This document shows, one piece after another, positions 1-64,000 of a DNA stretch of 64,000 nt. The notes under the pieces are model-generated. The model was not told the DNA's origin. It worked only from the letters and a program-made list of their open reading frames with translations, and searched no databases. Every line of letters starts with the position of its first letter. Within the stretch, counting starts at the first letter, position 1. The position numbers were made by a program, and so were the translations under genes. Source of the DNA: Vulcanimicrobiota bacterium (lineage in GTDB: Bacteria > Vulcanimicrobiota > Vulcanimicrobiia > Eremiobacterales > Eremiobacteraceae); NCBI GenBank assembly GCA_963812135.1, contig CAWETU010000001.1:1760001-1824000 (forward strand), in the 5' to 3' direction.

Positions 1-466
1 GGTCTTGATCGGTGATGCGCTGACTTCCGCGTACCGGCGCGAGTCCGGCGAGAATCTTGTCGTAGGTGGCGCCGGTCTTGACCAGCAGATCCTTGGCTTC
101 GGATTTGCCCTGTGTGGCCGCGATCGCCAAGAGCAGGTGTTCGGTCGAGACGTATTCGTCTTTGAACTTCTCCGCTTCTTGTGTCGCGCGGTTCAGGAGG
201 TCGTTCATCTCGCGTCCGAAGCGCGGTTCAGCGCCGCCGTACACTTTGGGTCGTGCGTCGAGCGCGGCCGTGACTGCGTTGCGGAGCTGGTCGACGTTGA
301 CGCCGATCTGGCGGAGCACGATCGCGGGCGTGCCCTCGGCGTCGTCGAGCAGCGCGGCGAGCAGGTGTTCGGCATCGATCTCAGCGGCGTGGCGTTCGCC
401 GGCGATCCGTTGCGCCTCGACGAGCGCTTCCTGTGCCTTGCGAGTCAGTTTGTTGAAGTCCGTCAT
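1..466 (-). CDS. clpB: ATP-dependent chaperone ClpB, N-terminal part (runs off window start)
   Basis: Manual translation from ATG 466: MTDFNKLTRKAQEALVEAQRIA...EHLLAALL...DEYVSTEHLLLAI...VRGSQRITDQD, two Clp-N repeats followed by the ClpB linker. Confidence 0.9.
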   Translation of the reverse strand, partial: MTDFNKLTRKAQEALVEAQRIAGERHAAEIDAEHLLAALLDDAEGTPAIVLRQIGVNVDQLRNAVTAALDARPKVYGGAEPRFGREMNDLLNRATQEAEKFKDEYVSTEHLLLAIAATQGKSEAKDLLVKTGATYDKILAGLAPVRGSQRITDQD

Positions 467-504
467 CGAACGCCCCTTCGCTTATCCATGCACATTTTCT
501 ACAG

Positions 505-525
505 GTTGAGCATACCTAATTCATT
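505..525. promoter_or_regulatory. Possible HAIR-like (HspR) operator upstream of clpB
   Basis: GTTGAGC-N7-ATTCATT versus HAIR consensus CTTGAGT-N7-ACTCAAG (9/14 matches), about 40 bp upstream of the clpB start. Confidence 0.3.
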
Positions 526-572
526 GCGCCTATATCGGACCCTTGTCGGACACCCGTCCGTGCGTGATTGCG

Positions 573-602
573 TTGCAAACGAGCTGGTCTTTCCGCTACA
601 AT
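573..602 (+). promoter_or_regulatory. Sigma70-type promoter for the pilin-like operon
   Basis: TTGCAA(573-578)-N18-TACAAT(597-602) upstream of GAGGAG and ORF 637. Confidence 0.5.
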
Positions 603-636
603 CCCATCACACGACCTGTCGAGGAGATGACACGCA

Positions 637-2115
637 TTGCCGCATCAGCACACGTGCGGACCTCGCGTCACAGCAGTCATCTTCGCCACCCTCTGTCTCC
701 AGCTCGGCGGAGGGAGCGCCGCCCGCGGTGCCGGGGTGCCTCCGATCCTCGAGCGGATGTCGGGCTTCGCGTGCCGGATCGACTATACGGGTCACCGTTC
801 GGATGTGCTCAGCGCACCGGAGGTCAGCGGTACGGCGCGCATCGGGCCCGACGGCTTCAGCCTCGACGAGCACGCGCCCAACTACACGCTGCATGCCGAC
901 GCCGGCGGCGTGGTCGTGCGCGCGGGCGCGACGACGGCGCAGACCACCGATCCGTTTGACGCTGACGCCTTAATCAACCCGTGGGCCGTCGCGCTTGCGG
1001 CGCTGTCGCACGGCGGGCTGCGCCAACGCAACGCGGGGTCGTGGCAGACGCCGAACGGCGTGCTCGTCTACTTCGACCCAAACGGTGCGGTGGCCGGCCT
1101 CTCGAACGGGCGTGACAACGGTCTTGCGCTCACGTTTTCCGGCTGGAGCGATATCGCCGGCGTGCCGGTGCCGACGCGCATCGTGCGGCTACGCCAGGGA
1201 ACGCAGGTCGCGACGTTTCAGATCGACCGGCTCACGCTTGTTCGCGACGCTGGGCGAAGCGGTTCGAGGCCAGCGGCTGCTTCTGCGACGCTCTCCGTGC
1301 AGCCGGCTCAGCGCATTAGCGTAACGAATCCGCCGGGCGATGAGGCTGAGGCGGCGGCGCCGCCCTTTCCGCTGCGTATCGTCCTCACGCTGTTCGGGAT
1401 GCTCTCGCTTGCCGTGGCGCTCGTCGCATGGTTCCATCGCGATGCGTTCACACTGCGGCTGTGCACCGGCATCGCCGACGATCCGCGCGGCTGGCGATCG
1501 CTCGCCATTGCGTCGTACGTTTCTCCCGACGGCGTCTTGCTGCTCGAAGGCAATCGATATCGCGTCGGGCCGGAGTTCTTCGCGCGCCCCGTCGAAGTGC
1601 AGCACTCCGCGCTCTTCGTCCGCGTCAGCGCGCCCGGGCTCTCCAAGGTCGTCGTGTTGCCGCGCCGCCTGCCGCGTCTCGCCGCGGGGCGTACGCCAAG
1701 CCGTCGCGCTGCCAGCGCAGGATTGAGTTTGATCGAAACGCTGGTCTCGATCTCGTTCTTCACCGTCGTCATCGTGGTCGCGGTGTATCCGGCGCTCACC
1801 GCGGTCGCTCGGGCCGACTATGTCGCCGCGCAAAAGCGCGCAGCGTTGGCGGCTGTCGCCAACGCGCTCACCGACGAGGAGATGGCGTGCGCGTACGGTA
1901 CGGTGACGCCCACCGGCACGACGACGACATCCGTCAACGGCATGACGGTGACAATCGCGGTGACCGACTCCGCGGTCGCGGGAGGGCGCGACATCGCCGT
2001 GTCGGCGACAGACCCATCCGGCCGCGTCCTCGCGCAGCTGGCCACGACTGTTGGCCCGCCGGTGCCGGCGCCGGGCTCGGGAGCGCCACCGCCGACGGGG
2101 CCGGGAGGTCCCTGA
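637..2115 (+). CDS. Membrane protein with an internal class III (prepilin) motif and C-terminal pilin-like domain
   Basis: 492-aa ORF; hydrophobic N-terminus, central TM (LRIVLTLFGMLSLAVALVAWF), then RRAASAG|LSLIETLVSISFFTVVIVVAV type IV pilin motif; start codon uncertain. Confidence 0.7.
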   Translation: MPHQHTCGPRVTAVIFATLCLQLGGGSAARGAGVPPILERMSGFACRIDYTGHRSDVLSAPEVSGTARIGPDGFSLDEHAPNYTLHADAGGVVVRAGATTAQTTDPFDADALINPWAVALAALSHGGLRQRNAGSWQTPNGVLVYFDPNGAVAGLSNGRDNGLALTFSGWSDIAGVPVPTRIVRLRQGTQVATFQIDRLTLVRDAGRSGSRPAAASATLSVQPAQRISVTNPPGDEAEAAAPPFPLRIVLTLFGMLSLAVALVAWFHRDAFTLRLCTGIADDPRGWRSLAIASYVSPDGVLLLEGNRYRVGPEFFARPVEVQHSALFVRVSAPGLSKVVVLPRRLPRLAAGRTPSRRAASAGLSLIETLVSISFFTVVIVVAVYPALTAVARADYVAAQKRAALAAVANALTDEEMACAYGTVTPTGTTTTSVNGMTVTIAVTDSAVAGGRDIAVSATDPSGRVLAQLATTVGPPVPAPGSGAPPPTGPGGP

Positions 2116-2116
2116 G

Positions 2117-2800
2117 GTGCGCAAGGAACGCGGCATCGCGCTCATCACGGTCTTGCTCGCGACGACGTTGCTGCTCGCGCTGTTGGCGTTTCTCGTCAAC
2201 ATCGGCACGTCGGGGCTGCGGCGCGCCACCGAGGAGCAATGGGAGCTGCAGGCACAAGCGGGCGCCGATGCCGGCGTCGGCTGGATCCGTGCGCTCCTCG
2301 ACCAACGCCAGGGCGACGTCGTCGCGACGTTGGGCGACGTGGCCGCTGCGCACAGCCTGTACACCGTGACGATCGACGAACGCACGCAGGTGCAGGCGCG
2401 CGTCGCGATCCGGCTCGACACGTCAGGCGCCACCAACGATCATCTCGACGTGAATCTGCAGCAGAACCCGAGCATCGACGAAACGCCGTTGCAGGTCGGC
2501 GTGACCGCGACCGTCGTCATCGACGGCACGCCGGTCGCGACGCGCAGCACGACGGCGCTCGTGCGGGTGTTCCGGCGCTTCGCGCCATACTCCGAAACGG
2601 TCGGCGTGATCGACAATTCCGGCCCGGTCGGCGTGGAAAGTCCGGGTGACCCGGCAGGGCAGCCCGGCGGTTCGCTCGCGACCGACTTGCGCATCCACGT
2701 CTTCACGACCGGCGCGAGCGGGGAGCCGGTCCCCAACGATTCATTTGGCGACCAGCACTGGTGGGATGGCAACTCGGCACCCTCAGGAGCGTTGCCGTGA
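2117..2800 (+). CDS. PilX/GspK-like minor (pseudo)pilin
   Basis: GTG start 1 nt after the upstream stop; RKERG|IALITVLLATTLLLALLAFLV, lacks Glu5 as in PilX/GspK; QAQAGADAGV helix. Confidence 0.7.
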   Translation: MRKERGIALITVLLATTLLLALLAFLVNIGTSGLRRATEEQWELQAQAGADAGVGWIRALLDQRQGDVVATLGDVAAAHSLYTVTIDERTQVQARVAIRLDTSGATNDHLDVNLQQNPSIDETPLQVGVTATVVIDGTPVATRSTTALVRVFRRFAPYSETVGVIDNSGPVGVESPGDPAGQPGGSLATDLRIHVFTTGASGEPVPNDSFGDQHWWDGNSAPSGALP

Positions 2801-3321
2801 CGGCGGCCTCGCACGCCCGTGGCATGACCCTGTTGGAGGTGCTCGTCGCCGCGGCCATCCTCGCGCTCGCGAGTGCGCTGGTGCTGCTCACGCCGTTTCG
2901 AGAGTACGTCCACGGGCGAGCGGCCTCGGATGCGGCGACGACCATGGCGCAAGACATCGCGCTGCTGGAGCGCGCCGCGCAGAACGGCGGCGCGAACGAT
3001 GGCGCGACGCTGCAGATCGTCTCGACGAACCCGTTGGTCTACGACTGCTACTATGGGCGGCCCAACGCGCTCGATCCCAATTCAGCGCTTGGCCCGCTGA
3101 TCGTCCATCGGTCTTTTGACGATGTCGCGTTGAGCGCCGGTCCGATCGATGCCACCACACCGTTGCTCTTCGCGAGCAACGGCAGCGTGCAGTACGTGGC
3201 GGCCGGTATTTGGGCCGATCAGCACCAGACGATCGAGGTGACGCTGACGCCCGCAAGCGATGCGTCGCGGGTGGCCAAAGTCGACCTGAATCTGTTCACC
3301 GGCGGCGTATCGCTTCCGTAA
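2797..3321 (+). CDS. Prepilin-type N-terminal cleavage/methylation protein (FimT/GspH-like)
   Basis: GTGA overlap; HARG|MTLLEVLVAAAILALASALV motif. Confidence 0.75.
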   Translation: MTAASHARGMTLLEVLVAAAILALASALVLLTPFREYVHGRAASDAATTMAQDIALLERAAQNGGANDGATLQIVSTNPLVYDCYYGRPNALDPNSALGPLIVHRSFDDVALSAGPIDATTPLLFASNGSVQYVAAGIWADQHQTIEVTLTPASDASRVAKVDLNLFTGGVSLP

Positions 3322-3333
3322 CGGGCGACGCCG

Positions 3334-5187
3334 TTAGACGTAGTCGCCTAGCACGATCGTGACGTCGCGCGTCTCGCCGGTCTTCGATTTCACCGTCATC
3401 GGGATGCTGGTCCCAGCGGGTCCCATGAACAGCGCTCGGATTTGCTGCAGATCCATACCGGTCGTCGAGACGCCTTTGATCGCGGTGATCGTATCGCCGC
3501 GCACGAGCCCGGCCTGGGCGCCAGGCGTGCCAGGACGCGCATCGATGACGATGGGTGCGCCGCCCTGGACTACCAGGAACAACCCCGATCGATCTTGCGG
3601 CTCGGCCTTATCGAAGTCGGCGTTCGGGGTCAGCGCCATCGTCTGCTTCGTGTAGTCGAAGACCACCGTGAAGCGGCGCCAAACGCCGCCGCCGATGTTG
3701 CCAGCGATAAACGGGTTGGCGAAATAGCCTTTCTTCTGAACGCTGAAATCGGTGATCACGTTCTGGAGCTTCGTCGCGCCGATCTGCAGCGACGTCAACC
3801 GTCCGATCCGGCCGAGCGCCGGCCCGCCGACGCCGAAGCCGTTGATGCCGACGCCTGTCGCGTTGGCCGGCATCAGTTCCGGATGCGCGGTCCAAAACGG
3901 CGTGAGGACGGATATCGCGGCGCGGCTACCCGTGTCCACCGAACAATCGCCGGCGACGCTATCGAGCTGGCAGGCGATCTGCGGAATCGTCGAATTGAAG
4001 ACGAACGGCACGACGTCGGCGCCGCTCGGCGCTGACGCTGCGGCGCTCGGCATCCGAAACGTCAGCTTGCGGTTCGCATAGTCGAACGTGGTGACATAGC
4101 GCGCAAGCACCTCGAAGCCGATGAGCCCATCGAGCGGCACGCCGCTGGCAACGCTGAAGCCTTGGCGCACCGGCAGTACGGCGAAGTACTGGTCTTTGAT
4201 GGTGGCGGCGCCCATCGAGAGCGTCGCGACCTTGGCGAACGCGACCGTTTCGGTCTGATTGCCGACGCCGCTGCCCTGAATGGCGCCGGAGGACTGGAGT
4301 CCCAGCTGCTGCGCGATCGACGAATCGATGACGTTGGAGCCGCCGGTGTCGAACGCGAAGTGGTATGGGCCGTTCCCGTTGATCATCACCGAGAGGTAGA
4401 CGTGGTTGTCGATCAAGTCGATCGGAACGGTCGTCTGGTCGCCGCCGGCGATCGAGTAATCCGAGACGTGTGATACCGGCTTGGCGACGTGCGCTGCAAC
4501 ACCGGGGGGATTGAACGTGATGCTCGTCGCCTGCGCGTCGACCTCGTTGCCCTCGTCCGTCGTCTGATGCTCGTGAAACGGCAGCTTGATGCCGCTGACA
4601 ACACGATAGTCCGAAAACGTCGTCGTCGTCGTTTGGATGCCGATGGTCGAGATGACGCGCGCCGGCAAGTGAGTCGCCGCCGCGATCCACACCTGGAGCG
4701 GCAGCCCGTTCGGCGGCGTCGCATCGACGACGTCGTACGCGACGCCTTTGTCGACCTTCCGCCCTGCATAGGAGACGACGCCGCGCTTGCCAGGACGCAG
4801 CAGATCGTTGTTGCTAAGATATGTGGTGAGGACGGCTGCGTAGCGGCCGGCCTGCCCGCCGTCGACCCAGACCAGCCCGCTGGAATCCTGATTCCAGGCA
4901 TTCGTGCCGTCAAAGCCGCCGCCGCCGGAGAACGGACCGGCATCGAGCGTCTCGGCCTGAGCGCCGGACGCGTAGTCCACCCACTCATCGAACGTGCCTT
5001 TGACGCCGGTGATCGCGACCGTGCCGGTCGCGTGGAACGAGAGCGCGCGATCGAGAGCGTTGCCGCCCGACGCTGTGCGGGTCTGCTTCAAGACATCATC
5101 GATCGGAGCGGCAAGCGAGGGCTTCGGCGCGACGAGACCGATCACGACGAACGCAAGCGCGGCCACTTTCATATATGAACTGTTCAT
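3334..5187 (-). CDS. Secreted retropepsin-like aspartyl protease with C-terminal PDZ domain
   Basis: Signal peptide; FAFDTGG and VDTGS catalytic motifs; GLIGFEVL/GNIGGG; C-terminal PGTPGAQAGLVRGDTITAIKG PDZ signature. Confidence 0.85.
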   Translation of the reverse strand: MNSSYMKVAALAFVVIGLVAPKPSLAAPIDDVLKQTRTASGGNALDRALSFHATGTVAITGVKGTFDEWVDYASGAQAETLDAGPFSGGGGFDGTNAWNQDSSGLVWVDGGQAGRYAAVLTTYLSNNDLLRPGKRGVVSYAGRKVDKGVAYDVVDATPPNGLPLQVWIAAATHLPARVISTIGIQTTTTTFSDYRVVSGIKLPFHEHQTTDEGNEVDAQATSITFNPPGVAAHVAKPVSHVSDYSIAGGDQTTVPIDLIDNHVYLSVMINGNGPYHFAFDTGGSNVIDSSIAQQLGLQSSGAIQGSGVGNQTETVAFAKVATLSMGAATIKDQYFAVLPVRQGFSVASGVPLDGLIGFEVLARYVTTFDYANRKLTFRMPSAAASAPSGADVVPFVFNSTIPQIACQLDSVAGDCSVDTGSRAAISVLTPFWTAHPELMPANATGVGINGFGVGGPALGRIGRLTSLQIGATKLQNVITDFSVQKKGYFANPFIAGNIGGGVWRRFTVVFDYTKQTMALTPNADFDKAEPQDRSGLFLVVQGGAPIVIDARPGTPGAQAGLVRGDTITAIKGVSTTGMDLQQIRALFMGPAGTSIPMTVKSKTGETRDVTIVLGDYV

Positions 5188-5230
5188 CCGGGGACTACTC
5201 GGCCCCGGCCGCGTTTGTTTCCTTTCTGGT

Positions 5231-8200
5231 TCAATGGAAGTCGCGCGAGGTCAGACCCTTGGCCAGCTGGTCCAGGTCGAGCTTCCAAAAGCGCCGGGCC
5301 AAAATGTTGACGCGCCCGTCGTCCTTCTGCAAGACACCTTCGACGATCACCGCCGGCTCGTCGCGCGCAATCGGCCGGTATTTCTGATAGATGTCCGGAC
5401 GGATGATCACGTTCATGAGCCCGGTCTCGTCCTCCATGGTCGTGAACACGAAGCCCTTGGCCGTCCCCGGCCGTTGCCGCGTGGTCACGATGCCCGCGAC
5501 CTTTGCCACTAGCCGGTTCGGCAATCGCGCCAGATCGGCCGCGCAGTAGATCCGTTTGGCTTTGAGCTGCTCGCGATAGAACTGCATCGCGTGATATTTC
5601 GTCGAGAGGCCCAAGCCCCAAAAATCGGCGGCCGCTTCTTCGACTTGATGCATGCGCGGCAGTGCGACAGGCGGTTCGTCGATCGGCATGTCGCGCTCGA
5701 GCGCGCCGACGCGCGGCAGCACCGCCATGCGCTGCACTTCCCAGATCGCCTGTCGGCGCGAAAGATCGAAGCATGCAAAGGCATCGACGGCTGCGAGCGA
5801 TTCCAAGATGTCTTTGGGCAATCCGGTGCGCAGCACGAAGTCGCGCAGGTCTTGGTATGGCCCCGTGAGGCGCTGGCCTTCGAGCATCTCTTTGTGCTTC
5901 GCGCCGATGCCGCGCACTTGGCTGAGGCCGATGCGCAATGCGACCGGATGTTGCCACTTCGACGGGTAGTCAGAGCCGCGCGGGTCGCGAGCTTCGCTCT
6001 CGACGGCACTCGAGCTGCGCTCGGGTCGCTACATTGCGCATCAAAGGTTCGACGGTGCAGGCGAAATGCGATCGGTTCACGTCCGGCGGCAGAATCGTCA
6101 CGTTGTGATGCTTCGCATCGGCGATCAGCGATTCGGGCGAATAGAACCCCATCGGCTGCGCGTTGAGCAGCGATGCGTAGAACTCCGGCGCGTAATAGCG
6201 TTTGAGAAAACCCGAGACGTAGACGATGAGCGCGAACGACGCGGCATGCGACTCCGGAAAACCGAAATCGGCGAAGGCGCTGAGCATCTGATAGATGCGC
6301 TCGGCGAGGTCGCGCGCGATGCCGTTCTTGCTCATGCCTTCGATGAGCCGGCCCTTGAGGCGCTCCATCTTCTCATACGAGCGCTTGTGGCCCATCGCGC
6401 GCCGCAATTCGTCCGCTTGGCCGGGCGTGAAACCCGCGGTCTCCACGGCGATGCGCATGCCTTGCTCTTGGAAGAGCGGCACGCCCAGCGTGCGTTCAAG
6501 GACCGGCACGAGCGCGGGATGCGGATAGGTCACGGGTTCGAGCCCTTTGCGCCGGCGGATGTACGGATGGACCATATCGCCTTGGATAGGCCCTGGCCGG
6601 ATGATCGCCACCTCCACGACGATGTCGTAGAAGTTGCGCGGCTTCAGGCGCGGCAGCGTCGCCATCTGCGCGCGCGACTCGACTTGGAACAGGCCCACCG
6701 TGTCCGCCGCACACAGCATGTCGTAGACCGCCGGGTCGTCGCAGGCGCGCAAGTCGACGAGATCGACCGTCTCGCCGCGCACGCGCTTGATCTCCTTGAT
6801 CGCCAGCTCGATGGCGTCAAGCATTCCAAGACCGAGCAGATCGATCTTGATCAAGCCCAGTGTCGCGCAATCATCCTTATCCCAGCACAAGATGGTGCGG
6901 TCGGGCATGGCGGCTTTTTCGAGCGGCGCGACTTCGATGAGCGGCGAGCGGGTGATCACCATGCCGCCGACGTGCTGGCTCAAGTGGCGCGGGAAGCTGT
7001 CGATGCGCCGACACAAATCGTACAGGCGCTGCGCGGTGTCGCTGCCGGATTCGATCGCCAGCGCGGCCGGCAGCGACGCGATCGCGCTCTCCACGTCTGC
7101 GGCGGACATCGGCAAAGGCTCGCCGTGCGTGGTGACCTGCATCGCTTCGTGGCGTGGCATGTCGAACGCCGCTTGCGCGGCCAGCGCGGCTTCTTCTCCG
7201 ACCCGCACGGACGAATAGCTGTCGAGCGACTTGGCCAGCGCATCCACTTGGTCGAGCGACAGACCGAGCGCTTTGCCGATGTCGCGCACCGCCGAGCGCG
7301 CGCGATAGCTGATCACTTCAGCGACCATGCCGCTGTGCTCGCGGCCGTAGCGCTGATAGACGTATTGGATGATCTGCTCGCGTTGATCGCCCGACGGGCA
7401 ATCGAGATCGATATCGGGCAGCTCGGCGCGCTCTTCGGACAGGAAACGCTCGAAGAGCATCTTCAAACCGACCGGATCGACGCTGGTGATGTTGAGCGCG
7501 TAGCAGACCGCCGAGTTGGCGGCCGAACCGCGGCCCTGGATCAAGATCTCGCGCTCCATCGCGAAACGCACGATATCCCAGACGATGAGGAAGTAGCCCG
7601 CCAGATCGAGCCGCTCGATGACCCCGAGCTCGTGCGCGATCTGTTTGCTCACCTCGGGCGTCACCGGCCGGTAGCGGCGGCGCACGCCCTCGTGCACCAA
7701 TGAATAAAGATAGGAAAACGCCGTTTCGCCTGGCGGCAACGGGAAATCGGGGAATTCGTTGCGCAGGCGGTCCAGGCGGAACGCGCAACGCTCCGCCAGC
7801 GCCGCGCTTGCCGCCACGGCGCGCGGGTGCTCGGCGAACAGCTTAGCCATCATCTCGGGTGAGCGCAGGTAGTATTCGCCGTTAGGACGCAAGCGCGTGC
7901 CGGCTTCATCCAGCGTCGTCTTGAGGCGGATGCAGGTGAGCACGTCGGCCAGCTCGCGGTGCTCTGGGATCGCATAATGCACGCCCCCGGTCGCCACCAG
8001 GCCGAGCTCGAGCGCGCCCGCGACGGCGGACAGCGCGCGGATGCGCGGGCCGTCCTCGGGCAACAGATGGCGCTGCAGCTCGATCCAGAAGTTGCCCCAG
8101 CCGAAGATGTCGCGCATTTTGGCGGCTTGCTCGCACGCGCCGCGGAAATCGCCGCGCGCCAATGCCTGCGGCACCGCACCATGCTCGCAGCCGGAGAGCG

Positions 8201-8561
8201 CGATGATCCCCTTTGCGTAGCGCGCGAGATTGTGGTACGACGTGCGCGGTTGGCCGCGTTCGTTGTCGAGGTGCCCCCGGCTGATCAGCCGGGAGAGATT
8301 GCCGTAACCTTCTCTGCTTTCTGCGAGCAGGATGAGGTGGTTATCGTCTTCGAGGGTGAGCTCAGCGCCGATGATCGCCGGCAGCTGCGACTCGCGCGCC
8401 GCCTGCGCGAAACGCACCGCGCCGTACAGGCCGTCGCGATCGGTGATGGCGAGGCCTGATAGACCAAGCTCCCACGCGCGTTCGACCAGCTCTTCAGGAT
8501 GCGACCCGCCCTCGCGCAACGAGAAGTTCGAATGGCAGTGCAGTTCTGCGTATTGCGTCAT
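5231..8561 (-). CDS. dnaE2: Error-prone DNA polymerase DnaE2/ImuC (one +1 frameshift at about 6028)
   Basis: YAELHCHSNFS PHP start, GRGSAANS, PDIDLD, KIDLLGLGML, FPESHAASFAL; C-terminal OB fold RQRPGTAKG and terminal SRDFH; removing G6028 restores one frame. Confidence 0.93.
5984..6034 (-). repeat. Double-hairpin GTAG palindromic element (family B) inside dnaE2
   Basis: gtcgcgagc-ttc-gctctcgac plus actcgagc-tgc-gctcgggt-cgctacat; homologous to the copies at 8849-8899 and 55056-55104. Confidence 0.8.
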
Positions 8562-8564
8562 CGG

Positions 8565-10148
8565 TCAATCGAACACGCCTTGGAGATACCAGCAACCATC
8601 GCGCATGTCGCGGAACACGAGCAGCAGCGCGCCCGCGTTGTCGACGAGCTGATAGTAATCGCGCTCGACCGGGTGCTCCCACCAGCTCTCGCTCAAACGG
8701 AAAGGCCCGGCGCGTGCAGCAGTCGGCGGCGGCACGGCGATCGGTTTAGGGGGCTCCACCAATCGCAGTGCGGGCGCCCACGCGCCGGGTGCCGGTCCGC
8801 GCTCCGCCGCGCGGACCTGGGTTCGAGGTGCGGGCAAGACGTCTATTGAGCTCGAGCGTTCGCTCGAGCTGACACCCGAGCTGCGCTCGGGTCCTACATT
8901 GCGCTCAAGCGTCGCAACGTTACGTTTGGTTCGCACGCGGCTGCGCGGCGGATCGTCCAACAGATCGCGTGGCGAGTCGATGGGAGTGGCCTGCTGCATG
9001 CGCTCGGGCAACCGCGAGCGGGTCGGCACGGGAAGCATCGTCACCACCTCATCACGGCGCAAGGCGGCCTGCAGCCGCGCGATGGTCGCGGCCACCGCGG
9101 CGCGGCGCGAAGCGGCGGTGCCGTCGAACAGCGAGAGCTGCGGCGGCGCTTGGCCGCACGGCGAGACCCGTGCGCCGATCGCCGCGATCGACTCGAGCAT
9201 CTCGCGCGACTCGAGCGCGATGCGCGCGAGATGGAACATCGTGTCCGCATTCGCGCTCGGCTCGGCGAGCAGCACCGGCACGATCGCGGTCTCGGCCGAG
9301 AACTCCAGCACGACATCGAAGCGATTGCAGGTCTGCGCGCAGCCGGCCAGCTTGGCCGCGACCGCGTTCAGACAACCGCGCAGCGCGAACAGCGCCGGCT
9401 CCAAGCGGTCGACCGCCCCGTCGAACGCGAAGCGCTCTTCATAGACCGCCAGCGCGCTGCGCGGCTGCAGCGGTTCGTCATCGGCACCGCGCGCCAGCCG
9501 CTGATAGCGACGCGCCCGCTCGCCGAATCGTAACGCAAGCGGTCCAGATGGCAAAGCCGCGAGCTGGCCGAGCGTCCGCAAGCCGAGCAGATCGAAGCGA
9601 TCCGCATCGCCCGGCGCAAGCGCAAGCAAACCGATGGACAGCGGCGCGAGAAACGCCGCGCTGCCATCCGGCGGCACGATGCTCACACCGCCGCCCGCGA
9701 CGAGCGCCGCGCAGCGTGCGGTGAACTTGTCGTCGGCGACCGCGGCGGTGCACGAAAAGCCGAGCGCGGTGGCCAGCGACATCGCGGCGCCGAGCGCGGC
9801 CGCTTCGCCGTTCGGCAATGCCGCCGCATCGAAATAGCAGATGCCGGGCGCGCTGCCTTCGACGAGTGGACCGCACGTCTCCAGCGCATCGAGCAGCTCG
9901 CGCGTGGCCGTGCGCTCCGCGTTCTCATCGCGCGCGACGACCACCAGACCCGGGCACGCGGCGCGTGCCTGTTTGGGGGTCATGCCCGGCACGACGCCGA
10001 TGCTGGTGCGGCTCGCCGCGACGATCTCACGCCGTGATTCGCCCTGCGCGATCGCGATCGGCCTGCCGCGCAGCGACGCTTTGCTCCGCAGACAGACTTC
10101 GACGGAGAACTGCGGCAAGACCAAACACGCGACGCGACGCTGCATCAC
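8565..10148 (-). CDS. imuB: Y-family polymerase-like accessory protein ImuB
   Basis: IMS-like N-terminus without catalytic acids, LGLRTLGQLAALP, C-terminal AGPFRLSESWW..RDYY..WYLQGVFD; lies between imuA and dnaE2. Confidence 0.88.
   Translation of the reverse strand: MMQRRVACLVLPQFSVEVCLRSKASLRGRPIAIAQGESRREIVAASRTSIGVVPGMTPKQARAACPGLVVVARDENAERTATRELLDALETCGPLVEGSAPGICYFDAAALPNGEAAALGAAMSLATALGFSCTAAVADDKFTARCAALVAGGGVSIVPPDGSAAFLAPLSIGLLALAPGDADRFDLLGLRTLGQLAALPSGPLALRFGERARRYQRLARGADDEPLQPRSALAVYEERFAFDGAVDRLEPALFALRGCLNAVAAKLAGCAQTCNRFDVVLEFSAETAIVPVLLAEPSANADTMFHLARIALESREMLESIAAIGARVSPCGQAPPQLSLFDGTAASRRAAVAATIARLQAALRRDEVVTMLPVPTRSRLPERMQQATPIDSPRDLLDDPPRSRVRTKRNVATLERNVGPERSSGVSSSERSSSIDVLPAPRTQVRAAERGPAPGAWAPALRLVEPPKPIAVPPPTAARAGPFRLSESWWEHPVERDYYQLVDNAGALLLVFRDMRDGCWYLQGVFD
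8849..8899 (-). repeat. Double-hairpin GTAG palindromic element (family B), in frame inside imuB
   Basis: agctcgagcg-tt-cgctcgagct plus acccgagc-tgc-gctcgggt-cctacat; encodes NVGPERSSGVSSSERSSS; 44/49 identical to 55056-55104. Confidence 0.88.
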
Positions 10149-10924
10149 ACGACGCGCTCGAGGGTGGGTTCCCCTGCGCTCACGAGCGCGGGAGTGGATT
10201 CATCAAGCGCGAGGTGTGCCGGCCAGGTGCCGGCGACATCGGGCAACGCAGCGGCGAAACGCACGCTGCGACCCGGCGCGATCGCGCGCGACTTCGCGAC
10301 GTCGACCGAAGCGATGCATCCTAAGAGCTGTCCGCCGCCGTCGCTGCCCTCTTGCCATAGCGGCATGAGATCGTGCGCGCGCAAACGCAGCGAGGCGAAC
10401 GATGCGACCGGCTGCGCCGTGCCGTTCGTGATGATGACGAGCGCCGTGCCGGTCTTTTCGGCCTGCGCCACAAGGCGCGCGCAATGATGCGTCTGCAATG
10501 CACCCGCGAGCTCGCTGCCATCGAAGACCACGACCGCGCACGCACCGCCGCGCACGAGCGCATCCACCGCACGCCGCGCAGCTGCGGCCTCGCGCGGGCG
10601 CGCCACGATGAGACGCCGCACGTCGATGCCCGCGCCCGCCGCTCCAGGTGCGAAAAAACTCCCCGATGGATCCACGTACGCGCCGAGCGCGCCCTCGCGC
10701 GTGGCAGCCGCGAGCAGCGCGAACGCCACCATCGTCTTGCCGGAGGAGCGCGCCCCGAACAGCTCGGTGAGTTGACCGCGCGGCACGCCGGTCGGGCCGA
10801 GCAACGCGTCGAGCGCCTCGATGCCGCTGGCCCGGCCAGGGCGCACGGGGGCAGCGGCGTGGGGGATGACCCCTTGCCAGCGACGCTCTAATGCGCCTCG
10901 CAGCTCGGCGACGGAGGTAGCCAT
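10145..10924 (-). CDS. imuA: RecA-like ImuA protein
   Basis: SGIEALDALLG..GVPRGQLTELFGARSSGKT Walker A in a short RecA core; first gene of the imuAB-dnaE2 cassette. Confidence 0.85.
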   Translation of the reverse strand: MATSVAELRGALERRWQGVIPHAAAPVRPGRASGIEALDALLGPTGVPRGQLTELFGARSSGKTMVAFALLAAATREGALGAYVDPSGSFFAPGAAGAGIDVRRLIVARPREAAAARRAVDALVRGGACAVVVFDGSELAGALQTHHCARLVAQAEKTGTALVIITNGTAQPVASFASLRLRAHDLMPLWQEGSDGGGQLLGCIASVDVAKSRAIAPGRSVRFAAALPDVAGTWPAHLALDESTPALVSAGEPTLERVV

Positions 10925-10932
10925 GGGGGAAT

Positions 10933-10961
10933 AGTATAATCGAACATATGTTCGATATCAA
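10933..10961 (-). promoter_or_regulatory. imuA promoter with a LexA (SOS) box filling the spacer
   Basis: TTGATA(10961-10956)-N17-TATACT(10938-10933); perfect 18-bp palindrome ATCGAACATATGTTCGAT at 10939-10956 matches the CGAAC-N4-GTTCG Gram-positive-type SOS box. Confidence 0.9.
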
Positions 10962-11015
10962 GTGCCTTCTCATACCTCGATAAGGTTGGCCCAAAGCCGA
11001 CACGAAGGCCCCGGA

Positions 11016-12638
11016 ATGAGCGACTTTACCGCCGCGACCGAGGCCATTCTTCACGCGCGCCTCAAAGACGATCCCCTCCACGCCACTATCGCCGGCCTGC
11101 ATCAGTACGACTCCGAGCTGCCGGACGTCACTCCGGACGGCATCGGGCGCACGCACGCCGCGCTCGCCGCGCATATCGCGGTGCTCGAAGCGTTCACTCC
11201 CGGCGATCTGTCGGCGCAAGAACGCATCGATCGCCAGCTGCTCATGTCGATGCTCGAAGTGGAGCTGCGCGAGCTCACCGAGCTGCAACCCCACAAGCAC
11301 GATCCTTCGCTGTACCCTTCGCTTGCCGGTGAGGCGGTCTACTCGATCCTCGCGCGCGACTTCGCGCCGCTGCCCGAACGCATGGCGTCGGTCGTCGCGC
11401 GCTTGCGCAAGATCCCGGCGATGCTTGTCGCAGGCACGCAGAACTTGCAGCGCTCGCCCAAGATCTGGACCGAGATCGCGATCGAGGAGACCGATGGCGT
11501 GATCGATTTCTTCGAGCACACGGTCGCGCCGCTGCTCGACGCGGACGCCCAAGGACAAGCCGCCCTCAAGGCGACGATGACGGCGCTGCACGAGTACGCG
11601 CGCTTCCTCAAAGAAGAACATGCGCAGCGCGACGGCATGTCGTTCGCGGTCGGCCGCGATTTCTTCGACTACAAGCTCAAACACGAGCACTTCTTGCCGT
11701 ACACGGCGCAGACGCTGCTCGAGTTCGGCGAACAAGCGGTCCGCTTGACGGAGATGCGGCTGCAAGAAGTGGCCGACCTCATCGAGCCAAATGCGAACTG
11801 GGCGGACCTCATCGATAGCTTGCGCGCCGCGTCCCTGCCGCAATCCGACCTGCTCGCACAGTACCGCAAAGGCGTGCGCCGGGCACGCGAGTTCGTCCTC
11901 GAGCGCGGACTCGTCAGCGTGCCCGCAGGCGAAACGCTCGAGATTGTGGATACGCCATCCTTTTTACGACCGACGATTCCCTACGCCGCCTACATGGCGC
12001 CCGGTGCGTTCGAGCAGCAACAGCAAGGCCTCTACTACGTGACGCCGATCGCGCAGGGTGCAAGCGATCAAGAGCGCCGCGAGCAGCTGCTCGGCCACAA
12101 CACCTTCGGCATGCTGTTGACCAACGTGCACGAGGGTTATCCGGGGCACCACCTGCAGCTGGTGGTCGCCAACCGCGCGCCGTCGCTCGTGCGGCGCTTG
12201 TACGACAGCACGGTGTTCTGCGAAGGCTGGGCGCTGTATTGCGAGCAGCTCGTGCTCGATGAAGGTCTGGATCCGGACCCGCGCATGCGGCTGTTCCAAC
12301 TGAAGGATCAGTTGTGGCGCGCGTGCCGCATCGTCATCGACGCGAAGATCCACACGAGCGAGATGTCATTCGACGAAGCGGTCGACATGCTCGTGGATGT
12401 CGCCAAGCTCGAGCGCGTCAACGCCATCGGCGAGGTGCGCCGCTATACGCAAACCCCGACACAGCCGATGTCATACCTCGTCGGCAAGCACCAGATCCTC
12501 GACCTGCGTGAACGCGAGCGGCAGCGGCTCGGCTCGCGCTTCGACCTGCGCGACTTCCACGACCGGCTGCTGGCGCAAGGCTCCTTACCGGTCGCGCTCA
12601 TCGAAGCTGCTTCTTTCGCATCGCAACACGGGAGCTGA
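11016..12638 (+). CDS. DUF885 family protein
   Basis: HEGYPGHHLQ, FCEGWALYCE, WRACRIVID, EVRRY..PTQPMSYLVG, FDLRDFHDRLL motifs. Confidence 0.88.
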   Translation: MSDFTAATEAILHARLKDDPLHATIAGLHQYDSELPDVTPDGIGRTHAALAAHIAVLEAFTPGDLSAQERIDRQLLMSMLEVELRELTELQPHKHDPSLYPSLAGEAVYSILARDFAPLPERMASVVARLRKIPAMLVAGTQNLQRSPKIWTEIAIEETDGVIDFFEHTVAPLLDADAQGQAALKATMTALHEYARFLKEEHAQRDGMSFAVGRDFFDYKLKHEHFLPYTAQTLLEFGEQAVRLTEMRLQEVADLIEPNANWADLIDSLRAASLPQSDLLAQYRKGVRRAREFVLERGLVSVPAGETLEIVDTPSFLRPTIPYAAYMAPGAFEQQQQGLYYVTPIAQGASDQERREQLLGHNTFGMLLTNVHEGYPGHHLQLVVANRAPSLVRRLYDSTVFCEGWALYCEQLVLDEGLDPDPRMRLFQLKDQLWRACRIVIDAKIHTSEMSFDEAVDMLVDVAKLERVNAIGEVRRYTQTPTQPMSYLVGKHQILDLRERERQRLGSRFDLRDFHDRLLAQGSLPVALIEAASFASQHGS

Positions 12639-12644
12639 CAACCC

Positions 12645-13127
12645 ATGTACATCTTCTTCAAAGTGCTCCACGTCATCGCCGTCATCATGTTCGTCGGCAA
12701 CATCACGGTCGGAGGATTCTGGAAGGCATGGGGCGACCGCACGAAAGACCCGCGCATCATCGCGAACGCGGTGGATGGCATCATCGTCGCCGATCGGATC
12801 TTCACCATTCCCGGCATCATCCTGTTGCTGATCGGCGGCATCGGCGCCGCGCTGGTGGGTCACATCCCCATCTTGAGCACCGGTTGGATTCTGTGGCCGA
12901 TCGTGCTCTTCACGTTGTCGGGGATCGCCTTCGGTCCGGTCGCACGGGCACAGCGCTTGCTCTCGGCGGTCGCGCACGAGGGCATCGACTCAGGCTCGAT
13001 GAGTTGGGAGCTCTACCAGCGCTTCTCCAACGTTTGGGCGGTGTGGGGCATGATCGCATTGATCGCGCCGCTCATCGCCGCTATCATCATGATCTGGAAA
13101 CCCGCGCTGCCGGCCTTTCACGCGTGA
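12645..13127 (+). CDS. DUF2269-like integral membrane protein
   Basis: KVLHVIAVIMFVG start, four TM segments, terminal MIWKP. Confidence 0.75.
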   Translation: MYIFFKVLHVIAVIMFVGNITVGGFWKAWGDRTKDPRIIANAVDGIIVADRIFTIPGIILLLIGGIGAALVGHIPILSTGWILWPIVLFTLSGIAFGPVARAQRLLSAVAHEGIDSGSMSWELYQRFSNVWAVWGMIALIAPLIAAIIMIWKPALPAFHA

Positions 13128-13615
13128 GAGTTATCCAACTGTGCAGCGGTTTGCTCGTGCGTGACGGCGCGCTGCTGCTCACCCGTTGCGTCTATGAGGG
13201 TGAGCCCGAACCGCTTTGGACCTTGCCCGGCGGGCGTCAAGAAAAAGGCGAGACCAAACCGCAGACGATCGCACGAGAGTTCTGGGAAGAGGCAGCGCTG
13301 CGGGTGCAGGTGGGCGAGCTCGCGTACGCAAGCGAATCGATCGATGCGCCGCGCGACCTGCACGTCATGAATGCGACGTTCCACGTCGAGGAGCTCGGCG
13401 CGCGCGAGCAACCGCGCTCGCAGGACCCCAAGGTGGTCGAAGTGCGCTTCGTGCCTGTCGCGGAGGCGCCGGCCCTGTTGCGCGCGGACGTGCTTCGCAT
13501 TCCGGTGGAAGCGGCGCTGAGCGGGCGTTTGAACGGCCGCTATTTCTCATTCCGCGCCGAAGATGTGGTCGAGCCGTTCTTTCGCGGCCGCCCTCGCGAG
13601 CGCGGGGGCGTCTAG
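13124..13615 (+). CDS. NUDIX hydrolase
   Basis: GTGA overlap; WTLPGGRQEKGETKPQTIAREFWEEAAL Nudix box. Confidence 0.85.
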   Translation: MRVIQLCSGLLVRDGALLLTRCVYEGEPEPLWTLPGGRQEKGETKPQTIAREFWEEAALRVQVGELAYASESIDAPRDLHVMNATFHVEELGAREQPRSQDPKVVEVRFVPVAEAPALLRADVLRIPVEAALSGRLNGRYFSFRAEDVVEPFFRGRPRERGGV

Positions 13616-13617
13616 CT

Positions 13618-13920
13618 GTGGGATATATCATCGATCCGCCGCAACCCGTCGAGGGCGACTACGTCGCGGTGTTCGCACAAACGGAGGCGGCTGACGCGCT
13701 GGCAAAGACGTTTTTGGAGTCCCGAGACATGCATCCGGTGGTGATGCCGCAATTCGGCAGATTCGCTGCTCTGTTAGGCGCGGCCATTGGGCCCGGCCCC
13801 TCGTTGTACGGGCCCGAAGGACTGGTTTGCGTTCCGAAAAGCGAAGCCCCGGAGGCGATTCGTTTACTCGAGTCCGAGTCCGGGTTACTCGATCCTTCGT
13901 CTGACGCCGACGCGGATTAG
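13618..13920 (+). CDS. Small hypothetical protein, tandem paralog 1 (DUF2007/PII-like fold suspected)
   Basis: GTG start 2 nt after the NUDIX stop; GYIIDPPQPVEGDYVAVFAQT...LVCVPKSEAPEAIRLL. Confidence 0.7.
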   Translation: MGYIIDPPQPVEGDYVAVFAQTEAADALAKTFLESRDMHPVVMPQFGRFAALLGAAIGPGPSLYGPEGLVCVPKSEAPEAIRLLESESGLLDPSSDADAD

Positions 13921-14214
13921 ATGGGCTATCTCATCGACCCGCCGCAGCACGTCGAAGGCGACTACGTCGCGGTGTTCGCGCAGACGGATATGGCGGACGC
14001 GCTCGCGATCGAGTTCCTTAAGGACCACGGGCTGCATCCTGTGGTCATGCCGCAGATGGGCGACTTGGGGATGGCGCTGGGCGGCGCGTTCGGCGGCGGC
14101 GCAGACCTCTACGGCGGCGAGGCGCTACTCTGCGTGCCGGCACTCGAAGCGGATCAAGCGCTCGATCTGCTCGAGTTCGACTCCGGACTTGTCGACGAAG
14201 AGGACGGCGCTTAA
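13921..14214 (+). CDS. Small hypothetical protein, tandem paralog 2
   Basis: MGYLIDPPQHVEGDYVAVFAQT...LLCVPALEADQALDLL; clear paralog of the preceding ORF. Confidence 0.75.
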   Translation: MGYLIDPPQHVEGDYVAVFAQTDMADALAIEFLKDHGLHPVVMPQMGDLGMALGGAFGGGADLYGGEALLCVPALEADQALDLLEFDSGLVDEEDGA

Positions 14215-14219
14215 CTAGC

Positions 14220-15194
14220 GTGAGCGATCTCAAGAACGAATTCGCTTTCTCGTGGTCGCGCCACCAAGCATTCTATGCGTGCCCGCGGCGCTTCTACTGG
14301 CAGCACTACGGCTCGTGGCACGGTTGGGAAGACGACGCGCCGCTACAGACGCAGCTCGCCTACCGGCTCAAGCATCTGCAAAGCGTGGCGATGCTCGTCG
14401 GCGACACGTTCCACGCGGAGCTGAGCGAAGTGCTGCGTCGCCGGCCCGAGCGTCCGTGCGGCGTCCCCGCCGAGCAGTTGCGCGAGACGATGGAACGGCG
14501 CTTCTTCAAACGCCTGCGCGAATCGCGCGACAAGGATTGGCAACGCTACGGCAACGTCAAGGACTACGCGATCCTCTTCGAAGACTACTACGGCGAAGGC
14601 CTGAACGAACACGAGGAACGCCGCGCCCTCGACAAGCTGCGCCAGTGCGTCGAAGGCTTCGCGCGCAGCGGATTCGGCAAACGCGTTTTCGCCGTCGCCA
14701 AGTCCAAGCTGCGCCTCATCGATCCAAAGGGCTTCGACGCGAAACGCGCCGTGCTGGACGGCCTCTTGGTCTATGCATCGCCCGACCTCATCGCGGCCGA
14801 CGACAACGGCGACCTGCACATCGTCGATTGGAAGACTGGACCGCCGCATAAGACGAGTCTTGCGCAGCTGTCCATCTACGGGCTCGTCATCTCCGAAAAA
14901 CACCAAGCGCCGCTCGACCGGATGACGGCGCATCTCGTCTACGTGCACGCGGGCGTCCACGAGCCCTACAGCGATCTCGCCGCCGGCGTCGACGAGGCGC
15001 GGCGCAACATCTCGACGTTCGTCAAGGATGTCCAGGATCGGCTCACCGATATCGATGCGAATCTTGCGGGCGACATCGACGCGTTCCCGATGACGACAGA
15101 TCTTTGGAAGTGCCGGTCGTGCAATTTCCGCGAGCTGTGCGGCCGAACCGGCGACCCCGCGCTCGCGCCGGACGAGGAAACCACCGCGAGCTGA
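14220..15194 (+). CDS. PD-(D/E)XK RecB/Cas4-like nuclease with four-Cys motif
   Basis: FSWSR..ACPRRFYW; SPDLI..HIVDWKTG; QLSIY; C-terminal KCRSCNFRELC. Confidence 0.85.
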   Translation: MSDLKNEFAFSWSRHQAFYACPRRFYWQHYGSWHGWEDDAPLQTQLAYRLKHLQSVAMLVGDTFHAELSEVLRRRPERPCGVPAEQLRETMERRFFKRLRESRDKDWQRYGNVKDYAILFEDYYGEGLNEHEERRALDKLRQCVEGFARSGFGKRVFAVAKSKLRLIDPKGFDAKRAVLDGLLVYASPDLIAADDNGDLHIVDWKTGPPHKTSLAQLSIYGLVISEKHQAPLDRMTAHLVYVHAGVHEPYSDLAAGVDEARRNISTFVKDVQDRLTDIDANLAGDIDAFPMTTDLWKCRSCNFRELCGRTGDPALAPDEETTAS

Positions 15195-15196
15195 AG

Positions 15197-15997
15197 TTAG
15201 GGCTCGCCGCCCATGTCGTCGCTGCCCGGCGGCGGCGCGCGGTCGGCGGAAACGCCGAGCGCGATGAGCTGCGGCACCGTCACGAACTGATAGCCCTGGG
15301 CACGCAGCTGCGATACGATCAGCTTGGTCGCCTCGACGCTCGGCCCCCGATCGCCGGGCTTTCCTTTGTTGCCGTCGTGCAAGACGATGATGGACCCATC
15401 GGACACGTTCCGCACGATGCGATTGGCGATCACTTGCGGCGGCGGATTCTCCCAATCGCGCGCCAGCGGCACCGACCACATGATCACCTGATAGCCCATG
15501 TCATGTGCGACTTGGATGACCGCGTAGTCGCGTGCGCCGAACGGCGGCCTGAACAACGTCGTGTGTTGTCCGGTCGCATCGAAGATCGCCTGATCGGTGG
15601 CGGCCAGCTCATTGTGGATGTGGCGGCGCGTCTCTAGCACCAAGTGCGCGTGATCCCACGAGTGGTTGCCGATCGCGTTGCCGTACTGCGCCTCGCGACG
15701 GACCGAATCGGGGTACTTCGCGACCGCGCGGCCGACGACGAAAAACGTGGCGGGCACGTGCTGCTGGTGGAGGTACTGCACGATGTCGTCGGTGTACGGT
15801 GGATTCGGCCCGTCGTCAAACGTGAGCGCGACGTACTTGCCATGCAGCGGCACATGCGTGATGGTCGTGCCAAAGGTCTGGTTGTATGGGTTTTCGAGCA
15901 AGTACCAGGCGACGCCCACGAGCAACACGACGATGATCGCCGCCAAGCATATCTCGCGCCATCGTTTTCGATACCAGGTGGACACCGAAAGGATCAA
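15197..15997 (-). CDS. Polysaccharide deacetylase (NodB/CE4), membrane anchored
   Basis: ALTFDDGP, GNHSWDH, FRPPFG, IIVLHDG motifs. Confidence 0.92.
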   Translation of the reverse strand: MILSVSTWYRKRWREICLAAIIVVLLVGVAWYLLENPYNQTFGTTITHVPLHGKYVALTFDDGPNPPYTDDIVQYLHQQHVPATFFVVGRAVAKYPDSVRREAQYGNAIGNHSWDHAHLVLETRRHIHNELAATDQAIFDATGQHTTLFRPPFGARDYAVIQVAHDMGYQVIMWSVPLARDWENPPPQVIANRIVRNVSDGSIIVLHDGNKGKPGDRGPSVEATKLIVSQLRAQGYQFVTVPQLIALGVSADRAPPPGSDDMGGEP

Positions 15998-16665
15998 TGC
16001 GCGCCCGTGCGGTTCGGCGGAGCACCGGTGCCGGCGGCCAGTTCGGACCGGATCTTCGCCTCTGCCTGTTGCACGCTCGGCGGTCCGAACGACTCCATGT
16101 CTCGGACGATCTTCAAGTAATGGGGATCACGCAGCGGCGTGCTCGTCACGCCGATCGGATGTTGCGTATCCTTGAGGTTGAGCGGATACGACTGGCCGTT
16201 GGTCATGGCCCAAAAGACCGGATCGGAGAACGCGAATGCACGCTGGCCGCCCTCGCTCCCGAGCTGTTGCTGCACGAAGAACACGTATTCATCACGCGGA
16301 TGCGGCCGCACCGGTTTGTCCGGCAGTTCCCAGATGCCGTCCGCGCGCAGCTGCTCGAACAAGAACGTCGCCTCGGGTCCGCTCAATGGCACCTCGAATT
16401 GCTTGGTGATGAGGCCGTCGCGAGCGGTCGCCGAGAAGAACATCGTCACCTTGCCGTTGTCGTTGCTGATGCGATAGGTCTGCTCTGAGACCGGCCCGTC
16501 GTGCAGGTATTGCTGCATGGTGACCGTCCACGTGCTGTTCGCGTTCAGCACCTCGTTGACGGCGCGCTCGCGCACCAGATACGGCTCCACGAATCCGAAA
16601 AACGCGATGGCGATGAGCACGGCGCACACCACGACGACCAAGATGGAGCGCTGGCGTTCGTTCAC
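15994..16665 (-). CDS. Hypothetical membrane-anchored protein
   Basis: 223-aa ORF with N-terminal TM; overlaps both neighbours by 4 nt. Confidence 0.7.
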   Translation of the reverse strand: MNERQRSILVVVVCAVLIAIAFFGFVEPYLVRERAVNEVLNANSTWTVTMQQYLHDGPVSEQTYRISNDNGKVTMFFSATARDGLITKQFEVPLSGPEATFLFEQLRADGIWELPDKPVRPHPRDEYVFFVQQQLGSEGGQRAFAFSDPVFWAMTNGQSYPLNLKDTQHPIGVTSTPLRDPHYLKIVRDMESFGPPSVQQAEAKIRSELAAGTGAPPNRTGAH

Positions 16666-17504
16666 GCCGCGGCTCCGACGTAGATCACGTTCAACAGCGC
16701 GCGATACATCGCGGCGGAGTCGGCAGCCCTGGCGCCGACCCTGCGCGGCCCGCGGCGTTCCATGCCCGGCACGAGGGAGATGCGGTCGGCCTGGGCCGTC
16801 GTCACGGTGTGGATTTCCATGTCCAGCGGTAGTTCGAGACGCAGCGGTTCAAACGCTCCAAGGGAGCGCACAGCTCGCTCCGACGTTTCACGCAGGTCGG
16901 CGCACACCGCCTGGGGCGACCGGCAATCGGCCGCATAGTAGCCGATGCTCTGCTTCGTCTCGACGCCGAGCGCCCACGGAAGGACGCGAGCCGCCTCGGC
17001 GAGGGTCGTCGCGTCCGCCGACACGAGTGCGACCGGCACGCCGAAATGACCGGCGAACGCGGCGTTGATCGGCAGTTCGCTCACCGGCTCACCGTTCAAG
17101 CGGCACTCGTAGATGACGCGCGGGCTATACGTATGACCCATGACCGCGCACGCGTCGCCGATCGCGCCATGGTAGCCGATGAAGAACGCGGCCGCGCACT
17201 CCTCGCTCAGACCTTGCAGCATGAAATCCCGTTTGACGCGGCCGCTGACGACCGTGGCGCGCGGATCGAGCTCTTCGATCACGAGGTTACGCATGGTCGA
17301 ATGCGAGTCGTTGACGATGACGCGTGCGGCACCGCCGGCATATGCTCCCTCGATGACCGCGTTTGCCTCTGCGGTCATCAGTCGACGGGCACGCTGATAT
17401 GCCGCGCTGTCAGACGGGCGGACTTCATCCCAATGGACCAGCGTCGCGCAGCCTTCCATGTCGATGGAGACGAAGATCGTAGGCGATTTCGACGTGCGTG
17501 ACAT
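16662..17504 (-). CDS. M55 family D-aminopeptidase (DppA-like)
   Basis: IFVSIDMEG, VNDSH, FIGYH, MGHTY motifs. Confidence 0.9.
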   Translation of the reverse strand: MSRTSKSPTIFVSIDMEGCATLVHWDEVRPSDSAAYQRARRLMTAEANAVIEGAYAGGAARVIVNDSHSTMRNLVIEELDPRATVVSGRVKRDFMLQGLSEECAAAFFIGYHGAIGDACAVMGHTYSPRVIYECRLNGEPVSELPINAAFAGHFGVPVALVSADATTLAEAARVLPWALGVETKQSIGYYAADCRSPQAVCADLRETSERAVRSLGAFEPLRLELPLDMEIHTVTTAQADRISLVPGMERRGPRRVGARAADSAAMYRALLNVIYVGAAA

Positions 17505-17577
17505 CCGTAGCGCGCGATTCAACCGCGGGACAAGGGCATCCTCGCCAGCCCCGCAAAAGGGCGAGCAAGGAGACCGC

Positions 17578-19436
17578 ATGCAACCGATCTCGTCGCGTTG
17601 GAACACCGATGTCTTGCTCGCCGACGGGGCGATGGGCACGCTGCTGCTCGACCGCGCGCCAGCCACGACGACATGCGTCGAGCGGCTCAACCTCGACCAC
17701 CGCGAGCTGGTGGCGCGCGCGCACGCCGAGTACGTCGCGGCCGGCGCCCAGTCTGATCGAATCGAACACGTTCGCGGCCAACCGCCTCAAACTCGCCGCC
17801 CACGAACTGCGCGAGCATCTGCTCGAGATCAACACGGCGGGCGTGCGCCTTGCGCGCGAGGCCGCAGGCGATAAGGCCTATGTCGCCGGCTCGATCGGCC
17901 CGCTTGGCGCGCTGATGCGGCCACTGGGACTTGTCGAGCATGGCGAAGCAAGCGAGGTGTTCGCAGAACACATCGCCGCGGTCGCAGGCGCCGCACCCGA
18001 TCTTCTTCTGCTCGAAACGTTCGGCAGCGTCGAAGAAGCGCTGCTCGCACTGGCGGAGGCCAAGCGTATCGCGCCGTCGCTGCCCGTGGTCGTTTCGCTC
18101 TCGGTGCTCGAAGACGGCAAGACCCCAGGTGGCGATCCATTGCTTCCTGCGCTGCGCCGGCTGCGTGCCGAAGGCGCCGACGCGCTCGGCATCAACTGCG
18201 CGGTGGGACCGCAAGGCGTGTTCGACGTGCTCGCGCCGGTCATCGCGCACATCGACGTCCCCGTCTTCGTCATGCCTAACGCCGGCTATCCGCATCGCAT
18301 CGACGATCGCGCGGTCTATCAATCATCGCCGGAATATTTCCGCCGTTTCGCCCGCGATTTCGTCGCGTTGGGCGCAAACGTCATCGGCGGTTGCTGCGGC
18401 ACGACACCCGCACACATCGCGGCCATGCGGCCCGAAGTCGAGGGCAAACGCGTCCAGCCGCGCGCGCCGCGCGCGCCTGCCGGCGTGGAAGAACGGCGTC
18501 CGCCTGAAGCCGCGCGCGTCGTGCTGCCGACGCAGCGCGCGCTCACGGCATTCGAGCGCAAGCTTGGCAACGAGTTCGTGACCACGGTTGAAGTAGCGCC
18601 GCCGCGTGGCGTCGACTATGCGGCAGCCATCGCCGGGGCGAAGCTGCTCGAGGCCGCCGGCGCGGATGCGGTTGACATCTCGGACAATCCGACCGCCCGG
18701 TTGCGCATGTCGAGCACGGCGCTCGCGCACCTCATCATGCGCGAGACCGAGCTTGCCACGATCTTGCACTTCACCTGTCGCGACCGCAATCTCTTGGGAC
18801 TGCAAAGCGAGCTGCTCGGCGCAGCGGCATTGGGCGTCACCGCGATCCTGGCGCTGACCGGCGATCCGAGCAATGTCGGCGATTTCCCCAAGGCGACATC
18901 GGTCTTCGATGTCACCTCCGTCGGACTCACCGAGATCGTCAATTCGCTGAACCATGGCAAGGACCACGCCGGCACGGATGTCGGCTCCCCCACGCGCTTC
19001 CGCGTCGGCGTCGCGGTCAATCCGCTGGCGCGCGATCTCGACGTCGAGTTCAAGAAGTTCGACGAGAAGCTCGCGGCCGGCGCCGATTTCGCGATGACGC
19101 AGCCCATCTACGACGTCGCGGCGATCAAGCCGTTCCTCGATCGCATGGCCGCCTTGAAATTCCCCGTGCTCGTCGGCGTGCTGCTGCTGCGCAGTCTACA
19201 AGAACGCGGAGTTCTTGCACAACGAAGTGCCCGGCATGAGCGTGCCCGAGCACGTGCGCGAACGCATGCGCGGCGCGAAGGACCAACGCGGCGAAGGCAT
19301 CGCGCTCGCGCGCGATCTGCTATTGGAGCTGGCTCAGACGCCGGGCGCTGCCGGCGCGTACATCATCCCGCAGGATCGCTATGAGATGGCAGCCGAGGTG
19401 CTCGCCCAGTCGCAGCGCGCTCGAGCGACCGCTTAA
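17578..19436 (+). CDS. Bifunctional homocysteine S-methyltransferase / methylenetetrahydrofolate reductase (YitJ-like), two +1 frameshifts
   Basis: LADGAMGT, GINCAVGP, PNAG, IGGCCGTTP; MTHFR half HFTCRDRNLLGLQS, TGDP, TQPIYD, HNEVPG; frameshifts at about 17752 and 19195. Confidence 0.88.
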
Positions 19437-19555
19437 TACGTCAGATTAGAAACGGGTGAACTCCGAAGGCGTCTGGAACGAAGCCTTCCGAGTTCATCGT
19501 TAGTCCAAGCAACTGGCTCTCTCTTTTTATGTTACTCCCGCTTCTAGGAGAAACT

Positions 19556-20381
19556 ATGATGAGATCAATTGCAAAGGCTGCTATTCTACATTCTTTCGTC
19601 GCGATCGCGTTCTGCGCCGCGATGATTGCGATTGCCGCCGCGCCGGCTGCCGCGAAGTGTCCACCCGGGACCTTGCTGACCGAGGTCCACCGCAACATCG
19701 ACACCGGAAAACTCGTTCCCGGTTCCGGATCGACGCTGTGCTTGCAGTCCGGCAAGACGGCGCATCTGGTGGCCGACGCCTCGCTTTCCGCCCCCAAGGG
19801 CACGTATACGTTTCTGTTCTGGGATGTCTACGGCAAGCTCCATACCACACCCGGCGTGTCGGTCAAGACGTGGAAAAGCGAACCGGCTTTTAACGCCACC
19901 GCGTGGTATTTGTTCCAGCCGAAATGCCTGACGCCGCCCCTCTGCGGCGGCGGCAACACCAACGTCAGAACGCTCGGTTTCGAGGTAGACACGAACAAGC
20001 GGCTGCCGGGAACGCCGATCGCCTCGGTGACTCCAGCGACCAATGCTTGGAAGTCGCCGTCAGACGGTCGTGTACACGAATACGTCCGCCGTCACCATCA
20101 CCGCCACGAATCCGCTGGACTTCATCTACTGGAAGATATTTCCACCGAACCCAGCCGTGACCACCAAGAGCACGGTGCTCAGTGCCCCACTGAACGCCGA
20201 AGTTCTCTTAGCGATCGCGTTTTACGGACCGAATCCGTGCCCTCAAATCTCACCTCCCGGTCCAGGCGAGTTAGGGCCAGGGGCACGTCCCAGCTCATAC
20301 CGGCTGCGGCGAAATTACGACGCGGAGCTGTACACGGAATGCGTCGCCCGACATGGTGGCCCCGCCGCACCGGCGCCATGA
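19556..20381 (+). CDS. Secreted Cys/Pro-containing hypothetical protein (one +1 frameshift at about 20062)
   Basis: AGGAG RBS; signal peptide; sensible coding continues in the frame of ORF 20043-20381 (TVVYTNTSAVTITATNP). Confidence 0.6.
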
Positions 20382-20388
20382 GTCGAGG

Positions 20389-20805
20389 ATGAAACAGATC
20401 GCACTATCCGTGCTCGGGGGCTTGCTCGCGAGCGTGCTTGCGGCAAGCCCCGCAACCGCGATCACCTACACGTGGACTCTCGGCAAGCCATACGAAATCG
20501 TCGCGTATCAGGTCGGCGGTGGCGTCATCACGATCGCCACTGCCGTCGTACTGTGCAAGCAAACCGCGCTTGTCTTGGATAATACCAAGCCATTCGTGTA
20601 CGACTTCAAGATAGGAACGCCCAAAGGCATTTTGTGCGCGTGGGGAGTGACGAGCACCCCGCCCTACAGCGCACCGATCGCCTCGTACTACCAGACCGGC
20701 ACGCCGGCGATCGTGAAAGTGCACACGAGTACCGGCATCATGACGGTCAACGTCCAACCCGCGCCGCCGACATCACCGACGTTGGGGCATCTGCCCTTCC
20801 ACTAG
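20389..20805 (+). CDS. Secreted hypothetical protein
   Basis: MKQIALSVLGGLLASVLAASPATA signal peptide. Confidence 0.7.
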   Translation: MKQIALSVLGGLLASVLAASPATAITYTWTLGKPYEIVAYQVGGGVITIATAVVLCKQTALVLDNTKPFVYDFKIGTPKGILCAWGVTSTPPYSAPIASYYQTGTPAIVKVHTSTGIMTVNVQPAPPTSPTLGHLPFH

Positions 20806-21257
20806 GACTGGTCGAGACGCCGCTGCTCTGCAGCGGCGTCGAGCGCGGCGTTCACGAGTTTGTCCGCGAGCTGATTCTGCTCGCGCCGCACGTGCGTGAC
20901 GTTCGCGACGTCGAACTGGCGCAACAAGTGGCGCGCTTTGGCGTGCAGCGGTATGATCTTGGCGTCTTTGACGCGGTACTGACCGTTCAGCTGGCGCACG
21001 ATCAGCTCGCTGTCCATACAGATGTCCGCCTCACGGCAGCCTTCGTCGATCGCGCGTTGCAGCGCGAGCAGCAGCGCGCGATATTCCGCGACGTTGTTCG
21101 TCGCGACGCCGAGATACTCGCTGATCTCCACGATAACGCGACCGTCATCGGCGAGGATCACCGCGCCGGCGGCAGCGGGTCCCGGGTTGCCGCGCGCACC
21201 GCCATCGGTGTAGATGACGCAATGCGACGTATGTCCCGGCTCAGATGCCGCGCTCAT
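20802..21257 (-). CDS. rnhA: Ribonuclease HI family protein
   Basis: IYTDGGARGNPGPAAAG, TNNVAEY, DSELIVRQ, HVRREQNQLADKLVN. Confidence 0.9.
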   Translation of the reverse strand: MSAASEPGHTSHCVIYTDGGARGNPGPAAAGAVILADDGRVIVEISEYLGVATNNVAEYRALLLALQRAIDEGCREADICMDSELIVRQLNGQYRVKDAKIIPLHAKARHLLRQFDVANVTHVRREQNQLADKLVNAALDAAAEQRRLDQS

Positions 21258-21355
21258 GCGAGGCACTTATCGCCGCGCGAGCGCAATACCCCCGAAGTGC
21301 TTGTGACGGTTGCTCGCCAGGTCGCGCGAGCGGTCGAGTCGTATAACGTTAGGCT

Positions 21356-21931
21356 ATGTTGAAACGTCTGCGCGCTACTGTTTTTTTCGCCCTGATCGCT
21401 GGAGCGGTCATCGCCGCTTGGGCCTCGGGCTCGGTCACGGCGGCCATCGCGGCGCCGCCCGCATCCTCACCGACGCCGACGCCCGTACCGACGCCGTTCA
21501 TGGAGCTCGCGCTCATCCCCAACGGCACGTGGCAGATCATCATCCAAGAGCGCGACATCCAGTATTCGAAGATGACGCTCAAGGCGGTAGGCAACGGGAT
21601 CACCGGGACCTGGAGTCCTGACAAACATACAAACTACTTCGTGAGCGGGATTCGCGACGGCGCCCGCCTGAAGCTCGACCTGAAGACGTCCGCTGCTCCC
21701 GACGCTCCGGTCGTCGGCAAGATCGACGCGACGCTTGACGGCATCGCCGACATGTTCGGAACGATCACCATCAACGGCGTCGATAAGCCGTTCCAAGGCG
21801 CGCAGCACTCGCGCGTGCCCCCGCCTGTCGACTCTGCAAGTCCGGCGCCCGGACAAGGCGGCCAGCCCGGCGGCCAACAGCCAGGCGGCTCGTATCCGGG
21901 TCAACCGGGCCAACCCGGCTATCCGCACTAA
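21356..21931 (+). CDS. Secreted hypothetical protein with PGQ-rich tail
   Basis: Signal peptide, PT linker, beta-rich core, C-terminal GQPGGQQPGG repeats. Confidence 0.7.
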   Translation: MLKRLRATVFFALIAGAVIAAWASGSVTAAIAAPPASSPTPTPVPTPFMELALIPNGTWQIIIQERDIQYSKMTLKAVGNGITGTWSPDKHTNYFVSGIRDGARLKLDLKTSAAPDAPVVGKIDATLDGIADMFGTITINGVDKPFQGAQHSRVPPPVDSASPAPGQGGQPGGQQPGGSYPGQPGQPGYPH

Positions 21932-21940
21932 GGGGCAGGC

Positions 21941-22300
21941 GTGAACAGCACCAGCAGCAATAGCGCCGACCAAGCCGCGGCGGCGATCGCCGCCATGGGC
22001 GCCATCGCCTTCGCCGTCTTCGGACTCGTCTTGCTCGTGCTCATCGCGTTCAGCGTCTGGATCTATTGGAGAATCGCGGTGAAGGCCGGATATCCGGGCG
22101 CGTATAGCCTGCTCTTGCTCGTGCCGGTGCTCAACTTCGTCTTGCCCATCGCGTTCGCGTTCGTGGATTGGCCGCTCGAAGTCGAAAATCGGCGCCTGCG
22201 CGTAGCGCTCGGCATCAGCAAGATGCCGCCGGAGGCGCCGCCCATGCCGCCCGACAATCCGCCGTATCCGCTGGTACCTCCGACGGGCTCCGCACCATAA
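21941..22300 (+). CDS. Small membrane protein
   Basis: WRIAVKAGYPGAYSLLLLVP..AFVDWP two-TM motif with Pro-rich tail. Confidence 0.75.
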   Translation: MNSTSSNSADQAAAAIAAMGAIAFAVFGLVLLVLIAFSVWIYWRIAVKAGYPGAYSLLLLVPVLNFVLPIAFAFVDWPLEVENRRLRVALGISKMPPEAPPMPPDNPPYPLVPPTGSAP

Positions 22301-22332
22301 GAAAAAACCGCCGTTGCTTTCGCAGCGGCGGT
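22301..22332 (-). terminator. Rho-independent terminator after the phasin-like gene
   Basis: accgccgttgc/gcagcggcggt stem followed by a T-run on the minus strand. Confidence 0.75.
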
Positions 22333-22348
22333 CTCGCTTCTCGTCTTT

Positions 22349-22372
22349 GTAGCGGTCGAATTTATTCGACCG
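22349..22372 (+). repeat. 24-bp GTAG REP (family A), copy 1
   Basis: GTAGCGGTCGAATTTATTCGACCG; identical reverse-complement copies at 58678-58701 and 63445-63468. Confidence 0.92.
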
Positions 22373-22696
22373 TTAGTTGTTGTGCTTGCCGGCCTTGACG
22401 GTCGCGCGCGTCGCGTCGATGGCTTGCTTCTGCGCGGTCTCGATCAGCTCGGCGACCTTCAGGGTGTAGGCCTTGCGGATCTCGAGGAACTTCTCGGCGA
22501 ACTCGAAGCTCTGCTCGATGACTTCCGACGGTGTCGGGAAGCCTTCGAACTTCGGCATCGCGGGAACGGTCGTCGGATAGCTCGCGGCGAGTTCGCGCAA
22601 CGATGTCATGCTCTTCAGGCTGGCATCCTGGGCCTCTTTGATCTGCGTCAAAACGTCTTCTTGGACTTTGTTGAAGTATTCGGTGTATGTCGGCAT
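22373..22696 (-). CDS. Phasin-like PHA granule protein (putative)
   Basis: 107-aa amphipathic helical protein (VIEQSFEFAEKFLEIRKAYT) downstream of phaC; AAGGAG RBS; strongly biased codons. Confidence 0.6.
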   Translation of the reverse strand: MPTYTEYFNKVQEDVLTQIKEAQDASLKSMTSLRELAASYPTTVPAMPKFEGFPTPSEVIEQSFEFAEKFLEIRKAYTLKVAELIETAQKQAIDATRATVKAGKHNN

Positions 22697-22721
22697 GATG
22701 GTGGCTCCTTTTGCAGCGTTA

Positions 22722-22763
22722 ATGCTTGTGCTAAGTATACCAAGCACGTGCTGTGTGTGTCAA
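22722..22763 (-). promoter_or_regulatory. Strong promoter with overlapping inverted repeat (candidate operator)
   Basis: TTGACA(22763-22758)-N18-TATACT(22739-22734) with TG extension; GTGCT-AA-GTATAC-CA-AGCAC inverted repeat centred on the -10. Confidence 0.7.
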
Positions 22764-22807
22764 GTGCCACGATGCGGGACAGGATGGGAAGGGAGCGACT
22801 TTGGTCT

Positions 22808-23161
22808 TTACCGCTCGGTGAAGCCTTTGTAGATGCGGATGAGCGTCTCTTTTTGATCCTGGCTGAGCTGCGGATCGAGCTTGATCGCAGACTCGACGCC
22901 ATGCGGCGCCGCGTTCTTGCTGTCCTCGTCGAGGAGGCCGGCTTGGCCATACATCGTCTCGGCGGACATGTGCAGCGCGTTGGCGAGGTTCTTCAACACT
23001 TCTGCTGAGGGCTTGTAAAGCCCGCGTTCGACCTGGCTGAGATACGGGTTGGACACTTTGGCGAGATCGGCGAGCTGCCGCAGCGAGAGATTCGCAAGTT
23101 CGCGCTGCGCCTTGATGAACTCTCCGAGGCTCTTCCACACCGCGTCGTCGCGCGTGCTCAT
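22808..23161 (-). CDS. XRE-family HTH regulator (Rv0474/MLDSR-like)
   Basis: LGEFIKAQRELANLSLRQLADLAKVSNPYLSQVERGLYKPSAEVL...DPQLSQDQKETLIRIY. Confidence 0.85.
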   Translation of the reverse strand: MSTRDDAVWKSLGEFIKAQRELANLSLRQLADLAKVSNPYLSQVERGLYKPSAEVLKNLANALHMSAETMYGQAGLLDEDSKNAAPHGVESAIKLDPQLSQDQKETLIRIYKGFTER

Positions 23162-24984
23162 TTGGCGGCTCTACGCGATTTCGATCTTGCCGTGCGCGCC
23201 TCGGCGGTGTGCGCTTGAGCCGCACGCGGCTTGATCGCTTGCGCTTTTGGACGAACGCGGCCAGCGCTTGGCTTGCCGTTCGTGCCGAAAGCTGCGCCGG
23301 TCTCATTTCGCACGTACAGGCCGGGCGCGGGTTCGCCTTGGGGAAGCTTGGCGGGCGCACGCAGCGCTCCGGCGTGCCGCTCCACCCATGCGGCCCAATC
23401 GTTCCACCAACTGCCCTCGTGACGCTTTGCCGATTCGCGCCATGCTTGCGGACTCTCGCCTTTGACCGCGCGCGGTTTGGTCCAATACTGCGACTTCGGG
23501 TTGCCCGGCGGATTGACGATGCCGGCGACGTGCCCGGAGTTCGACAGGGTGTACTTCGATTCACCGCCGACGTATTGCGTCGTCGCGTAGCTCGCCTGCC
23601 ACAGCGCGATGTGGTCGGACTCGGCGCCGAGCACGTACAGCGGTGTGCGGATCTTGCCGAGGTCGATCTTCGCGCCGCAAATCGCAAACGCGCGCGGTTT
23701 GACGATCGCGTTGTGCAAGTAGCAGGCGCGCAGGTATTGCGAATGCATGACCGCGGGCATGCGCGTGCTATCGCCATTCCATGCGAGGATGTCGAACGCG
23801 GGCGGACTCTTGCCCATGAACCAATTGTTGACGACGTAGCTCCAGATCAGGTCGTTGGAGCGCAGCGAGTTGAACGTGCCTGCCATCTCGCCCGCCTCAA
23901 GGTATCCGCGCTCCGCCATGCGCGCCTCGAGTTTGCTCACCGACGCTTCGTCGGTGAAGACGCCAAGGTCGCCAGGGAGGGAAAAGTCGACCAGCGTGTT
24001 CGTGGTCGCGGCGCTGTTGACGCGCCCGGCCTTGCCGATGGCGGCCAAGTATGCGAGTGCGATGACGACCATCGTGCCGCCCAGACACAGGCCGGCGAGG
24101 TTGGTCTTCTTGCTACCGGTGATGCGCTCGACCACATCGAGCGCGGTGAGCAGCCCTTTCTCGAGGTAATCGTCCATGGTGTATTTCGCCATGGTCTCGT
24201 CGGGGTTGCGATAGCTGATCATGAAGGTCTGGTGGCCGTGGCGCACCGCCCATTCGACGAACGAACGACCCGGCGCAAGATCCATGATGTAGAATTTGTT
24301 GATCCAGGGCGGACTGCACAGCAGCGGTATGGCGTGCACCTTGGCCGTCTGCGGTTCGTACGCGATCAGTTCGATGAGATCGTTGCGGAAGACCACGCGG
24401 CCCGGCGTCGCCGCCATGTTCGTGCCGAGTTTGAATCCCGACGTGTCGACCTGGCGCGGTTGGCCGCCGTTGTTCTTCACATCGTCGAGGTAGTTCTGCA
24501 TACCGCGCATCAGACTCGCGCCGCCGGTGTTCATCGCTTCCTTGATCACCGCCGGGTTCATCCACGGCACGTTGCTGGGCGCGAGCGCATCCATCATCAG
24601 ACGGATGGCGAAGCGGGCCTTGTTTCGCGTCGCCTCGGGCAAGCGCGACGCATCGACGAGATCGAGCGCGGCGCGCGAACGCACGAAGTAGTCTTCGAGC
24701 GCGCCGAAAAGGAACGGATTGGTCTTCCAGGCGGGATCGGTGAAGCGCTTGTCGTCGTGCGGCATGGTGATGACCGGATCGGGGTTCTCGCCCTGCATGC
24801 GTCGCAGCGTGTTCAGACCGACGGTCTGCTCGGCGATCGACAAGCCGCCGAGCCACGTCGTCAGCAGCGCGGGATTGAGCATCACATCAGCCGCGACCGC
24901 GCGCAACGCATCGTTGAGGGATGCCGGATCGATGCCGGCGATATCCATGCCGTAGTCGAGTTCTTCGGGTGGAATATTCGTCAC
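23158..24984 (-). CDS. phaC: Polyhydroxyalkanoate synthase
   Basis: DKRF..W, PPWINKFYIMDLAP, GLCLGG lipase box, WNGD, DHI and SGH catalytic motifs. Confidence 0.93.
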   Translation of the reverse strand: MTNIPPEELDYGMDIAGIDPASLNDALRAVAADVMLNPALLTTWLGGLSIAEQTVGLNTLRRMQGENPDPVITMPHDDKRFTDPAWKTNPFLFGALEDYFVRSRAALDLVDASRLPEATRNKARFAIRLMMDALAPSNVPWMNPAVIKEAMNTGGASLMRGMQNYLDDVKNNGGQPRQVDTSGFKLGTNMAATPGRVVFRNDLIELIAYEPQTAKVHAIPLLCSPPWINKFYIMDLAPGRSFVEWAVRHGHQTFMISYRNPDETMAKYTMDDYLEKGLLTALDVVERITGSKKTNLAGLCLGGTMVVIALAYLAAIGKAGRVNSAATTNTLVDFSLPGDLGVFTDEASVSKLEARMAERGYLEAGEMAGTFNSLRSNDLIWSYVVNNWFMGKSPPAFDILAWNGDSTRMPAVMHSQYLRACYLHNAIVKPRAFAICGAKIDLGKIRTPLYVLGAESDHIALWQASYATTQYVGGESKYTLSNSGHVAGIVNPPGNPKSQYWTKPRAVKGESPQAWRESAKRHEGSWWNDWAAWVERHAGALRAPAKLPQGEPAPGLYVRNETGAAFGTNGKPSAGRVRPKAQAIKPRAAQAHTAEARTARSKSRRAAK

Positions 24985-25736
24985 ATGTACAATCCGCCGT
25001 TGACGTCGTACACCGCGCCGGTGATATAGCCCGACGTGTCGTCGAGCAGAAAACGGACGACGCGCGCCACTTCTTCGGGCTGGCCGAGGCGCCGTTCCGG
25101 GGATTTTTGGATCGCCGCGTCGAGGGCGGCCTTTGGCATGGCGGCGACCATGTCCGTATTGATGAAACCGGGCGCCACCGCGTTGACCGTGATGCCGCGC
25201 GACGCGACCTCAAGCGCGACCGTCTTGGTCAATCCCATGACGCCGGCTTTGGACGAAGCGTAGTTCGCCTGGCCGACGTTGCCGGTGTGCCCGACGACCG
25301 ACGAGATGTTCACGATGCGGCCGTACTGGCGCTCGACCATGTGGTCGAGCACGGCTTTGATCATAAAAAACGGCCCCGACAGATTGACCGCCAGGACCGC
25401 TTGCCATTCTTCGACCGTCATCTTGCGGACCGTGTGATCCGCCGTGATGCCGGCGTTGTTGACGAGGAAATCGATCTTGCCGTAGTGCGCCCGGACCTCG
25501 TCGACGACACCCTTGCAGATGTCGTAGTGCGCCACGTTGCCCTCCCGGAACGACACCCGATGCGCGGCGCCGTTGAGCGATGCGCGCAGCGATTCGGTGC
25601 GTTCGCGGTCTGATGAGAGACCCATCACCACGACCGTGGCACCGTCGGCGGCAAGCAATTGCGTGATCGCAGCGCCGATGCCCCGCGCGCCGCCCGTCAC
25701 GATTCCAACCCTATTTTCAAGCGTGGAAGTTGTCAT
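24981..25736 (-). CDS. phaB: Acetoacetyl-CoA reductase, copy 1
   Basis: TGGARGIG, NNAGITAD, GQANYASSK, NGGLYM; adjacent to phaC. Confidence 0.8.
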   Translation of the reverse strand: MTTSTLENRVGIVTGGARGIGAAITQLLAADGATVVVMGLSSDRERTESLRASLNGAAHRVSFREGNVAHYDICKGVVDEVRAHYGKIDFLVNNAGITADHTVRKMTVEEWQAVLAVNLSGPFFMIKAVLDHMVERQYGRIVNISSVVGHTGNVGQANYASSKAGVMGLTKTVALEVASRGITVNAVAPGFINTDMVAAMPKAALDAAIQKSPERRLGQPEEVARVVRFLLDDTSGYITGAVYDVNGGLYM

Positions 25737-25787
25737 GGCTGCTAGGTTCACCTAGCGGGTGCTATGTTCCCCTTTGGCGCTTGTACG

Positions 25788-26528
25788 CTACATATCAAGG
25801 CCGCCGTTGACCGTGTAGACGGCGCCCGTGACATACGCTGATTCATCGTCGATCAAGAAACGCACGACGCGCGCCACTTCGCCCGGGCTGCCGAGCCGCC
25901 GCATCGGGATGCGTTCGATCACCTTGTCGAGCGCCGCCTTTGGTATCGCCGCGACCATTTCGGTCTCGATAAATCCAGGCGCGACGCAATTGACCGTGAT
26001 GCCGCGCTGCGCCATTTCCAGCGCAAGACTCTTGCTGAAACCGAAGAGGCCGGCCTTGGACGCCGCGTAGTTCGCCTGGCCGACGTTTCCGGTCTCACCG
26101 ATGACCGAACTGATGTTGACGATGCGGCCGCTGCCCCGTTCGATCATGTGCTCGAGCACCGCTTTGACCATGTGAAACGCCCCGAACAGATTGACGGCGA
26201 GCACCTGCTGCCATTCGTCTTCGGTCATGCGCCGGACGGTCTTGTCGAGCGTGATGCCGGCGTTATTGATGAGGTAGTCGACGCGCCCGTGCGCGTCGAG
26301 CACTTCCTTGACCACTCGCGCGCAATCTACTGGATCGTCGACCCGGCCCTGATGCACGGTGATGGACCTGCCGTCTTTGCGCAGCCGCTCCTGGAACAAG
26401 TCGGCGCCTTCTTTTCCCTTGCTGTAGCCGGCGGCGACGTGCGCGCCGTCCTTCGCGAGCTGCGCGGCGATCGCGCCACCGATGCCGCGCGTTCCGCCCG
26501 TCACGATGGCGACGCGTCCCTTCAACAC
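25788..26528 (-). CDS. phaB: Acetoacetyl-CoA reductase, copy 2
   Basis: TGGTRGIG, NNAGITLD, GQANYAASK, NGGLDM. Confidence 0.8.
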   Translation of the reverse strand: MLKGRVAIVTGGTRGIGGAIAAQLAKDGAHVAAGYSKGKEGADLFQERLRKDGRSITVHQGRVDDPVDCARVVKEVLDAHGRVDYLINNAGITLDKTVRRMTEDEWQQVLAVNLFGAFHMVKAVLEHMIERGSGRIVNISSVIGETGNVGQANYAASKAGLFGFSKSLALEMAQRGITVNCVAPGFIETEMVAAIPKAALDKVIERIPMRRLGSPGEVARVVRFLIDDESAYVTGAVYTVNGGLDM

Positions 26529-26610
26529 GTAAATGTCTCCCTTCCGAGAAATGTGTGCATTGCGGAGTTTGCGCCGGTCCTATGGTTCGACCTGCACAGC
26601 CGCGTGCCGC

Positions 26611-27039
26611 TTACGCGGTCCTCGCGTAGGTCACGATGTGCTGGGCCAGGGGTATGCCCGCGGCGTTCTCGCAACGCGCGGTCGCGTTGATGAGCCGGCG
26701 GCCGACTTTGGTGATCTGCGCCTGCGCATACAGCGTGCCGCCGACCAGCGGCGCGAGGAAGCTCGTGCTCATGTCGGACGTCACGGATGCGTCCTCCATC
26801 CCCAAGCGCGTCTTGATCGCGAGCCACACGGCGACATCGGCCGCGGTGATGAACACGAGCCCGGCGACGATACCGCCCGGCCGCTCGAACTCCGCATCGA
26901 ATGGCGCGCTCACGCGGCACGAGCCGTCACCGATGCTCTCAACGCGGAGCTTGAGCAGGCGTGTGAAGCGCGTTTCATCGAGCAGCCCTTGGAGCTGCTC
27001 GAGCGAGACGATAGGCGAACTCATACGCGCGTCCGGCAT
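26611..27039 (-). CDS. PaaI-family hotdog thioesterase
   Basis: ERPGGIVAGLVFITAAD, VTSDMSTSFLAP, ITKVGRR. Confidence 0.8.
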   Translation of the reverse strand: MPDARMSSPIVSLEQLQGLLDETRFTRLLKLRVESIGDGSCRVSAPFDAEFERPGGIVAGLVFITAADVAVWLAIKTRLGMEDASVTSDMSTSFLAPLVGGTLYAQAQITKVGRRLINATARCENAAGIPLAQHIVTYARTA

Positions 27040-27086
27040 AGTAGTATAAGGATGAGCTGGTGGTTCGAATGGTGTATGTCATCGAC

Positions 27087-27827
27087 ATGCAGCTACAGGG
27101 ACATTCGGTACTGGTGACCGGCGGGGCCACCGGCATCGGCCTGGCGATCGCGGAGCGATTCCTCGAAGCCGGAAGCGATGTCATCATCTGCGGGCGGCGA
27201 GAAAGCGCGCTCCGCGAGGCGCAAGCGCGGCACCCGGCGCTGCACATCCGGGTGTGCGACCTGACGGAAGAAGCGCGGCGTGCAGCGCTGGTGGACTGGG
27301 CCCTCAAAGAACATCCCTCGCTCGACGTGCTGGTCAACAACGCAGGTATCCAGCAATGGCTCGATCTCAAGCAAGGCGTGGAGTGGGCGCGGGCGCATCA
27401 GGAGATAACGATCAATTTCGAAGCGCCCGTGCATCTCGCGTTGTTGCTGCTTCCACATTTGCGCGCGCAGCGGTTCCCTGCCATCATCAACGTCACGTCC
27501 GGTCTCGCGTTCGCGCCGCTCGCCCGTACGCCCATCTACAACGCCACGAAAGCCGCGATGCACTCATTCACGATCTCGTTGCGGCTGCAATTGGCGGACA
27601 CGCCGATCCGGGTGATCGAGCTGATCCCGCCCGCGCTGAACACCGATCTCGGCGGTCCCGGGCTGCACGATTGGGCCATGCCAGTCAAGGAATTCATCGA
27701 CGCTGCTTTTGCCAAGCTGCAGACGGACGACGATCGGGAGATCCCATATGCCTTCTCCGACGAAGCCAGCCATGCGTCGCGCGACGGACTCGATGAGATC
27801 ATCAAGCGCCTCAACACTCCCCACTAA
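27087..27827 (+). CDS. SDR oxidoreductase (DltE-like)
   Basis: TGGATGIG, NNAGIQ, YNATKAAMHSF. Confidence 0.88.
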   Translation: MQLQGHSVLVTGGATGIGLAIAERFLEAGSDVIICGRRESALREAQARHPALHIRVCDLTEEARRAALVDWALKEHPSLDVLVNNAGIQQWLDLKQGVEWARAHQEITINFEAPVHLALLLLPHLRAQRFPAIINVTSGLAFAPLARTPIYNATKAAMHSFTISLRLQLADTPIRVIELIPPALNTDLGGPGLHDWAMPVKEFIDAAFAKLQTDDDREIPYAFSDEASHASRDGLDEIIKRLNTPH

Positions 27828-27834
27828 ACGGTAA

Positions 27835-28287
27835 ATGATAATGAGACGATTCGCGTTCCTCGCACTGCTCGTTGTGTGCTTGCTCTCGTCCTCTCCAAGC
27901 GCTGCGGCCACCGGCTGCGGTGCGCGGCCCGATTCGCTGTTCGCCCAAGCCGCGACCGACTACAACGCGGGCAACTACATCAACGTTTCGGCCGACATGC
28001 AGGAGGCGGCCTCCGACTATTACGCCTGCGCCAACCACGCCAAGGCGGCCGGCAATACCGCGAAGCAAGCCAGCTACGCATATTTTTACGGTCAATCGCT
28101 CTACGTCGCGGGCGAGGCCGAAGGCAAGCTGCACCACACCGCTAAGGTGAAAGAGCTCTGGTCAGCCAGTCTGAACGCACTACGTCCGCTCGGAGCGTCG
28201 CAGTATCTCACTCCGACCGAACAAGCGCTCGTCGCGCACGCGGTCAGCGTGATGACGCCCGCCCTGAAGGTTTTGAATCAAAGTTGA
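27835..28287 (+). CDS. Secreted helical (TPR-like) hypothetical protein
   Basis: Signal peptide and Ala/Tyr-rich helices. Confidence 0.65.
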   Translation: MIMRRFAFLALLVVCLLSSSPSAAATGCGARPDSLFAQAATDYNAGNYINVSADMQEAASDYYACANHAKAAGNTAKQASYAYFYGQSLYVAGEAEGKLHHTAKVKELWSASLNALRPLGASQYLTPTEQALVAHAVSVMTPALKVLNQS

Positions 28288-28309
28288 TCGCGGCACCCGC
28301 GCGCGTCGG

Positions 28310-28606
28310 TTAGCCGCCCGCCAGGGCCCCCACCACCATGAACGGCTCTGCGCCGCTCGCGACCTGGTTGGGCAACACTGACTCAGGTGGCTCGTGTGAG
28401 AGATCTTCTTCGCACGCGAAAAACCGGACGAACGCGCGCCGCTGTCGCGTGACGTGGTCGCGGATCGTTCCGCGCAACATCGGATAGCTCGCCTCAAGCG
28501 CGTCAAGCACGGAGCCGAGCGTTGGTTGGCCCTGCACTTCGATCTTCACCTCGCCGTCGACGTGGGCGATCTCCCGCAAGTGTGCCGGGAGCATGATTCT
28601 GATCAT
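28310..28606 (-). CDS. MoaD/ThiS ubiquitin-like protein
   Basis: [11 protein letters not shown]...YPMLRGTI..C-terminal ALAGG; ATGA overlap with the upstream gene. Confidence 0.88.
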
Positions 28607-29718
28607 TGCAGCGTCTGGACCTCGACGGACAGCACGGCCGGCAAGTCGCGCACGATAGGGGCCCAGCTGTCGCCCGCATCCGCGGACGCGTAGACCTGCC
28701 CGCCGGTGGTCCCGAAATAGATACCGCTCGAATCGAGCGAGTCCACCGACGTCGCATCGCGTAAGACGTTGACGTAGCAATCTTTTTGCGGCAGGCCCTT
28801 GGTGAGCGCTTCCCACTCGTTGCCGCCGGTGCGGCTGCGGTAGACGCGCAGCTTGCCGTCGAGCGGGAAATGCTCGGAGTCGCTCTTGATGGGGACCACG
28901 TAGACCGTCTCCGGCTCGTGCGGATGGACCTCGATCGGGAAACCAAAGTCGGTCGGCAGGTTGCCGCTCACTTCGTGCCACGATTCGCCCGCGTCGTCGG
29001 TGCGCATGACGTCCCAATGCTTTTGCATGAAGAGCGTGTTCGGGCGCGACGGGTGCAGGGCGAGTCGATGAACGCAATGCCCGACTTCAGCATCTTGGTC
29101 AGGGATCTGCTGCGAACGTAAGCCGCGATTGATCGGACGCCATGTCTTCCCGCCGTCATCGGTTCGGAACGCGCCCGCCGCGGAGATCGCGATGAACATC
29201 CGCTGCGGATTGCTCGGATCGGCGATGATCGTGTGCAGGCACATGCCGCCGGCGCCCGGCTGCCAGTCCTTGCCGGTGTCGTGTTTGCGCAAGCCGGACA
29301 TCTCGTGCCACGTCTTGCCAGCGTCGGTCGAACGGAACAGCGCGGCGTCCTCAACGCCTGCATAAACCGTATCCGGGTCGGTCAGCGATGGCTCGAGGTG
29401 CCAGACGCGCTTGAATTCCCACGGGTGCGGCGTGCCGTCGTACCACTGATGCGTGCCGGGCACGCCGTCGTAGACGAATTCGTTGCCGGCTTGTTCCCAG
29501 GTTTTTCCGCCATCCCTAGAGACCTGGATGAGCTGGCCGAACCAGCCGCTGCTCTGCGACGCGTACAGGCGATTGGGGTCGGCGGGCGATCCCTTGATGT
29601 GATACATCTCCCAACCCGCGAAGTGCGGGCCGCTGACGTCCCACTTGTCCCGTTTGCCGTCGGATTCCAAAACGAAAGCGCCCTTACGTGTGCCGACCAA
29701 CGCGCGTACTCTGCTCAT
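28603..29718 (-). CDS. BNR/Asp-box beta-propeller protein (sialidase-like), no signal peptide
   Basis: LVGTRKGAF start and repeated S/T-x-D-x-G-x-T/S-W Asp boxes. Confidence 0.88.
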
Positions 29719-29820
29719 CCATCGCTCCTCTTGTCGAGTGTTAACCGCCCTGGTGCTTGCAGCCGAGACACGTGCTCCCCTTCTCCAGAGCGCAATGATG
29801 GCATTGAGCGCTGGCAGCGA

Positions 29821-29859
29821 AAAGAAACGCCGCCGCGCGTGAAGTCGCGCGCGGCGGCG
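29821..29859 (-). terminator. Rho-independent terminator
   Basis: cgccgccgcgcg/cgcgcggcggcg stem with a TTTCTTT tail on the minus strand, after the phosphoesterase stop. Confidence 0.7.
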
Positions 29860-29881
29860 AGTGTTTGCCGACCTTTATGTG

Positions 29882-31241
29882 CTAGAAGTCGTCGTCAGCC
29901 GGCTCGTTTGTAGGCGCGTGCATCAGCTGTGCGGTGGTCATCTCGCCGTCGATCATGACGAATTTGCCGGGCGGCCCGTAGAAGTTGAAGCAGTCCGACA
30001 GATCATCCGCTCGTGCGTCTGCGTTTCCCAATGAACCGAGGTTCCAGTTCTTCTCGACGAACTTCAAGATACTGGCTTGCTCGTGTTGGACGTGCGACAC
30101 GTAGCCACGTTTCGCGTACGGCGAGACGACGATGAGCGGCACGCGGAACCCGATCTCGTACGAGCTGTAGACGACCGGCTTGACATGATCGAACCAACCG
30201 CCCCAGTCATCCCACGTGATGAAAATTGCGGTGTTGTTCCAGTACTTGCTCTTTCCCACCGCGTTGACGACGGACGCGACCCACGCGGGCCCCGTTCCCT
30301 TGTTGCACGACGCGTGGTCTGACTCCGCACAGGTCGGGTTGACCCACGACACCTGTTGCAGTTTGCCGCTGCTGATGTCGGTGAGCACGGTCGTCTCAGG
30401 CGTGATGACGTTCGCCCACGCCGGGCCGTAACGCAGGTGCTTGATGGCATCCGGCGCGGACCAATAGCCGTTGTTGCCCGCGTCGTAGTAGCGCCATGTG
30501 ACACCCTTTGCGTTGAGCAGATCGATCAGCGTCGGGTGATCGAAGCAAGGCCGCATCACGACCGTCTCGTTCCCCGCGGGATCGATCATCGTGACTTGCG
30601 CTTTGGGCGACCCATCGCAGTTCTTGCCGTTGGAGACCCAGCCGCTCATCCCGGGATAGCGCGGGTTTTCCGCTGCCATCAGTTTGCTGCCGACGGCGTT
30701 GGTTGAGGTGCCGGCTATGATGAATTGGTGCGCAGGAAAACTCGGCCCCTGATTGTCCTGGAAGGTGCGATCGGCGAACGTGTACGTCGTCGCGAGCTTC
30801 CAATACGGCATGATCTGGCTTGCGGGGGACATAGCCAAACGCGGTCGGGTGGCACGGCTTGCGGCACCGGATCTTCACGTTGTCCCAGCCATTCATCTTG
30901 CCGCCGTTGTATTCGGTCAAGAAGCCCTTGTGGCTGTGATCGAGGTCGAACCGGTTGTCGAGCGGCCGCGGCATCAGCACGACCTTGACGCCCTTCGAGT
31001 TGTAACCGCTGTTCACGATGTCAGCGCCCGGCAGCCCCTGAAAGAGATTGTCCGGCGTACGATTTTCCTGAACGATGATGATGACGTGTTGAATCGGCTG
31101 TTGTGTGAATGGGGGTTTGCCGTGACATGGCCCGTCACACGGCTTGACGGCCGGAGCGGCGGTGGTCGCCGTCGGGTCCGCTTGCGAGAACACGAAGAGA
31201 ACCGCGATACAAATCGCCGCCAATGAAAGCGCCCTCAACAT
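29882..31241 (-). CDS. Secreted phosphoesterase (phospholipase C/acid phosphatase family), +1 frameshift in the G5 run 30824-30828
   Basis: IQHVIIIVQENRTPDNLF, GPSFPAHQ, ITWDDWGGWFDHV, GFRVPLIVVSPYAK. Confidence 0.88.
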
Positions 31242-31440
31242 GCAGTTGCCTCCCGTCTTAAAGCCTAAGGTGCCCTGTGATCCCTAAACCAAGGACGCGG
31301 CTGTTGCCACGCCGCGGTTTTCTTGGGTTCGCGCGGCGGAGCCTGCGCGCGAGTCACGACGTCGAACACCTGGTCTTGCAGCGGCCAAGGGGGCGCACGC
31401 CGGCCCCAATTTTTCGCGGAGGATGTGGCGTCTTTGGCGA

Positions 31441-31706
31441 GAGGGATGCGCGTGCCGGGACTCGTCATCAGCCCGTATGCGCGCAAGGGATTCATCGATC
31501 ACCAGACGTTGAGCTTCGATGCGTTCGCAAAGTTCATCGAGGACGACTTCCTCAACGGCAGCCGGCTCGATCCGCGAACCGACGGTCGCCCCGACCCGCG
31601 ACCGGACGTGCGCGAGAACCAAGCGATCCTCGGCGACCTGCAAAAGGACTTCGACTTCTCGCAGGCCCCGCGCGCGCCGCTCGTGCTTCCGGGCGGCCAC
31701 CTGTAG
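31441..31706 (+). pseudogene. C-terminal fragment of a second phosphoesterase
   Basis: GMRVPGLVISPYARKGFIDHQTLSFDAFAKFIED..GDLQKDFDFSQAPRAPLVL with no N-terminal catalytic part. Confidence 0.7.
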
Positions 31707-31820
31707 CGCAACTGTGCCGCAGCTTACTCTCGTCTCGAAGCAGAGGTGCGGACCTGCGCACACGCAAAGGAAATCAGTCTCGTCGGCAGTGGCCCGGCGA
31801 TCTGATGGGAGTGCGATCGT

Positions 31821-32768
31821 ATGAAACTGCGAACGGCTTTGGTCTCGGGTCTGATGCTCTTGCTCGTCGCGTGCAGCTCGAGCTCGACGTCACCCACCCC
31901 CACGCCTGTGCCGCAGACGCTTTTCGTGGGCAACACGGGCGCGGTGAAGAGCTTGGAGACATTTCCGCTGACGGCGACCGGCAACGCGGCGCCCGCCACG
32001 ACCATCAGCGGCGCGTTGGCGAATGTGGCTGAGCCGCTCGGCATCGCCGTGGATTCCGCTGGTTTCATCTACGAGTCCGAGTTCAACGCCAGCAAGAACA
32101 TCCAGGTCTTCAGCCCGGGCGCGACAGGCAACGTCGCCCCGGCGCGGACAATCACGGGTCTGAATGATCCCCTTGGCGTGGCGGTCGATAGCGCGGGAGA
32201 TCTCTATGTCGCGGATCGCGGCGCCGTCAACGTGAAGGTGTTCGCGCCCGGCGCGAACGGCGCGGCCGTTCCCATCCGGACGCTCAGCGTCGCAGCGTCC
32301 GGTTTGACCGACGTCAGCTACATCGCGCTCGACGGCGTGGGCAACATGTACATCTCAGGCGAGGGCAGCGGCCACATCGCCGTCTATCCGACCTCGGCGA
32401 GCGGCAATCCGGCGCCGCTGCACTACATCGGCGGAGCGCTCACCACGTTGGTCAACCCTTATGGCATGGCTTTCGACGCCGCGAACAACCTGTACGTCGT
32501 GGACTACAGCACGCAGAAGATCAGCGTCTTCCCGCTAGGAGCCGACGGGAACGTCGCGCCGGCGCGCCAGATCACAAGTTCCGGACCCGCATTCTCCAAC
32601 ATCTACGAACCGGCGATCGACAACTTGGGCAATATCTGGGTCGACGACAACAACACGAATACGATCTTCGAGTTCCCGGCGGGCGCGAGCGGCGCCACCG
32701 CGCCGACGAAGACCATCACCGGCGCGGCCACGGGTCTCAGTTCACCGTGGGGGATGACTATCCACTGA
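31821..32768 (+). CDS. NHL-repeat beta-propeller lipoprotein
   Basis: LVAC lipobox; repeated PLGIAVDSAG/PYGMAFD and GNVAPARTI units. Confidence 0.85.
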   Translation: MKLRTALVSGLMLLLVACSSSSTSPTPTPVPQTLFVGNTGAVKSLETFPLTATGNAAPATTISGALANVAEPLGIAVDSAGFIYESEFNASKNIQVFSPGATGNVAPARTITGLNDPLGVAVDSAGDLYVADRGAVNVKVFAPGANGAAVPIRTLSVAASGLTDVSYIALDGVGNMYISGEGSGHIAVYPTSASGNPAPLHYIGGALTTLVNPYGMAFDAANNLYVVDYSTQKISVFPLGADGNVAPARQITSSGPAFSNIYEPAIDNLGNIWVDDNNTNTIFEFPAGASGATAPTKTITGAATGLSSPWGMTIH

Positions 32769-32791
32769 TCTCGCGCGACAGCGCTGTTATC

Positions 32792-32828
32792 AAAAAGCCC
32801 GCATCGCTTGGCGCGTTGCGGGCTTTCT
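32792..32828. terminator. Bidirectional Rho-independent terminator
   Basis: aaaaagcccgca...tgcgggctttct. Confidence 0.8.
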
Positions 32829-32829
32829 C

Positions 32830-32859
32830 TTTCGGGCCGACTGCATTCGAACCAGCGAT
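32830..32859 (-). repeat. Duplicated tRNA-Pro 3' end (att-like direct repeat)
   Basis: tttcgggccgactgcattcgaaccagcgat versus 39745-39774 tttcgggccgactggattcgaaccagcgat, 29/30 identical. Confidence 0.9.
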
Positions 32860-32880
32860 AAACGTCGAGCGCCGCTCGTG

Positions 32881-35800
32881 CTACCGGGCCGGCACTTGTG
32901 ACTGCTCGGACGACACGCCGTCGAGCGCTGCTTCGAGCGCGCCCGGTGGCGCGTGCGGCGGTTGTCCGTGTTCGGGCGGCAGCTCATCGTCTTGCTGCAC
33001 CTTTTCGGGTGCGAACCGCATATATGCGACCGGGACGAGCACAAGCGTCAGCAAGAGCGAGCTGATCAACCCGCCGATCACCACGATGCCCAGGCTCTGG
33101 CGCACCTGCGATCCGGCGACCAGACCGAGCGCGAGCGGCGTCATGCCCGCGATCATCGACGCGGTCGTCATGACGATCGGCCGGAACCGGATACGCGCGC
33201 TCTCCTGCAACGCCTCGAGTTTCGCGTAGCCTCGCCGGCGCAGCGTATTGGCGTAATCCACCAACAAGATGCCGTTCTTGGACACAAGCCCCACGAGCAT
33301 CACCGTGCCGATCAACGAGAACAGATTGAGCGTCTGGTGGGTCAGCGCCAGTGCGCCGATCGCACCGACGGACGCCACCGGCACCGCGAACATGATGATG
33401 AACGGCGTCGAGTAGTTGTTGTATAACGCCACCATGAGCAGATAGACCAGGACAAACGAGAGCGCGAGAGCGGCTGCCATGCCGGTCACGGTGTCCTGAA
33501 GATTCTGCTGGTTGCCGTTCGGATTCGCGCGCACCGTCACGAAGGCGGGCAGGTGCAGCGCTTGCAATCCTTTTGTGAAATCCCGCTGCACGTTGGAAAG
33601 CGCATAGCCGGGCGCGACGTTCGCGGTCACGTGGATCACGGTCTGCCGGTTGACGCGCGTGATGACCAGCTGCGTCGGCGCCCACGTCAGCGTCGCCACA
33701 TCGCCGACGCGCGCCAAACTTCCATCGCTCGCACGTACGCCGATGTTGCCGATCTCGTCGAGATTCGTACGATCCTGCAGCGGATAGATGACTTGCACGT
33801 CTTTGAGCCCGTTCTGGGCCTCGATCTGCGTCGCGACCGCGCCTCCGAGCGCCGCCCGAATGGCGGTCGAGGCGGAGCCGACGCTGATGCCGAGCGACTT
33901 GGCCGCCGCTTTATCGAAGGTCACCTCGACCTGCGGCGCGAGCTGTTGGCCGGAACTGGTCACGTTCGTCGTGCCGGGGGTCCGGCGCAATAGATCGTAG
34001 ACCTGTTGCGCGTACGGCAGCGGATCGGCCTGGAGACTCGTCACGAGATAGTCGATCGGCTGCGCGTTGCCGCCGCCGGTGCTCGTCGCCGGGATGACGG
34101 TGATGGTGGCGCCTTGTATCAGCGAACGCAGCTTGTTCTTGAGGTAGTCGACCCAGTAGTTGGTGGAGTGCTTGCGATTATCAATAAGGAAGATGTGTAC
34201 TTGGCCGACGTTGCCTTCATTGAGTCCACCACCGAACGGCGAAGAGTATGCGCCCGATATCCCGGTGACGGCCTTTGCGTCGGGGATCTGGAGCGTGACC
34301 GCATTGACTTGCCGCACTGCGGCGTCGGTCTTGGTCAGCGGGGTGCCTGGCGGGAACTGGATCTGGATGAAGATCTCGCCGCGGTCCACGGGCGGGATGA
34401 ACGTGAACCCGAGCACGCCGAGCGGCAGCATCGCGATCGCCAGGAGCAGCGAAACGACCGCGATGCCGACCACGAGTTTCGGTCGCGCCAGACCCGCGGG
34501 CAAGACGCGGTGCGCATACCACAGCCGCGCCTGCTCGAACTTCTCCTCGAACTTGCGCATGATCGGCCAAGGCGTCCAGCGGCTGCGCAGCGACCAGCGG
34601 CCGGCCAGGGTCGGCGTGACCGTGAAGGATGTCCACAGCGAAGCCAAAGTGGCCACCACGACGACCAACGCGAATTCGGTCAAGAACTTTCCGACGATGC
34701 CGGGCAGAAACGCGATGGGCAGAAAGACGACGACGTCGACCAGCGTGATGACGATTGCGGCGAATCCGATCTCGGAGCGCCCGTTGACCGCCGCCCACAG
34801 CGGCGGCTCACCGTCTTTGTGATGTCGTTCGATGTTCTCGAGCACCACGATCGAGTCGTCCACCAAGATGCCGACGACGAGCGTCATCGCGAGCAGCGAG
34901 ATGGTGTCGATCGTGAAGTTCGCCAGTTTCATCACGCAAACGGTCACGAGCAACGATGTGGGAATCGCGATCATGACCACGACCGCGCTACGCCACGAAC
35001 CGAGGAAGAACAGCATGACGATGGCCGTCAGCCCGACGCCCTCTAAGAGCGTGTGAAGGACGCCGGTGATCTGCTGGCGGGTGTATGTGGCTTGTACGTT
35101 GACCACCGAGAAGTCGACGCCGGGGAACTGCGCCCGCAGGCGCGGGAGCACTTTGAGCACGTTGTCGGACGTCGAGACCTCGTTCGCCTGGGTCGTCTTC
35201 TGCACTTGGAGGAACGCGCGCAGCGCGCCGTTGACGAACGCGAAGACGCGGCGCTCCTCATACGAGTCCGTCACCGCGGCGATGTCGCCGATGCGCACTA
35301 CTTTCGACCCGCTCGTCCACGGGTTGACCGTGGGCGCTGCCGGGGCAGATGACACCGGCTGGCCGTTGAGCAGCAGCGGCAGGCTCGCTACACCTTCGGG
35401 CGTTTGGATATCGCCCCGGACGTCGACTGTGGTCTCTCGGGTCGGCTGATAGATGATGCCGCCGGGCTGGCGCTGGTTGTTGGTGGCCAGCGTGCTCACG
35501 ACGTCATTGATCGAGTAGCCTCCGGCCTGCAGCGCAGCTGGGTCGACCGTTACCTGGAATGAGGGCGTCACGGTGCCGTTCGCGTTGACGAACCCGACGC
35601 CGTCCACTTGTTCGAGGATGGGGATGATCTGATTGTTGACGAGGTCCGATAACCCGGGGACCGAGTACGAGCGAGAGGCGACGCCCAGCGTCACCACCGT
35701 CGACTGGCCCGGATCGACCGTTGAGATAGTCGGCGACCGCAAGTCGCTCGGCAGCTGCGATTGCGCTGCCTGAACACGGCGCTGCACCTCGACCAACGAC

Positions 35801-36108
35801 GTGTTGACGTCGGCGCCCAAGTTGAAGACGGCGGAGATGGTCGCGCGTCCTTGCAGGACGGTCGTGTTGATGACGTTGAGGTCAGGAGCGCCTGCGATCT
35901 GATCTTCGATCGGCCGCGCGATGTTGTCGCGCATCTCGGTCGGCGAGGCACCCGGGTAGTTGACTTGCACGGTGACTGTCGGCAGGTCGACGTTCGGGAA
36001 CTGCTGTTCGGTGATATTCAAGTACGAGATAACGCCCGCAATGGTGATGAACACGATCATCACAAAGACGAGCGCCGGCCGTTGGACGAACAGCCGTGTC
36101 AGCCACAT
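32881..36108 (-). CDS. RND efflux permease (AcrB/MdtC family)
   Basis: FPNVDLPTVTV..YPGASP, GILVDDSIVVLENI, GLVSKNGILLVD, RFRPIVMTT. Confidence 0.93.
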   Translation of the reverse strand: MWLTRLFVQRPALVFVMIVFITIAGVISYLNITEQQFPNVDLPTVTVQVNYPGASPTEMRDNIARPIEDQIAGAPDLNVINTTVLQGRATISAVFNLGADVNTSLVEVQRRVQAAQSQLPSDLRSPTISTVDPGQSTVVTLGVASRSYSVPGLSDLVNNQIIPILEQVDGVGFVNANGTVTPSFQVTVDPAALQAGGYSINDVVSTLATNNQRQPGGIIYQPTRETTVDVRGDIQTPEGVASLPLLLNGQPVSSAPAAPTVNPWTSGSKVVRIGDIAAVTDSYEERRVFAFVNGALRAFLQVQKTTQANEVSTSDNVLKVLPRLRAQFPGVDFSVVNVQATYTRQQITGVLHTLLEGVGLTAIVMLFFLGSWRSAVVVMIAIPTSLLVTVCVMKLANFTIDTISLLAMTLVVGILVDDSIVVLENIERHHKDGEPPLWAAVNGRSEIGFAAIVITLVDVVVFLPIAFLPGIVGKFLTEFALVVVVATLASLWTSFTVTPTLAGRWSLRSRWTPWPIMRKFEEKFEQARLWYAHRVLPAGLARPKLVVGIAVVSLLLAIAMLPLGVLGFTFIPPVDRGEIFIQIQFPPGTPLTKTDAAVRQVNAVTLQIPDAKAVTGISGAYSSPFGGGLNEGNVGQVHIFLIDNRKHSTNYWVDYLKNKLRSLIQGATITVIPATSTGGGNAQPIDYLVTSLQADPLPYAQQVYDLLRRTPGTTNVTSSGQQLAPQVEVTFDKAAAKSLGISVGSASTAIRAALGGAVATQIEAQNGLKDVQVIYPLQDRTNLDEIGNIGVRASDGSLARVGDVATLTWAPTQLVITRVNRQTVIHVTANVAPGYALSNVQRDFTKGLQALHLPAFVTVRANPNGNQQNLQDTVTGMAAALALSFVLVYLLMVALYNNYSTPFIIMFAVPVASVGAIGALALTHQTLNLFSLIGTVMLVGLVSKNGILLVDYANTLRRRGYAKLEALQESARIRFRPIVMTTASMIAGMTPLALGLVAGSQVRQSLGIVVIGGLISSLLLTLVLVPVAYMRFAPEKVQQDDELPPEHGQPPHAPPGALEAALDGVSSEQSQVPAR

Positions 36109-36109
36109 A

Positions 36110-37396
36110 TCAGTGGGCCATCGCAGCCTGGCTGCTCTGGACCTGGACTTGTTGACCGTCCGAGATCGCGAGCGTGCCGTCGCTGACAACCGTCGCGCCG
36201 TTTGGCAGACCCTGCACGACCGCGTATTTCGGGCCGGCCGCCAGCTCCACGACTTGCGTGATGTGCGCCTTGTTGTCGTTGTCGATCGTGTACAACGTCT
36301 TATGAGTGTCGTCGATGAACGCGCCGACCGGAACGGCGACGCCGGTGACCGGCTGCTTCCCGAGGCGCGCCGCGACCGTCATGCCCGGCAACAGCACGCG
36401 CTGCGGATTGGGGATCACGACCTTGACGATAAAGCCCGCGGCCGACGGCGTCGTCGGCGGCAACACGGCCACCACTTTCGCGGTGAAGCGTTTGCCCGGC
36501 ACGGCAAGCGAGCTGAGCGAGACCGTTGAGCCGAGTTGGATGCCGGAGATCTGGCCGCCGTAGGCGTTGAGCGCTGCGTAGACGCTCGAGATCGCTTGCA
36601 GCGTGAAGATCTGACGCGTTCCGGGATACTCACCTGGATTGATGTTGCGGTTGACGACCAAAGCGTCGACAGGAGCGACGATGGTCGCTTTGGCGATCTG
36701 CGCTTGCACCGATTCGGCTTGCGCGTGCGCTGAGGCCGCTGCAGCGAGCGCCGCCTGGATGTTCGCCTGCTGCATGCCCGCTCGTTGATCGCCGTTCGCT
36801 TGCTGGTTCTCGATCGCGGTCGCGAGCGCGGCTTGCGCGGCAGCCACCTGCGTCTGCTGCGTCTGCACCTCTTGGGCCGAAATGTATCCTTGGCTGAACA
36901 ACTGCTGGTCTCGATGCAGCGTGCTCTCGGCGAGGTTCAGTTGCGCTTGTGCGGTGCGGACCTGATCGCCGCCCGACGCGATCGCGTATTGCGCCTGGTA
37001 CTTGGTCTGAACCGCCTTTGCGTCTGCCTCAGCGGCCGCCCGCTCTGCGGCGTCGAGTTGCGCCTGCAGATCGGTGATCGAAAGACGCGCGATCACCTGA
37101 CCCTGCCGGACGACGTCCCCTTCGTTGACGAGGACGGCATCCGCCGGTTCGGTCAGGCTGCTCGTGATGGCGACGTTTTGAAGCGGCGCCACCAGGCCCG
37201 ATAATGACACCACCGGCTGCACCGTCCGGACGGTCGCCTTGTCCGCGGGCACCAACGGCGGCGCCGCCTTTAAGCTGGCTGCTTTCTGAGAGCAGCCGGA
37301 CGTGCAGATGAGAGCCACTGCTGACAGCGCGAGGGCGACCCGAACAGCGGTTCGGCTAGTCCTCGTCGGCACCACGACCGAAACCGTTTTCGGCAT
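36110..37396 (-). CDS. RND periplasmic adaptor (membrane fusion protein)
   Basis: SGC lipobox, VNEGDVVRQGQVIA, coiled coil, IVAPVDA, LLPGM. Confidence 0.9.
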   Translation of the reverse strand: MPKTVSVVVPTRTSRTAVRVALALSAVALICTSGCSQKAASLKAAPPLVPADKATVRTVQPVVSLSGLVAPLQNVAITSSLTEPADAVLVNEGDVVRQGQVIARLSITDLQAQLDAAERAAAEADAKAVQTKYQAQYAIASGGDQVRTAQAQLNLAESTLHRDQQLFSQGYISAQEVQTQQTQVAAAQAALATAIENQQANGDQRAGMQQANIQAALAAAASAHAQAESVQAQIAKATIVAPVDALVVNRNINPGEYPGTRQIFTLQAISSVYAALNAYGGQISGIQLGSTVSLSSLAVPGKRFTAKVVAVLPPTTPSAAGFIVKVVIPNPQRVLLPGMTVAARLGKQPVTGVAVPVGAFIDDTHKTLYTIDNDNKAHITQVVELAAGPKYAVVQGLPNGATVVSDGTLAISDGQQVQVQSSQAAMAH

Positions 37397-37510
37397 GCAG
37401 AATATTGTGACACCCCAGGTGTAAAGAACGCTGTGAACACCCTGGCGAAGGGCTATTTCTGGCTTATACCCCGCCGGATGAACCCCATAGCGCCGTCCGA
37501 AAATGCATGG

Positions 37511-38065
37511 TCACGGGCACGCTCTCGGTTTCCCGGCCACTTTGGCGCCGTTGTACGCATCTTTGACCACGCTGATGATGTTTTTCGGCATATCGGAGTT
37601 CACGAGCACGACGACCGGTATCGTACACTTGAAGATGCCGATGTAGGTATGAAGATGCACGCCGCCGCCAAAGAGAGCGCCGTTCTTGCAAACATAGGGG
37701 TTCGGGCAGGCCGCGCCTTCCGCGCAATCCCAGGCGATGCAATTCGGCGACGCCGCGAGCAGCACCGATTTGTCGCCTGGGGCGAGCAGTCTGTTGCCAG
37801 AGATGAGGTCGTTCAAAATCCAGAAAAGATCCTGCGCCGAAAGCACCCAGCCGCCCCCACCGCATGCGAGCGTCCAGTCGCCCCACGTTTTCCCATGCGC
37901 GGATCCAGCCGGCAGCGGATAGGACAGCACGGCCGGGTAGCCGGGAGCAGAATATGGCTTGCACGCTCTGTTCCCAAGTCCGACCGGTCTGAAGACGTGC
38001 GCGTTCATATAGTTGATGTAGAACGCGGCGCTCTTGGCAGGAGAGTATGCCGTCGAACATTTCAA
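37511..38065 (-). pseudogene. C-terminal fragment of a beta-lactamase-family serine hydrolase
   Basis: YMNAHVFRPVGL..GGGGWVLSAQDL..KNG resemble the C-terminal half of the family; no SxxK half is present. Confidence 0.5.
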
Positions 38066-38130
38066 GTCGCCGCTGCTTGTCGTCCTCGGCCATTCACGCT
38101 ACGGCGCGGTGATCGCGACCCTCGACATCG

Positions 38131-39723
38131 TCAACACCAAGGGCAGTGGATGGTGATACGCCCTATCATCACCGGGTGGAAGTCGCACTGATAGATTATC
38201 CATCCCGACGGCGTGCCGCCGGTGCCCCCAACACTTAACGTGTACGACGACCCTGGCTCGATAATGGGGTCGTCGGCGGGGGACCAGTTCACTGTGTGTT
38301 CTTCATTATCGTCGTTGTACCAGGTCACGGACCCGCCTTGAACGACGTCGATATTCGGATAATAGTCCCCGGTGATGTGGACATCGACGTGTGACGGCCA
38401 CTGCGAGCCTCGGGGCGGGGGCCGGGGTGTCGGCTTCGGTGTCGGCGCCGGCGTCGGCTTCGGCGCCGACACGCAAGACCGATTGCTCGCTTGAGATTGT
38501 GTAAGGCCCTTGAACGCGGTTACCTCGTAGCACGTGCCGCGTTTCCACGGTCCGCCGTCTGCGGCGCGCAATGCCGGATCTTTCTGTGCGAAGGCAACGT
38601 ACTCAATATTCGGTGCCCCCTTGTAAAACACGTAGACGATGTATCCATCGATGTCCGAAATACAGCCTGGGGCGGCACACGGCGACCAGTCCCATGTCAG
38701 CGCATAATGATAGTTCGGGCTTGTGCCATTGTAGTACTGGCACCGCGAGTAGCGCGGAGAGGCCCCCTTTGTCACGGAGTGGCAGTCATCGAGGTGTTTC
38801 ACTCCCATCGGTGTGTTGACGAAGGCGGTCTCACCCACGCAGAATCGATTGCTCGGATCGGATTGTAGCTTCCCTCGATACGCGGTCACGATGAAGCACT
38901 CGCCCTTCTTGAACGGTTTGATCGCGCGGATGGTCAAGCTCGCGTCGGTCTGCGTATCCACTAGTATGCGCTTCGCGACGACGACCGGCTTGCCCAGATT
39001 GGCTGGTATTTCGAACTTGTAATTCGGCGTGGTCGTGCGGTAGATATCGAAGCCGTCTACCGGCGCCTTGGCGTCCCAGCGCCACACCAACAGAATCGTA
39101 CCTCCCCGGTTGATGATATCGGGGCAGAGAATTGCAGCCACGAGCCCGGCATGTTGGGCGCATGTTTTCGGATTGGTCGTATAGGTCAGATCCTTCGGCT
39201 GGGGGATGATGACAGGCGGCGGTACATTGATGTGCACGACGGTTGCGACGGCCACCGCAGGCGCGGGCGCGGAGCCGGCCTGGTGCCCGAACGCCTTCGG
39301 CGAGCGACACACGACCGCGCCGAATGGCCACGTCGCCAAGGACCGTTGCGCGCGATCGAGCGTGATGACAAGAGGAAGGGTAGGTGTTACCGCCGCTTTG
39401 CCCGATCGCGGCGTCAACGTGATAGTAAGCTTTGTAGAGCGATTCGGACGAATCGCCGGCAGCCCCGACGAGCCGGACCAGTTGGTCGGTGTCGAACTGT
39501 CGCGCACGAACACCATCGGAACGTCGAATCGTTGCGGGCCGCTCGCCGAGCCTCGATTGACGATCGTGACGTCCGCGGCGTAGCCACGAGTAGCGGCAAC
39601 ACACCATCGGACCGCGTGCGCGGACGAGATCGACAATTCCGAGGTCGCTCTTGTCGGAGCAGTGACGGACCCCAGCACGATCGGTGCTGCGGCTAAGATA
39701 CCGAGCACTGCAGACACTTTCAC
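38131..39723 (-). CDS. Secreted multidomain protein: CARDB-like, two Cys-rich FN3-like modules, C-terminal cupredoxin
   Basis: Signal peptide; two W-x-W..DG(F/Y)..C(F/Y)-x-VTA..S..SN..CV modules; EEHTV..YQCDFHPVM type-1 copper ligands. Confidence 0.7.
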   Translation of the reverse strand: MKVSAVLGILAAAPIVLGSVTAPTRATSELSISSAHAVRWCVAATRGYAADVTIVNRGSASGPQRFDVPMVFVRDSSTPTNWSGSSGLPAIRPNRSTKLTITLTPRSGKAAVTPTLPLVITLDRAQRSLATWPFGAVVCRSPKAFGHQAGSAPAPAVAVATVVHINVPPPVIIPQPKDLTYTTNPKTCAQHAGLVAAILCPDIINRGGTILLVWRWDAKAPVDGFDIYRTTTPNYKFEIPANLGKPVVVAKRILVDTQTDASLTIRAIKPFKKGECFIVTAYRGKLQSDPSNRFCVGETAFVNTPMGVKHLDDCHSVTKGASPRYSRCQYYNGTSPNYHYALTWDWSPCAAPGCISDIDGYIVYVFYKGAPNIEYVAFAQKDPALRAADGGPWKRGTCYEVTAFKGLTQSQASNRSCVSAPKPTPAPTPKPTPRPPPRGSQWPSHVDVHITGDYYPNIDVVQGGSVTWYNDDNEEHTVNWSPADDPIIEPGSSYTLSVGGTGGTPSGWIIYQCDFHPVMIGRITIHCPWC

Positions 39724-39746
39724 TGCGAGTCCCCCGCCTGCAACTT

Positions 39747-39821
39747 TCGGGCCGACTGGATTCGAACCAGCGATCTCCTGACCCCCAGTCAGGCGCGATA
39801 ACCAAGCTACGCTACGGCCCG
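39747..39821 (-). tRNA. tRNA-Pro (GGG), CCA not encoded
   Basis: CGGGCCGTAGCGTAGCTTGGTTATCGCGCCTGACTGGGGGTCAGGAGATCGCTGGTTCGAATCCAGTCGGCCCGA folds as a cloverleaf. Confidence 0.96.
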
Positions 39822-39985
39822 TCGTTATTTCATGCGGCTTCGCAAGCTTTCGCTCTGCCGCAACCGGGTCCTATCTGCGGCCGGCTCCACGACGGACCTG
39901 AAACGCCCGCAACGAAAAGGGACGTCGCCTTCGTTTCTTCGAAAACACCGCTCTTCGCATTGCGGATGCCAAACGTAGGTGCACC

Positions 39986-41632
39986 ATGCGGATGATCGTT
40001 CTTTTCGTCGCGGCCATAGCCGTTTTCTTAAGCGGCTCGACTTCTTCATTTGGTGCAGGCGCGACGCTTCCGAACAGCTCGATCCAAAGCACTATTTCCG
40101 GGCCGCCAAACATCGTGCTGCAGTCGGCGACGATCGCGCTGGCACCGCAATGTCAGCTGGGCAAGACCGTTCTGACGGTCACCGCGACCTACACGAATAC
40201 AGGCGGCTCTCTCGCATCCAACACGCTCAGCCTCATCGCCGCGGACGTCACCAATCCGAATTTCGGCCGGATGGATTTCATACCAGCTCTCGGCGCCGGT
40301 CAGAGCGGGACTATGACGCTCAACGTCGCCTATCTGCAGCCAAATCCGCAAAAGATGGTGGGTCAACACAACTTCGGGGTCGGGCTCTACAACAAGCCGC
40401 CGATGGTCAACGTCAAGGTCACGGTACCGGCCGCCTTCTGTGGCTTCAATCCATCCTCCGTCGGTCTCAGCCCCGCGGTGAGCCACGCGACCAGCTCAAC
40501 CGCGATTGCCAACACGGTCATGAACCCGCCGAACCTGCCGACCCCGGTCAGCTTGAAATACGCGACGGACTACAACACGTGTTCGCAACACCTCGATCAG
40601 GGCACGTGCGAATCCGACATCGAAGGCAAGGCCGCGTTCCTCTGGTGGGACCTGGTGCCGTGCACCGGTTCGAATTGCGTGAACAACATCAGCGGCTACA
40701 ACATCTACGAAGTGCCGCGCGGCTGGCAGCCGCCGCGGCCTCTCGGCGTTACGAATGCCACCGCCGTCAATCCCGGACTCGCATCGACCAACCCGGTGAC
40801 GAGCACCGGCAGCATTGCAGCAGCGCCAGCCCCCAACGCGCCGTCCTCGGGCACGACCGCCAACACCGCGCATGTCAGTGCGCCGTCGAATCCGCAGCTG
40901 ATGAGCGCGCACGTCATGATCCAAAACCCGACGCTGGTGCTTCAGACCGGGCCCAATCCCCGCTTCGCTCAGATGCTTCCGCCGAACACCGTGGGCCGCT
41001 GCTTCAGCGTGGCAGCACGCTGGGCAAGCGTCGAGTCGCTGTACAGCGAGCCGATCTGCATCGCCTCAAATGCGCATGTCGGATACGTGCGCATCACGCT
41101 GGATCCGACTGCGCTCGGCACGATGTATGGCGGCATCCACTGCGCCGGTACGCCACCGTTCGCCCACCCGAGCGGCTCGATCATCGCCGGCGACTCAGAT
41201 ACCAATAGCGGCTGGTGCCCATATTACCAAGGCGTCTTGGCCTTTGACCTGACAGGCTCAGGATTCAACCCGCAGATCATCGCGCACGCGTCGCTCACCT
41301 ACGATTCTCTTGGCTACTTCAATGCCGACGGCAGCACGGACAGCGACCCGTACCAATCTTACGCCTGCAGCACCATCCACGACACGATCTTCGGCGTCGA
41401 AAAGCTCGGCGACCCGCACAACGGTCTCGTGGAGACCGACGCTATGATCGATCAGCTCGGCGGGCATCCTATCAACGTCACCGACACCGTCAACCGCAAC
41501 CTCTATAGCCACACCGGCATGGCGCGCTTTGTGATCGGCCGGGCTGGCGGTATGAGCGAGCCGATCGGCAAGCACTGCTACAGCGAATGGGGCAATTTCC
41601 ATCTCGTGATCGACGCGTACGGCACGCAGTAG
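39986..41632 (+). CDS. Secreted Cys-rich protein with CARDB-like and FN3-like modules
   Basis: Signal peptide; shares the WWDLVPC..C..ISGYNIY..RCFSVAAR..ES..SEPIC module with 38131-39723. Confidence 0.7.
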   Translation: MRMIVLFVAAIAVFLSGSTSSFGAGATLPNSSIQSTISGPPNIVLQSATIALAPQCQLGKTVLTVTATYTNTGGSLASNTLSLIAADVTNPNFGRMDFIPALGAGQSGTMTLNVAYLQPNPQKMVGQHNFGVGLYNKPPMVNVKVTVPAAFCGFNPSSVGLSPAVSHATSSTAIANTVMNPPNLPTPVSLKYATDYNTCSQHLDQGTCESDIEGKAAFLWWDLVPCTGSNCVNNISGYNIYEVPRGWQPPRPLGVTNATAVNPGLASTNPVTSTGSIAAAPAPNAPSSGTTANTAHVSAPSNPQLMSAHVMIQNPTLVLQTGPNPRFAQMLPPNTVGRCFSVAARWASVESLYSEPICIASNAHVGYVRITLDPTALGTMYGGIHCAGTPPFAHPSGSIIAGDSDTNSGWCPYYQGVLAFDLTGSGFNPQIIAHASLTYDSLGYFNADGSTDSDPYQSYACSTIHDTIFGVEKLGDPHNGLVETDAMIDQLGGHPINVTDTVNRNLYSHTGMARFVIGRAGGMSEPIGKHCYSEWGNFHLVIDAYGTQ

Positions 41633-41665
41633 GTTCCTCAGCGGCCGCTGCGCGCGTGCGCCTCG

Positions 41666-44600
41666 CTACGGGGGTCCTCTCGTCGTGAAGGTAATCGATG
41701 ACGTCGCGCTGCGCGTGCCATCGGTCACGATCACCTTCACCCAGTGTTTCAACGACTTCTTCAGGTGGACCGTCGCGCGAGTCACAGGTTCCTCGAATAC
41801 CTGATCGTACCAGCGGTTGCCATCCGGTGAGTATAAGACGGTTGCGAGCAGCGGCGTGCGGAGACCGCTGCTTTCCGTCCATGTCACGGCGACGTCGCTG
41901 GGCGAGCCAAGTTGCGCGTTCGCACTTGGTTCGGTGATCTGCACGCTCGGCGGCGTTTTTGAGATCGGCACTCGCCAGTCCACCCCATCGGGGCCGCGCA
42001 ATATCAGCGCGGCTGCGTGCGCGTTCGTTGGGATCTCGTACGCGAATGCCACCAACCCGCGGCGACGGCCGTTCTCGTCAAACCATTGCGGCTCGAACGG
42101 ATATGCGGCAAGCGTTTTGCCGCTCGCGTCATCGAGTTCAACTGACCAGTGTTCAACGCTGGTCGCTCGGCGTGACGCAAGGTCTGGCACACCGTTGAGA
42201 TCGTACGCCGGCCACAGGAACCCGCCGTACCGGCCGCTCTCCGAGTGCTTCACGGCGACGCCGCGCACGAGCATCACCTCGGGATCGGGATGTTTGACCA
42301 GCGTACGCGCGAGGTTCCAGTACGTGCATTGATCGTTCCATACAGAGTCCACCGGAGATGTCTCGCCGAAGAACGGATAGGTAGCATCTTCGTCTTTGCG
42401 TGGACCGGGAGCGTTGTTCGTGTCGATCCGATACCCGTTCGCCCAATGCACGGCTTTGTTGTGATAATCGCCGGGACGCTTGCATTGCCTCGACATCTGC
42501 GGGCTCGACCAGAGGTACGGCAGCGTGTGAGCCAATTCGTGCGCTTCGGTTAAGAACAGCTGACCCTGCTTGATCAAGACGAATTTCTGGTCGACCGCCG
42601 CCCCCAGCGTGTATGGACCCTCGAGAATATTCATATCGTGCGCGGACACCGTGACGACGAATCGATCGTATCCGGACTCTCGCGCCAGCACCGCGAAGCG
42701 CCGAGACAATTCCGCCTTGACCTTGTCCTCTCGCTTGTACTGATCGTGGAAATCGATGTCTTTTTGCTGGATGCCCGGCCAGGTCACTTTTTCGATCGTC
42801 GGGTTGAGGACGTTGGTGTTCGATAGATCGAGCGGATCGTATGCCCAGCCTTCGATCCAGTGCGGATACACGGGATAGTAGTCTGGAATGAACATCCCGG
42901 CTTGCGTCCCCAAGTCGTCGGAGGCGTTTTCGAGCGCGAGCGCGTCCGCGCCGACGACCGGCGTCAGGATGAGCGGTATGTATGCGATCTTGATGGGCGA
43001 TACCAAGTGCGCGTTGCCGCCAACCGTGAGGACGAGTCCGGTGCCCTGGCCGTCTCCGGTGATCAGCTCGTCCTTGATACTATATGGACCCTGCGCGTCG
43101 ATCTTGAACGGACCGACCGCGGGCGGCGGAACGCCGTCACCGTGAGCGACAAGGTCCGCCTCCCATGGCTCTTCGGCGCCGCGGTGTCCAGTCAGGGGGA
43201 TCTTCGTGACCTCGTCGCTCGTCCATAGCACGCGTCCGAGTGGACCCTCTTCCAGCGTGAACTGCATGCTCACGCCTTTGGGCGGATCGCTGCAGTTGGT
43301 CGTGCCGGCCATGTGGATGATGCTGTGCAGGCCGGCTTGGACTTTCGCTCCCTTATAACGGTAGTGCTCGACGCCGAACAGCAACGAGTCGCGATCCACG
43401 ATCATGTCCAGTTCGGCATCGTAGACGGGCGGATCGCCGGGCCGGCTCGTGCGCGTGATCTGTTTGGTTCCATGATCGTCGAAGATCTGATCGTCTTGCC
43501 ACACCCCTTGGACCGGCTCCATCCAGCCGTCGGTGATCTTGACGTCGCACGGCGTCGGCGTGGGCGATGGGGACGGCGGGTGCGTCGGCGGATATTCGGT
43601 CGGCGTGGCGCTTGGCACGGTCGTCGGCGGGTGGGAAGGAGGCGGCTCCGTGGGCGGTCTCCCGGTCGACAGCAGTGGCGGCGGCGTCTCGTTCTCGCGA
43701 CCGGTCGTCTTTGGCGGTCCGGTGTGCGCAGGCGTTGGGCTGGGCGTGTAATGGACGCCCGGCGGCCGAGACGTCGTCGTCGGCAAGATGCTCGGCCTCG
43801 GTTCGGTCTCGGCGTTGAGGGCGACGAGCGGCGTCTGCACATCGATGACGACGCGCACTTGAAGCTGCCCGGCACGTTGGCCGCGGATGTTCACCTCGCA
43901 CTGCCCATCGACGATCGGAACTCGGGCGCTCGAGCTGCCGTCGGCAAGCGACGCAGCGCCCGTCACATCAAAGCGCGCGAACGCCGGGTCCTTGCCAAGC
44001 CCTTCAACGTGCAGTCCGAGCGGCGCAATGACGCCGGGTTTGAGCGGCGGTAGCGGCGTGAACGTGATCGCGATGATGTCCGCGTTCAATCCGTTGGAGC
44101 GAAGGCTGCCCGATTGGGCGCTGACCACGCGCCTTCCGAGCGAGGCGTTGTCGTGCAGCTTGCCAACGATGCTCGAGTCGGAGGCGGCAAGCGTATCCAC
44201 GTCCGCGTCGCGGCCATCGATCAACACGCGCGCGTTTGTGGGATTGAGATCGCGGGTGTGCAGCTGCATGATCCCTTGCGAAAAACCGCCGCGTTCGAAG
44301 GCGGTGTTCGCTTCCAAAATCGCTGGACCGTGCGCTGGATACCCGATGACGGGCTGCGCATCCGGCAATCGTGCGAGTGCGGGCTTTTCGGCGACCTGGC
44401 ATGACGAACCGCGATCGGGGTCGCCATGAGCGTCGAAATGTTTGAAGAGCACCAATGCCGTGACGCCGCTCGCCAACACCGGCATGCGAAAGTGGAAATG
44501 GCCCTGCGAATCGGTGGCGCCCTTCCAATAGTGCTTGCCGCCACCGCCGTCCACCGCGCCGACGTAGAACTCAGCCGGACCCGTGCCGTCATCGGGCAAC

Positions 44601-44824
44601 ACGGTTCCGACGATCTCGCTCGACGGCCCCGCCAGCGGCGGCAGGTAGACGCCGCGATCGTCGCCCGTGCCGCTCTGCGCTTGCGGCGCGGTCGCGCTAT
44701 AGCGAGGATCCCCATTGAGCGACGCGTCCCCGGGCGCGCTCGGCGCAGCGGCAGCCGCGATGCTGCATGCGCACACGGCGATCATAGCGGCGATTCGCGG
44801 CAGCATTTCTTGATGTAGCTTCAT
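41666..44824 (-). CDS. Large secreted protein with a zinc-metallopeptidase HEXXH motif
   Basis: Signal peptide, Pro/Thr linker, TEAHELAHTL, C-terminal Ig-like PPSVQITEP domain. Confidence 0.7.
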   Translation of the reverse strand: MKLHQEMLPRIAAMIAVCACSIAAAAAPSAPGDASLNGDPRYSATAPQAQSGTGDDRGVYLPPLAGPSSEIVGTVLPDDGTGPAEFYVGAVDGGGGKHYWKGATDSQGHFHFRMPVLASGVTALVLFKHFDAHGDPDRGSSCQVAEKPALARLPDAQPVIGYPAHGPAILEANTAFERGGFSQGIMQLHTRDLNPTNARVLIDGRDADVDTLAASDSSIVGKLHDNASLGRRVVSAQSGSLRSNGLNADIIAITFTPLPPLKPGVIAPLGLHVEGLGKDPAFARFDVTGAASLADGSSSARVPIVDGQCEVNIRGQRAGQLQVRVVIDVQTPLVALNAETEPRPSILPTTTSRPPGVHYTPSPTPAHTGPPKTTGRENETPPPLLSTGRPPTEPPPSHPPTTVPSATPTEYPPTHPPSPSPTPTPCDVKITDGWMEPVQGVWQDDQIFDDHGTKQITRTSRPGDPPVYDAELDMIVDRDSLLFGVEHYRYKGAKVQAGLHSIIHMAGTTNCSDPPKGVSMQFTLEEGPLGRVLWTSDEVTKIPLTGHRGAEEPWEADLVAHGDGVPPPAVGPFKIDAQGPYSIKDELITGDGQGTGLVLTVGGNAHLVSPIKIAYIPLILTPVVGADALALENASDDLGTQAGMFIPDYYPVYPHWIEGWAYDPLDLSNTNVLNPTIEKVTWPGIQQKDIDFHDQYKREDKVKAELSRRFAVLARESGYDRFVVTVSAHDMNILEGPYTLGAAVDQKFVLIKQGQLFLTEAHELAHTLPYLWSSPQMSRQCKRPGDYHNKAVHWANGYRIDTNNAPGPRKDEDATYPFFGETSPVDSVWNDQCTYWNLARTLVKHPDPEVMLVRGVAVKHSESGRYGGFLWPAYDLNGVPDLASRRATSVEHWSVELDDASGKTLAAYPFEPQWFDENGRRRGLVAFAYEIPTNAHAAALILRGPDGVDWRVPISKTPPSVQITEPSANAQLGSPSDVAVTWTESSGLRTPLLATVLYSPDGNRWYDQVFEEPVTRATVHLKKSLKHWVKVIVTDGTRSATSSITFTTRGPP

Positions 44825-44834
44825 CGTCGTTCGC

Positions 44835-45899
44835 TTATCGCGGGGCGGACGCGCCCAGGGGCGCTGCTTGCACCGTGCCGCGAACGCCGTTGGCGATGAT
44901 GGCGCTCTGCGAGCCATCCGATGCTGTTTGCGGGCAGATCGTGATCGAATCCCCCGCGTTCCATCCGCGAGTGGTTTGTTGCATCGTCGGATCGGAGACG
45001 CGGTACGAACCAGCGCTCGTCTCGAGGACCGGTCCGTTCACGCTCGTCACGCGAGCCTCGCGACATGCCGAGGCTTGATGCGCCGGCTGCGCGCTGGGTC
45101 GTGGGAGCACCATGGCCGGGTTCACGCGCAAACGCGGCTTGGACGTGGGCTGAACAGTCGGCGCTTCACTCGGCGTTGCCGCAGCACGCGCCGGTTGCAC
45201 GGCTGCCGCGACTCCGTGAGGCGTCGTACCCACGGGCGCGGTCACGGCTACCGGCGTGGCACGCGGGCTCGCATGAACTTTGTGGGGCGTCGGCGCAGGC
45301 GCGATCGAAGGTGTCTGCGGCGCCGGCATGGTCGAGCTCGGCGTGTGGCGCGGCCACAACAGCCAGACGCTGGCGGCGGTCAAAATGACGGCCGCGCCGG
45401 CGCCAAGCCAGATCGGCCATGCTACAGCGATCTGAGGTTCGACCCGAACCGATTGCTCGATCGTGCGGCGCACGCGCCAGGCGCTGTCGCGCGCTTCTTG
45501 GGCCGCAAGTGCCAGGCGCTCGCGTTCGACTCGTTCTTCTTCTGCCTTCTTGCGCTCGGTCTCCCAATGCGCGCGGAATTTGTCCAACTGCTCGACATAG
45601 GATTTACCGCGATCGGTGACATCCTCGAGCAGGTAGCTCTGTGTCGGTATCTGGCTTGGAGGTTTTTTGGTCGGATCGGTGAGCGATTCGTCATACGCCG
45701 TGCGCTTCTCAGGGTCTTTAAGCGTCAGCCACGCCTCATTGACCGCCGCCATCAGGCGGTGCGTGTCGAGATTGTCGAGCCGGCTGATGTCGGGATGCAC
45801 TTTGATGAGCAGCGCCCGGTAGGCGCCCTCGATCTCCGCGGGCGTCGCTTGCGGGCTCACGCCAAGCAAGTCATAGAATGTGAGATTAGAATCCGACAT
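44835..45899 (-). CDS. Membrane-anchored J-domain protein
   Basis: FYDLLGVSPQA..HPD..VNEAWLTLKDPEKRTAYD; coiled coil, TM, Pro-rich linker, small two-Cys domain. Confidence 0.85.
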   Translation of the reverse strand: MSDSNLTFYDLLGVSPQATPAEIEGAYRALLIKVHPDISRLDNLDTHRLMAAVNEAWLTLKDPEKRTAYDESLTDPTKKPPSQIPTQSYLLEDVTDRGKSYVEQLDKFRAHWETERKKAEEERVERERLALAAQEARDSAWRVRRTIEQSVRVEPQIAVAWPIWLGAGAAVILTAASVWLLWPRHTPSSTMPAPQTPSIAPAPTPHKVHASPRATPVAVTAPVGTTPHGVAAAVQPARAAATPSEAPTVQPTSKPRLRVNPAMVLPRPSAQPAHQASACREARVTSVNGPVLETSAGSYRVSDPTMQQTTRGWNAGDSITICPQTASDGSQSAIIANGVRGTVQAAPLGASAPR

Positions 45900-45984
45900 C
45901 CAGCGATGTAGGTTGGCGGTCTTGCGGCCCCATACATCCCGCGCTCCAGGCGGCCTCGACGGCAAGCGCCAATACTCGCGGCAC

Positions 45985-46779
45985 ATGACATCGTCCTTGC
46001 GAGACCGGGTAGCGCTCATCGCCGGCGCGTCCGGCAGCATCGGGTCCGTGACGGCGCGCGCACTCGCGAGCCGAGGCGCGAGCGTGATCCTGGCCGCGCT
46101 CCCCGATCGCTCGCTCGATGCATTGGCAGACGAGCTTCGCGCGCAGGGCGCGCGCGTGCTCGCCGTGCCGACCGACATCACGCAACGCGCGGATGTCGAC
46201 CGGCTTGTCGCTGCGACGCTTGCAGAGTTCGGGCGTATCGATGTGCTCGTCAACTTGGCGGGCATCGGGGCCCCTCCGTCGTTTTGCGACTGCTCCGCCG
46301 ATAAGATCCGCGACGTGATCGAGGTGAATCTGGTGGGTCCTGCGCTCCTCATGCACGCGGTGTTGCCGACGATGAAGGCGCAGCGCTCGGGCGCTATCGT
46401 CAACGTCGGCTCAATCGCCGGCGAAGTCGCGATCATGGGGATCTATTCCGCCTCGAAATTCGGGCTGCGCGGATTGAGCGACTCGGTGCGCCGCGAAGTG
46501 CGCAGCTTCAACATCTCGGTGAGCCTGATCGAACCCGGTTTGGTGCGCTCGACGATGAACCCGGCGCACGGCGATGCCCTGCCGCCGCCCGACATCGTGG
46601 CGGACGCGATCGTCAGCGCGATCGCCCATCCACGCCGAGCTCGCATCGTGCCTTGGACGTACCGGCTACCAGCACTCTTGGTCAATGCGTTTCCCTGGCT
46701 CAGCGATCTCGTGTTCGGCCATCCGCGCATCCAAGAGCGCATGAACCGCGATTCGCGCGCGACGTCGTCGAGCGAATGA
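45985..46779 (+). CDS. SDR oxidoreductase
   Basis: AGASGSIG, VNLAGI, YSASK. Confidence 0.88.
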   Translation: MTSSLRDRVALIAGASGSIGSVTARALASRGASVILAALPDRSLDALADELRAQGARVLAVPTDITQRADVDRLVAATLAEFGRIDVLVNLAGIGAPPSFCDCSADKIRDVIEVNLVGPALLMHAVLPTMKAQRSGAIVNVGSIAGEVAIMGIYSASKFGLRGLSDSVRREVRSFNISVSLIEPGLVRSTMNPAHGDALPPPDIVADAIVSAIAHPRRARIVPWTYRLPALLVNAFPWLSDLVFGHPRIQERMNRDSRATSSSE

Positions 46780-47609
46780 CGCAACGCGCCGTCGTGGTCA
46801 CGGGCGCTTCCAGCGGGATCGGCGCAGCGGCCGCCGAGCTGCTCGCGCGCGAGGGCTTCCTCACATACGCTGGAGTCCGTTCGCCCGAGGACGGCGCAAA
46901 GATCGCGGCGTTGCACGAGAACATCCGGCCGCTGCGCCTTGACGTCACCGATCGCGACTCGATCGCCGCCGCGGCCGAGGTCGTGGTGAGGAGCGGAGCA
47001 TCGTTGCACGGCCTGGTCAGCAACGCGGGCATCGCGGTCGGCGGCCCGCTCGAGTTCTTGCCGGTCGACGAGCTGCGCCGCCAGTTCGAGGTCAACGTCT
47101 TCGGCGGGGTCGCCGTCAGCCAAGCGTTTCTCCCGCAGTTGCGCGTGTCACACGGCCGGATCGTCTTCGTCGGTTCTGTGTCAGGCCGCATCGCCGTGCC
47201 GTATCTCGGCCCGTACGCCGCGTCGAAATTCGCTTTGCGTGGACTAACCGACGCGCTGCGCGCCGAATTGGCTCCCGCGGGCGTGTTCGTAGCGCTCGTC
47301 GAGCCGGGTTCCGTCAAAACGCCGATCTGGAAAAAGGGGCGAGAATCTCGAGCGCGGCTCGAGCAGACGCTCGGGCCGCAGGCCATCGCGCACTACCGCG
47401 ATGCGATCGACCGATTATTCCGCCAGACCCAAGCCGCCGAACTGGGCGCGATGCCCGTCGAACGCGTGACGGTCGCCATTTGGCACGCGCTCACGGCCCG
47501 GCGGCCGCACACCAACTACCTCGTCGGTTCGAAATTGGCTACCCTCATCGCGACGTTGCCGCCGCGCGTCCGCGACCGGCTCGCCTTTCGCGTCCGTCAC
47601 CTTCACTAA
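46776..47609 (+). CDS. SDR oxidoreductase
   Basis: TGASSGIG, SNAGI, YAASK; ATGA overlap. Confidence 0.9.
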   Translation: MTQRAVVVTGASSGIGAAAAELLAREGFLTYAGVRSPEDGAKIAALHENIRPLRLDVTDRDSIAAAAEVVVRSGASLHGLVSNAGIAVGGPLEFLPVDELRRQFEVNVFGGVAVSQAFLPQLRVSHGRIVFVGSVSGRIAVPYLGPYAASKFALRGLTDALRAELAPAGVFVALVEPGSVKTPIWKKGRESRARLEQTLGPQAIAHYRDAIDRLFRQTQAAELGAMPVERVTVAIWHALTARRPHTNYLVGSKLATLIATLPPRVRDRLAFRVRHLH

Positions 47610-47617
47610 GAGCGGCG

Positions 47618-47827
47618 CTAGCGTTTCAGCTCTACCATGCGGCAACGCGGGCAGTTGTAGAGCTGGAGCGTGATCTTGTCTTCCCCCAGCTCAGCCCACT
47701 GGCCGAGGAAGAACAGCGCTGCTCCGGTCTCGCCCCCGGTTCGAAAATCAAACACGCCGACGTACGATAGCGGTGTCTTGCAACGCACGCAGGCCTCGTT
47801 CGGATCGACGTTCGGCTGTGCGCTCAT
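47618..47827 (-). CDS. Small zinc-ribbon protein
   Basis: CVRC...CPRC in a 69-aa ORF with an AGGG RBS. Confidence 0.7.
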   Translation of the reverse strand: MSAQPNVDPNEACVRCKTPLSYVGVFDFRTGGETGAALFFLGQWAELGEDKITLQLYNCPRCRMVELKR

Positions 47828-47842
47828 GCGGTTTCGCCCTCC

Positions 47843-49165
47843 TCAGCCGCCAAGGCTCGGAAAGATCAACTGCAACGTCGAGATCAACGTAAGCACGCTT
47901 ACGATGATAACCGTCGCCCAGGAGATGATGTTCGAGATAAGGTTGTTGGTGTACGCACCCATCAACATCTTATTGTTGATCAGCAGCAGCATCAAGACGA
48001 GGACAAGGGGCAGCAGCGCCCCATTGAGCACCTGCGACCAGAAGATGATATCCAGCAACGGCGCGCGCGGTATGAGCACGATGGCCGCGCCGATCACGAT
48101 GAGCGCCGCATACAGGCTATAGAAGAACCTGGCGTCGCTGAATTTCTTCTCGACCCCCGATTCGAAACCAAACGCTTCGCACACGTAATACGCAGTCGAG
48201 AGCGGCAGGATGGATGCGGTGAATACGCCCGCGTTGAGCAGACCCAGCGCGAAGAGCAGCGACGCCCATTTGCCCGCCAGCGGCGCGAGGGCCGCAGCCA
48301 GCTTGTTGACATCGTCGACGACGATCTGCCCCGTCGGGCCGGCATGGACGTTGTGCACGTAGATGGTCGCGGCCGCGGCCACCATGATGAAGAACGCGAT
48401 GAAGTCGGTGAAGAGCGCACCGGTCACGACGTCAATCCGCGCGTAGCGCAGCTCCGATGCTTTCACCCCCTTTTCGACGATCGCCGCCTGGATGTAGAAC
48501 TGCATCCAGGGCGAGATGGTCGTGCCGATGATCGCGATCGCCATGAGCAGATACGCTTTGGTCGCCGTGAAATGCGGCCAGACGAACTGGGTCATCGCCT
48601 CGTGCCAATCGGGCCGCACGATGAAACAGCTGACGACGTACGTCAGATAGACGAAGCAGAAGAAAAAGAACACCTTCTCGACGGCGGCGTAGTTGCCGCG
48701 CGTCACGACGGTGAAGACGAATATGGCGACGACCGGGACCAGCAGAAATTTGGTCAGCCACGGGAGATAGGTGTGGAACACCCCTGCGGCGGAAGCAACG
48801 CCGGCGAACTCCGACGTGATCGTTCCCACATTGCCCAATAGAAAGAGCAGCAGCACCCAGAACGTCAGCTTGACGCCGAAGTTCTCACGGATGAGGTCGG
48901 CCAACCCCTTGCCAGTGACCGCGCCCATGCGCGCGCACATCTCTTGGATGACCAGCAGCGCGATCGTCACCGGGATGAGGATCCACAGCTGCGTGTAGCC
49001 GAACTGCGCGCCGGACAGCGAGTACGTCGTGATGCCGCCGACATCGTTGTCGGCGTTGGCCGTGATGATGCCCGGGCCGACCACCGACAAGAATAGGAGC
49101 ACCGATCGCCAGGCGCCGGGCCGGCGGATCGAGAGTCGCTCCTGTGTCTGCTGCAGTGTCGCCAT
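47843..49165 (-). CDS. NRAMP-related magnesium transporter (NrmT-like)
   Basis: GPGIITANADNDVGGITTYS replaces the MntH DPGN motif; QEMCARMG; GTTISPW; preceded by an M-box. Confidence 0.88.
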   Translation of the reverse strand: MATLQQTQERLSIRRPGAWRSVLLFLSVVGPGIITANADNDVGGITTYSLSGAQFGYTQLWILIPVTIALLVIQEMCARMGAVTGKGLADLIRENFGVKLTFWVLLLFLLGNVGTITSEFAGVASAAGVFHTYLPWLTKFLLVPVVAIFVFTVVTRGNYAAVEKVFFFFCFVYLTYVVSCFIVRPDWHEAMTQFVWPHFTATKAYLLMAIAIIGTTISPWMQFYIQAAIVEKGVKASELRYARIDVVTGALFTDFIAFFIMVAAAATIYVHNVHAGPTGQIVVDDVNKLAAALAPLAGKWASLLFALGLLNAGVFTASILPLSTAYYVCEAFGFESGVEKKFSDARFFYSLYAALIVIGAAIVLIPRAPLLDIIFWSQVLNGALLPLVLVLMLLLINNKMLMGAYTNNLISNIISWATVIIVSVLTLISTLQLIFPSLGG

Positions 49166-49243
49166 AAAAACAAAGACCGCCGGCACTCGTCGCACTCAAC
49201 GGTCATGAATAGCAGTGTCGGGCCTACGTGGTCGAGCCCAGCG

Positions 49244-49402
49244 CCCTCATGCGTTGAGTTTTGGCACGACGCGCCATAAAGTCGAGTGACTTAGCCGTCT
49301 TAGATACCGCCTTATTTCGGCGGTGCCTGGTCACCCATTGGGGTCTCTCGACCTTTCCGGGTAGCGGCCTTTCTGCGTGTCGACGCCTCACCTAACGAGG
49401 TC
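49244..49402 (-). ncRNA. M-box (ykoK) Mg2+ riboswitch
   Basis: Minus strand CCTCGTTAGGTGAGGC...GCTACCCGGAAAGGTCGAGAGACCCCAATGGGT...ATAAGG...GTGCCAAAACTCAACG..TGAGG follows the ykoK consensus blocks in order. Confidence 0.93.
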
Positions 49403-49481
49403 TTACTTGGTCGATTCTACCTCCCGTGCCGCCGGGGCGTCAACCCCAGGCACCTCACGATTCCGAGCGGAGCCCCTTCGC

Positions 49482-49898
49482 TTAAGCTCCCGGCATTGCG
49501 TGCAATTCACAGTTGACTATATCGACGGCCACGTTCGTATTGAGCGCTTGCCATTCGGTGAGGATCCTCGTGGTTTGTGGACTCGCCACGAATACGTAAA
49601 TCGATGAGTCGCTCGGATCCCGAATCCATCGGACAAGAGACCTTTCGGGCGCCGGCACCCGGTTCGCCCACTTCTCAATAACGTGTTGTTCGGCTAATTT
49701 GACATGCTCACGTTTGTATGAGTCCGCTGTTGCGGGGAACATCTTTTGATAGATCCAGCAGGTTGGGTTGGGTGAGATGATGATCGGGACATCTAGATTT
49801 GTCGCCGGGGCCTTGACCGTTTGGGCGGTCCGCTGGCAACCCGACAACACCAGGATCGTGAGGATCAGTGGAAGGACGCTAAGGCGAAGACCAATCAT
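49482..49898 (-). CDS. Hypothetical lipoprotein
   Basis: LSGC lipobox; visibly more AT-rich than its neighbours. Confidence 0.6.
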   Translation of the reverse strand: MIGLRLSVLPLILTILVLSGCQRTAQTVKAPATNLDVPIIISPNPTCWIYQKMFPATADSYKREHVKLAEQHVIEKWANRVPAPERSLVRWIRDPSDSSIYVFVASPQTTRILTEWQALNTNVAVDIVNCELHAMPGA

Positions 49899-49928
49899 GA
49901 TAGATCACTCCGCTGGTCCTACGACTCT

Positions 49929-49988
49929 AAAAGCAAAAGCCCCGAGCATTGCTCGGGGCCGCACCCGAGCCGCCCTCGGGTTCTAAAT
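49929..49988 (-). terminator. HU terminator formed by a degenerate family B double-hairpin element
   Basis: gccccgagc-att-gctcggggc stem with a TTTTGCTTTT tail; adjacent cacccgagccgccctcgggttctaaat is 23/27 identical to the imuB copy. Confidence 0.75.
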
Positions 49989-50003
49989 GTCGTGTCGGCT
50001 GAG

Positions 50004-50291
50004 CTACTTCTTCTTGCCTTTGTTGACGCTCTCGCGCAGGTCCTTGCCCGGGTGGAAGGCCGGCACCGTGCGTGCGGCGATCATCAGCTTCTCGCCGGTC
50101 TTGGGGTTGCGGCCCTCGCGTGCTTTTCGCTTGCGCACCTCGAAGCTACCAAACGGGATCAACTGCACTTTTTCGCCCTTCTGCAGCGCTCCCTTGATGC
50201 ACTCCAACAGCGTGTCGACGGCATTCGTGACGTCGCGCTTGGTCAGCTCGGTCTTCTCCGCAACTTCCTCGATCAGCTCAGCTTTGGTCAT
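50004..50291 (-). CDS. hup: DNA-binding protein HU
   Basis: MTKAELIEEVA..FGSFEVRKRKAREGRNPKTGE. Confidence 0.96.
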   Translation of the reverse strand: MTKAELIEEVAEKTELTKRDVTNAVDTLLECIKGALQKGEKVQLIPFGSFEVRKRKAREGRNPKTGEKLMIAARTVPAFHPGKDLRESVNKGKKK

Positions 50292-50388
50292 CGTTTCCCC
50301 TCCAGCGTGGTGATGCACTCACAAAATGAAATTGTGTCTACTCGCAGCCTTTAGCTCGCGCGCTTGCGATTCCTGCCCTCGATGCGCC

Positions 50389-50839
50389 TCAACGCTTTAT
50401 TCTATCGAGCATTCCCGCGACTGCGCGCAACGCCAGGAGGTAGGAGTCGGCGCCAAAACCAGCGACCGTACCGTCGACCACCGGCGAGATGACCGACCGA
50501 CGGCGAAACGGCTCGCGAGAATAGATGTTGCTCAGGTGCACTTCGACTTTCGGCACACGGACGGACGCGAGCGCGTCGCGGATGGCATACGAGTAGTGCG
50601 TGTACGCGCCCGGGTTGATCACGATCGCCTTCTCTTCCGCCGCCGCCAGGTGGATCTCGTTGATGAGCTCGCCTTCGCCTTGGCGCTGCATCGTTTCGAT
50701 CTCGAGCTTCAGCTCCTTGGCGAGACTGCGCAGCGCATCATCGACCTCGCCTGAGCGTGGTCGTCCCGTAGACATCCGGCTCGCGGGTGCCGAGCGCGTT
50801 GAGGTTCGGGCCATGGAGCACGACGACACGCCGCTTCAT
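50389..50839 (-). CDS. aroQ: Type II 3-dehydroquinate dehydratase (+1 frameshift at about 50752)
   Basis: [18 protein letters not shown] joined to [24 protein letters not shown]. Confidence 0.92.
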
Positions 50840-50918
50840 GTGCGCGCGGTTCGGCCGGAATGGTTCCGACACCTCGACGAAAGGGGCGCCCGCGTGCGTC
50901 CGAAAAACTCTTCTGTTG

Positions 50919-51809
50919 ATGCAACACGACTATGCTGCCACCGCGATCGCCGCGGGCGAAACCGCGCGGATCGTCGCAGCCCGCACGACCGAGATCGTGC
51001 GCGAGGCTCAGGCGCGCCATGACTGCTCGCCGACGGTCACCGCGGGTCTGGGCCGCCTTTTGACCGGCGCGGCGCTCATCGGCATCGGCTTGAGCGGCAG
51101 CGAGCGTCTGACGCTGCAGATCAACGGCACCGGACCCGTGCGCTTCTTGGTGGCCGAGGCGATGCCAGGTGGCCGCGTGCGCGGATATCCCGGCCGGGCG
51201 CGCGCCGAAGTGCCGCTCAATGCGAGCGGCAAGTTCGACGTCGGAGGCGCGATCGGCAACGGGTCACTGCATGTGACGCGTATCTACGACACTGGGCTGC
51301 CGTATACGAGCGCGGTGCCGCTGCGAAGCGGTGAGATCGGCGACGATCTCGCTTATTATTTCGCCAACTCGGAACAGGTGCCGAGCGTCGTCGCGGTCGG
51401 GGTGCTTGCCAATCCGCAAGGCGTGCTCGCGGCCGGCGGGATCATCGCGCAGCTATTGCCAGGCGCGGATGTCTCGACGATCGAGACGCTGGAGCGCGCC
51501 GCCCGCGCCCTTCCGCAGATCAGTTCGCTCGTGCGCGCCGGTTTGACACCCGAGCAGATGATCGAGCGCTTCGCCGCTGGTCTCGAGCCCAGGGTCAGCC
51601 ACATCCAGCCGCTCGCGTTTTCGTGTTTGTGCAACCGCACACGCGTGGTGCGCGCCCTCGTGACGCTTGGTATGGAAGCCTTACGCGAGATGGCTGCCGC
51701 CAGCGAGGACACAGAGGCGACGTGCGACTTCTGCGGGCAGCGCTATTACTTCGCGCCGGACGAGATCGGGAAGATCCTCAGCGCTGCGAGCGCGCAGGAC
51801 GTTTCTTAG
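50919..51809 (+). CDS. hslO: Hsp33 redox chaperone
   Basis: [25 protein letters not shown] and CDFC zinc motifs. Confidence 0.93.
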
Positions 51810-53006
51810 TTACCGCTCACGCACGACGATGCGGACGAACGTGTGGTTGCCCTTTTGCAACACTTTGCCGTGCCATGGTTCTTCTATGAGCAGCGGGTCG
51901 TCGACGCGCACGCCGTCAAGTTTGACCGCTCCCTGTTCGATCAAGCGTTGACCCTCGCGATTCGAGCCCGCCAACCCGCTCATCACGAGCAGCTTGAGCA
52001 CCGTCGCCAGTTGCTCGTCCTTCGCTAATGGGTACTCGCGCATGTCTTCGGGGATCTGTTTGCGCATGACGGTCTTCTCGAAATGGTCGCGAGCATCGTT
52101 TGCGGCATCCTGCCCGTGGTAAAGCCGCACGATCGACTCGGCGAGCTGCAGCTTTGCGTCGCGCGGCTGCCGAGCGAGGATTTTTTTCACTTCGTTGTCA
52201 TCAGCCGGTGTGGCAAGTTCCCAATAGCGCCGCATAAGCACGTCCGGCAGTGACATGATCTTGCCGAACATCTGCGTGGGCGATTCGCGCAGCGCGATGA
52301 AGTTATTGAGGCTCTTGCCCATGCGCTGTACGCCGTCCGTGCCTTCCAAGATCGGCAACGTCATGCAGATCTGCGGCGGCTGTCCGAACTCTTCTTGGAG
52401 CCGGCGGCCCATCAGCAAGTTGAACAACTGCTCCGTGCCACCCAACTCGACGTCGGCTTTGACCGCGACTGAGTCGTAGCCCATGCTGATCGGGTAGAGC
52501 AATTCGTGTAATCCGATCGGCTCTTGCGCGAAGTAGCGCTTGCTGAAGTCGTCGCGCTCGAGCATGCGCGCGACGGTGACCTTGCCTGCCAGACCGATAA
52601 GATCGCCGAACGTGAGCTTGCCGAGCCATTCGCTGTTATAGCGGATCTCGGCGTGGTCCATGTCGAGGATGAGGGCCGCCTGTTCGGCGTAGGTCTTCAT
52701 GTCGGTGGCGATCTCTTCGCGCGTGCGCGGTTTGCGCGCATCCGCTCGCCCGCTCGGGTCACCGATCTGTGCGGTGAAGTCGCCGACGATGAGGATCGCG
52801 TGGTGCCCGAGGTCTTGGAATTGGCGCAGCTTGCGCAAGACGACGGCGTGTCCGAGGTGGAGCTGCGGGCCGGTCGGATCGATGCCGAGCTTCACCCGAA
52901 GCGGCTGCCCGCCGGCCAACCGCTTTTCGAGGTCTTCTTTCGTTACGACGTCAACGCACCGCCCGCTCAATAGCTCGGCCATGCCCGTCGCGGAGCGCTG
53001 TGTCAT
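51810..53006 (-). CDS. tyrS: Tyrosine--tRNA ligase
   Basis: KLGIDPT..HLGH, ELGGTEQLFN, RMGKS, C-terminal S4 domain. Confidence 0.95.
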   Translation of the reverse strand: MTQRSATGMAELLSGRCVDVVTKEDLEKRLAGGQPLRVKLGIDPTGPQLHLGHAVVLRKLRQFQDLGHHAILIVGDFTAQIGDPSGRADARKPRTREEIATDMKTYAEQAALILDMDHAEIRYNSEWLGKLTFGDLIGLAGKVTVARMLERDDFSKRYFAQEPIGLHELLYPISMGYDSVAVKADVELGGTEQLFNLLMGRRLQEEFGQPPQICMTLPILEGTDGVQRMGKSLNNFIALRESPTQMFGKIMSLPDVLMRRYWELATPADDNEVKKILARQPRDAKLQLAESIVRLYHGQDAANDARDHFEKTVMRKQIPEDMREYPLAKDEQLATVLKLLVMSGLAGSNREGQRLIEQGAVKLDGVRVDDPLLIEEPWHGKVLQKGNHTFVRIVVRER

Positions 53007-55459
53007 CAGCGCAGGGTTACGATAGTGACGCCCGAGCCGCCTTCGCGATCCCCGGCTTGTGCAAGGCCGGCCACCTGTGCATGGTCGCGTAAGAATTCTC
53101 GGATGCCCTTCCCAAGCTGGCCGGTGCCTTTGCCGTGGATGATGCGCAGCTGGTCTGCGCCTGCGAGGCTGGCGCTGTCGAGCGCCTTGTCCACGATCGG
53201 CATCGCCTCGTCCACGCGCATGCCGCGCACGTCGATCTCGGTGAGATTGGAAGCGTCGCTCGCTTCGACACCTTGTGGACGAGCTGCGCCCGTCCGGGCA
53301 CCTGCGCTGCGCTCCTGTACTAGATTTCCCGACAGATCGGCGCTGAGCTCGCTGCGGGGCACGACGACCTTGACTGTTCCCATCGTGACCAACGCATCGC
53401 GATCGTAGAGTTCGCTGACGACGCCGGGCGCACCAAAACTGCGCACGTGAACGCGGTCGCCTTGGCGCAACTGACGTGCCGCCGGATCATCCGGCGCGGC
53501 ATGCTGGAGCCCGAGGCTCTTGCGCATGTCTTCGAGCGTCTTGTCCAGATCTGCGCCGGGCGCGCTACCCACACGCTGGCGACGACGCGATTCGCCGCTC
53601 TGCGCGGCGCGCTCCATCAACTCAGCGCGCACTTGCCGCACCGCATCGTCGAGGACTGCGGCAGCGCGGTTTTCGAACTGCTTGCGCTCCCGTTCGAATG
53701 CGGCGGCCTGGTCTACCAGTTGCTGCTCGAGGCGGCCGGTCTGCGCGCGCAGCGCCTCGAGCTCGAACTGGCGCTTTTGCAGCTCGGCGCGCTCTGCGGC
53801 CAGACCCTCGAAGGCGCTCTCCAGCCGGCGGCCTTCTTCTCCGAGCAGCGCTTCCGCGCGGGCGATCATGGGCGCAGGCAGCCGCAATGCGCGCGCGAGC
53901 GGAAACGCGAGCGATTGGCCAGGTACGCCAAGGGCAAGGATGTAGGTCGGCGCGTTGGTGTCAGCATCGAAAAGCATGGATGCGTTCGCGACGCGCTCGG
54001 TGGCTGCCGCGAAGACCTTGAGCTGCGTATAGTGCGTGGTGACGACGACGCGCGCACCGACCGCCAAGAGCGCTTCGATGAACGCTTGCGCGAGCGCGGC
54101 CCCGGCGACGGGCTCGGTACCGCTGCCGATCTCGTCGACCAGCACAAGGCTGTCCTTGGACGCGCCGTCAAGCGCGCCGCGCAGCGCCTCGAGGTGCGCT
54201 GAAAATGACGACAGGTTCTGCGCGATCGATTGCTCGTCGCCAAGGACGCACGCGATCCGATCGAACCAACCGATCTCGGTGCCCGGCTGCGCCGACACCG
54301 GCACGCCGCTGTACGCCAACAAGCAGAACAATCCCATGGTCTTGAGCGCGACGCTCTTGCCACCCATGTTCGGCCCGGAGATGACGAGCGCGTCGAAATC
54401 GATGCCGACTTCCACGTCGAGCGGCGTCGCGGCACGAGTGAGCAGCGGGTGGCGCCCGCCGACGATGCGCAGCATCGGACGTTCGTTCAAGGCTGGGCGA
54501 AGGGCGGCATGCGCCGTGCCCCAGCGCGCAACCGCGCCGACCGCGTCAAGCCGCGCCACCAGCGCGGCATTGACGCGCAGCTCTTCTCGCTTCGAAGCGA
54601 CGAACGACGTCAATTGCGCGAGGATGCGCGCGATCTCGCGCTCCTCGGCTGATTCAAGCGCACGCAGCCGGTTGTTGGCTTCGACCGAGGCAAGCGGTTC
54701 GACGTAGACAGTCGACCCCGATGACGACTCGTCGTGCACGACGCCGGGGAATTCGCCCGCAAATTCTTTGCGAACCGGCACCACGTAGCGGCCTGCGCGC
54801 ACCGTGACCACAGGCTCTGACAGCATCTTCGCCGTGCTCGCATTGCGCGTGATCGCCGCGCAGCGGTCGCGGATCTCGTCATGCAGCACTCGTTGCTGGC
54901 GGCGGATACGCGCCAGCTCGGGGGAGGCGGCGTCCGCGACGCGACCTTCCGGTTCGATGGCATCGTCGATCTTGCGGACGAGGTCGCGCGTGTCTTGGCG
55001 GCGCGCGAGCAATGCCTTAAATGCGCCGCGCGGGCGGGCGAGCGCGTCAGCGGGTCTCGAGCCTTCGCTCGAGGCGACACCCGAGCTTCGCCCGGGTCCT
55101 ACATCTTTGCGGCTCGAGCTTCGCTCGGGTCCTACGTTCGCCGCGATGGAACGCAGCGCACGTTCCGCCTCTGCGATCGCGCGCAACTCGATGCCCGAGA
55201 TCGTCGCGCCTTTTTCGGCACGCGCGATAAGCTCGGTGACGTCGGAGACGCCGCCAAGGGCGATATCCCCTCCGGCCTGCAAGAACGCCATCGCGTCTTC
55301 GACGAGGGTCTGTTCTTCATCAGCCTGCTGGCGCGTGTGGAGCGGACGTACGGCGAGGATCGCGCGCTTGCCGGGTTCGCACGTCGTCTTCGCCGCGATC
55401 TGGGCGATGACGTCATCGAACTCCAGCGCTCGGAGCGCGTGTTCGTGGTTATCGGGCAA
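53006..55459 (-). CDS. mutS2: Endonuclease MutS2
   Basis: TTG start with AAGGAG; GPNMGGKS, LSSFSAH, DEIGSGT, TTH, KOW, Smr IIHGKGTG. Confidence 0.95.
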   Translation of the reverse strand: MPDNHEHALRALEFDDVIAQIAAKTTCEPGKRAILAVRPLHTRQQADEEQTLVEDAMAFLQAGGDIALGGVSDVTELIARAEKGATISGIELRAIAEAERALRSIAANVGPERSSSRKDVGPGRSSGVASSEGSRPADALARPRGAFKALLARRQDTRDLVRKIDDAIEPEGRVADAASPELARIRRQQRVLHDEIRDRCAAITRNASTAKMLSEPVVTVRAGRYVVPVRKEFAGEFPGVVHDESSSGSTVYVEPLASVEANNRLRALESAEEREIARILAQLTSFVASKREELRVNAALVARLDAVGAVARWGTAHAALRPALNERPMLRIVGGRHPLLTRAATPLDVEVGIDFDALVISGPNMGGKSVALKTMGLFCLLAYSGVPVSAQPGTEIGWFDRIACVLGDEQSIAQNLSSFSAHLEALRGALDGASKDSLVLVDEIGSGTEPVAGAALAQAFIEALLAVGARVVVTTHYTQLKVFAAATERVANASMLFDADTNAPTYILALGVPGQSLAFPLARALRLPAPMIARAEALLGEEGRRLESAFEGLAAERAELQKRQFELEALRAQTGRLEQQLVDQAAAFERERKQFENRAAAVLDDAVRQVRAELMERAAQSGESRRRQRVGSAPGADLDKTLEDMRKSLGLQHAAPDDPAARQLRQGDRVHVRSFGAPGVVSELYDRDALVTMGTVKVVVPRSELSADLSGNLVQERSAGARTGAARPQGVEASDASNLTEIDVRGMRVDEAMPIVDKALDSASLAGADQLRIIHGKGTGQLGKGIREFLRDHAQVAGLAQAGDREGGSGVTIVTLR
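53277..53326 (-). repeat. Degenerate family B element in the mutS2 KOW-Smr linker
   Basis: ggacgagc-tgc-gcccgtcc hairpin plus ggcacctgcgctgcgctcctgtactagatt (23/30 ungapped to the imuB copy); encodes NLVQERSAGA in the same phase. Confidence 0.55.
55056..55135 (-). repeat. Family B element (three hairpins), in frame inside mutS2
   Basis: Two GTAGGACCCG units plus a CTCGAGC hairpin; encodes NVGPERSSSRKDVGPGRSSGVASSEGSR. Confidence 0.88.
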
Positions 55460-56910
55460 GACGCTCCTTGAGGAGCGCGCGCACCATCTCGACATTCGCC
55501 TTGCCGCGCGAGAGCTTCATCACCTGGCCGACCAGGAACTCGAATGCTTTGTCCTTGCCGGCTTTATACGAGGCGACGGAGTCCGCGTTCGCCGCGAGCG
55601 CCTGGTCGACGAAGCCAGCCACCGCAGAGGCGTCCGAGGTCTGCGCAAGTCCGCGCTCCTCAACGACGCTCTTGGGATCGCGGCCCTCGATGACGACCGG
55701 TTCGCAGATCTCCTTGGCGGCCTTGCCCGAGATGGTGCCGTCCGCCACGAGCGCGATCAACGCGGCGAGCTGCTCCGGGCGCATCTTCGCATCGCCAAGC
55801 CCGATCTCGTGCTTTTGCAAGACCCGGCGCACATCGCCCATCATCCAATTGGCGGCTTGTTTCGCGTTGCCGCTCGCCGCAGCGACCGCTTCGAAGAACT
55901 CCGCCGTGGTGCGCTCCTCGGTGAGAATACCGGCGTCATACGGCGGCAGGCCGAACTCGCGCACGTAGCGCTCGCGTTTGGCCGCCGGCAGCTCCGGCAG
56001 TTCCGCGCGCCAGCGATCGACCAGCTTGGGGTCGAGCTCGAGCGGCACGAGGTCCGGATCGGGGAAATAGCGATAGTCGTGCGCTTGCTCTTTCGAGCGC
56101 ATCGAATGCGTCGAACCACTGGCCTCGTCCCAACCGCGGGTCTCTTGCACGATGCGCTCGCCCGAGCGCAGGCACTCGCGCATCCGCTTGATCTCGTAAT
56201 CGATGGCGCGGCCGACCGAGCGGAACGAGTTGAGGTTCTTCACCTCGATCTTCGTGCCGAGCGCCGAGCTGCCCGCCGGCCGGATCGAGACGTTTGCGTC
56301 GCAGCGCAGCGAGCCTTCGTGCATCTTGACGTCGGACACGCCGATGTACGACAGCACCGCCTTGAGCTCGGTGAGATACGCTTCGGCTTCTTCCGCTGAT
56401 GAGATCTCGGGCTCGCTCACGACTTCCATCAACGGCACGCCCGCGCGGTTGAAATCGACCAGCGTGTAGGCGGACTTCGCGATGCTCTCGCCCGCGTGGA
56501 TGTTCTTGCCCGTATCTTCTTCTAGATGGATGCGCGTGAGGCGACACGCGCTTGCCCGATGGCAGCAAGACACCGCCTCCTGTGGTCAGCGGCATGTCGT
56601 ACTGCGAGATCTGGTAATTCTTCGGCATGTCCGGATAGAAGTAGTTCTTGCGGTCGAACTTCGAATACGGGGCGATCGTGCAACCTAGCGCGAGGCCGGC
56701 TTTGCACAAGTACTCGACGGCTTTGGCGTTCGCGACCGGCAAGCTGCCCGGGAAACCCAAGCAGATCGGGCACACGTTCGTGTTCGGCGGCGCGCCGAAC
56801 GCGTTGCGGCACGCGCAGAACATCTTGCTCGCGGTGAGCAGCTCGACGTGCACCTCGAGGCCGATCACGGCTTCGGTCGCTGCGACGTCTTTGATCGCCG
56901 TCTCGCTCAT
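55449..56910 (-). CDS. gatB: Asp/Glu-tRNA amidotransferase subunit B (+1 frameshift at about 56544)
   Basis: [44 protein letters not shown]. Confidence 0.95.
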
Positions 56911-58376
56911 GCCGCCGCTCCCGAAGTGACCAGCGGCGTGCGCGCCCAGGCGTGTTTGGTCGTCTGCTCGTACGCGTGCGCCACGCCGAGCATGCGGCCT
57001 TCCTCAAATGCCGGCGCGACGAGCTGCAACCCGACCGGCAGATCGTTGACATAGCCCGCGGGAACGGACATCGCCGGGATGCCCGCCAGGCTCATCGGAA
57101 TCGTGAAAAAGTCCATGAGGTACATCGCGACCGGATCTTGTGTCAGGGCGCCGACCTGGAACGGCGGGCACGAAACGGCCGGACACGCGATGACGTCGCA
57201 ACGCGCGAACGCCTCGTCGAAGTCCTGTTTCATCAGCGTGCGCACTTTTTGCGCCCGGACGTAGTACGCGTCGTAATAGCCGGAGCTGAGCGCGTACGTC
57301 CCTAAGATGATGCGCCGTTTCACCTCTGGCCCGAATCCGGCGGCGCGCGTGGCGTCGTACATCGCGAACACATCGCTACCGTCCACCCGCAAGCCGTAAC
57401 GCGCGCCGTCGTAGCGCGCGAGGTTCGACGACGCTTCTGCCGGCGCGATCAAATAATAGGTCGCGAGGCCGTACTTGGCGTGCGGCAGACTCACCGGCAC
57501 GAGCCTCGCGCCGAGCGCTTGCAGATCTTGATAGGCTTTCTTATAAAGCGAAGACATCGCGGCATCCGACGCGATGCTCTCTTCGAATTCAGTGACGATG
57601 CCGACGCGCACGCCCTTGAGATCGTCGCGCAGTGCGTCCGCGTAGTGCGGCACGGGCACATCGACGCTGGTCGAGTCGAGCGTGTCGTAGCCGGCGATCG
57701 CTTCGAGCGTGTCCGCGCTGTCGCGCACGTCGACCGTCAACGGGCCGGCTTGATCGAGCGACGAGGCGAACGCGACGATGCCGTAGCGCGAGACCCGGCC
57801 ATACGTCGGCTTCACGCCGACCACCCCGCAAAACGACGCGGGCTCGCGGATCGATCCGCCCGTGTCGGTGCCGAGGCCGATGGGGACGTTGCGGGCGCCG
57901 ACCGTGGCGGCGCTGCCGCCCGAGCTGCCGCCAGGCACGCTTTCGCCATCCCATGGATTGCGCGTCGGATAGAACGCGGAGTTCTCGCATGACGAGCCCA
58001 TCGCGAACTCGTCCATGTTCGTCTTGCCGACGATCACTGCACCCGCCGCTTCGAGCCGGTTGACGACGGTCGCCGAATACGGCGGCACGAAGTTGTCAAG
58101 GATCTTCGAGCCGGCGGTCGTGCGCACGCCGCGCGTGCAGAACAGATCTTTCACCGCGACCGGCACGCCCGCAAGCAAGCCCGGGTTCTCGCCGCGCGCC
58201 ACTGCCTCGTCGATCTCTTTGGCGCGCGCCAGCGCGCGGTCGGCCGTGAGCGTCAAGTAGGCGTGCAGTCGCGGCTCGGTCGCGTTGATCGAGTTGAGCG
58301 CGGCGCGCGTCGCTTCGACGGCGCTAGTCTCGCGCCGCATGACGGCATCGCGGATCTCGTGCCCGGTCTTCATCAT
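56907..58376 (-). CDS. gatA: Asp/Glu-tRNA amidotransferase subunit A
   Basis: [38 protein letters not shown]. Confidence 0.96.
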
Positions 58377-58664
58377 CTACTCGAGGATGCGAGGCATCTT
58401 GAAATACGGCCCCTCGGTGGCCGGCGCGTTCGCCAACGCCTCTTCGTGTGTGAGACACGGGCCCACCACGTCTTCGCGCAACACGTTCTTGAGCGGGATG
58501 ACCTGTGCGGTGGCGTGCACGTGCTCGACGTCCAGCGCCTGCAGCTCGCGGATGAAATCGAACAGCCGGCCGAACTGCGCGGAAAAGCGCTCCGCCTCTT
58601 CCTGCGTCAATGCGATGCGCGCGAGCTTGGCGACGTGAGCGATGTCGATGGGGACGTCGGGCAT
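58377..58664 (-). CDS. gatC: Asp/Glu-tRNA amidotransferase subunit C
   Basis: HVAKLARI..LRED..ALANAP..YFKMPRI. Confidence 0.95.
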   Translation of the reverse strand: MPDVPIDIAHVAKLARIALTQEEAERFSAQFGRLFDFIRELQALDVEHVHATAQVIPLKNVLREDVVGPCLTHEEALANAPATEGPYFKMPRILE

Positions 58665-58677
58665 TTGTGTTCCTTTT

Positions 58678-58701
58678 CGGTCGAATAAATTCGACCGCTA
58701 C
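58678..58701 (-). repeat. 24-bp GTAG REP (family A), copy 2; supplies the rlmD TAG stop
   Basis: Identical to copy 1; its GTAG overlaps the stop codon at 58700-58698. Confidence 0.92.
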
Positions 58702-60059
58702 GTTTTTTTGAAGGTGGTCACGACTTCGACGTGGCCGGTCTGCGGGAACATGTCGTAGGGGGTCGCGCGCTCCACTATGTAGCCGCGCGCCACGAGCGTG
58801 CTCGCGTCGCGGGCAAGCGTCGCGGGATTGCACGACACATACACGATCCGGCTGACGCCATGGTCGGCAAGCGCGTTGAGCACCTGCGGTTCGCAGCCCT
58901 TGCGGGGCGGATCGAGGATGACCGCGCCGGTCCCAGCCAGCAAGGTCCGACCACGCTCTCCGCTCACGGCATCAACCGCGCTCGCATGTTCGAACGCGGC
59001 GTTCACGATACCATTCGCGGCAGCGTTCGCCGCGGCTTCGTCAACCGCCGGCTTGAACCATTCGACGCCGGTCGTCGCGACGCCGTGTCTGCCGAGGATC
59101 ACCGCGAACGTGCCGACGCCGCAATACAGATCGACCACGCGCGCTGCGCCGGACAGTTCTTCGACGAGCCGTTGCGCGATGAGCTCGAGCACCGCGGTGT
59201 TGATCTGGAAAAACGACTCGATCCCGAAGCGCAGCGTCGCACCCGCAATCGTCTCCTTCAGCATCGGCGAGCCCCACAGCGTCGCCGACCGTGCGCCGAA
59301 CACCGCGTTCTCGCTCTCCAGCTCCCAGCTCGCAACGACGCCGGTCAGCTCGGGGATTCGAGCGCGGAGATCGTCGACATAGGCGCCGGCCGCTTTGTTG
59401 GGTTTAGCCCCGTTGAACGAGACCACGAGCTCTTCGCTCGTGGCGCTTGCGCGCGCGACCACGTGGCGCGCGCCCGAAAACGGCTGCGGAACTTCCTTGG
59501 CCATCTCGACGAGCCGCTTCACGGCTTCGTCGAGCCGCGGCAGCAACACCGGACACGCCTCGATCGGCACGATGCGATGACTGCGCGCTTCGTAGAAGCC
59601 GAGCTGCATCGCGCCGTCGGCGAAGCGCGTGACCAGGCTGACCTTGTTGCGATAGCCGGTGCCGACCGACGCCGGTGTTGGAACCGTTTCATCGATCTCG
59701 ACATCGGCCAAACCACCGAGGCGGCGCAGCGCGTCGGCGAGCATGCGACGTTTCCACTCCAGCTGCGCGTCGTACGCCAAGTGCAGCGCCTGACATCCGC
59801 CGCAGCGTGGGAATACCGGACAGATCGAAGGAACGCGCTTCGGCGACGGCGTTTCGATCGCGGTGACGTGTGCGCTGACGTAGTTGCGCTTGACCGCGTC
59901 GACCGCCACGCGGACCGTTTCGCCGGGCAGCCCGCCCGTCACAAACGCGACCAAGCCATCGACCCGGCCGACGCCTTGGCCATTCTCTAGGAGATCGTCG
60001 AGGGTGATCGGTTCGCGAGCGAGTCGAGCGGCCGCGCTATCCGCGACGGCTCTCGTCAA
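58698..60059 (-). CDS. rlmD: 23S rRNA (uracil-5)-methyltransferase, TRAM domain
   Basis: CPVFPRCGGC, SFFQIN, DLYCGVG, DPPRKG, YVSCNPATLARD, DMFPQTGHVE. Confidence 0.93.
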   Translation of the reverse strand: MTRAVADSAAARLAREPITLDDLLENGQGVGRVDGLVAFVTGGLPGETVRVAVDAVKRNYVSAHVTAIETPSPKRVPSICPVFPRCGGCQALHLAYDAQLEWKRRMLADALRRLGGLADVEIDETVPTPASVGTGYRNKVSLVTRFADGAMQLGFYEARSHRIVPIEACPVLLPRLDEAVKRLVEMAKEVPQPFSGARHVVARASATSEELVVSFNGAKPNKAAGAYVDDLRARIPELTGVVASWELESENAVFGARSATLWGSPMLKETIAGATLRFGIESFFQINTAVLELIAQRLVEELSGAARVVDLYCGVGTFAVILGRHGVATTGVEWFKPAVDEAAANAAANGIVNAAFEHASAVDAVSGERGRTLLAGTGAVILDPPRKGCEPQVLNALADHGVSRIVYVSCNPATLARDASTLVARGYIVERATPYDMFPQTGHVEVVTTFKKT

Positions 60060-60225
60060 GGGTCTTACGGAGCTGGTCGGCTTCGTCGATCAGCGCTTGG
60101 ATGCGGTCGCGCGTGGGATCGGGCGGCGCGGGCGCCATCAGCGTGCGCATGAACAAGAACCCGCCGAGCGCCGAGGCGACGAACACCGTCGCCCAGACGA
60201 GCGGGTACACGACCTTGCGGTTCAC
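60037..60225 (-). CDS. Small membrane protein
   Basis: 62 aa; TM followed by a short coiled coil RIQALIDEADQL. Confidence 0.65.
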   Translation of the reverse strand: MNRKVVYPLVWATVFVASALGGFLFMRTLMAPAPPDPTRDRIQALIDEADQLRKTLDESRRG

Positions 60226-60258
60226 TGGCGCAGCCTTTCGAACATAGCGCTTGTCCTT

Positions 60259-60504
60259 TTAGACGCGGCCAGACGCGACTTCCTCTTCTGCGCCGTGCTG
60301 GTGCGGGATTGGGTATGCCGCCAGCAGGCACGCCACGTGCGGCGCGGTCACAAAAACGAGGCGGCGCTGGTCGACATCGGCGACATACATGCTGGCCCCG
60401 CCATGGAGCGGGCGACAGGCGACGAGTCGCAGCGGCGTGATGGCGCGCGCGGCGATCCAACTGCGCACGTCGCGCACGAGACGCGCGATGCGATCACGGA
60501 ACAT
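60259..60504 (-). CDS. FliO-like small protein (divergent)
   Basis: LRLVACRPLHGGASMYVADVDQRRLVF..ACLL resembles the FliO cytoplasmic motif. Confidence 0.45.
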   Translation of the reverse strand: MFRDRIARLVRDVRSWIAARAITPLRLVACRPLHGGASMYVADVDQRRLVFVTAPHVACLLAAYPIPHQHGAEEEVASGRV

Positions 60505-61774
60505 CGAGTATCGGGCGCGGCTCGGCGTGCGCGTCCGCCATCCACGCCGGAACCAGCCATTGCAATGTCGCTGCGCGCTCCCCGATTCGCACCGGCGCGA
60601 CGATGGCGAAGTGCGGGCTGCGCGCCGGCAACGCGCCCTCTGCCAAGCGGACGAACCGGCCAGGACTACCCGCGATCGTCGGAAGCTTTTCCGCGAAGCC
60701 GCGCATCGCGGCGCGCAATACGGCTTCGACCGCGTCGAGCGCGACAGCGCCGGGTTCGCCCGCCTCTTCGTCTTCCGCGTGAAGCGCGGTGGCCGCGACG
60801 TTGGCAACGGTTTCGCGATCGGCGCTGAGCACCAGCGAGCCGTGGCCGCCCGCGATCAACGCAAGTTTGAGATCGCCGCGCTGCAGCACCGGCGTGTCGA
60901 CGCGGGCAACGCGCATCGCCTCCAGCGCCGTGGCGCAATGCAACATCTCAGCAAGGCGCGCGCGCGCGCCTTCCACTGCGGCGCCGAAGCCGCTGTCAGT
61001 CTCGTCGATCGCGCGCGCGGCGAGCACGCGTTGGCGTACCTCCGGGCTTTTCAATCCGGGCTCAGGCGCGGCGTGCACCACTTCGCGCGGTGCAACGACC
61101 GGCTCGGGCGGCGGCGTTGGACGAGGAACGTCGGCGGGCCGAGCGCGCGGTTGCGGCGCCGAGATCGCACGGGCCTCGCGTTGTGCCGCGCTCGCGGTCC
61201 ACGCCCCGCGCAACTCGCCGAGCACCAAGGAGCCGCCGGCAACGGGCGTAGCTTGACGTCTCGCCACCTCGATGAAGCGTGCCTCTGTCGGCGCCGGCAG
61301 CCCGCTCGCCGCGGCGATCACGCGCAGCATCTCAAGCATCCCGCCCTCGAGCGCGCGTCCGATGCGTCCGCGCTTGCCGTGTTTCGTATTCGTACCATCC
61401 CCGCCGATCGCGACATCCACCAACGCGGCGGCCAACGCAGCGTCGAGGTCGACGTGCAGCGCGATCGCGCCTTCGGTCTCAAAGCGCAAGGCGTCGGTGG
61501 GCCGCGGTGCGTCGGGGAGCGCCGCGCACGCGATTTCTCGTCCGAGATACGATCCGAGGGCGCGTCCGATCGCATCCGCCAGCGTGCCGGCTTCGAGCGC
61601 CGCAGTCACCGCGGCGCTGACTCGCGCGATTTCCGGCAAAGGTGTTTCGAGGCGATCGGCGGCTATGGGCGCATCCACGCGCGGCGGCCCGGTCGCAGGC
61701 GACGCTGCGGGTTGCGTCTCGCCGCGCAGCGCGCCGACGAGCCGCTTGACATCGGTGTCGGTCAGGCGCGCCAT
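60494..61774 (-). CDS. Divergent FliM/CheC-like protein without a SPOA domain
   Basis: N-terminal LTDTDVKRLV (compare FliM LSQxEIDALL); LDAALAAALVDVAIGGDG GGxG motif; second CheC-like half. Confidence 0.5.
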   Translation of the reverse strand: MARLTDTDVKRLVGALRGETQPAASPATGPPRVDAPIAADRLETPLPEIARVSAAVTAALEAGTLADAIGRALGSYLGREIACAALPDAPRPTDALRFETEGAIALHVDLDAALAAALVDVAIGGDGTNTKHGKRGRIGRALEGGMLEMLRVIAAASGLPAPTEARFIEVARRQATPVAGGSLVLGELRGAWTASAAQREARAISAPQPRARPADVPRPTPPPEPVVAPREVVHAAPEPGLKSPEVRQRVLAARAIDETDSGFGAAVEGARARLAEMLHCATALEAMRVARVDTPVLQRGDLKLALIAGGHGSLVLSADRETVANVAATALHAEDEEAGEPGAVALDAVEAVLRAAMRGFAEKLPTIAGSPGRFVRLAEGALPARSPHFAIVAPVRIGERAATLQWLVPAWMADAHAEPRPILDVP

Positions 61775-62115
61775 GTCGCTCGGCGCGTGGCTCGTCGCAG
61801 CAAGCCGCGACGCAGCGTATCCCAGTGGCGTTGCCGCTCGCACGCCTGGTTTGCGGCAGTTTCGAGCGCGAGCGCATCGGTTTGCGCATCGGCGCTTCGA
61901 GCGCCGCAACACCGCACAAAGCGCTCGAGCAAGACGGATTCGAGATGCGTCCAGCGCCCCAAGCTATACAAACCGCTCGACGCCCGCTGCGCCTGCGCGG
62001 CGAGGAGCCGGGCACGCTCTCTGTCGCACGCTCCCGCGTGATTCAGCGCGGTCGCTTCCGCGCGCGCCTGAGCCGCGGCTCGCGCGATCGCGCGGAGCGT
62101 GTCTTTGCTTCTCAC
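61762..62115 (-). CDS. Helical hypothetical protein (FliJ-like?)
   Basis: 117-aa Ala/Arg-rich ORF coupled to the purA stop (GTGA overlap). Confidence 0.4.
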   Translation of the reverse strand: MRSKDTLRAIARAAAQARAEATALNHAGACDRERARLLAAQAQRASSGLYSLGRWTHLESVLLERFVRCCGARSADAQTDALALETAANQACERQRHWDTLRRGLLRRATRRATWRA

Positions 62116-63389
62116 GCCCGAGCGGGCAACGCGCCGACCGGCGCGTCCTCACGCACGATGATCTGAGAGCGCTCCGGGCCGACTGAGATATACGCGATAG
62201 GCACGCCGATCTCAGCGGCGAGCGCATCGAGATACGTGCGCGCATTTTTGGGAAGCGCATCGTAGCTGCGCGCGTTCGTGGTCTCTTCCGGCCAACCGGG
62301 AAAGCGACGCAGGACGGTCTTCGGCCGCGCGGCCATGGCGAACGGCAGCGATCCTTCGGGGACGCCCTCGTATGCAGTGCACATGCAGACTTCCTCGAGT
62401 CCGTCGAGCACATCGAGCTTCGTGATCGCCAGGTGCGTGAGGCCATTGACCTGCGCGACGTAACGTAAGGCGACCGCATCGATCCAGCCGCAGCGACGCG
62501 CGCGCCCGGTGACCGTGCCGAATTCTGCGCCCCGCTCGCGCAGGCGCTCGCCGATCGGGCCGTCGAGCTCGGTGGGGAACGGCCCCGCGCCCACTCTGGT
62601 GGCGTAGGCCTTGGCGACGCCGATCACGTGATCGACCTCCGTCGGCCCGAACCCGAGACCGGCGCCGGCGCCGCCGGCCACAGTGACCGACGACGTGACG
62701 AATGGGTACGTGCCGAATGTGACATCCAGCATCGCGCCTTGCGCGCCTTCGGCGATGACCCGTTTGCCCGCGTGGACGGCATCGTGCAGCAAGCCGATCG
62801 TGTCACGCACGTGCGGCAGAACAACAGCGGCTTGGCGTTCGAGATCCGCGACGATTGCAGCGGGATCGATGACGATGCCCTCTCGCTCGAGCTCGCGGCA
62901 ACGCCGTTCGATGATCTCGCGACACCGCGCAAGGTCGCGCAAGTCGCCGGCGCGCACACCCCGGCGCGCCGCGCGGTCGACGTAGGCGGGGCCGATGCCG
63001 TTGCCTGTGGTCCCGAGCGCCGCCGCACCGAGCGCGCGCTCGGCGGCGCGGTCTTGTTCGATGTGATACGGCAGGATGAGGTGGGCGAGATCGGAGAGCC
63101 AGACGCGCGAGATGTCGACACCGGCCGACTCCAGCGACTGCAGCTCTTGCGCGAACTGCGCGGGCGAGACGACCGTGCCGGGACCGATGATGCAATCCGC
63201 GACGCCGGCCAGCACGCCGCTGGGGACGATGCGCAGCTTATACGTCTTGTCTCCGACGCGCACGGTGTGGCCCGCATTCGCTCCGCCTCCGAAGCGTCCG
63301 ACGATCTGTGCGCCCGCCGCCAGGAAGTCGACGATGCGCCCTTTGCCTTCATCACCCCATTGCGCCCCGATGACAAGGGTTATAGCCAC
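62112..63389 (-). CDS. purA: Adenylosuccinate synthetase
   Basis: GAQWGDEGKG, GANAGHT, EGAQG..GTYPFVTSS, GTVTGRARRCGW, TKLDVL. Confidence 0.96.
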   Translation of the reverse strand: MAITLVIGAQWGDEGKGRIVDFLAAGAQIVGRFGGGANAGHTVRVGDKTYKLRIVPSGVLAGVADCIIGPGTVVSPAQFAQELQSLESAGVDISRVWLSDLAHLILPYHIEQDRAAERALGAAALGTTGNGIGPAYVDRAARRGVRAGDLRDLARCREIIERRCRELEREGIVIDPAAIVADLERQAAVVLPHVRDTIGLLHDAVHAGKRVIAEGAQGAMLDVTFGTYPFVTSSVTVAGGAGAGLGFGPTEVDHVIGVAKAYATRVGAGPFPTELDGPIGERLRERGAEFGTVTGRARRCGWIDAVALRYVAQVNGLTHLAITKLDVLDGLEEVCMCTAYEGVPEGSLPFAMAARPKTVLRRFPGWPEETTNARSYDALPKNARTYLDALAAEIGVPIAYISVGPERSQIIVREDAPVGALPARA

Positions 63390-63444
63390 GCGTGCCCCCT
63401 TCTTAATGAAGGGTGTTTTCGCGGAAATCGGCGGGAAACCCGCA

Positions 63445-63468
63445 CGGTCGAATAAATTCGACCGCTAC
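63445..63468 (-). repeat. 24-bp GTAG REP (family A), copy 3
   Basis: Identical to copies 1 and 2; begins 2 nt after the GH125 stop. Confidence 0.92.
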
Positions 63469-63470
63469 AT

Positions 63471-64000
63471 TCACATGCCGGGGATCGTCGGCGTCGGCAG
63501 CGGCGTGAAGCCCATCAGTCGATCGAGCACTAACTCCGAATACAGCGAGCATGGCCAGCCGAAGTTCGAGCGCGTGAACTGCGACGGCGTGTTCGGGTCG
63601 AACGATTCGTGCAAAAGATGATCGCCAGTGTCGGACGCTTGAAGCTGCGCGAGCACCGAGGTGACTTCGTTCGGATCGGTCGAGGTCAGCGCTTGCATGA
63701 CCAGCGCGAGCGGCCACACGTAGCCGTGCGGCGTGTGCGGGCTGCCGATCCCGCGCGCGTACTTGCCGGTGAAGTAGAACGGATCGTCTCCTGAGAGCAC
63801 GAAGCGCCGCGTGTTCATGTATATCCCGCTGTTGGCTTCCGCGAAGCCCATGTAGGGGATCGACAGAAGGCTCGGGACGTTGGCGTCGTCCATCAGGACG
63901 CTGTGGCCGAGGCCATCGACTTCGTACGCGTAGATGTAGCCGTACTTGGCAGTATAGACGATGCCGTATCGGTTGATACCGTCGATGATCCCCGAGCGCA
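63471..64000 (-). CDS. Glycoside hydrolase family 125, C-terminal part (runs off window end)
   Basis: YAYEVDG..MDDANVPSLLSIPY, GIGSPHT, LHESF..FTRSNFGW. Confidence 0.9.
   Translation of the reverse strand, partial: RSGIIDGINRYGIVYTAKYGYIYAYEVDGLGHSVLMDDANVPSLLSIPYMGFAEANSGIYMNTRRFVLSGDDPFYFTGKYARGIGSPHTPHGYVWPLALVMQALTSTDPNEVTSVLAQLQASDTGDHLLHESFDPNTPSQFTRSNFGWPCSLYSELVLDRLMGFTPLPTPTIPGM

Follow-up and report, generated by a model that had tools for sequence, protein, structure and literature searches.

GTAG-type REP repeats inside dnaE2, imuB and mutS2 of a Vulcanimicrobiota bacterium, and re-use of the same protein loops by several repeat families

Repeat copies in the window and their host genes

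The window analysed here is the whole stretch of 64,000 nt from a contig of a Vulcanimicrobiota bacterium (its genome is termed G000 below), which is a soil bacterium. It carries the imuA-imuB-dnaE2 operon and mutS2, and copies of two short palindromic repeats headed by GTAG, here called families A and B. The features are as follows.

5231..8561, minus strand: dnaE2 (imuC), split by the assembly into 5970-8561 and 5231-5938
5984..6032, minus strand: family A REP (GTAG head, hairpin 1, hairpin 2) in a variable loop of dnaE2 before the HhH region; GTAG head at 6032
8565..10145, minus strand: imuB, with an IMS domain
8849..8897, minus strand: family A REP in the C-terminal linker of imuB, in frame (VGPERSSGVSSSERSSS); GTAG head at 8897
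10145..10924, minus strand: imuA-like gene with a RecA fold, scoring under the ImuA model cut-off
10941..10954, no strand: palindromic LexA-type box CGAACATATGTTCG upstream of imuA
22349..22372, plus strand: family B REP (GTAGCGGTCGAATTTATTCGACCG), intergenic
53006..55459, minus strand: mutS2 (TIGR01069, over the cut-off)
53277..53323, minus strand: decayed family A REP, in frame, at mutS2 site 2 in the SH3-Smr linker
55056..55102, minus strand: full family A REP, in frame, at mutS2 site 1 (residues about 109-136); GTAG at 55102
55103..55135, minus strand: partial family A unit of 33 nt at mutS2 site 1, head-to-tail and 5′ of the full unit; GTAG at 55135
58678..58701, minus strand: family B REP, its TAG serving as the stop codon of the upstream gene
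63445..63468, minus strand: family B REP, intergenic

The product of dnaE2 was identified as an error-prone DNA polymerase (NF004225, over the cut-off), and imuB by its IMS domain together with the ImuA-like gene upstream. A sequence-only reading had reported three copies, in dnaE2, imuB and mutS2; all three were recovered with minus-strand GTAG heads, and the imuB and mutS2 copies are identical at 44 of 49 bases. That reading had counted the three loci correctly but overlooked the decayed mutS2 copy (53323-53277), which is intact in the relative G001 and in a close metagenomic relative (L093), and it missed the three copies of the second GTAG family (22349 plus, 58701 minus and 63468 minus). 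The NVGPERSS peptide that it assigned to all three proteins, to DnaE2 only after correction of one extra base, can be read across the repeat in imuB (ERNVGPERSSGVSSSERSSS) and mutS2 (AANVGPERSSSRKDVGPGRSSGVASSEGSR); the frame is broken in dnaE2 as assembled. In a structure model of MutS2 (11 orthologs; mean pLDDT 74, pTM 0.46), both sites are predicted as low-confidence coil, with pLDDT below 50 at residues 112-139 (site 1) and 709-738 (site 2). Within the window alone the repetition is marginal, as a 14-mer searched with 2 mismatches was found 3 times and 4 of 100 shuffles reached 3. Rfam searched over the window at the gathering score matched only an M-box riboswitch and a tRNA, and gave no match to the repeat.

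Between GTAG and the stem, the dnaE2 copy contains a surplus base that puts the assembled gene out of frame, and a stop codon is then reached at 5970. The loop between conserved anchors measures 184 nt here; in four relatives it is 135-186 nt long and always divisible by three. The two halves of the gene match the profile at positions up to 809 and from 815. The extra base is probably an assembly error, because the essential gatB in the same window is split in like manner while five relatives read through. A genuine extra base, leaving the gene dead or read by frameshifting at the hairpin, would concern this copy only and is rather unlikely; further family A copies with an extra base in hairpin 1 do exist, and among the matches listed for contigs of four runs none spans the extra dnaE2 base, but dnaE2 is open in 15/15 relatives from the family, both halves, the operon and its LexA-type box are intact, and several more frame breaks, some of them gene-junction artefacts, were found in 73 kb compared with relatives. 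Annotators should be cautious, as the split dnaE2 here probably reflects an assembly error.

A dispersed GTAG family and its reading frames

In total, 54 distinct copies of family A were obtained in G000, two duplicates on the strain-variant contigs C3 and C4 being omitted. A position matrix gave 51 matches above 14 bits and a profile search 56 matches at ≥14 bits, each against 0 in the reversed genome, and the profile added six copies with small indels. The unit is about 50 nt long and consists of GTAG, one free base, an 8-bp stem, a 3-nt loop and a second hairpin. GTAG stands 5′ of the stem and outside it, and the family is multicopy and dispersed among host-unrelated flanks, as in GTAG-type REPs, whose stems span 5-13 bp. 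Among the core-hairpin matches, 34/87 are preceded by GTAG and 4 by the next most frequent tetramer; a hairpin follows 2.0% of GTAG sites compared with 0.3-0.7% for 13 other tetramers, those being sampled at one site in four. Hairpin 2 is perfect in 30/54 copies with 26 different arms (2% by chance; in 2 of the 30 the second hairpin belongs to the following REP in a tandem) and has no GTAG/CTAC end. The loop is GAA or GCA in 35/42 scored copies, which matches GCGNAGC, described as an extra-stable DNA mini-hairpin motif (PMC13037366), and would fit a single-stranded DNA substrate. The family A pattern occurred 53 times in G001, 31 times in G000, once in G006 and 0 times in 29 other genomes; the exact pattern was found at 12 loci in metagenome_contigs, with 0 matches in genome_contigs and in viral_contigs.

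Of these 54 copies, 26 are intergenic or overlap a gene end, 5 provide TAG as a stop codon and 23 lie in 21 genes. The genic share of 43% is far above that usual for GTAG REPs; nevertheless, the family is depleted in genes, as 88% of the DNA is coding. Genes were those of a custom caller, which missed a hutI-like amidohydrolase gene, and one gene was restored by hand. The view that a GTAG-tagged REP family is tolerated in frame held, but coding specificity of the element was not supported, since 31/54 copies are not wholly within a gene and genes are strongly avoided.

The codon phase is non-random, as had been suggested from the window, with 22/23 genic copies of G000 in two frames: 18 in sense-0 (V-x-PERSSG) and 4 in antisense-1 (PELRSG), with 1 in sense-1. 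In G001, the same two frames hold 13/15 genic copies (9, 4, 1 and one antisense-2; p=3e-4), a genic class adjusted by eye by removing L282 and L295 and adding L302 and L305. Five frames are open in 45-48 of the 54 family A copies. Translated, the used frames contain 0.4-0.6 F/W/Y/C per peptide and the unused ones 1.3-2.5, so that the two used frames are the poorest in aromatic and Cys residues. Family B (GTAGCGGTCGAATTTATTCGACCG), with 213 copies in G000, 59 of them in genes, prefers antisense-1 (GRINSTAT; 31/59 genic copies); this main frame, with 23 internal copies, has 0.01 F/W/Y/C per peptide, compared with 0.9-1.6 in the three other usually open frames, with 3, 3 and 2 internal copies. 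In both families, frame choice is thus predicted by a low content of F, W, Y and C. Codon usage was rejected as the cause, since the favoured frame of family B has the poorest codons among the open frames, and so was flank dinucleotide availability, which predicts antisense-2 most, a frame in which family A never occurs in G000. A disorder scale separated the frames of family A but not those of family B, which counts against reading the frame choice as protein tolerance.

The window had been reported to hold no transposase, and this extends to the whole genome. In G000 (98% complete), Pfam gave no Y1_Tnp, tblastn gave no RAYT, and a profile of the relatives' RAYTs searched against six frames gave a best domain E of 21; one weak RAYT match at C5:6.7 kb proved to be an rRNA leader region. 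A RAYT flanked by the repeat, which the sequence-only reading had proposed to look for, is absent from G000, and the arrangement of a REPtron, a cognate RAYT flanked by the same repeat, is accordingly not seen there. Y1_Tnp matches were present in 16/41 genomes searched and in 14/24 within the bacterial family. The relatives' RAYTs are HUH proteins of 155-190 residues, mostly flanked by GTAG hairpins of other sequence (46/68 RAYT-related loci are flanked by GTAG hairpins). None of these 68 loci had a flank of family A, B or of a third family, C, the best among the matches listed being 15, 18 and 15 of 24-25, and no RAYT was found at the 12 metagenome loci of family A. As no RAYT flanked by A, B or C was found, the mobiliser of family A can be deduced only indirectly. 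In two relatives, the repeat that flanks the genome's own RAYT lies inside these genes too, in dnaE2 and mutS2 of G009 and in imuB of G011. REP families without a RAYT have been described (PMC6006769), so that the missing RAYT lowers the case for an active system but not for a REP.

Stacking, re-use of loops and host genes

Neighbouring copies within 120 nt form direct tandem pairs in 25/28 cases, and the stacking crosses families, with A immediately upstream (5′) of B and also the converse order; the spacing of genic tandem pairs is a multiple of three in 10/11 scored. The only inverted neighbours are three tail-to-tail pairs of family B. The REPIN organisation proposed earlier was therefore not upheld for family A, which has no inverted pair among the 28 neighbours and does not show the two inverted REPs around a spacer that define a REPIN or BIME.

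To follow the loops across relatives, mutS2 of 14 genomes was searched with a library of 14 repeats at a threshold of 19/24, and matches ≥19/24 were confined to two loops. At site 1, G000 carries family A, G006 carries C and G001 carries B, and G009 and G008 have repeats specific to their genus, a different REP family thus being present in 4/13 relatives. At site 2, B was found in both G005 and G006 and A in G001; a 19/24 match in G007 is weak, because four 19/24 matches at the conserved SRLPERM motif of imuB were counted as chance. The dnaE2 loop is filled in 2/15 relatives, by two B copies in G005 and by three copies of the RAYT-flanking repeat of G009. Of the 11 relatives whose imuB loop is in view, 4 have another family there: G005 and G006 carry C, G001 two antisense B copies and G011 a 24/24 copy of its own repeat. 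Shuffled loci gave 0.04 hits. No repeat was found at any of the three loops (dnaE2, imuB, mutS2) in G002 and G003, where the orthologs' imuB and mutS2 loops are short or unrelated, as expected of intragenic REPs.

Re-use was also seen across the genome. Family C is present in G005 and G006, with relics in G000, and of its 22 mappable sites in G006, 9 lie ≤60 nt from where G000 has an A or B copy, 5 of these at A copies (1-6% expected by chance; p about 2e-6); the 22 are 26 matches minus four (two duplicates, one inverted partner and the ambiguous L069). At one site, a single left junction is followed by A in a close relative and by B in G000. Orientation and phase differ between lineages, so that the loop fillings represent separate events, and a single founder setting the phase of each site was rejected, since phases differ between lineages in dnaE2 and imuB. 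With relatives 75-93% identical, no clean filled/empty pair defining the inserted ends was found. G000, G001, G005 and G006 all have abundant family B copies. In a tree of DnaE2, G001 falls outside the other three (support 92/91 and 100/99). The positive claims do not rest on the unpublished genomes G010, G013 and G016.

Strand use changes along the chromosome. Past 1.03 Mb of contig C1 the minus strand dominates (A 25/26, B 103/116), and 19/21 family B copies inside plus-strand genes there are still on the minus strand, while below 1.03 Mb the strands are balanced (A 11:11, B 37:30). Such minus-strand use regardless of gene strand suggests coupling to replication; the polarity was not tied to the lagging strand, because skew gave no clear signal of origin and terminus in G000.

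The replication/repair hosts of family A in G000 are dnaE (two copies), dnaE2, imuB, mutS2, ruvA and a PD-(D/E)XK repair-type nuclease, and the remaining hosts are miaA, truB, gltX and twelve genes of unrelated kinds. The count becomes 7/22 if a UvrD-like gene, whose copy has decayed, is included. Compared with length-weighted random genes, replication/repair hosts are in excess (6/21 vs 4/78; Fisher p=0.006), the baseline being all genes rather than core genes only (73 scanned and 5 already known; ribonucleotide reductase uncounted). Without the three discovery genes, the count falls to 3/18 (p=0.08). In G001, the hosts dnaE, dnaE2 (at another site, residue 467), mutS2, dciA and a UvrD-like helicase make 5/15 (p=0.005), sites not common to G000 give 3/11 (p=0.04), and the pooled out-of-sample count is 6/29 vs 4/78 (p=0.02). 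Family B showed no repair bias (2-3 of 46-47 hosts; A vs B, p=0.01-0.02). The bias toward DNA-repair hosts suspected from the window is thus real, but as a moderate and family-specific excess. Low expression of the host genes was rejected as a factor, as their median codon adaptation percentile is 53.

This excess could mean that family A insertion was actively steered, being coupled to DNA damage through SOS transcription, R-loops, repair gaps or a repair protein that partnered the RAYT, with repair and replication genes as favoured targets. The excess in G000, in G001 and in the pooled out-of-sample set points this way, as do the copy at a different dnaE2 site in G001 and the same bias reported from other phyla in the accessible part of PMC3733652. 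Further, LexA-type boxes lie upstream of imuA-imuB-dnaE2 and, with one mismatch, of dnaE, and a family A copy lies directly behind a lexA-like gene; near-identical boxes stand upstream of the gene that we take, from its N-terminal sequence, to be lexA. Against steering, the G000 signal is reduced without the discovery genes, mutS2, ruvA and the PD-(D/E)XK gene showed no LexA-type box immediately upstream, 15/21 hosts are unrelated (metabolic, tRNA, envelope), family B has no such bias, the baseline of 78 length-weighted genes mixes core and non-core, and G000 and G001 are kin. We therefore regard active steering as unlikely, if still worth keeping in view. In its fullest, similarly doubtful form, RAYT-driven insertion would be damage-coupled, and loops of SOS and replication genes (dnaE2, imuB, dnaE, mutS2, UvrD-type helicases) would be standing pads for each arriving REP family, found by way of the GTAG/CTAC head already in place and of DNA that is single-stranded at forks or in induced genes. 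If that were true, the presence of five or more REP families in one set of three genes would form a natural experiment on in vivo RAYT target choice, with the transcription-independent strand polarity as part of it in a family of soil bacteria.

Proposed mechanism and relation to known systems

The family, its frames, its re-use of sites, its stacking and its location in loops were observed directly. The reading that we consider probable is that RAYT-type chemistry produced the insertions, with older repeats as seeds for newer ones and with protein tolerance deciding which were kept. Family A would then be a non-autonomous GTAG REP, spread as single-stranded DNA by a RAYT (HUH/Y1) since lost. 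By analogy with the biochemistry of E. coli TnpA-REP, the enzyme would bind GTAG plus hairpin, cut at CT and join units into REP-bearing targets, so that new units would arise at the head of old ones and places would be re-used by family after family. Within genes, survival would be confined to surface loops, linkers and termini and, with few exceptions, to frames giving small polar residues, the rest presumably being purged; this pattern is what the copies display. Long, vertically inherited multidomain nucleic-acid enzymes may in turn act as durable loop-bearing sinks, which could account for the excess of repair genes, and the added peptide would be tolerated clutter. Family B has more genic copies and no repair bias, so that passive sinks suffice only if the length of family A matters.

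The reading just preferred has to be weighed against a domesticated DNA or mRNA element, in which hairpins supplied by any family would be kept in repair genes for an action in cis, such as polymerase or ribosome pausing, mRNA stability or host-protein binding. The genic copies have decayed no worse than the others (1.06 vs 1.85 differences per copy), the mini-hairpin loops recur in 35/42 scored copies, the same loops were refilled in several lineages, and 15/17 copies between co-directional genes lie on the transcribed strand. Conversely, these loops lack a recognisable repeat in G002, G003, G004 and most other relatives, imuB copies are read in sense-0, antisense-1 and sense-1 across lineages, copies decay freely (mutS2 site 2, the family C relics), and use of the minus strand past 1.03 Mb whatever the gene strand argues for chromosome polarity rather than RNA function. 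Domestication is accordingly improbable. That NVGPERSS is a protein tag, that is, a motif of DNA-metabolism proteins selected for phosphorylation, proteolysis or partner binding, is largely refuted and very improbable, for although the peptide is Ser-rich and one frame dominates the sense copies (18/19), its second residue varies (G, E, A, V), antisense copies give PELRSG instead, the 17 peptides fall into 12 variants in which 5/18 changes are synonymous (27% possible, hence no excess) and 13/18 non-synonymous in a neutral-like manner, and relatives have unrelated peptides (VAARSLNA, GAVEFIRP, MERSSLLDR, CSAGALAP) or nothing at the same sites.

Rickettsia palindromic elements are likewise palindromic repeats in frame in housekeeping genes, including truB; RPE-4 and RPE-6 are CGTC-tagged and RPE-1 is longer, and we know of no RAYT association of CGTC repeats. 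Family A, with its GTAG head and about 50 nt, differs from them.

The assumption that coding GTAG REPs were unknown, with only the Rickettsia elements as precedent, was mistaken. In-frame GTAG REPs were reported in dnaE2/dnaE, UvrD-type helicases, truB and tRNA synthetases by Di Nocera, De Gregorio and Rocco (2013; PMC3733652), who noted an excess of repair genes without explaining it, described TAG as a stop codon and observed that two Xanthomonas species have recB struck at roughly one position. Those intragenic REPs resemble the present ones in GTAG head plus stem-loop, in-frame copies and TAG stops. Here, the lineage is new (relatives of the RAYT proteins are labelled Eremiobacterota/Vulcanimicrobiota), 43% of family A is genic, and the unit is one REP with a second, headless hairpin rather than a dimer; four supplementary files of that paper did not show mutS, imuB or ruvA among the hosts, and its accessible part gives no frame statistic, baseline or count of multi-family re-use. 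The type of event is thus already in print, and the present case is a further, better-measured example.

E. coli TnpA-REP requires GTAG plus hairpin and cuts at CT, also within CTAC; tandem assembly was observed, and integration by recombination with a REP-bearing single-stranded target was proposed (Ton-Hoang et al., 2012; PMC3333891, as far as accessible). The 5′ GTAG at the hairpin foot and the tandem units are alike in E. coli REP/BIME, but family A lacks REP/iREP pairs, G000 has no cognate enzyme, and the stems are mostly perfect, whereas binding in E. coli needs a mismatch. Pseudomonas REPINs (Group 3 RAYT; PMC3116915, in its accessible part) occur as several families per genome, as here, and in P. 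chlororaphis 13/20 universal extragenic spaces are of mixed family (REPORTH, 10.1101/2024.10.14.618302, likewise in part); they are extragenic inverted doublets, whereas here singlets and direct tandems prevail and re-use takes place inside coding loops. In the literature covered, which took in few subscription journals and preprint supplements, we found no paper dealing with REPs in this phylum, with a choice of frame according to peptide chemistry or with coding loops re-used by several families, and PMC3733652, seen in part, was the only source joining intragenic REP, SOS and dnaE2.

To the repair-gene excess of 2013 the present data add a baseline, and to the known insertions the re-use of the same protein loops by several families and a frame filter that follows peptide chemistry, seen in two families unrelated to each other and again in a second genome. 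The target choice of RAYTs in vivo, and the question of which random peptides proteins tolerate, are thereby made testable.

Family B REPs and their host genes

Genome-wide inspection of the source genome (G000) found 213 copies of a second GTAG-type REP family, family B, of which 59 lie inside genes, most of them in the frame that encodes the peptide GRINSTAT, and 29 copies provide a TAG stop codon. Three copies fall within the window:
22349, family B REP
58701, family B REP
63468, family B REP
In the genomes of two relatives (G005 and G006), a GGAG-headed variant of family B, which carries no stop codon, was at least as common as the GTAG form among the matches listed.

REPs were also observed in multidomain genes of G000:
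C1:1750082-1754122, fused 2-oxoglutarate dehydrogenase-type gene with lipoyl, acyltransferase and E1 domains (L135)
C1:278397-280259, O-antigen ligase and LptC-like domains in a single frame (L098)
The L135 linker carries five family B copies, with the frame opened by loop variants, and the equivalent position in a relative (G001) is occupied by a family A copy. In L098, an antisense family A copy lies between the two domains.

Compact RAYTs, approximately 155-190 residues long and bordered by GTAG REPs specific to each lineage, occur commonly in the family of the source genome, and relatives of these transposases were found in Acidobacteriota, Chloroflexota and other phyla (loci L008-L025 and L328-L395).

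LexA-type boxes, other features and assembly quality

The following features were also identified:
window 10941-10954, LexA-type box, a perfect palindrome preceding imuA-imuB-dnaE2
window 49239-49406, minus strand, M-box riboswitch that scores 129 bits against RF00380 and precedes the gene at 47843-49165
window 39747-39821, minus strand, tRNA
C1:1419701-1424647 (G000), 1648-residue class II ribonucleotide reductase in which Pfam Intein_splicing matches indicate intein-like segments (L193)
Similar LexA-type boxes precede genes that we take, partly on the basis of their N-terminal sequences, to be lexA, dnaE, ku, a dinG-like helicase and a ribonucleotide reductase.

The gatB gene (window 55449-56910) is broken into two frames near 56570 and is uninterrupted in relatives; the split is probably an assembly indel. 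Contigs C3 and C4, with identities of 97% and 91-94% to C1:1.93-1.95 Mb, are strain variants inside the G000 assembly.

Strand polarity of the REPs

Past 1.03 Mb on C1 of G000, which carries dnaA at 306-308 kb, 25 of 26 family A and 103 of 116 family B copies were located on the minus strand, independently of gene direction, and family B was split 110:26 between the strands in G005. The skew on C1 may reflect replication polarity.
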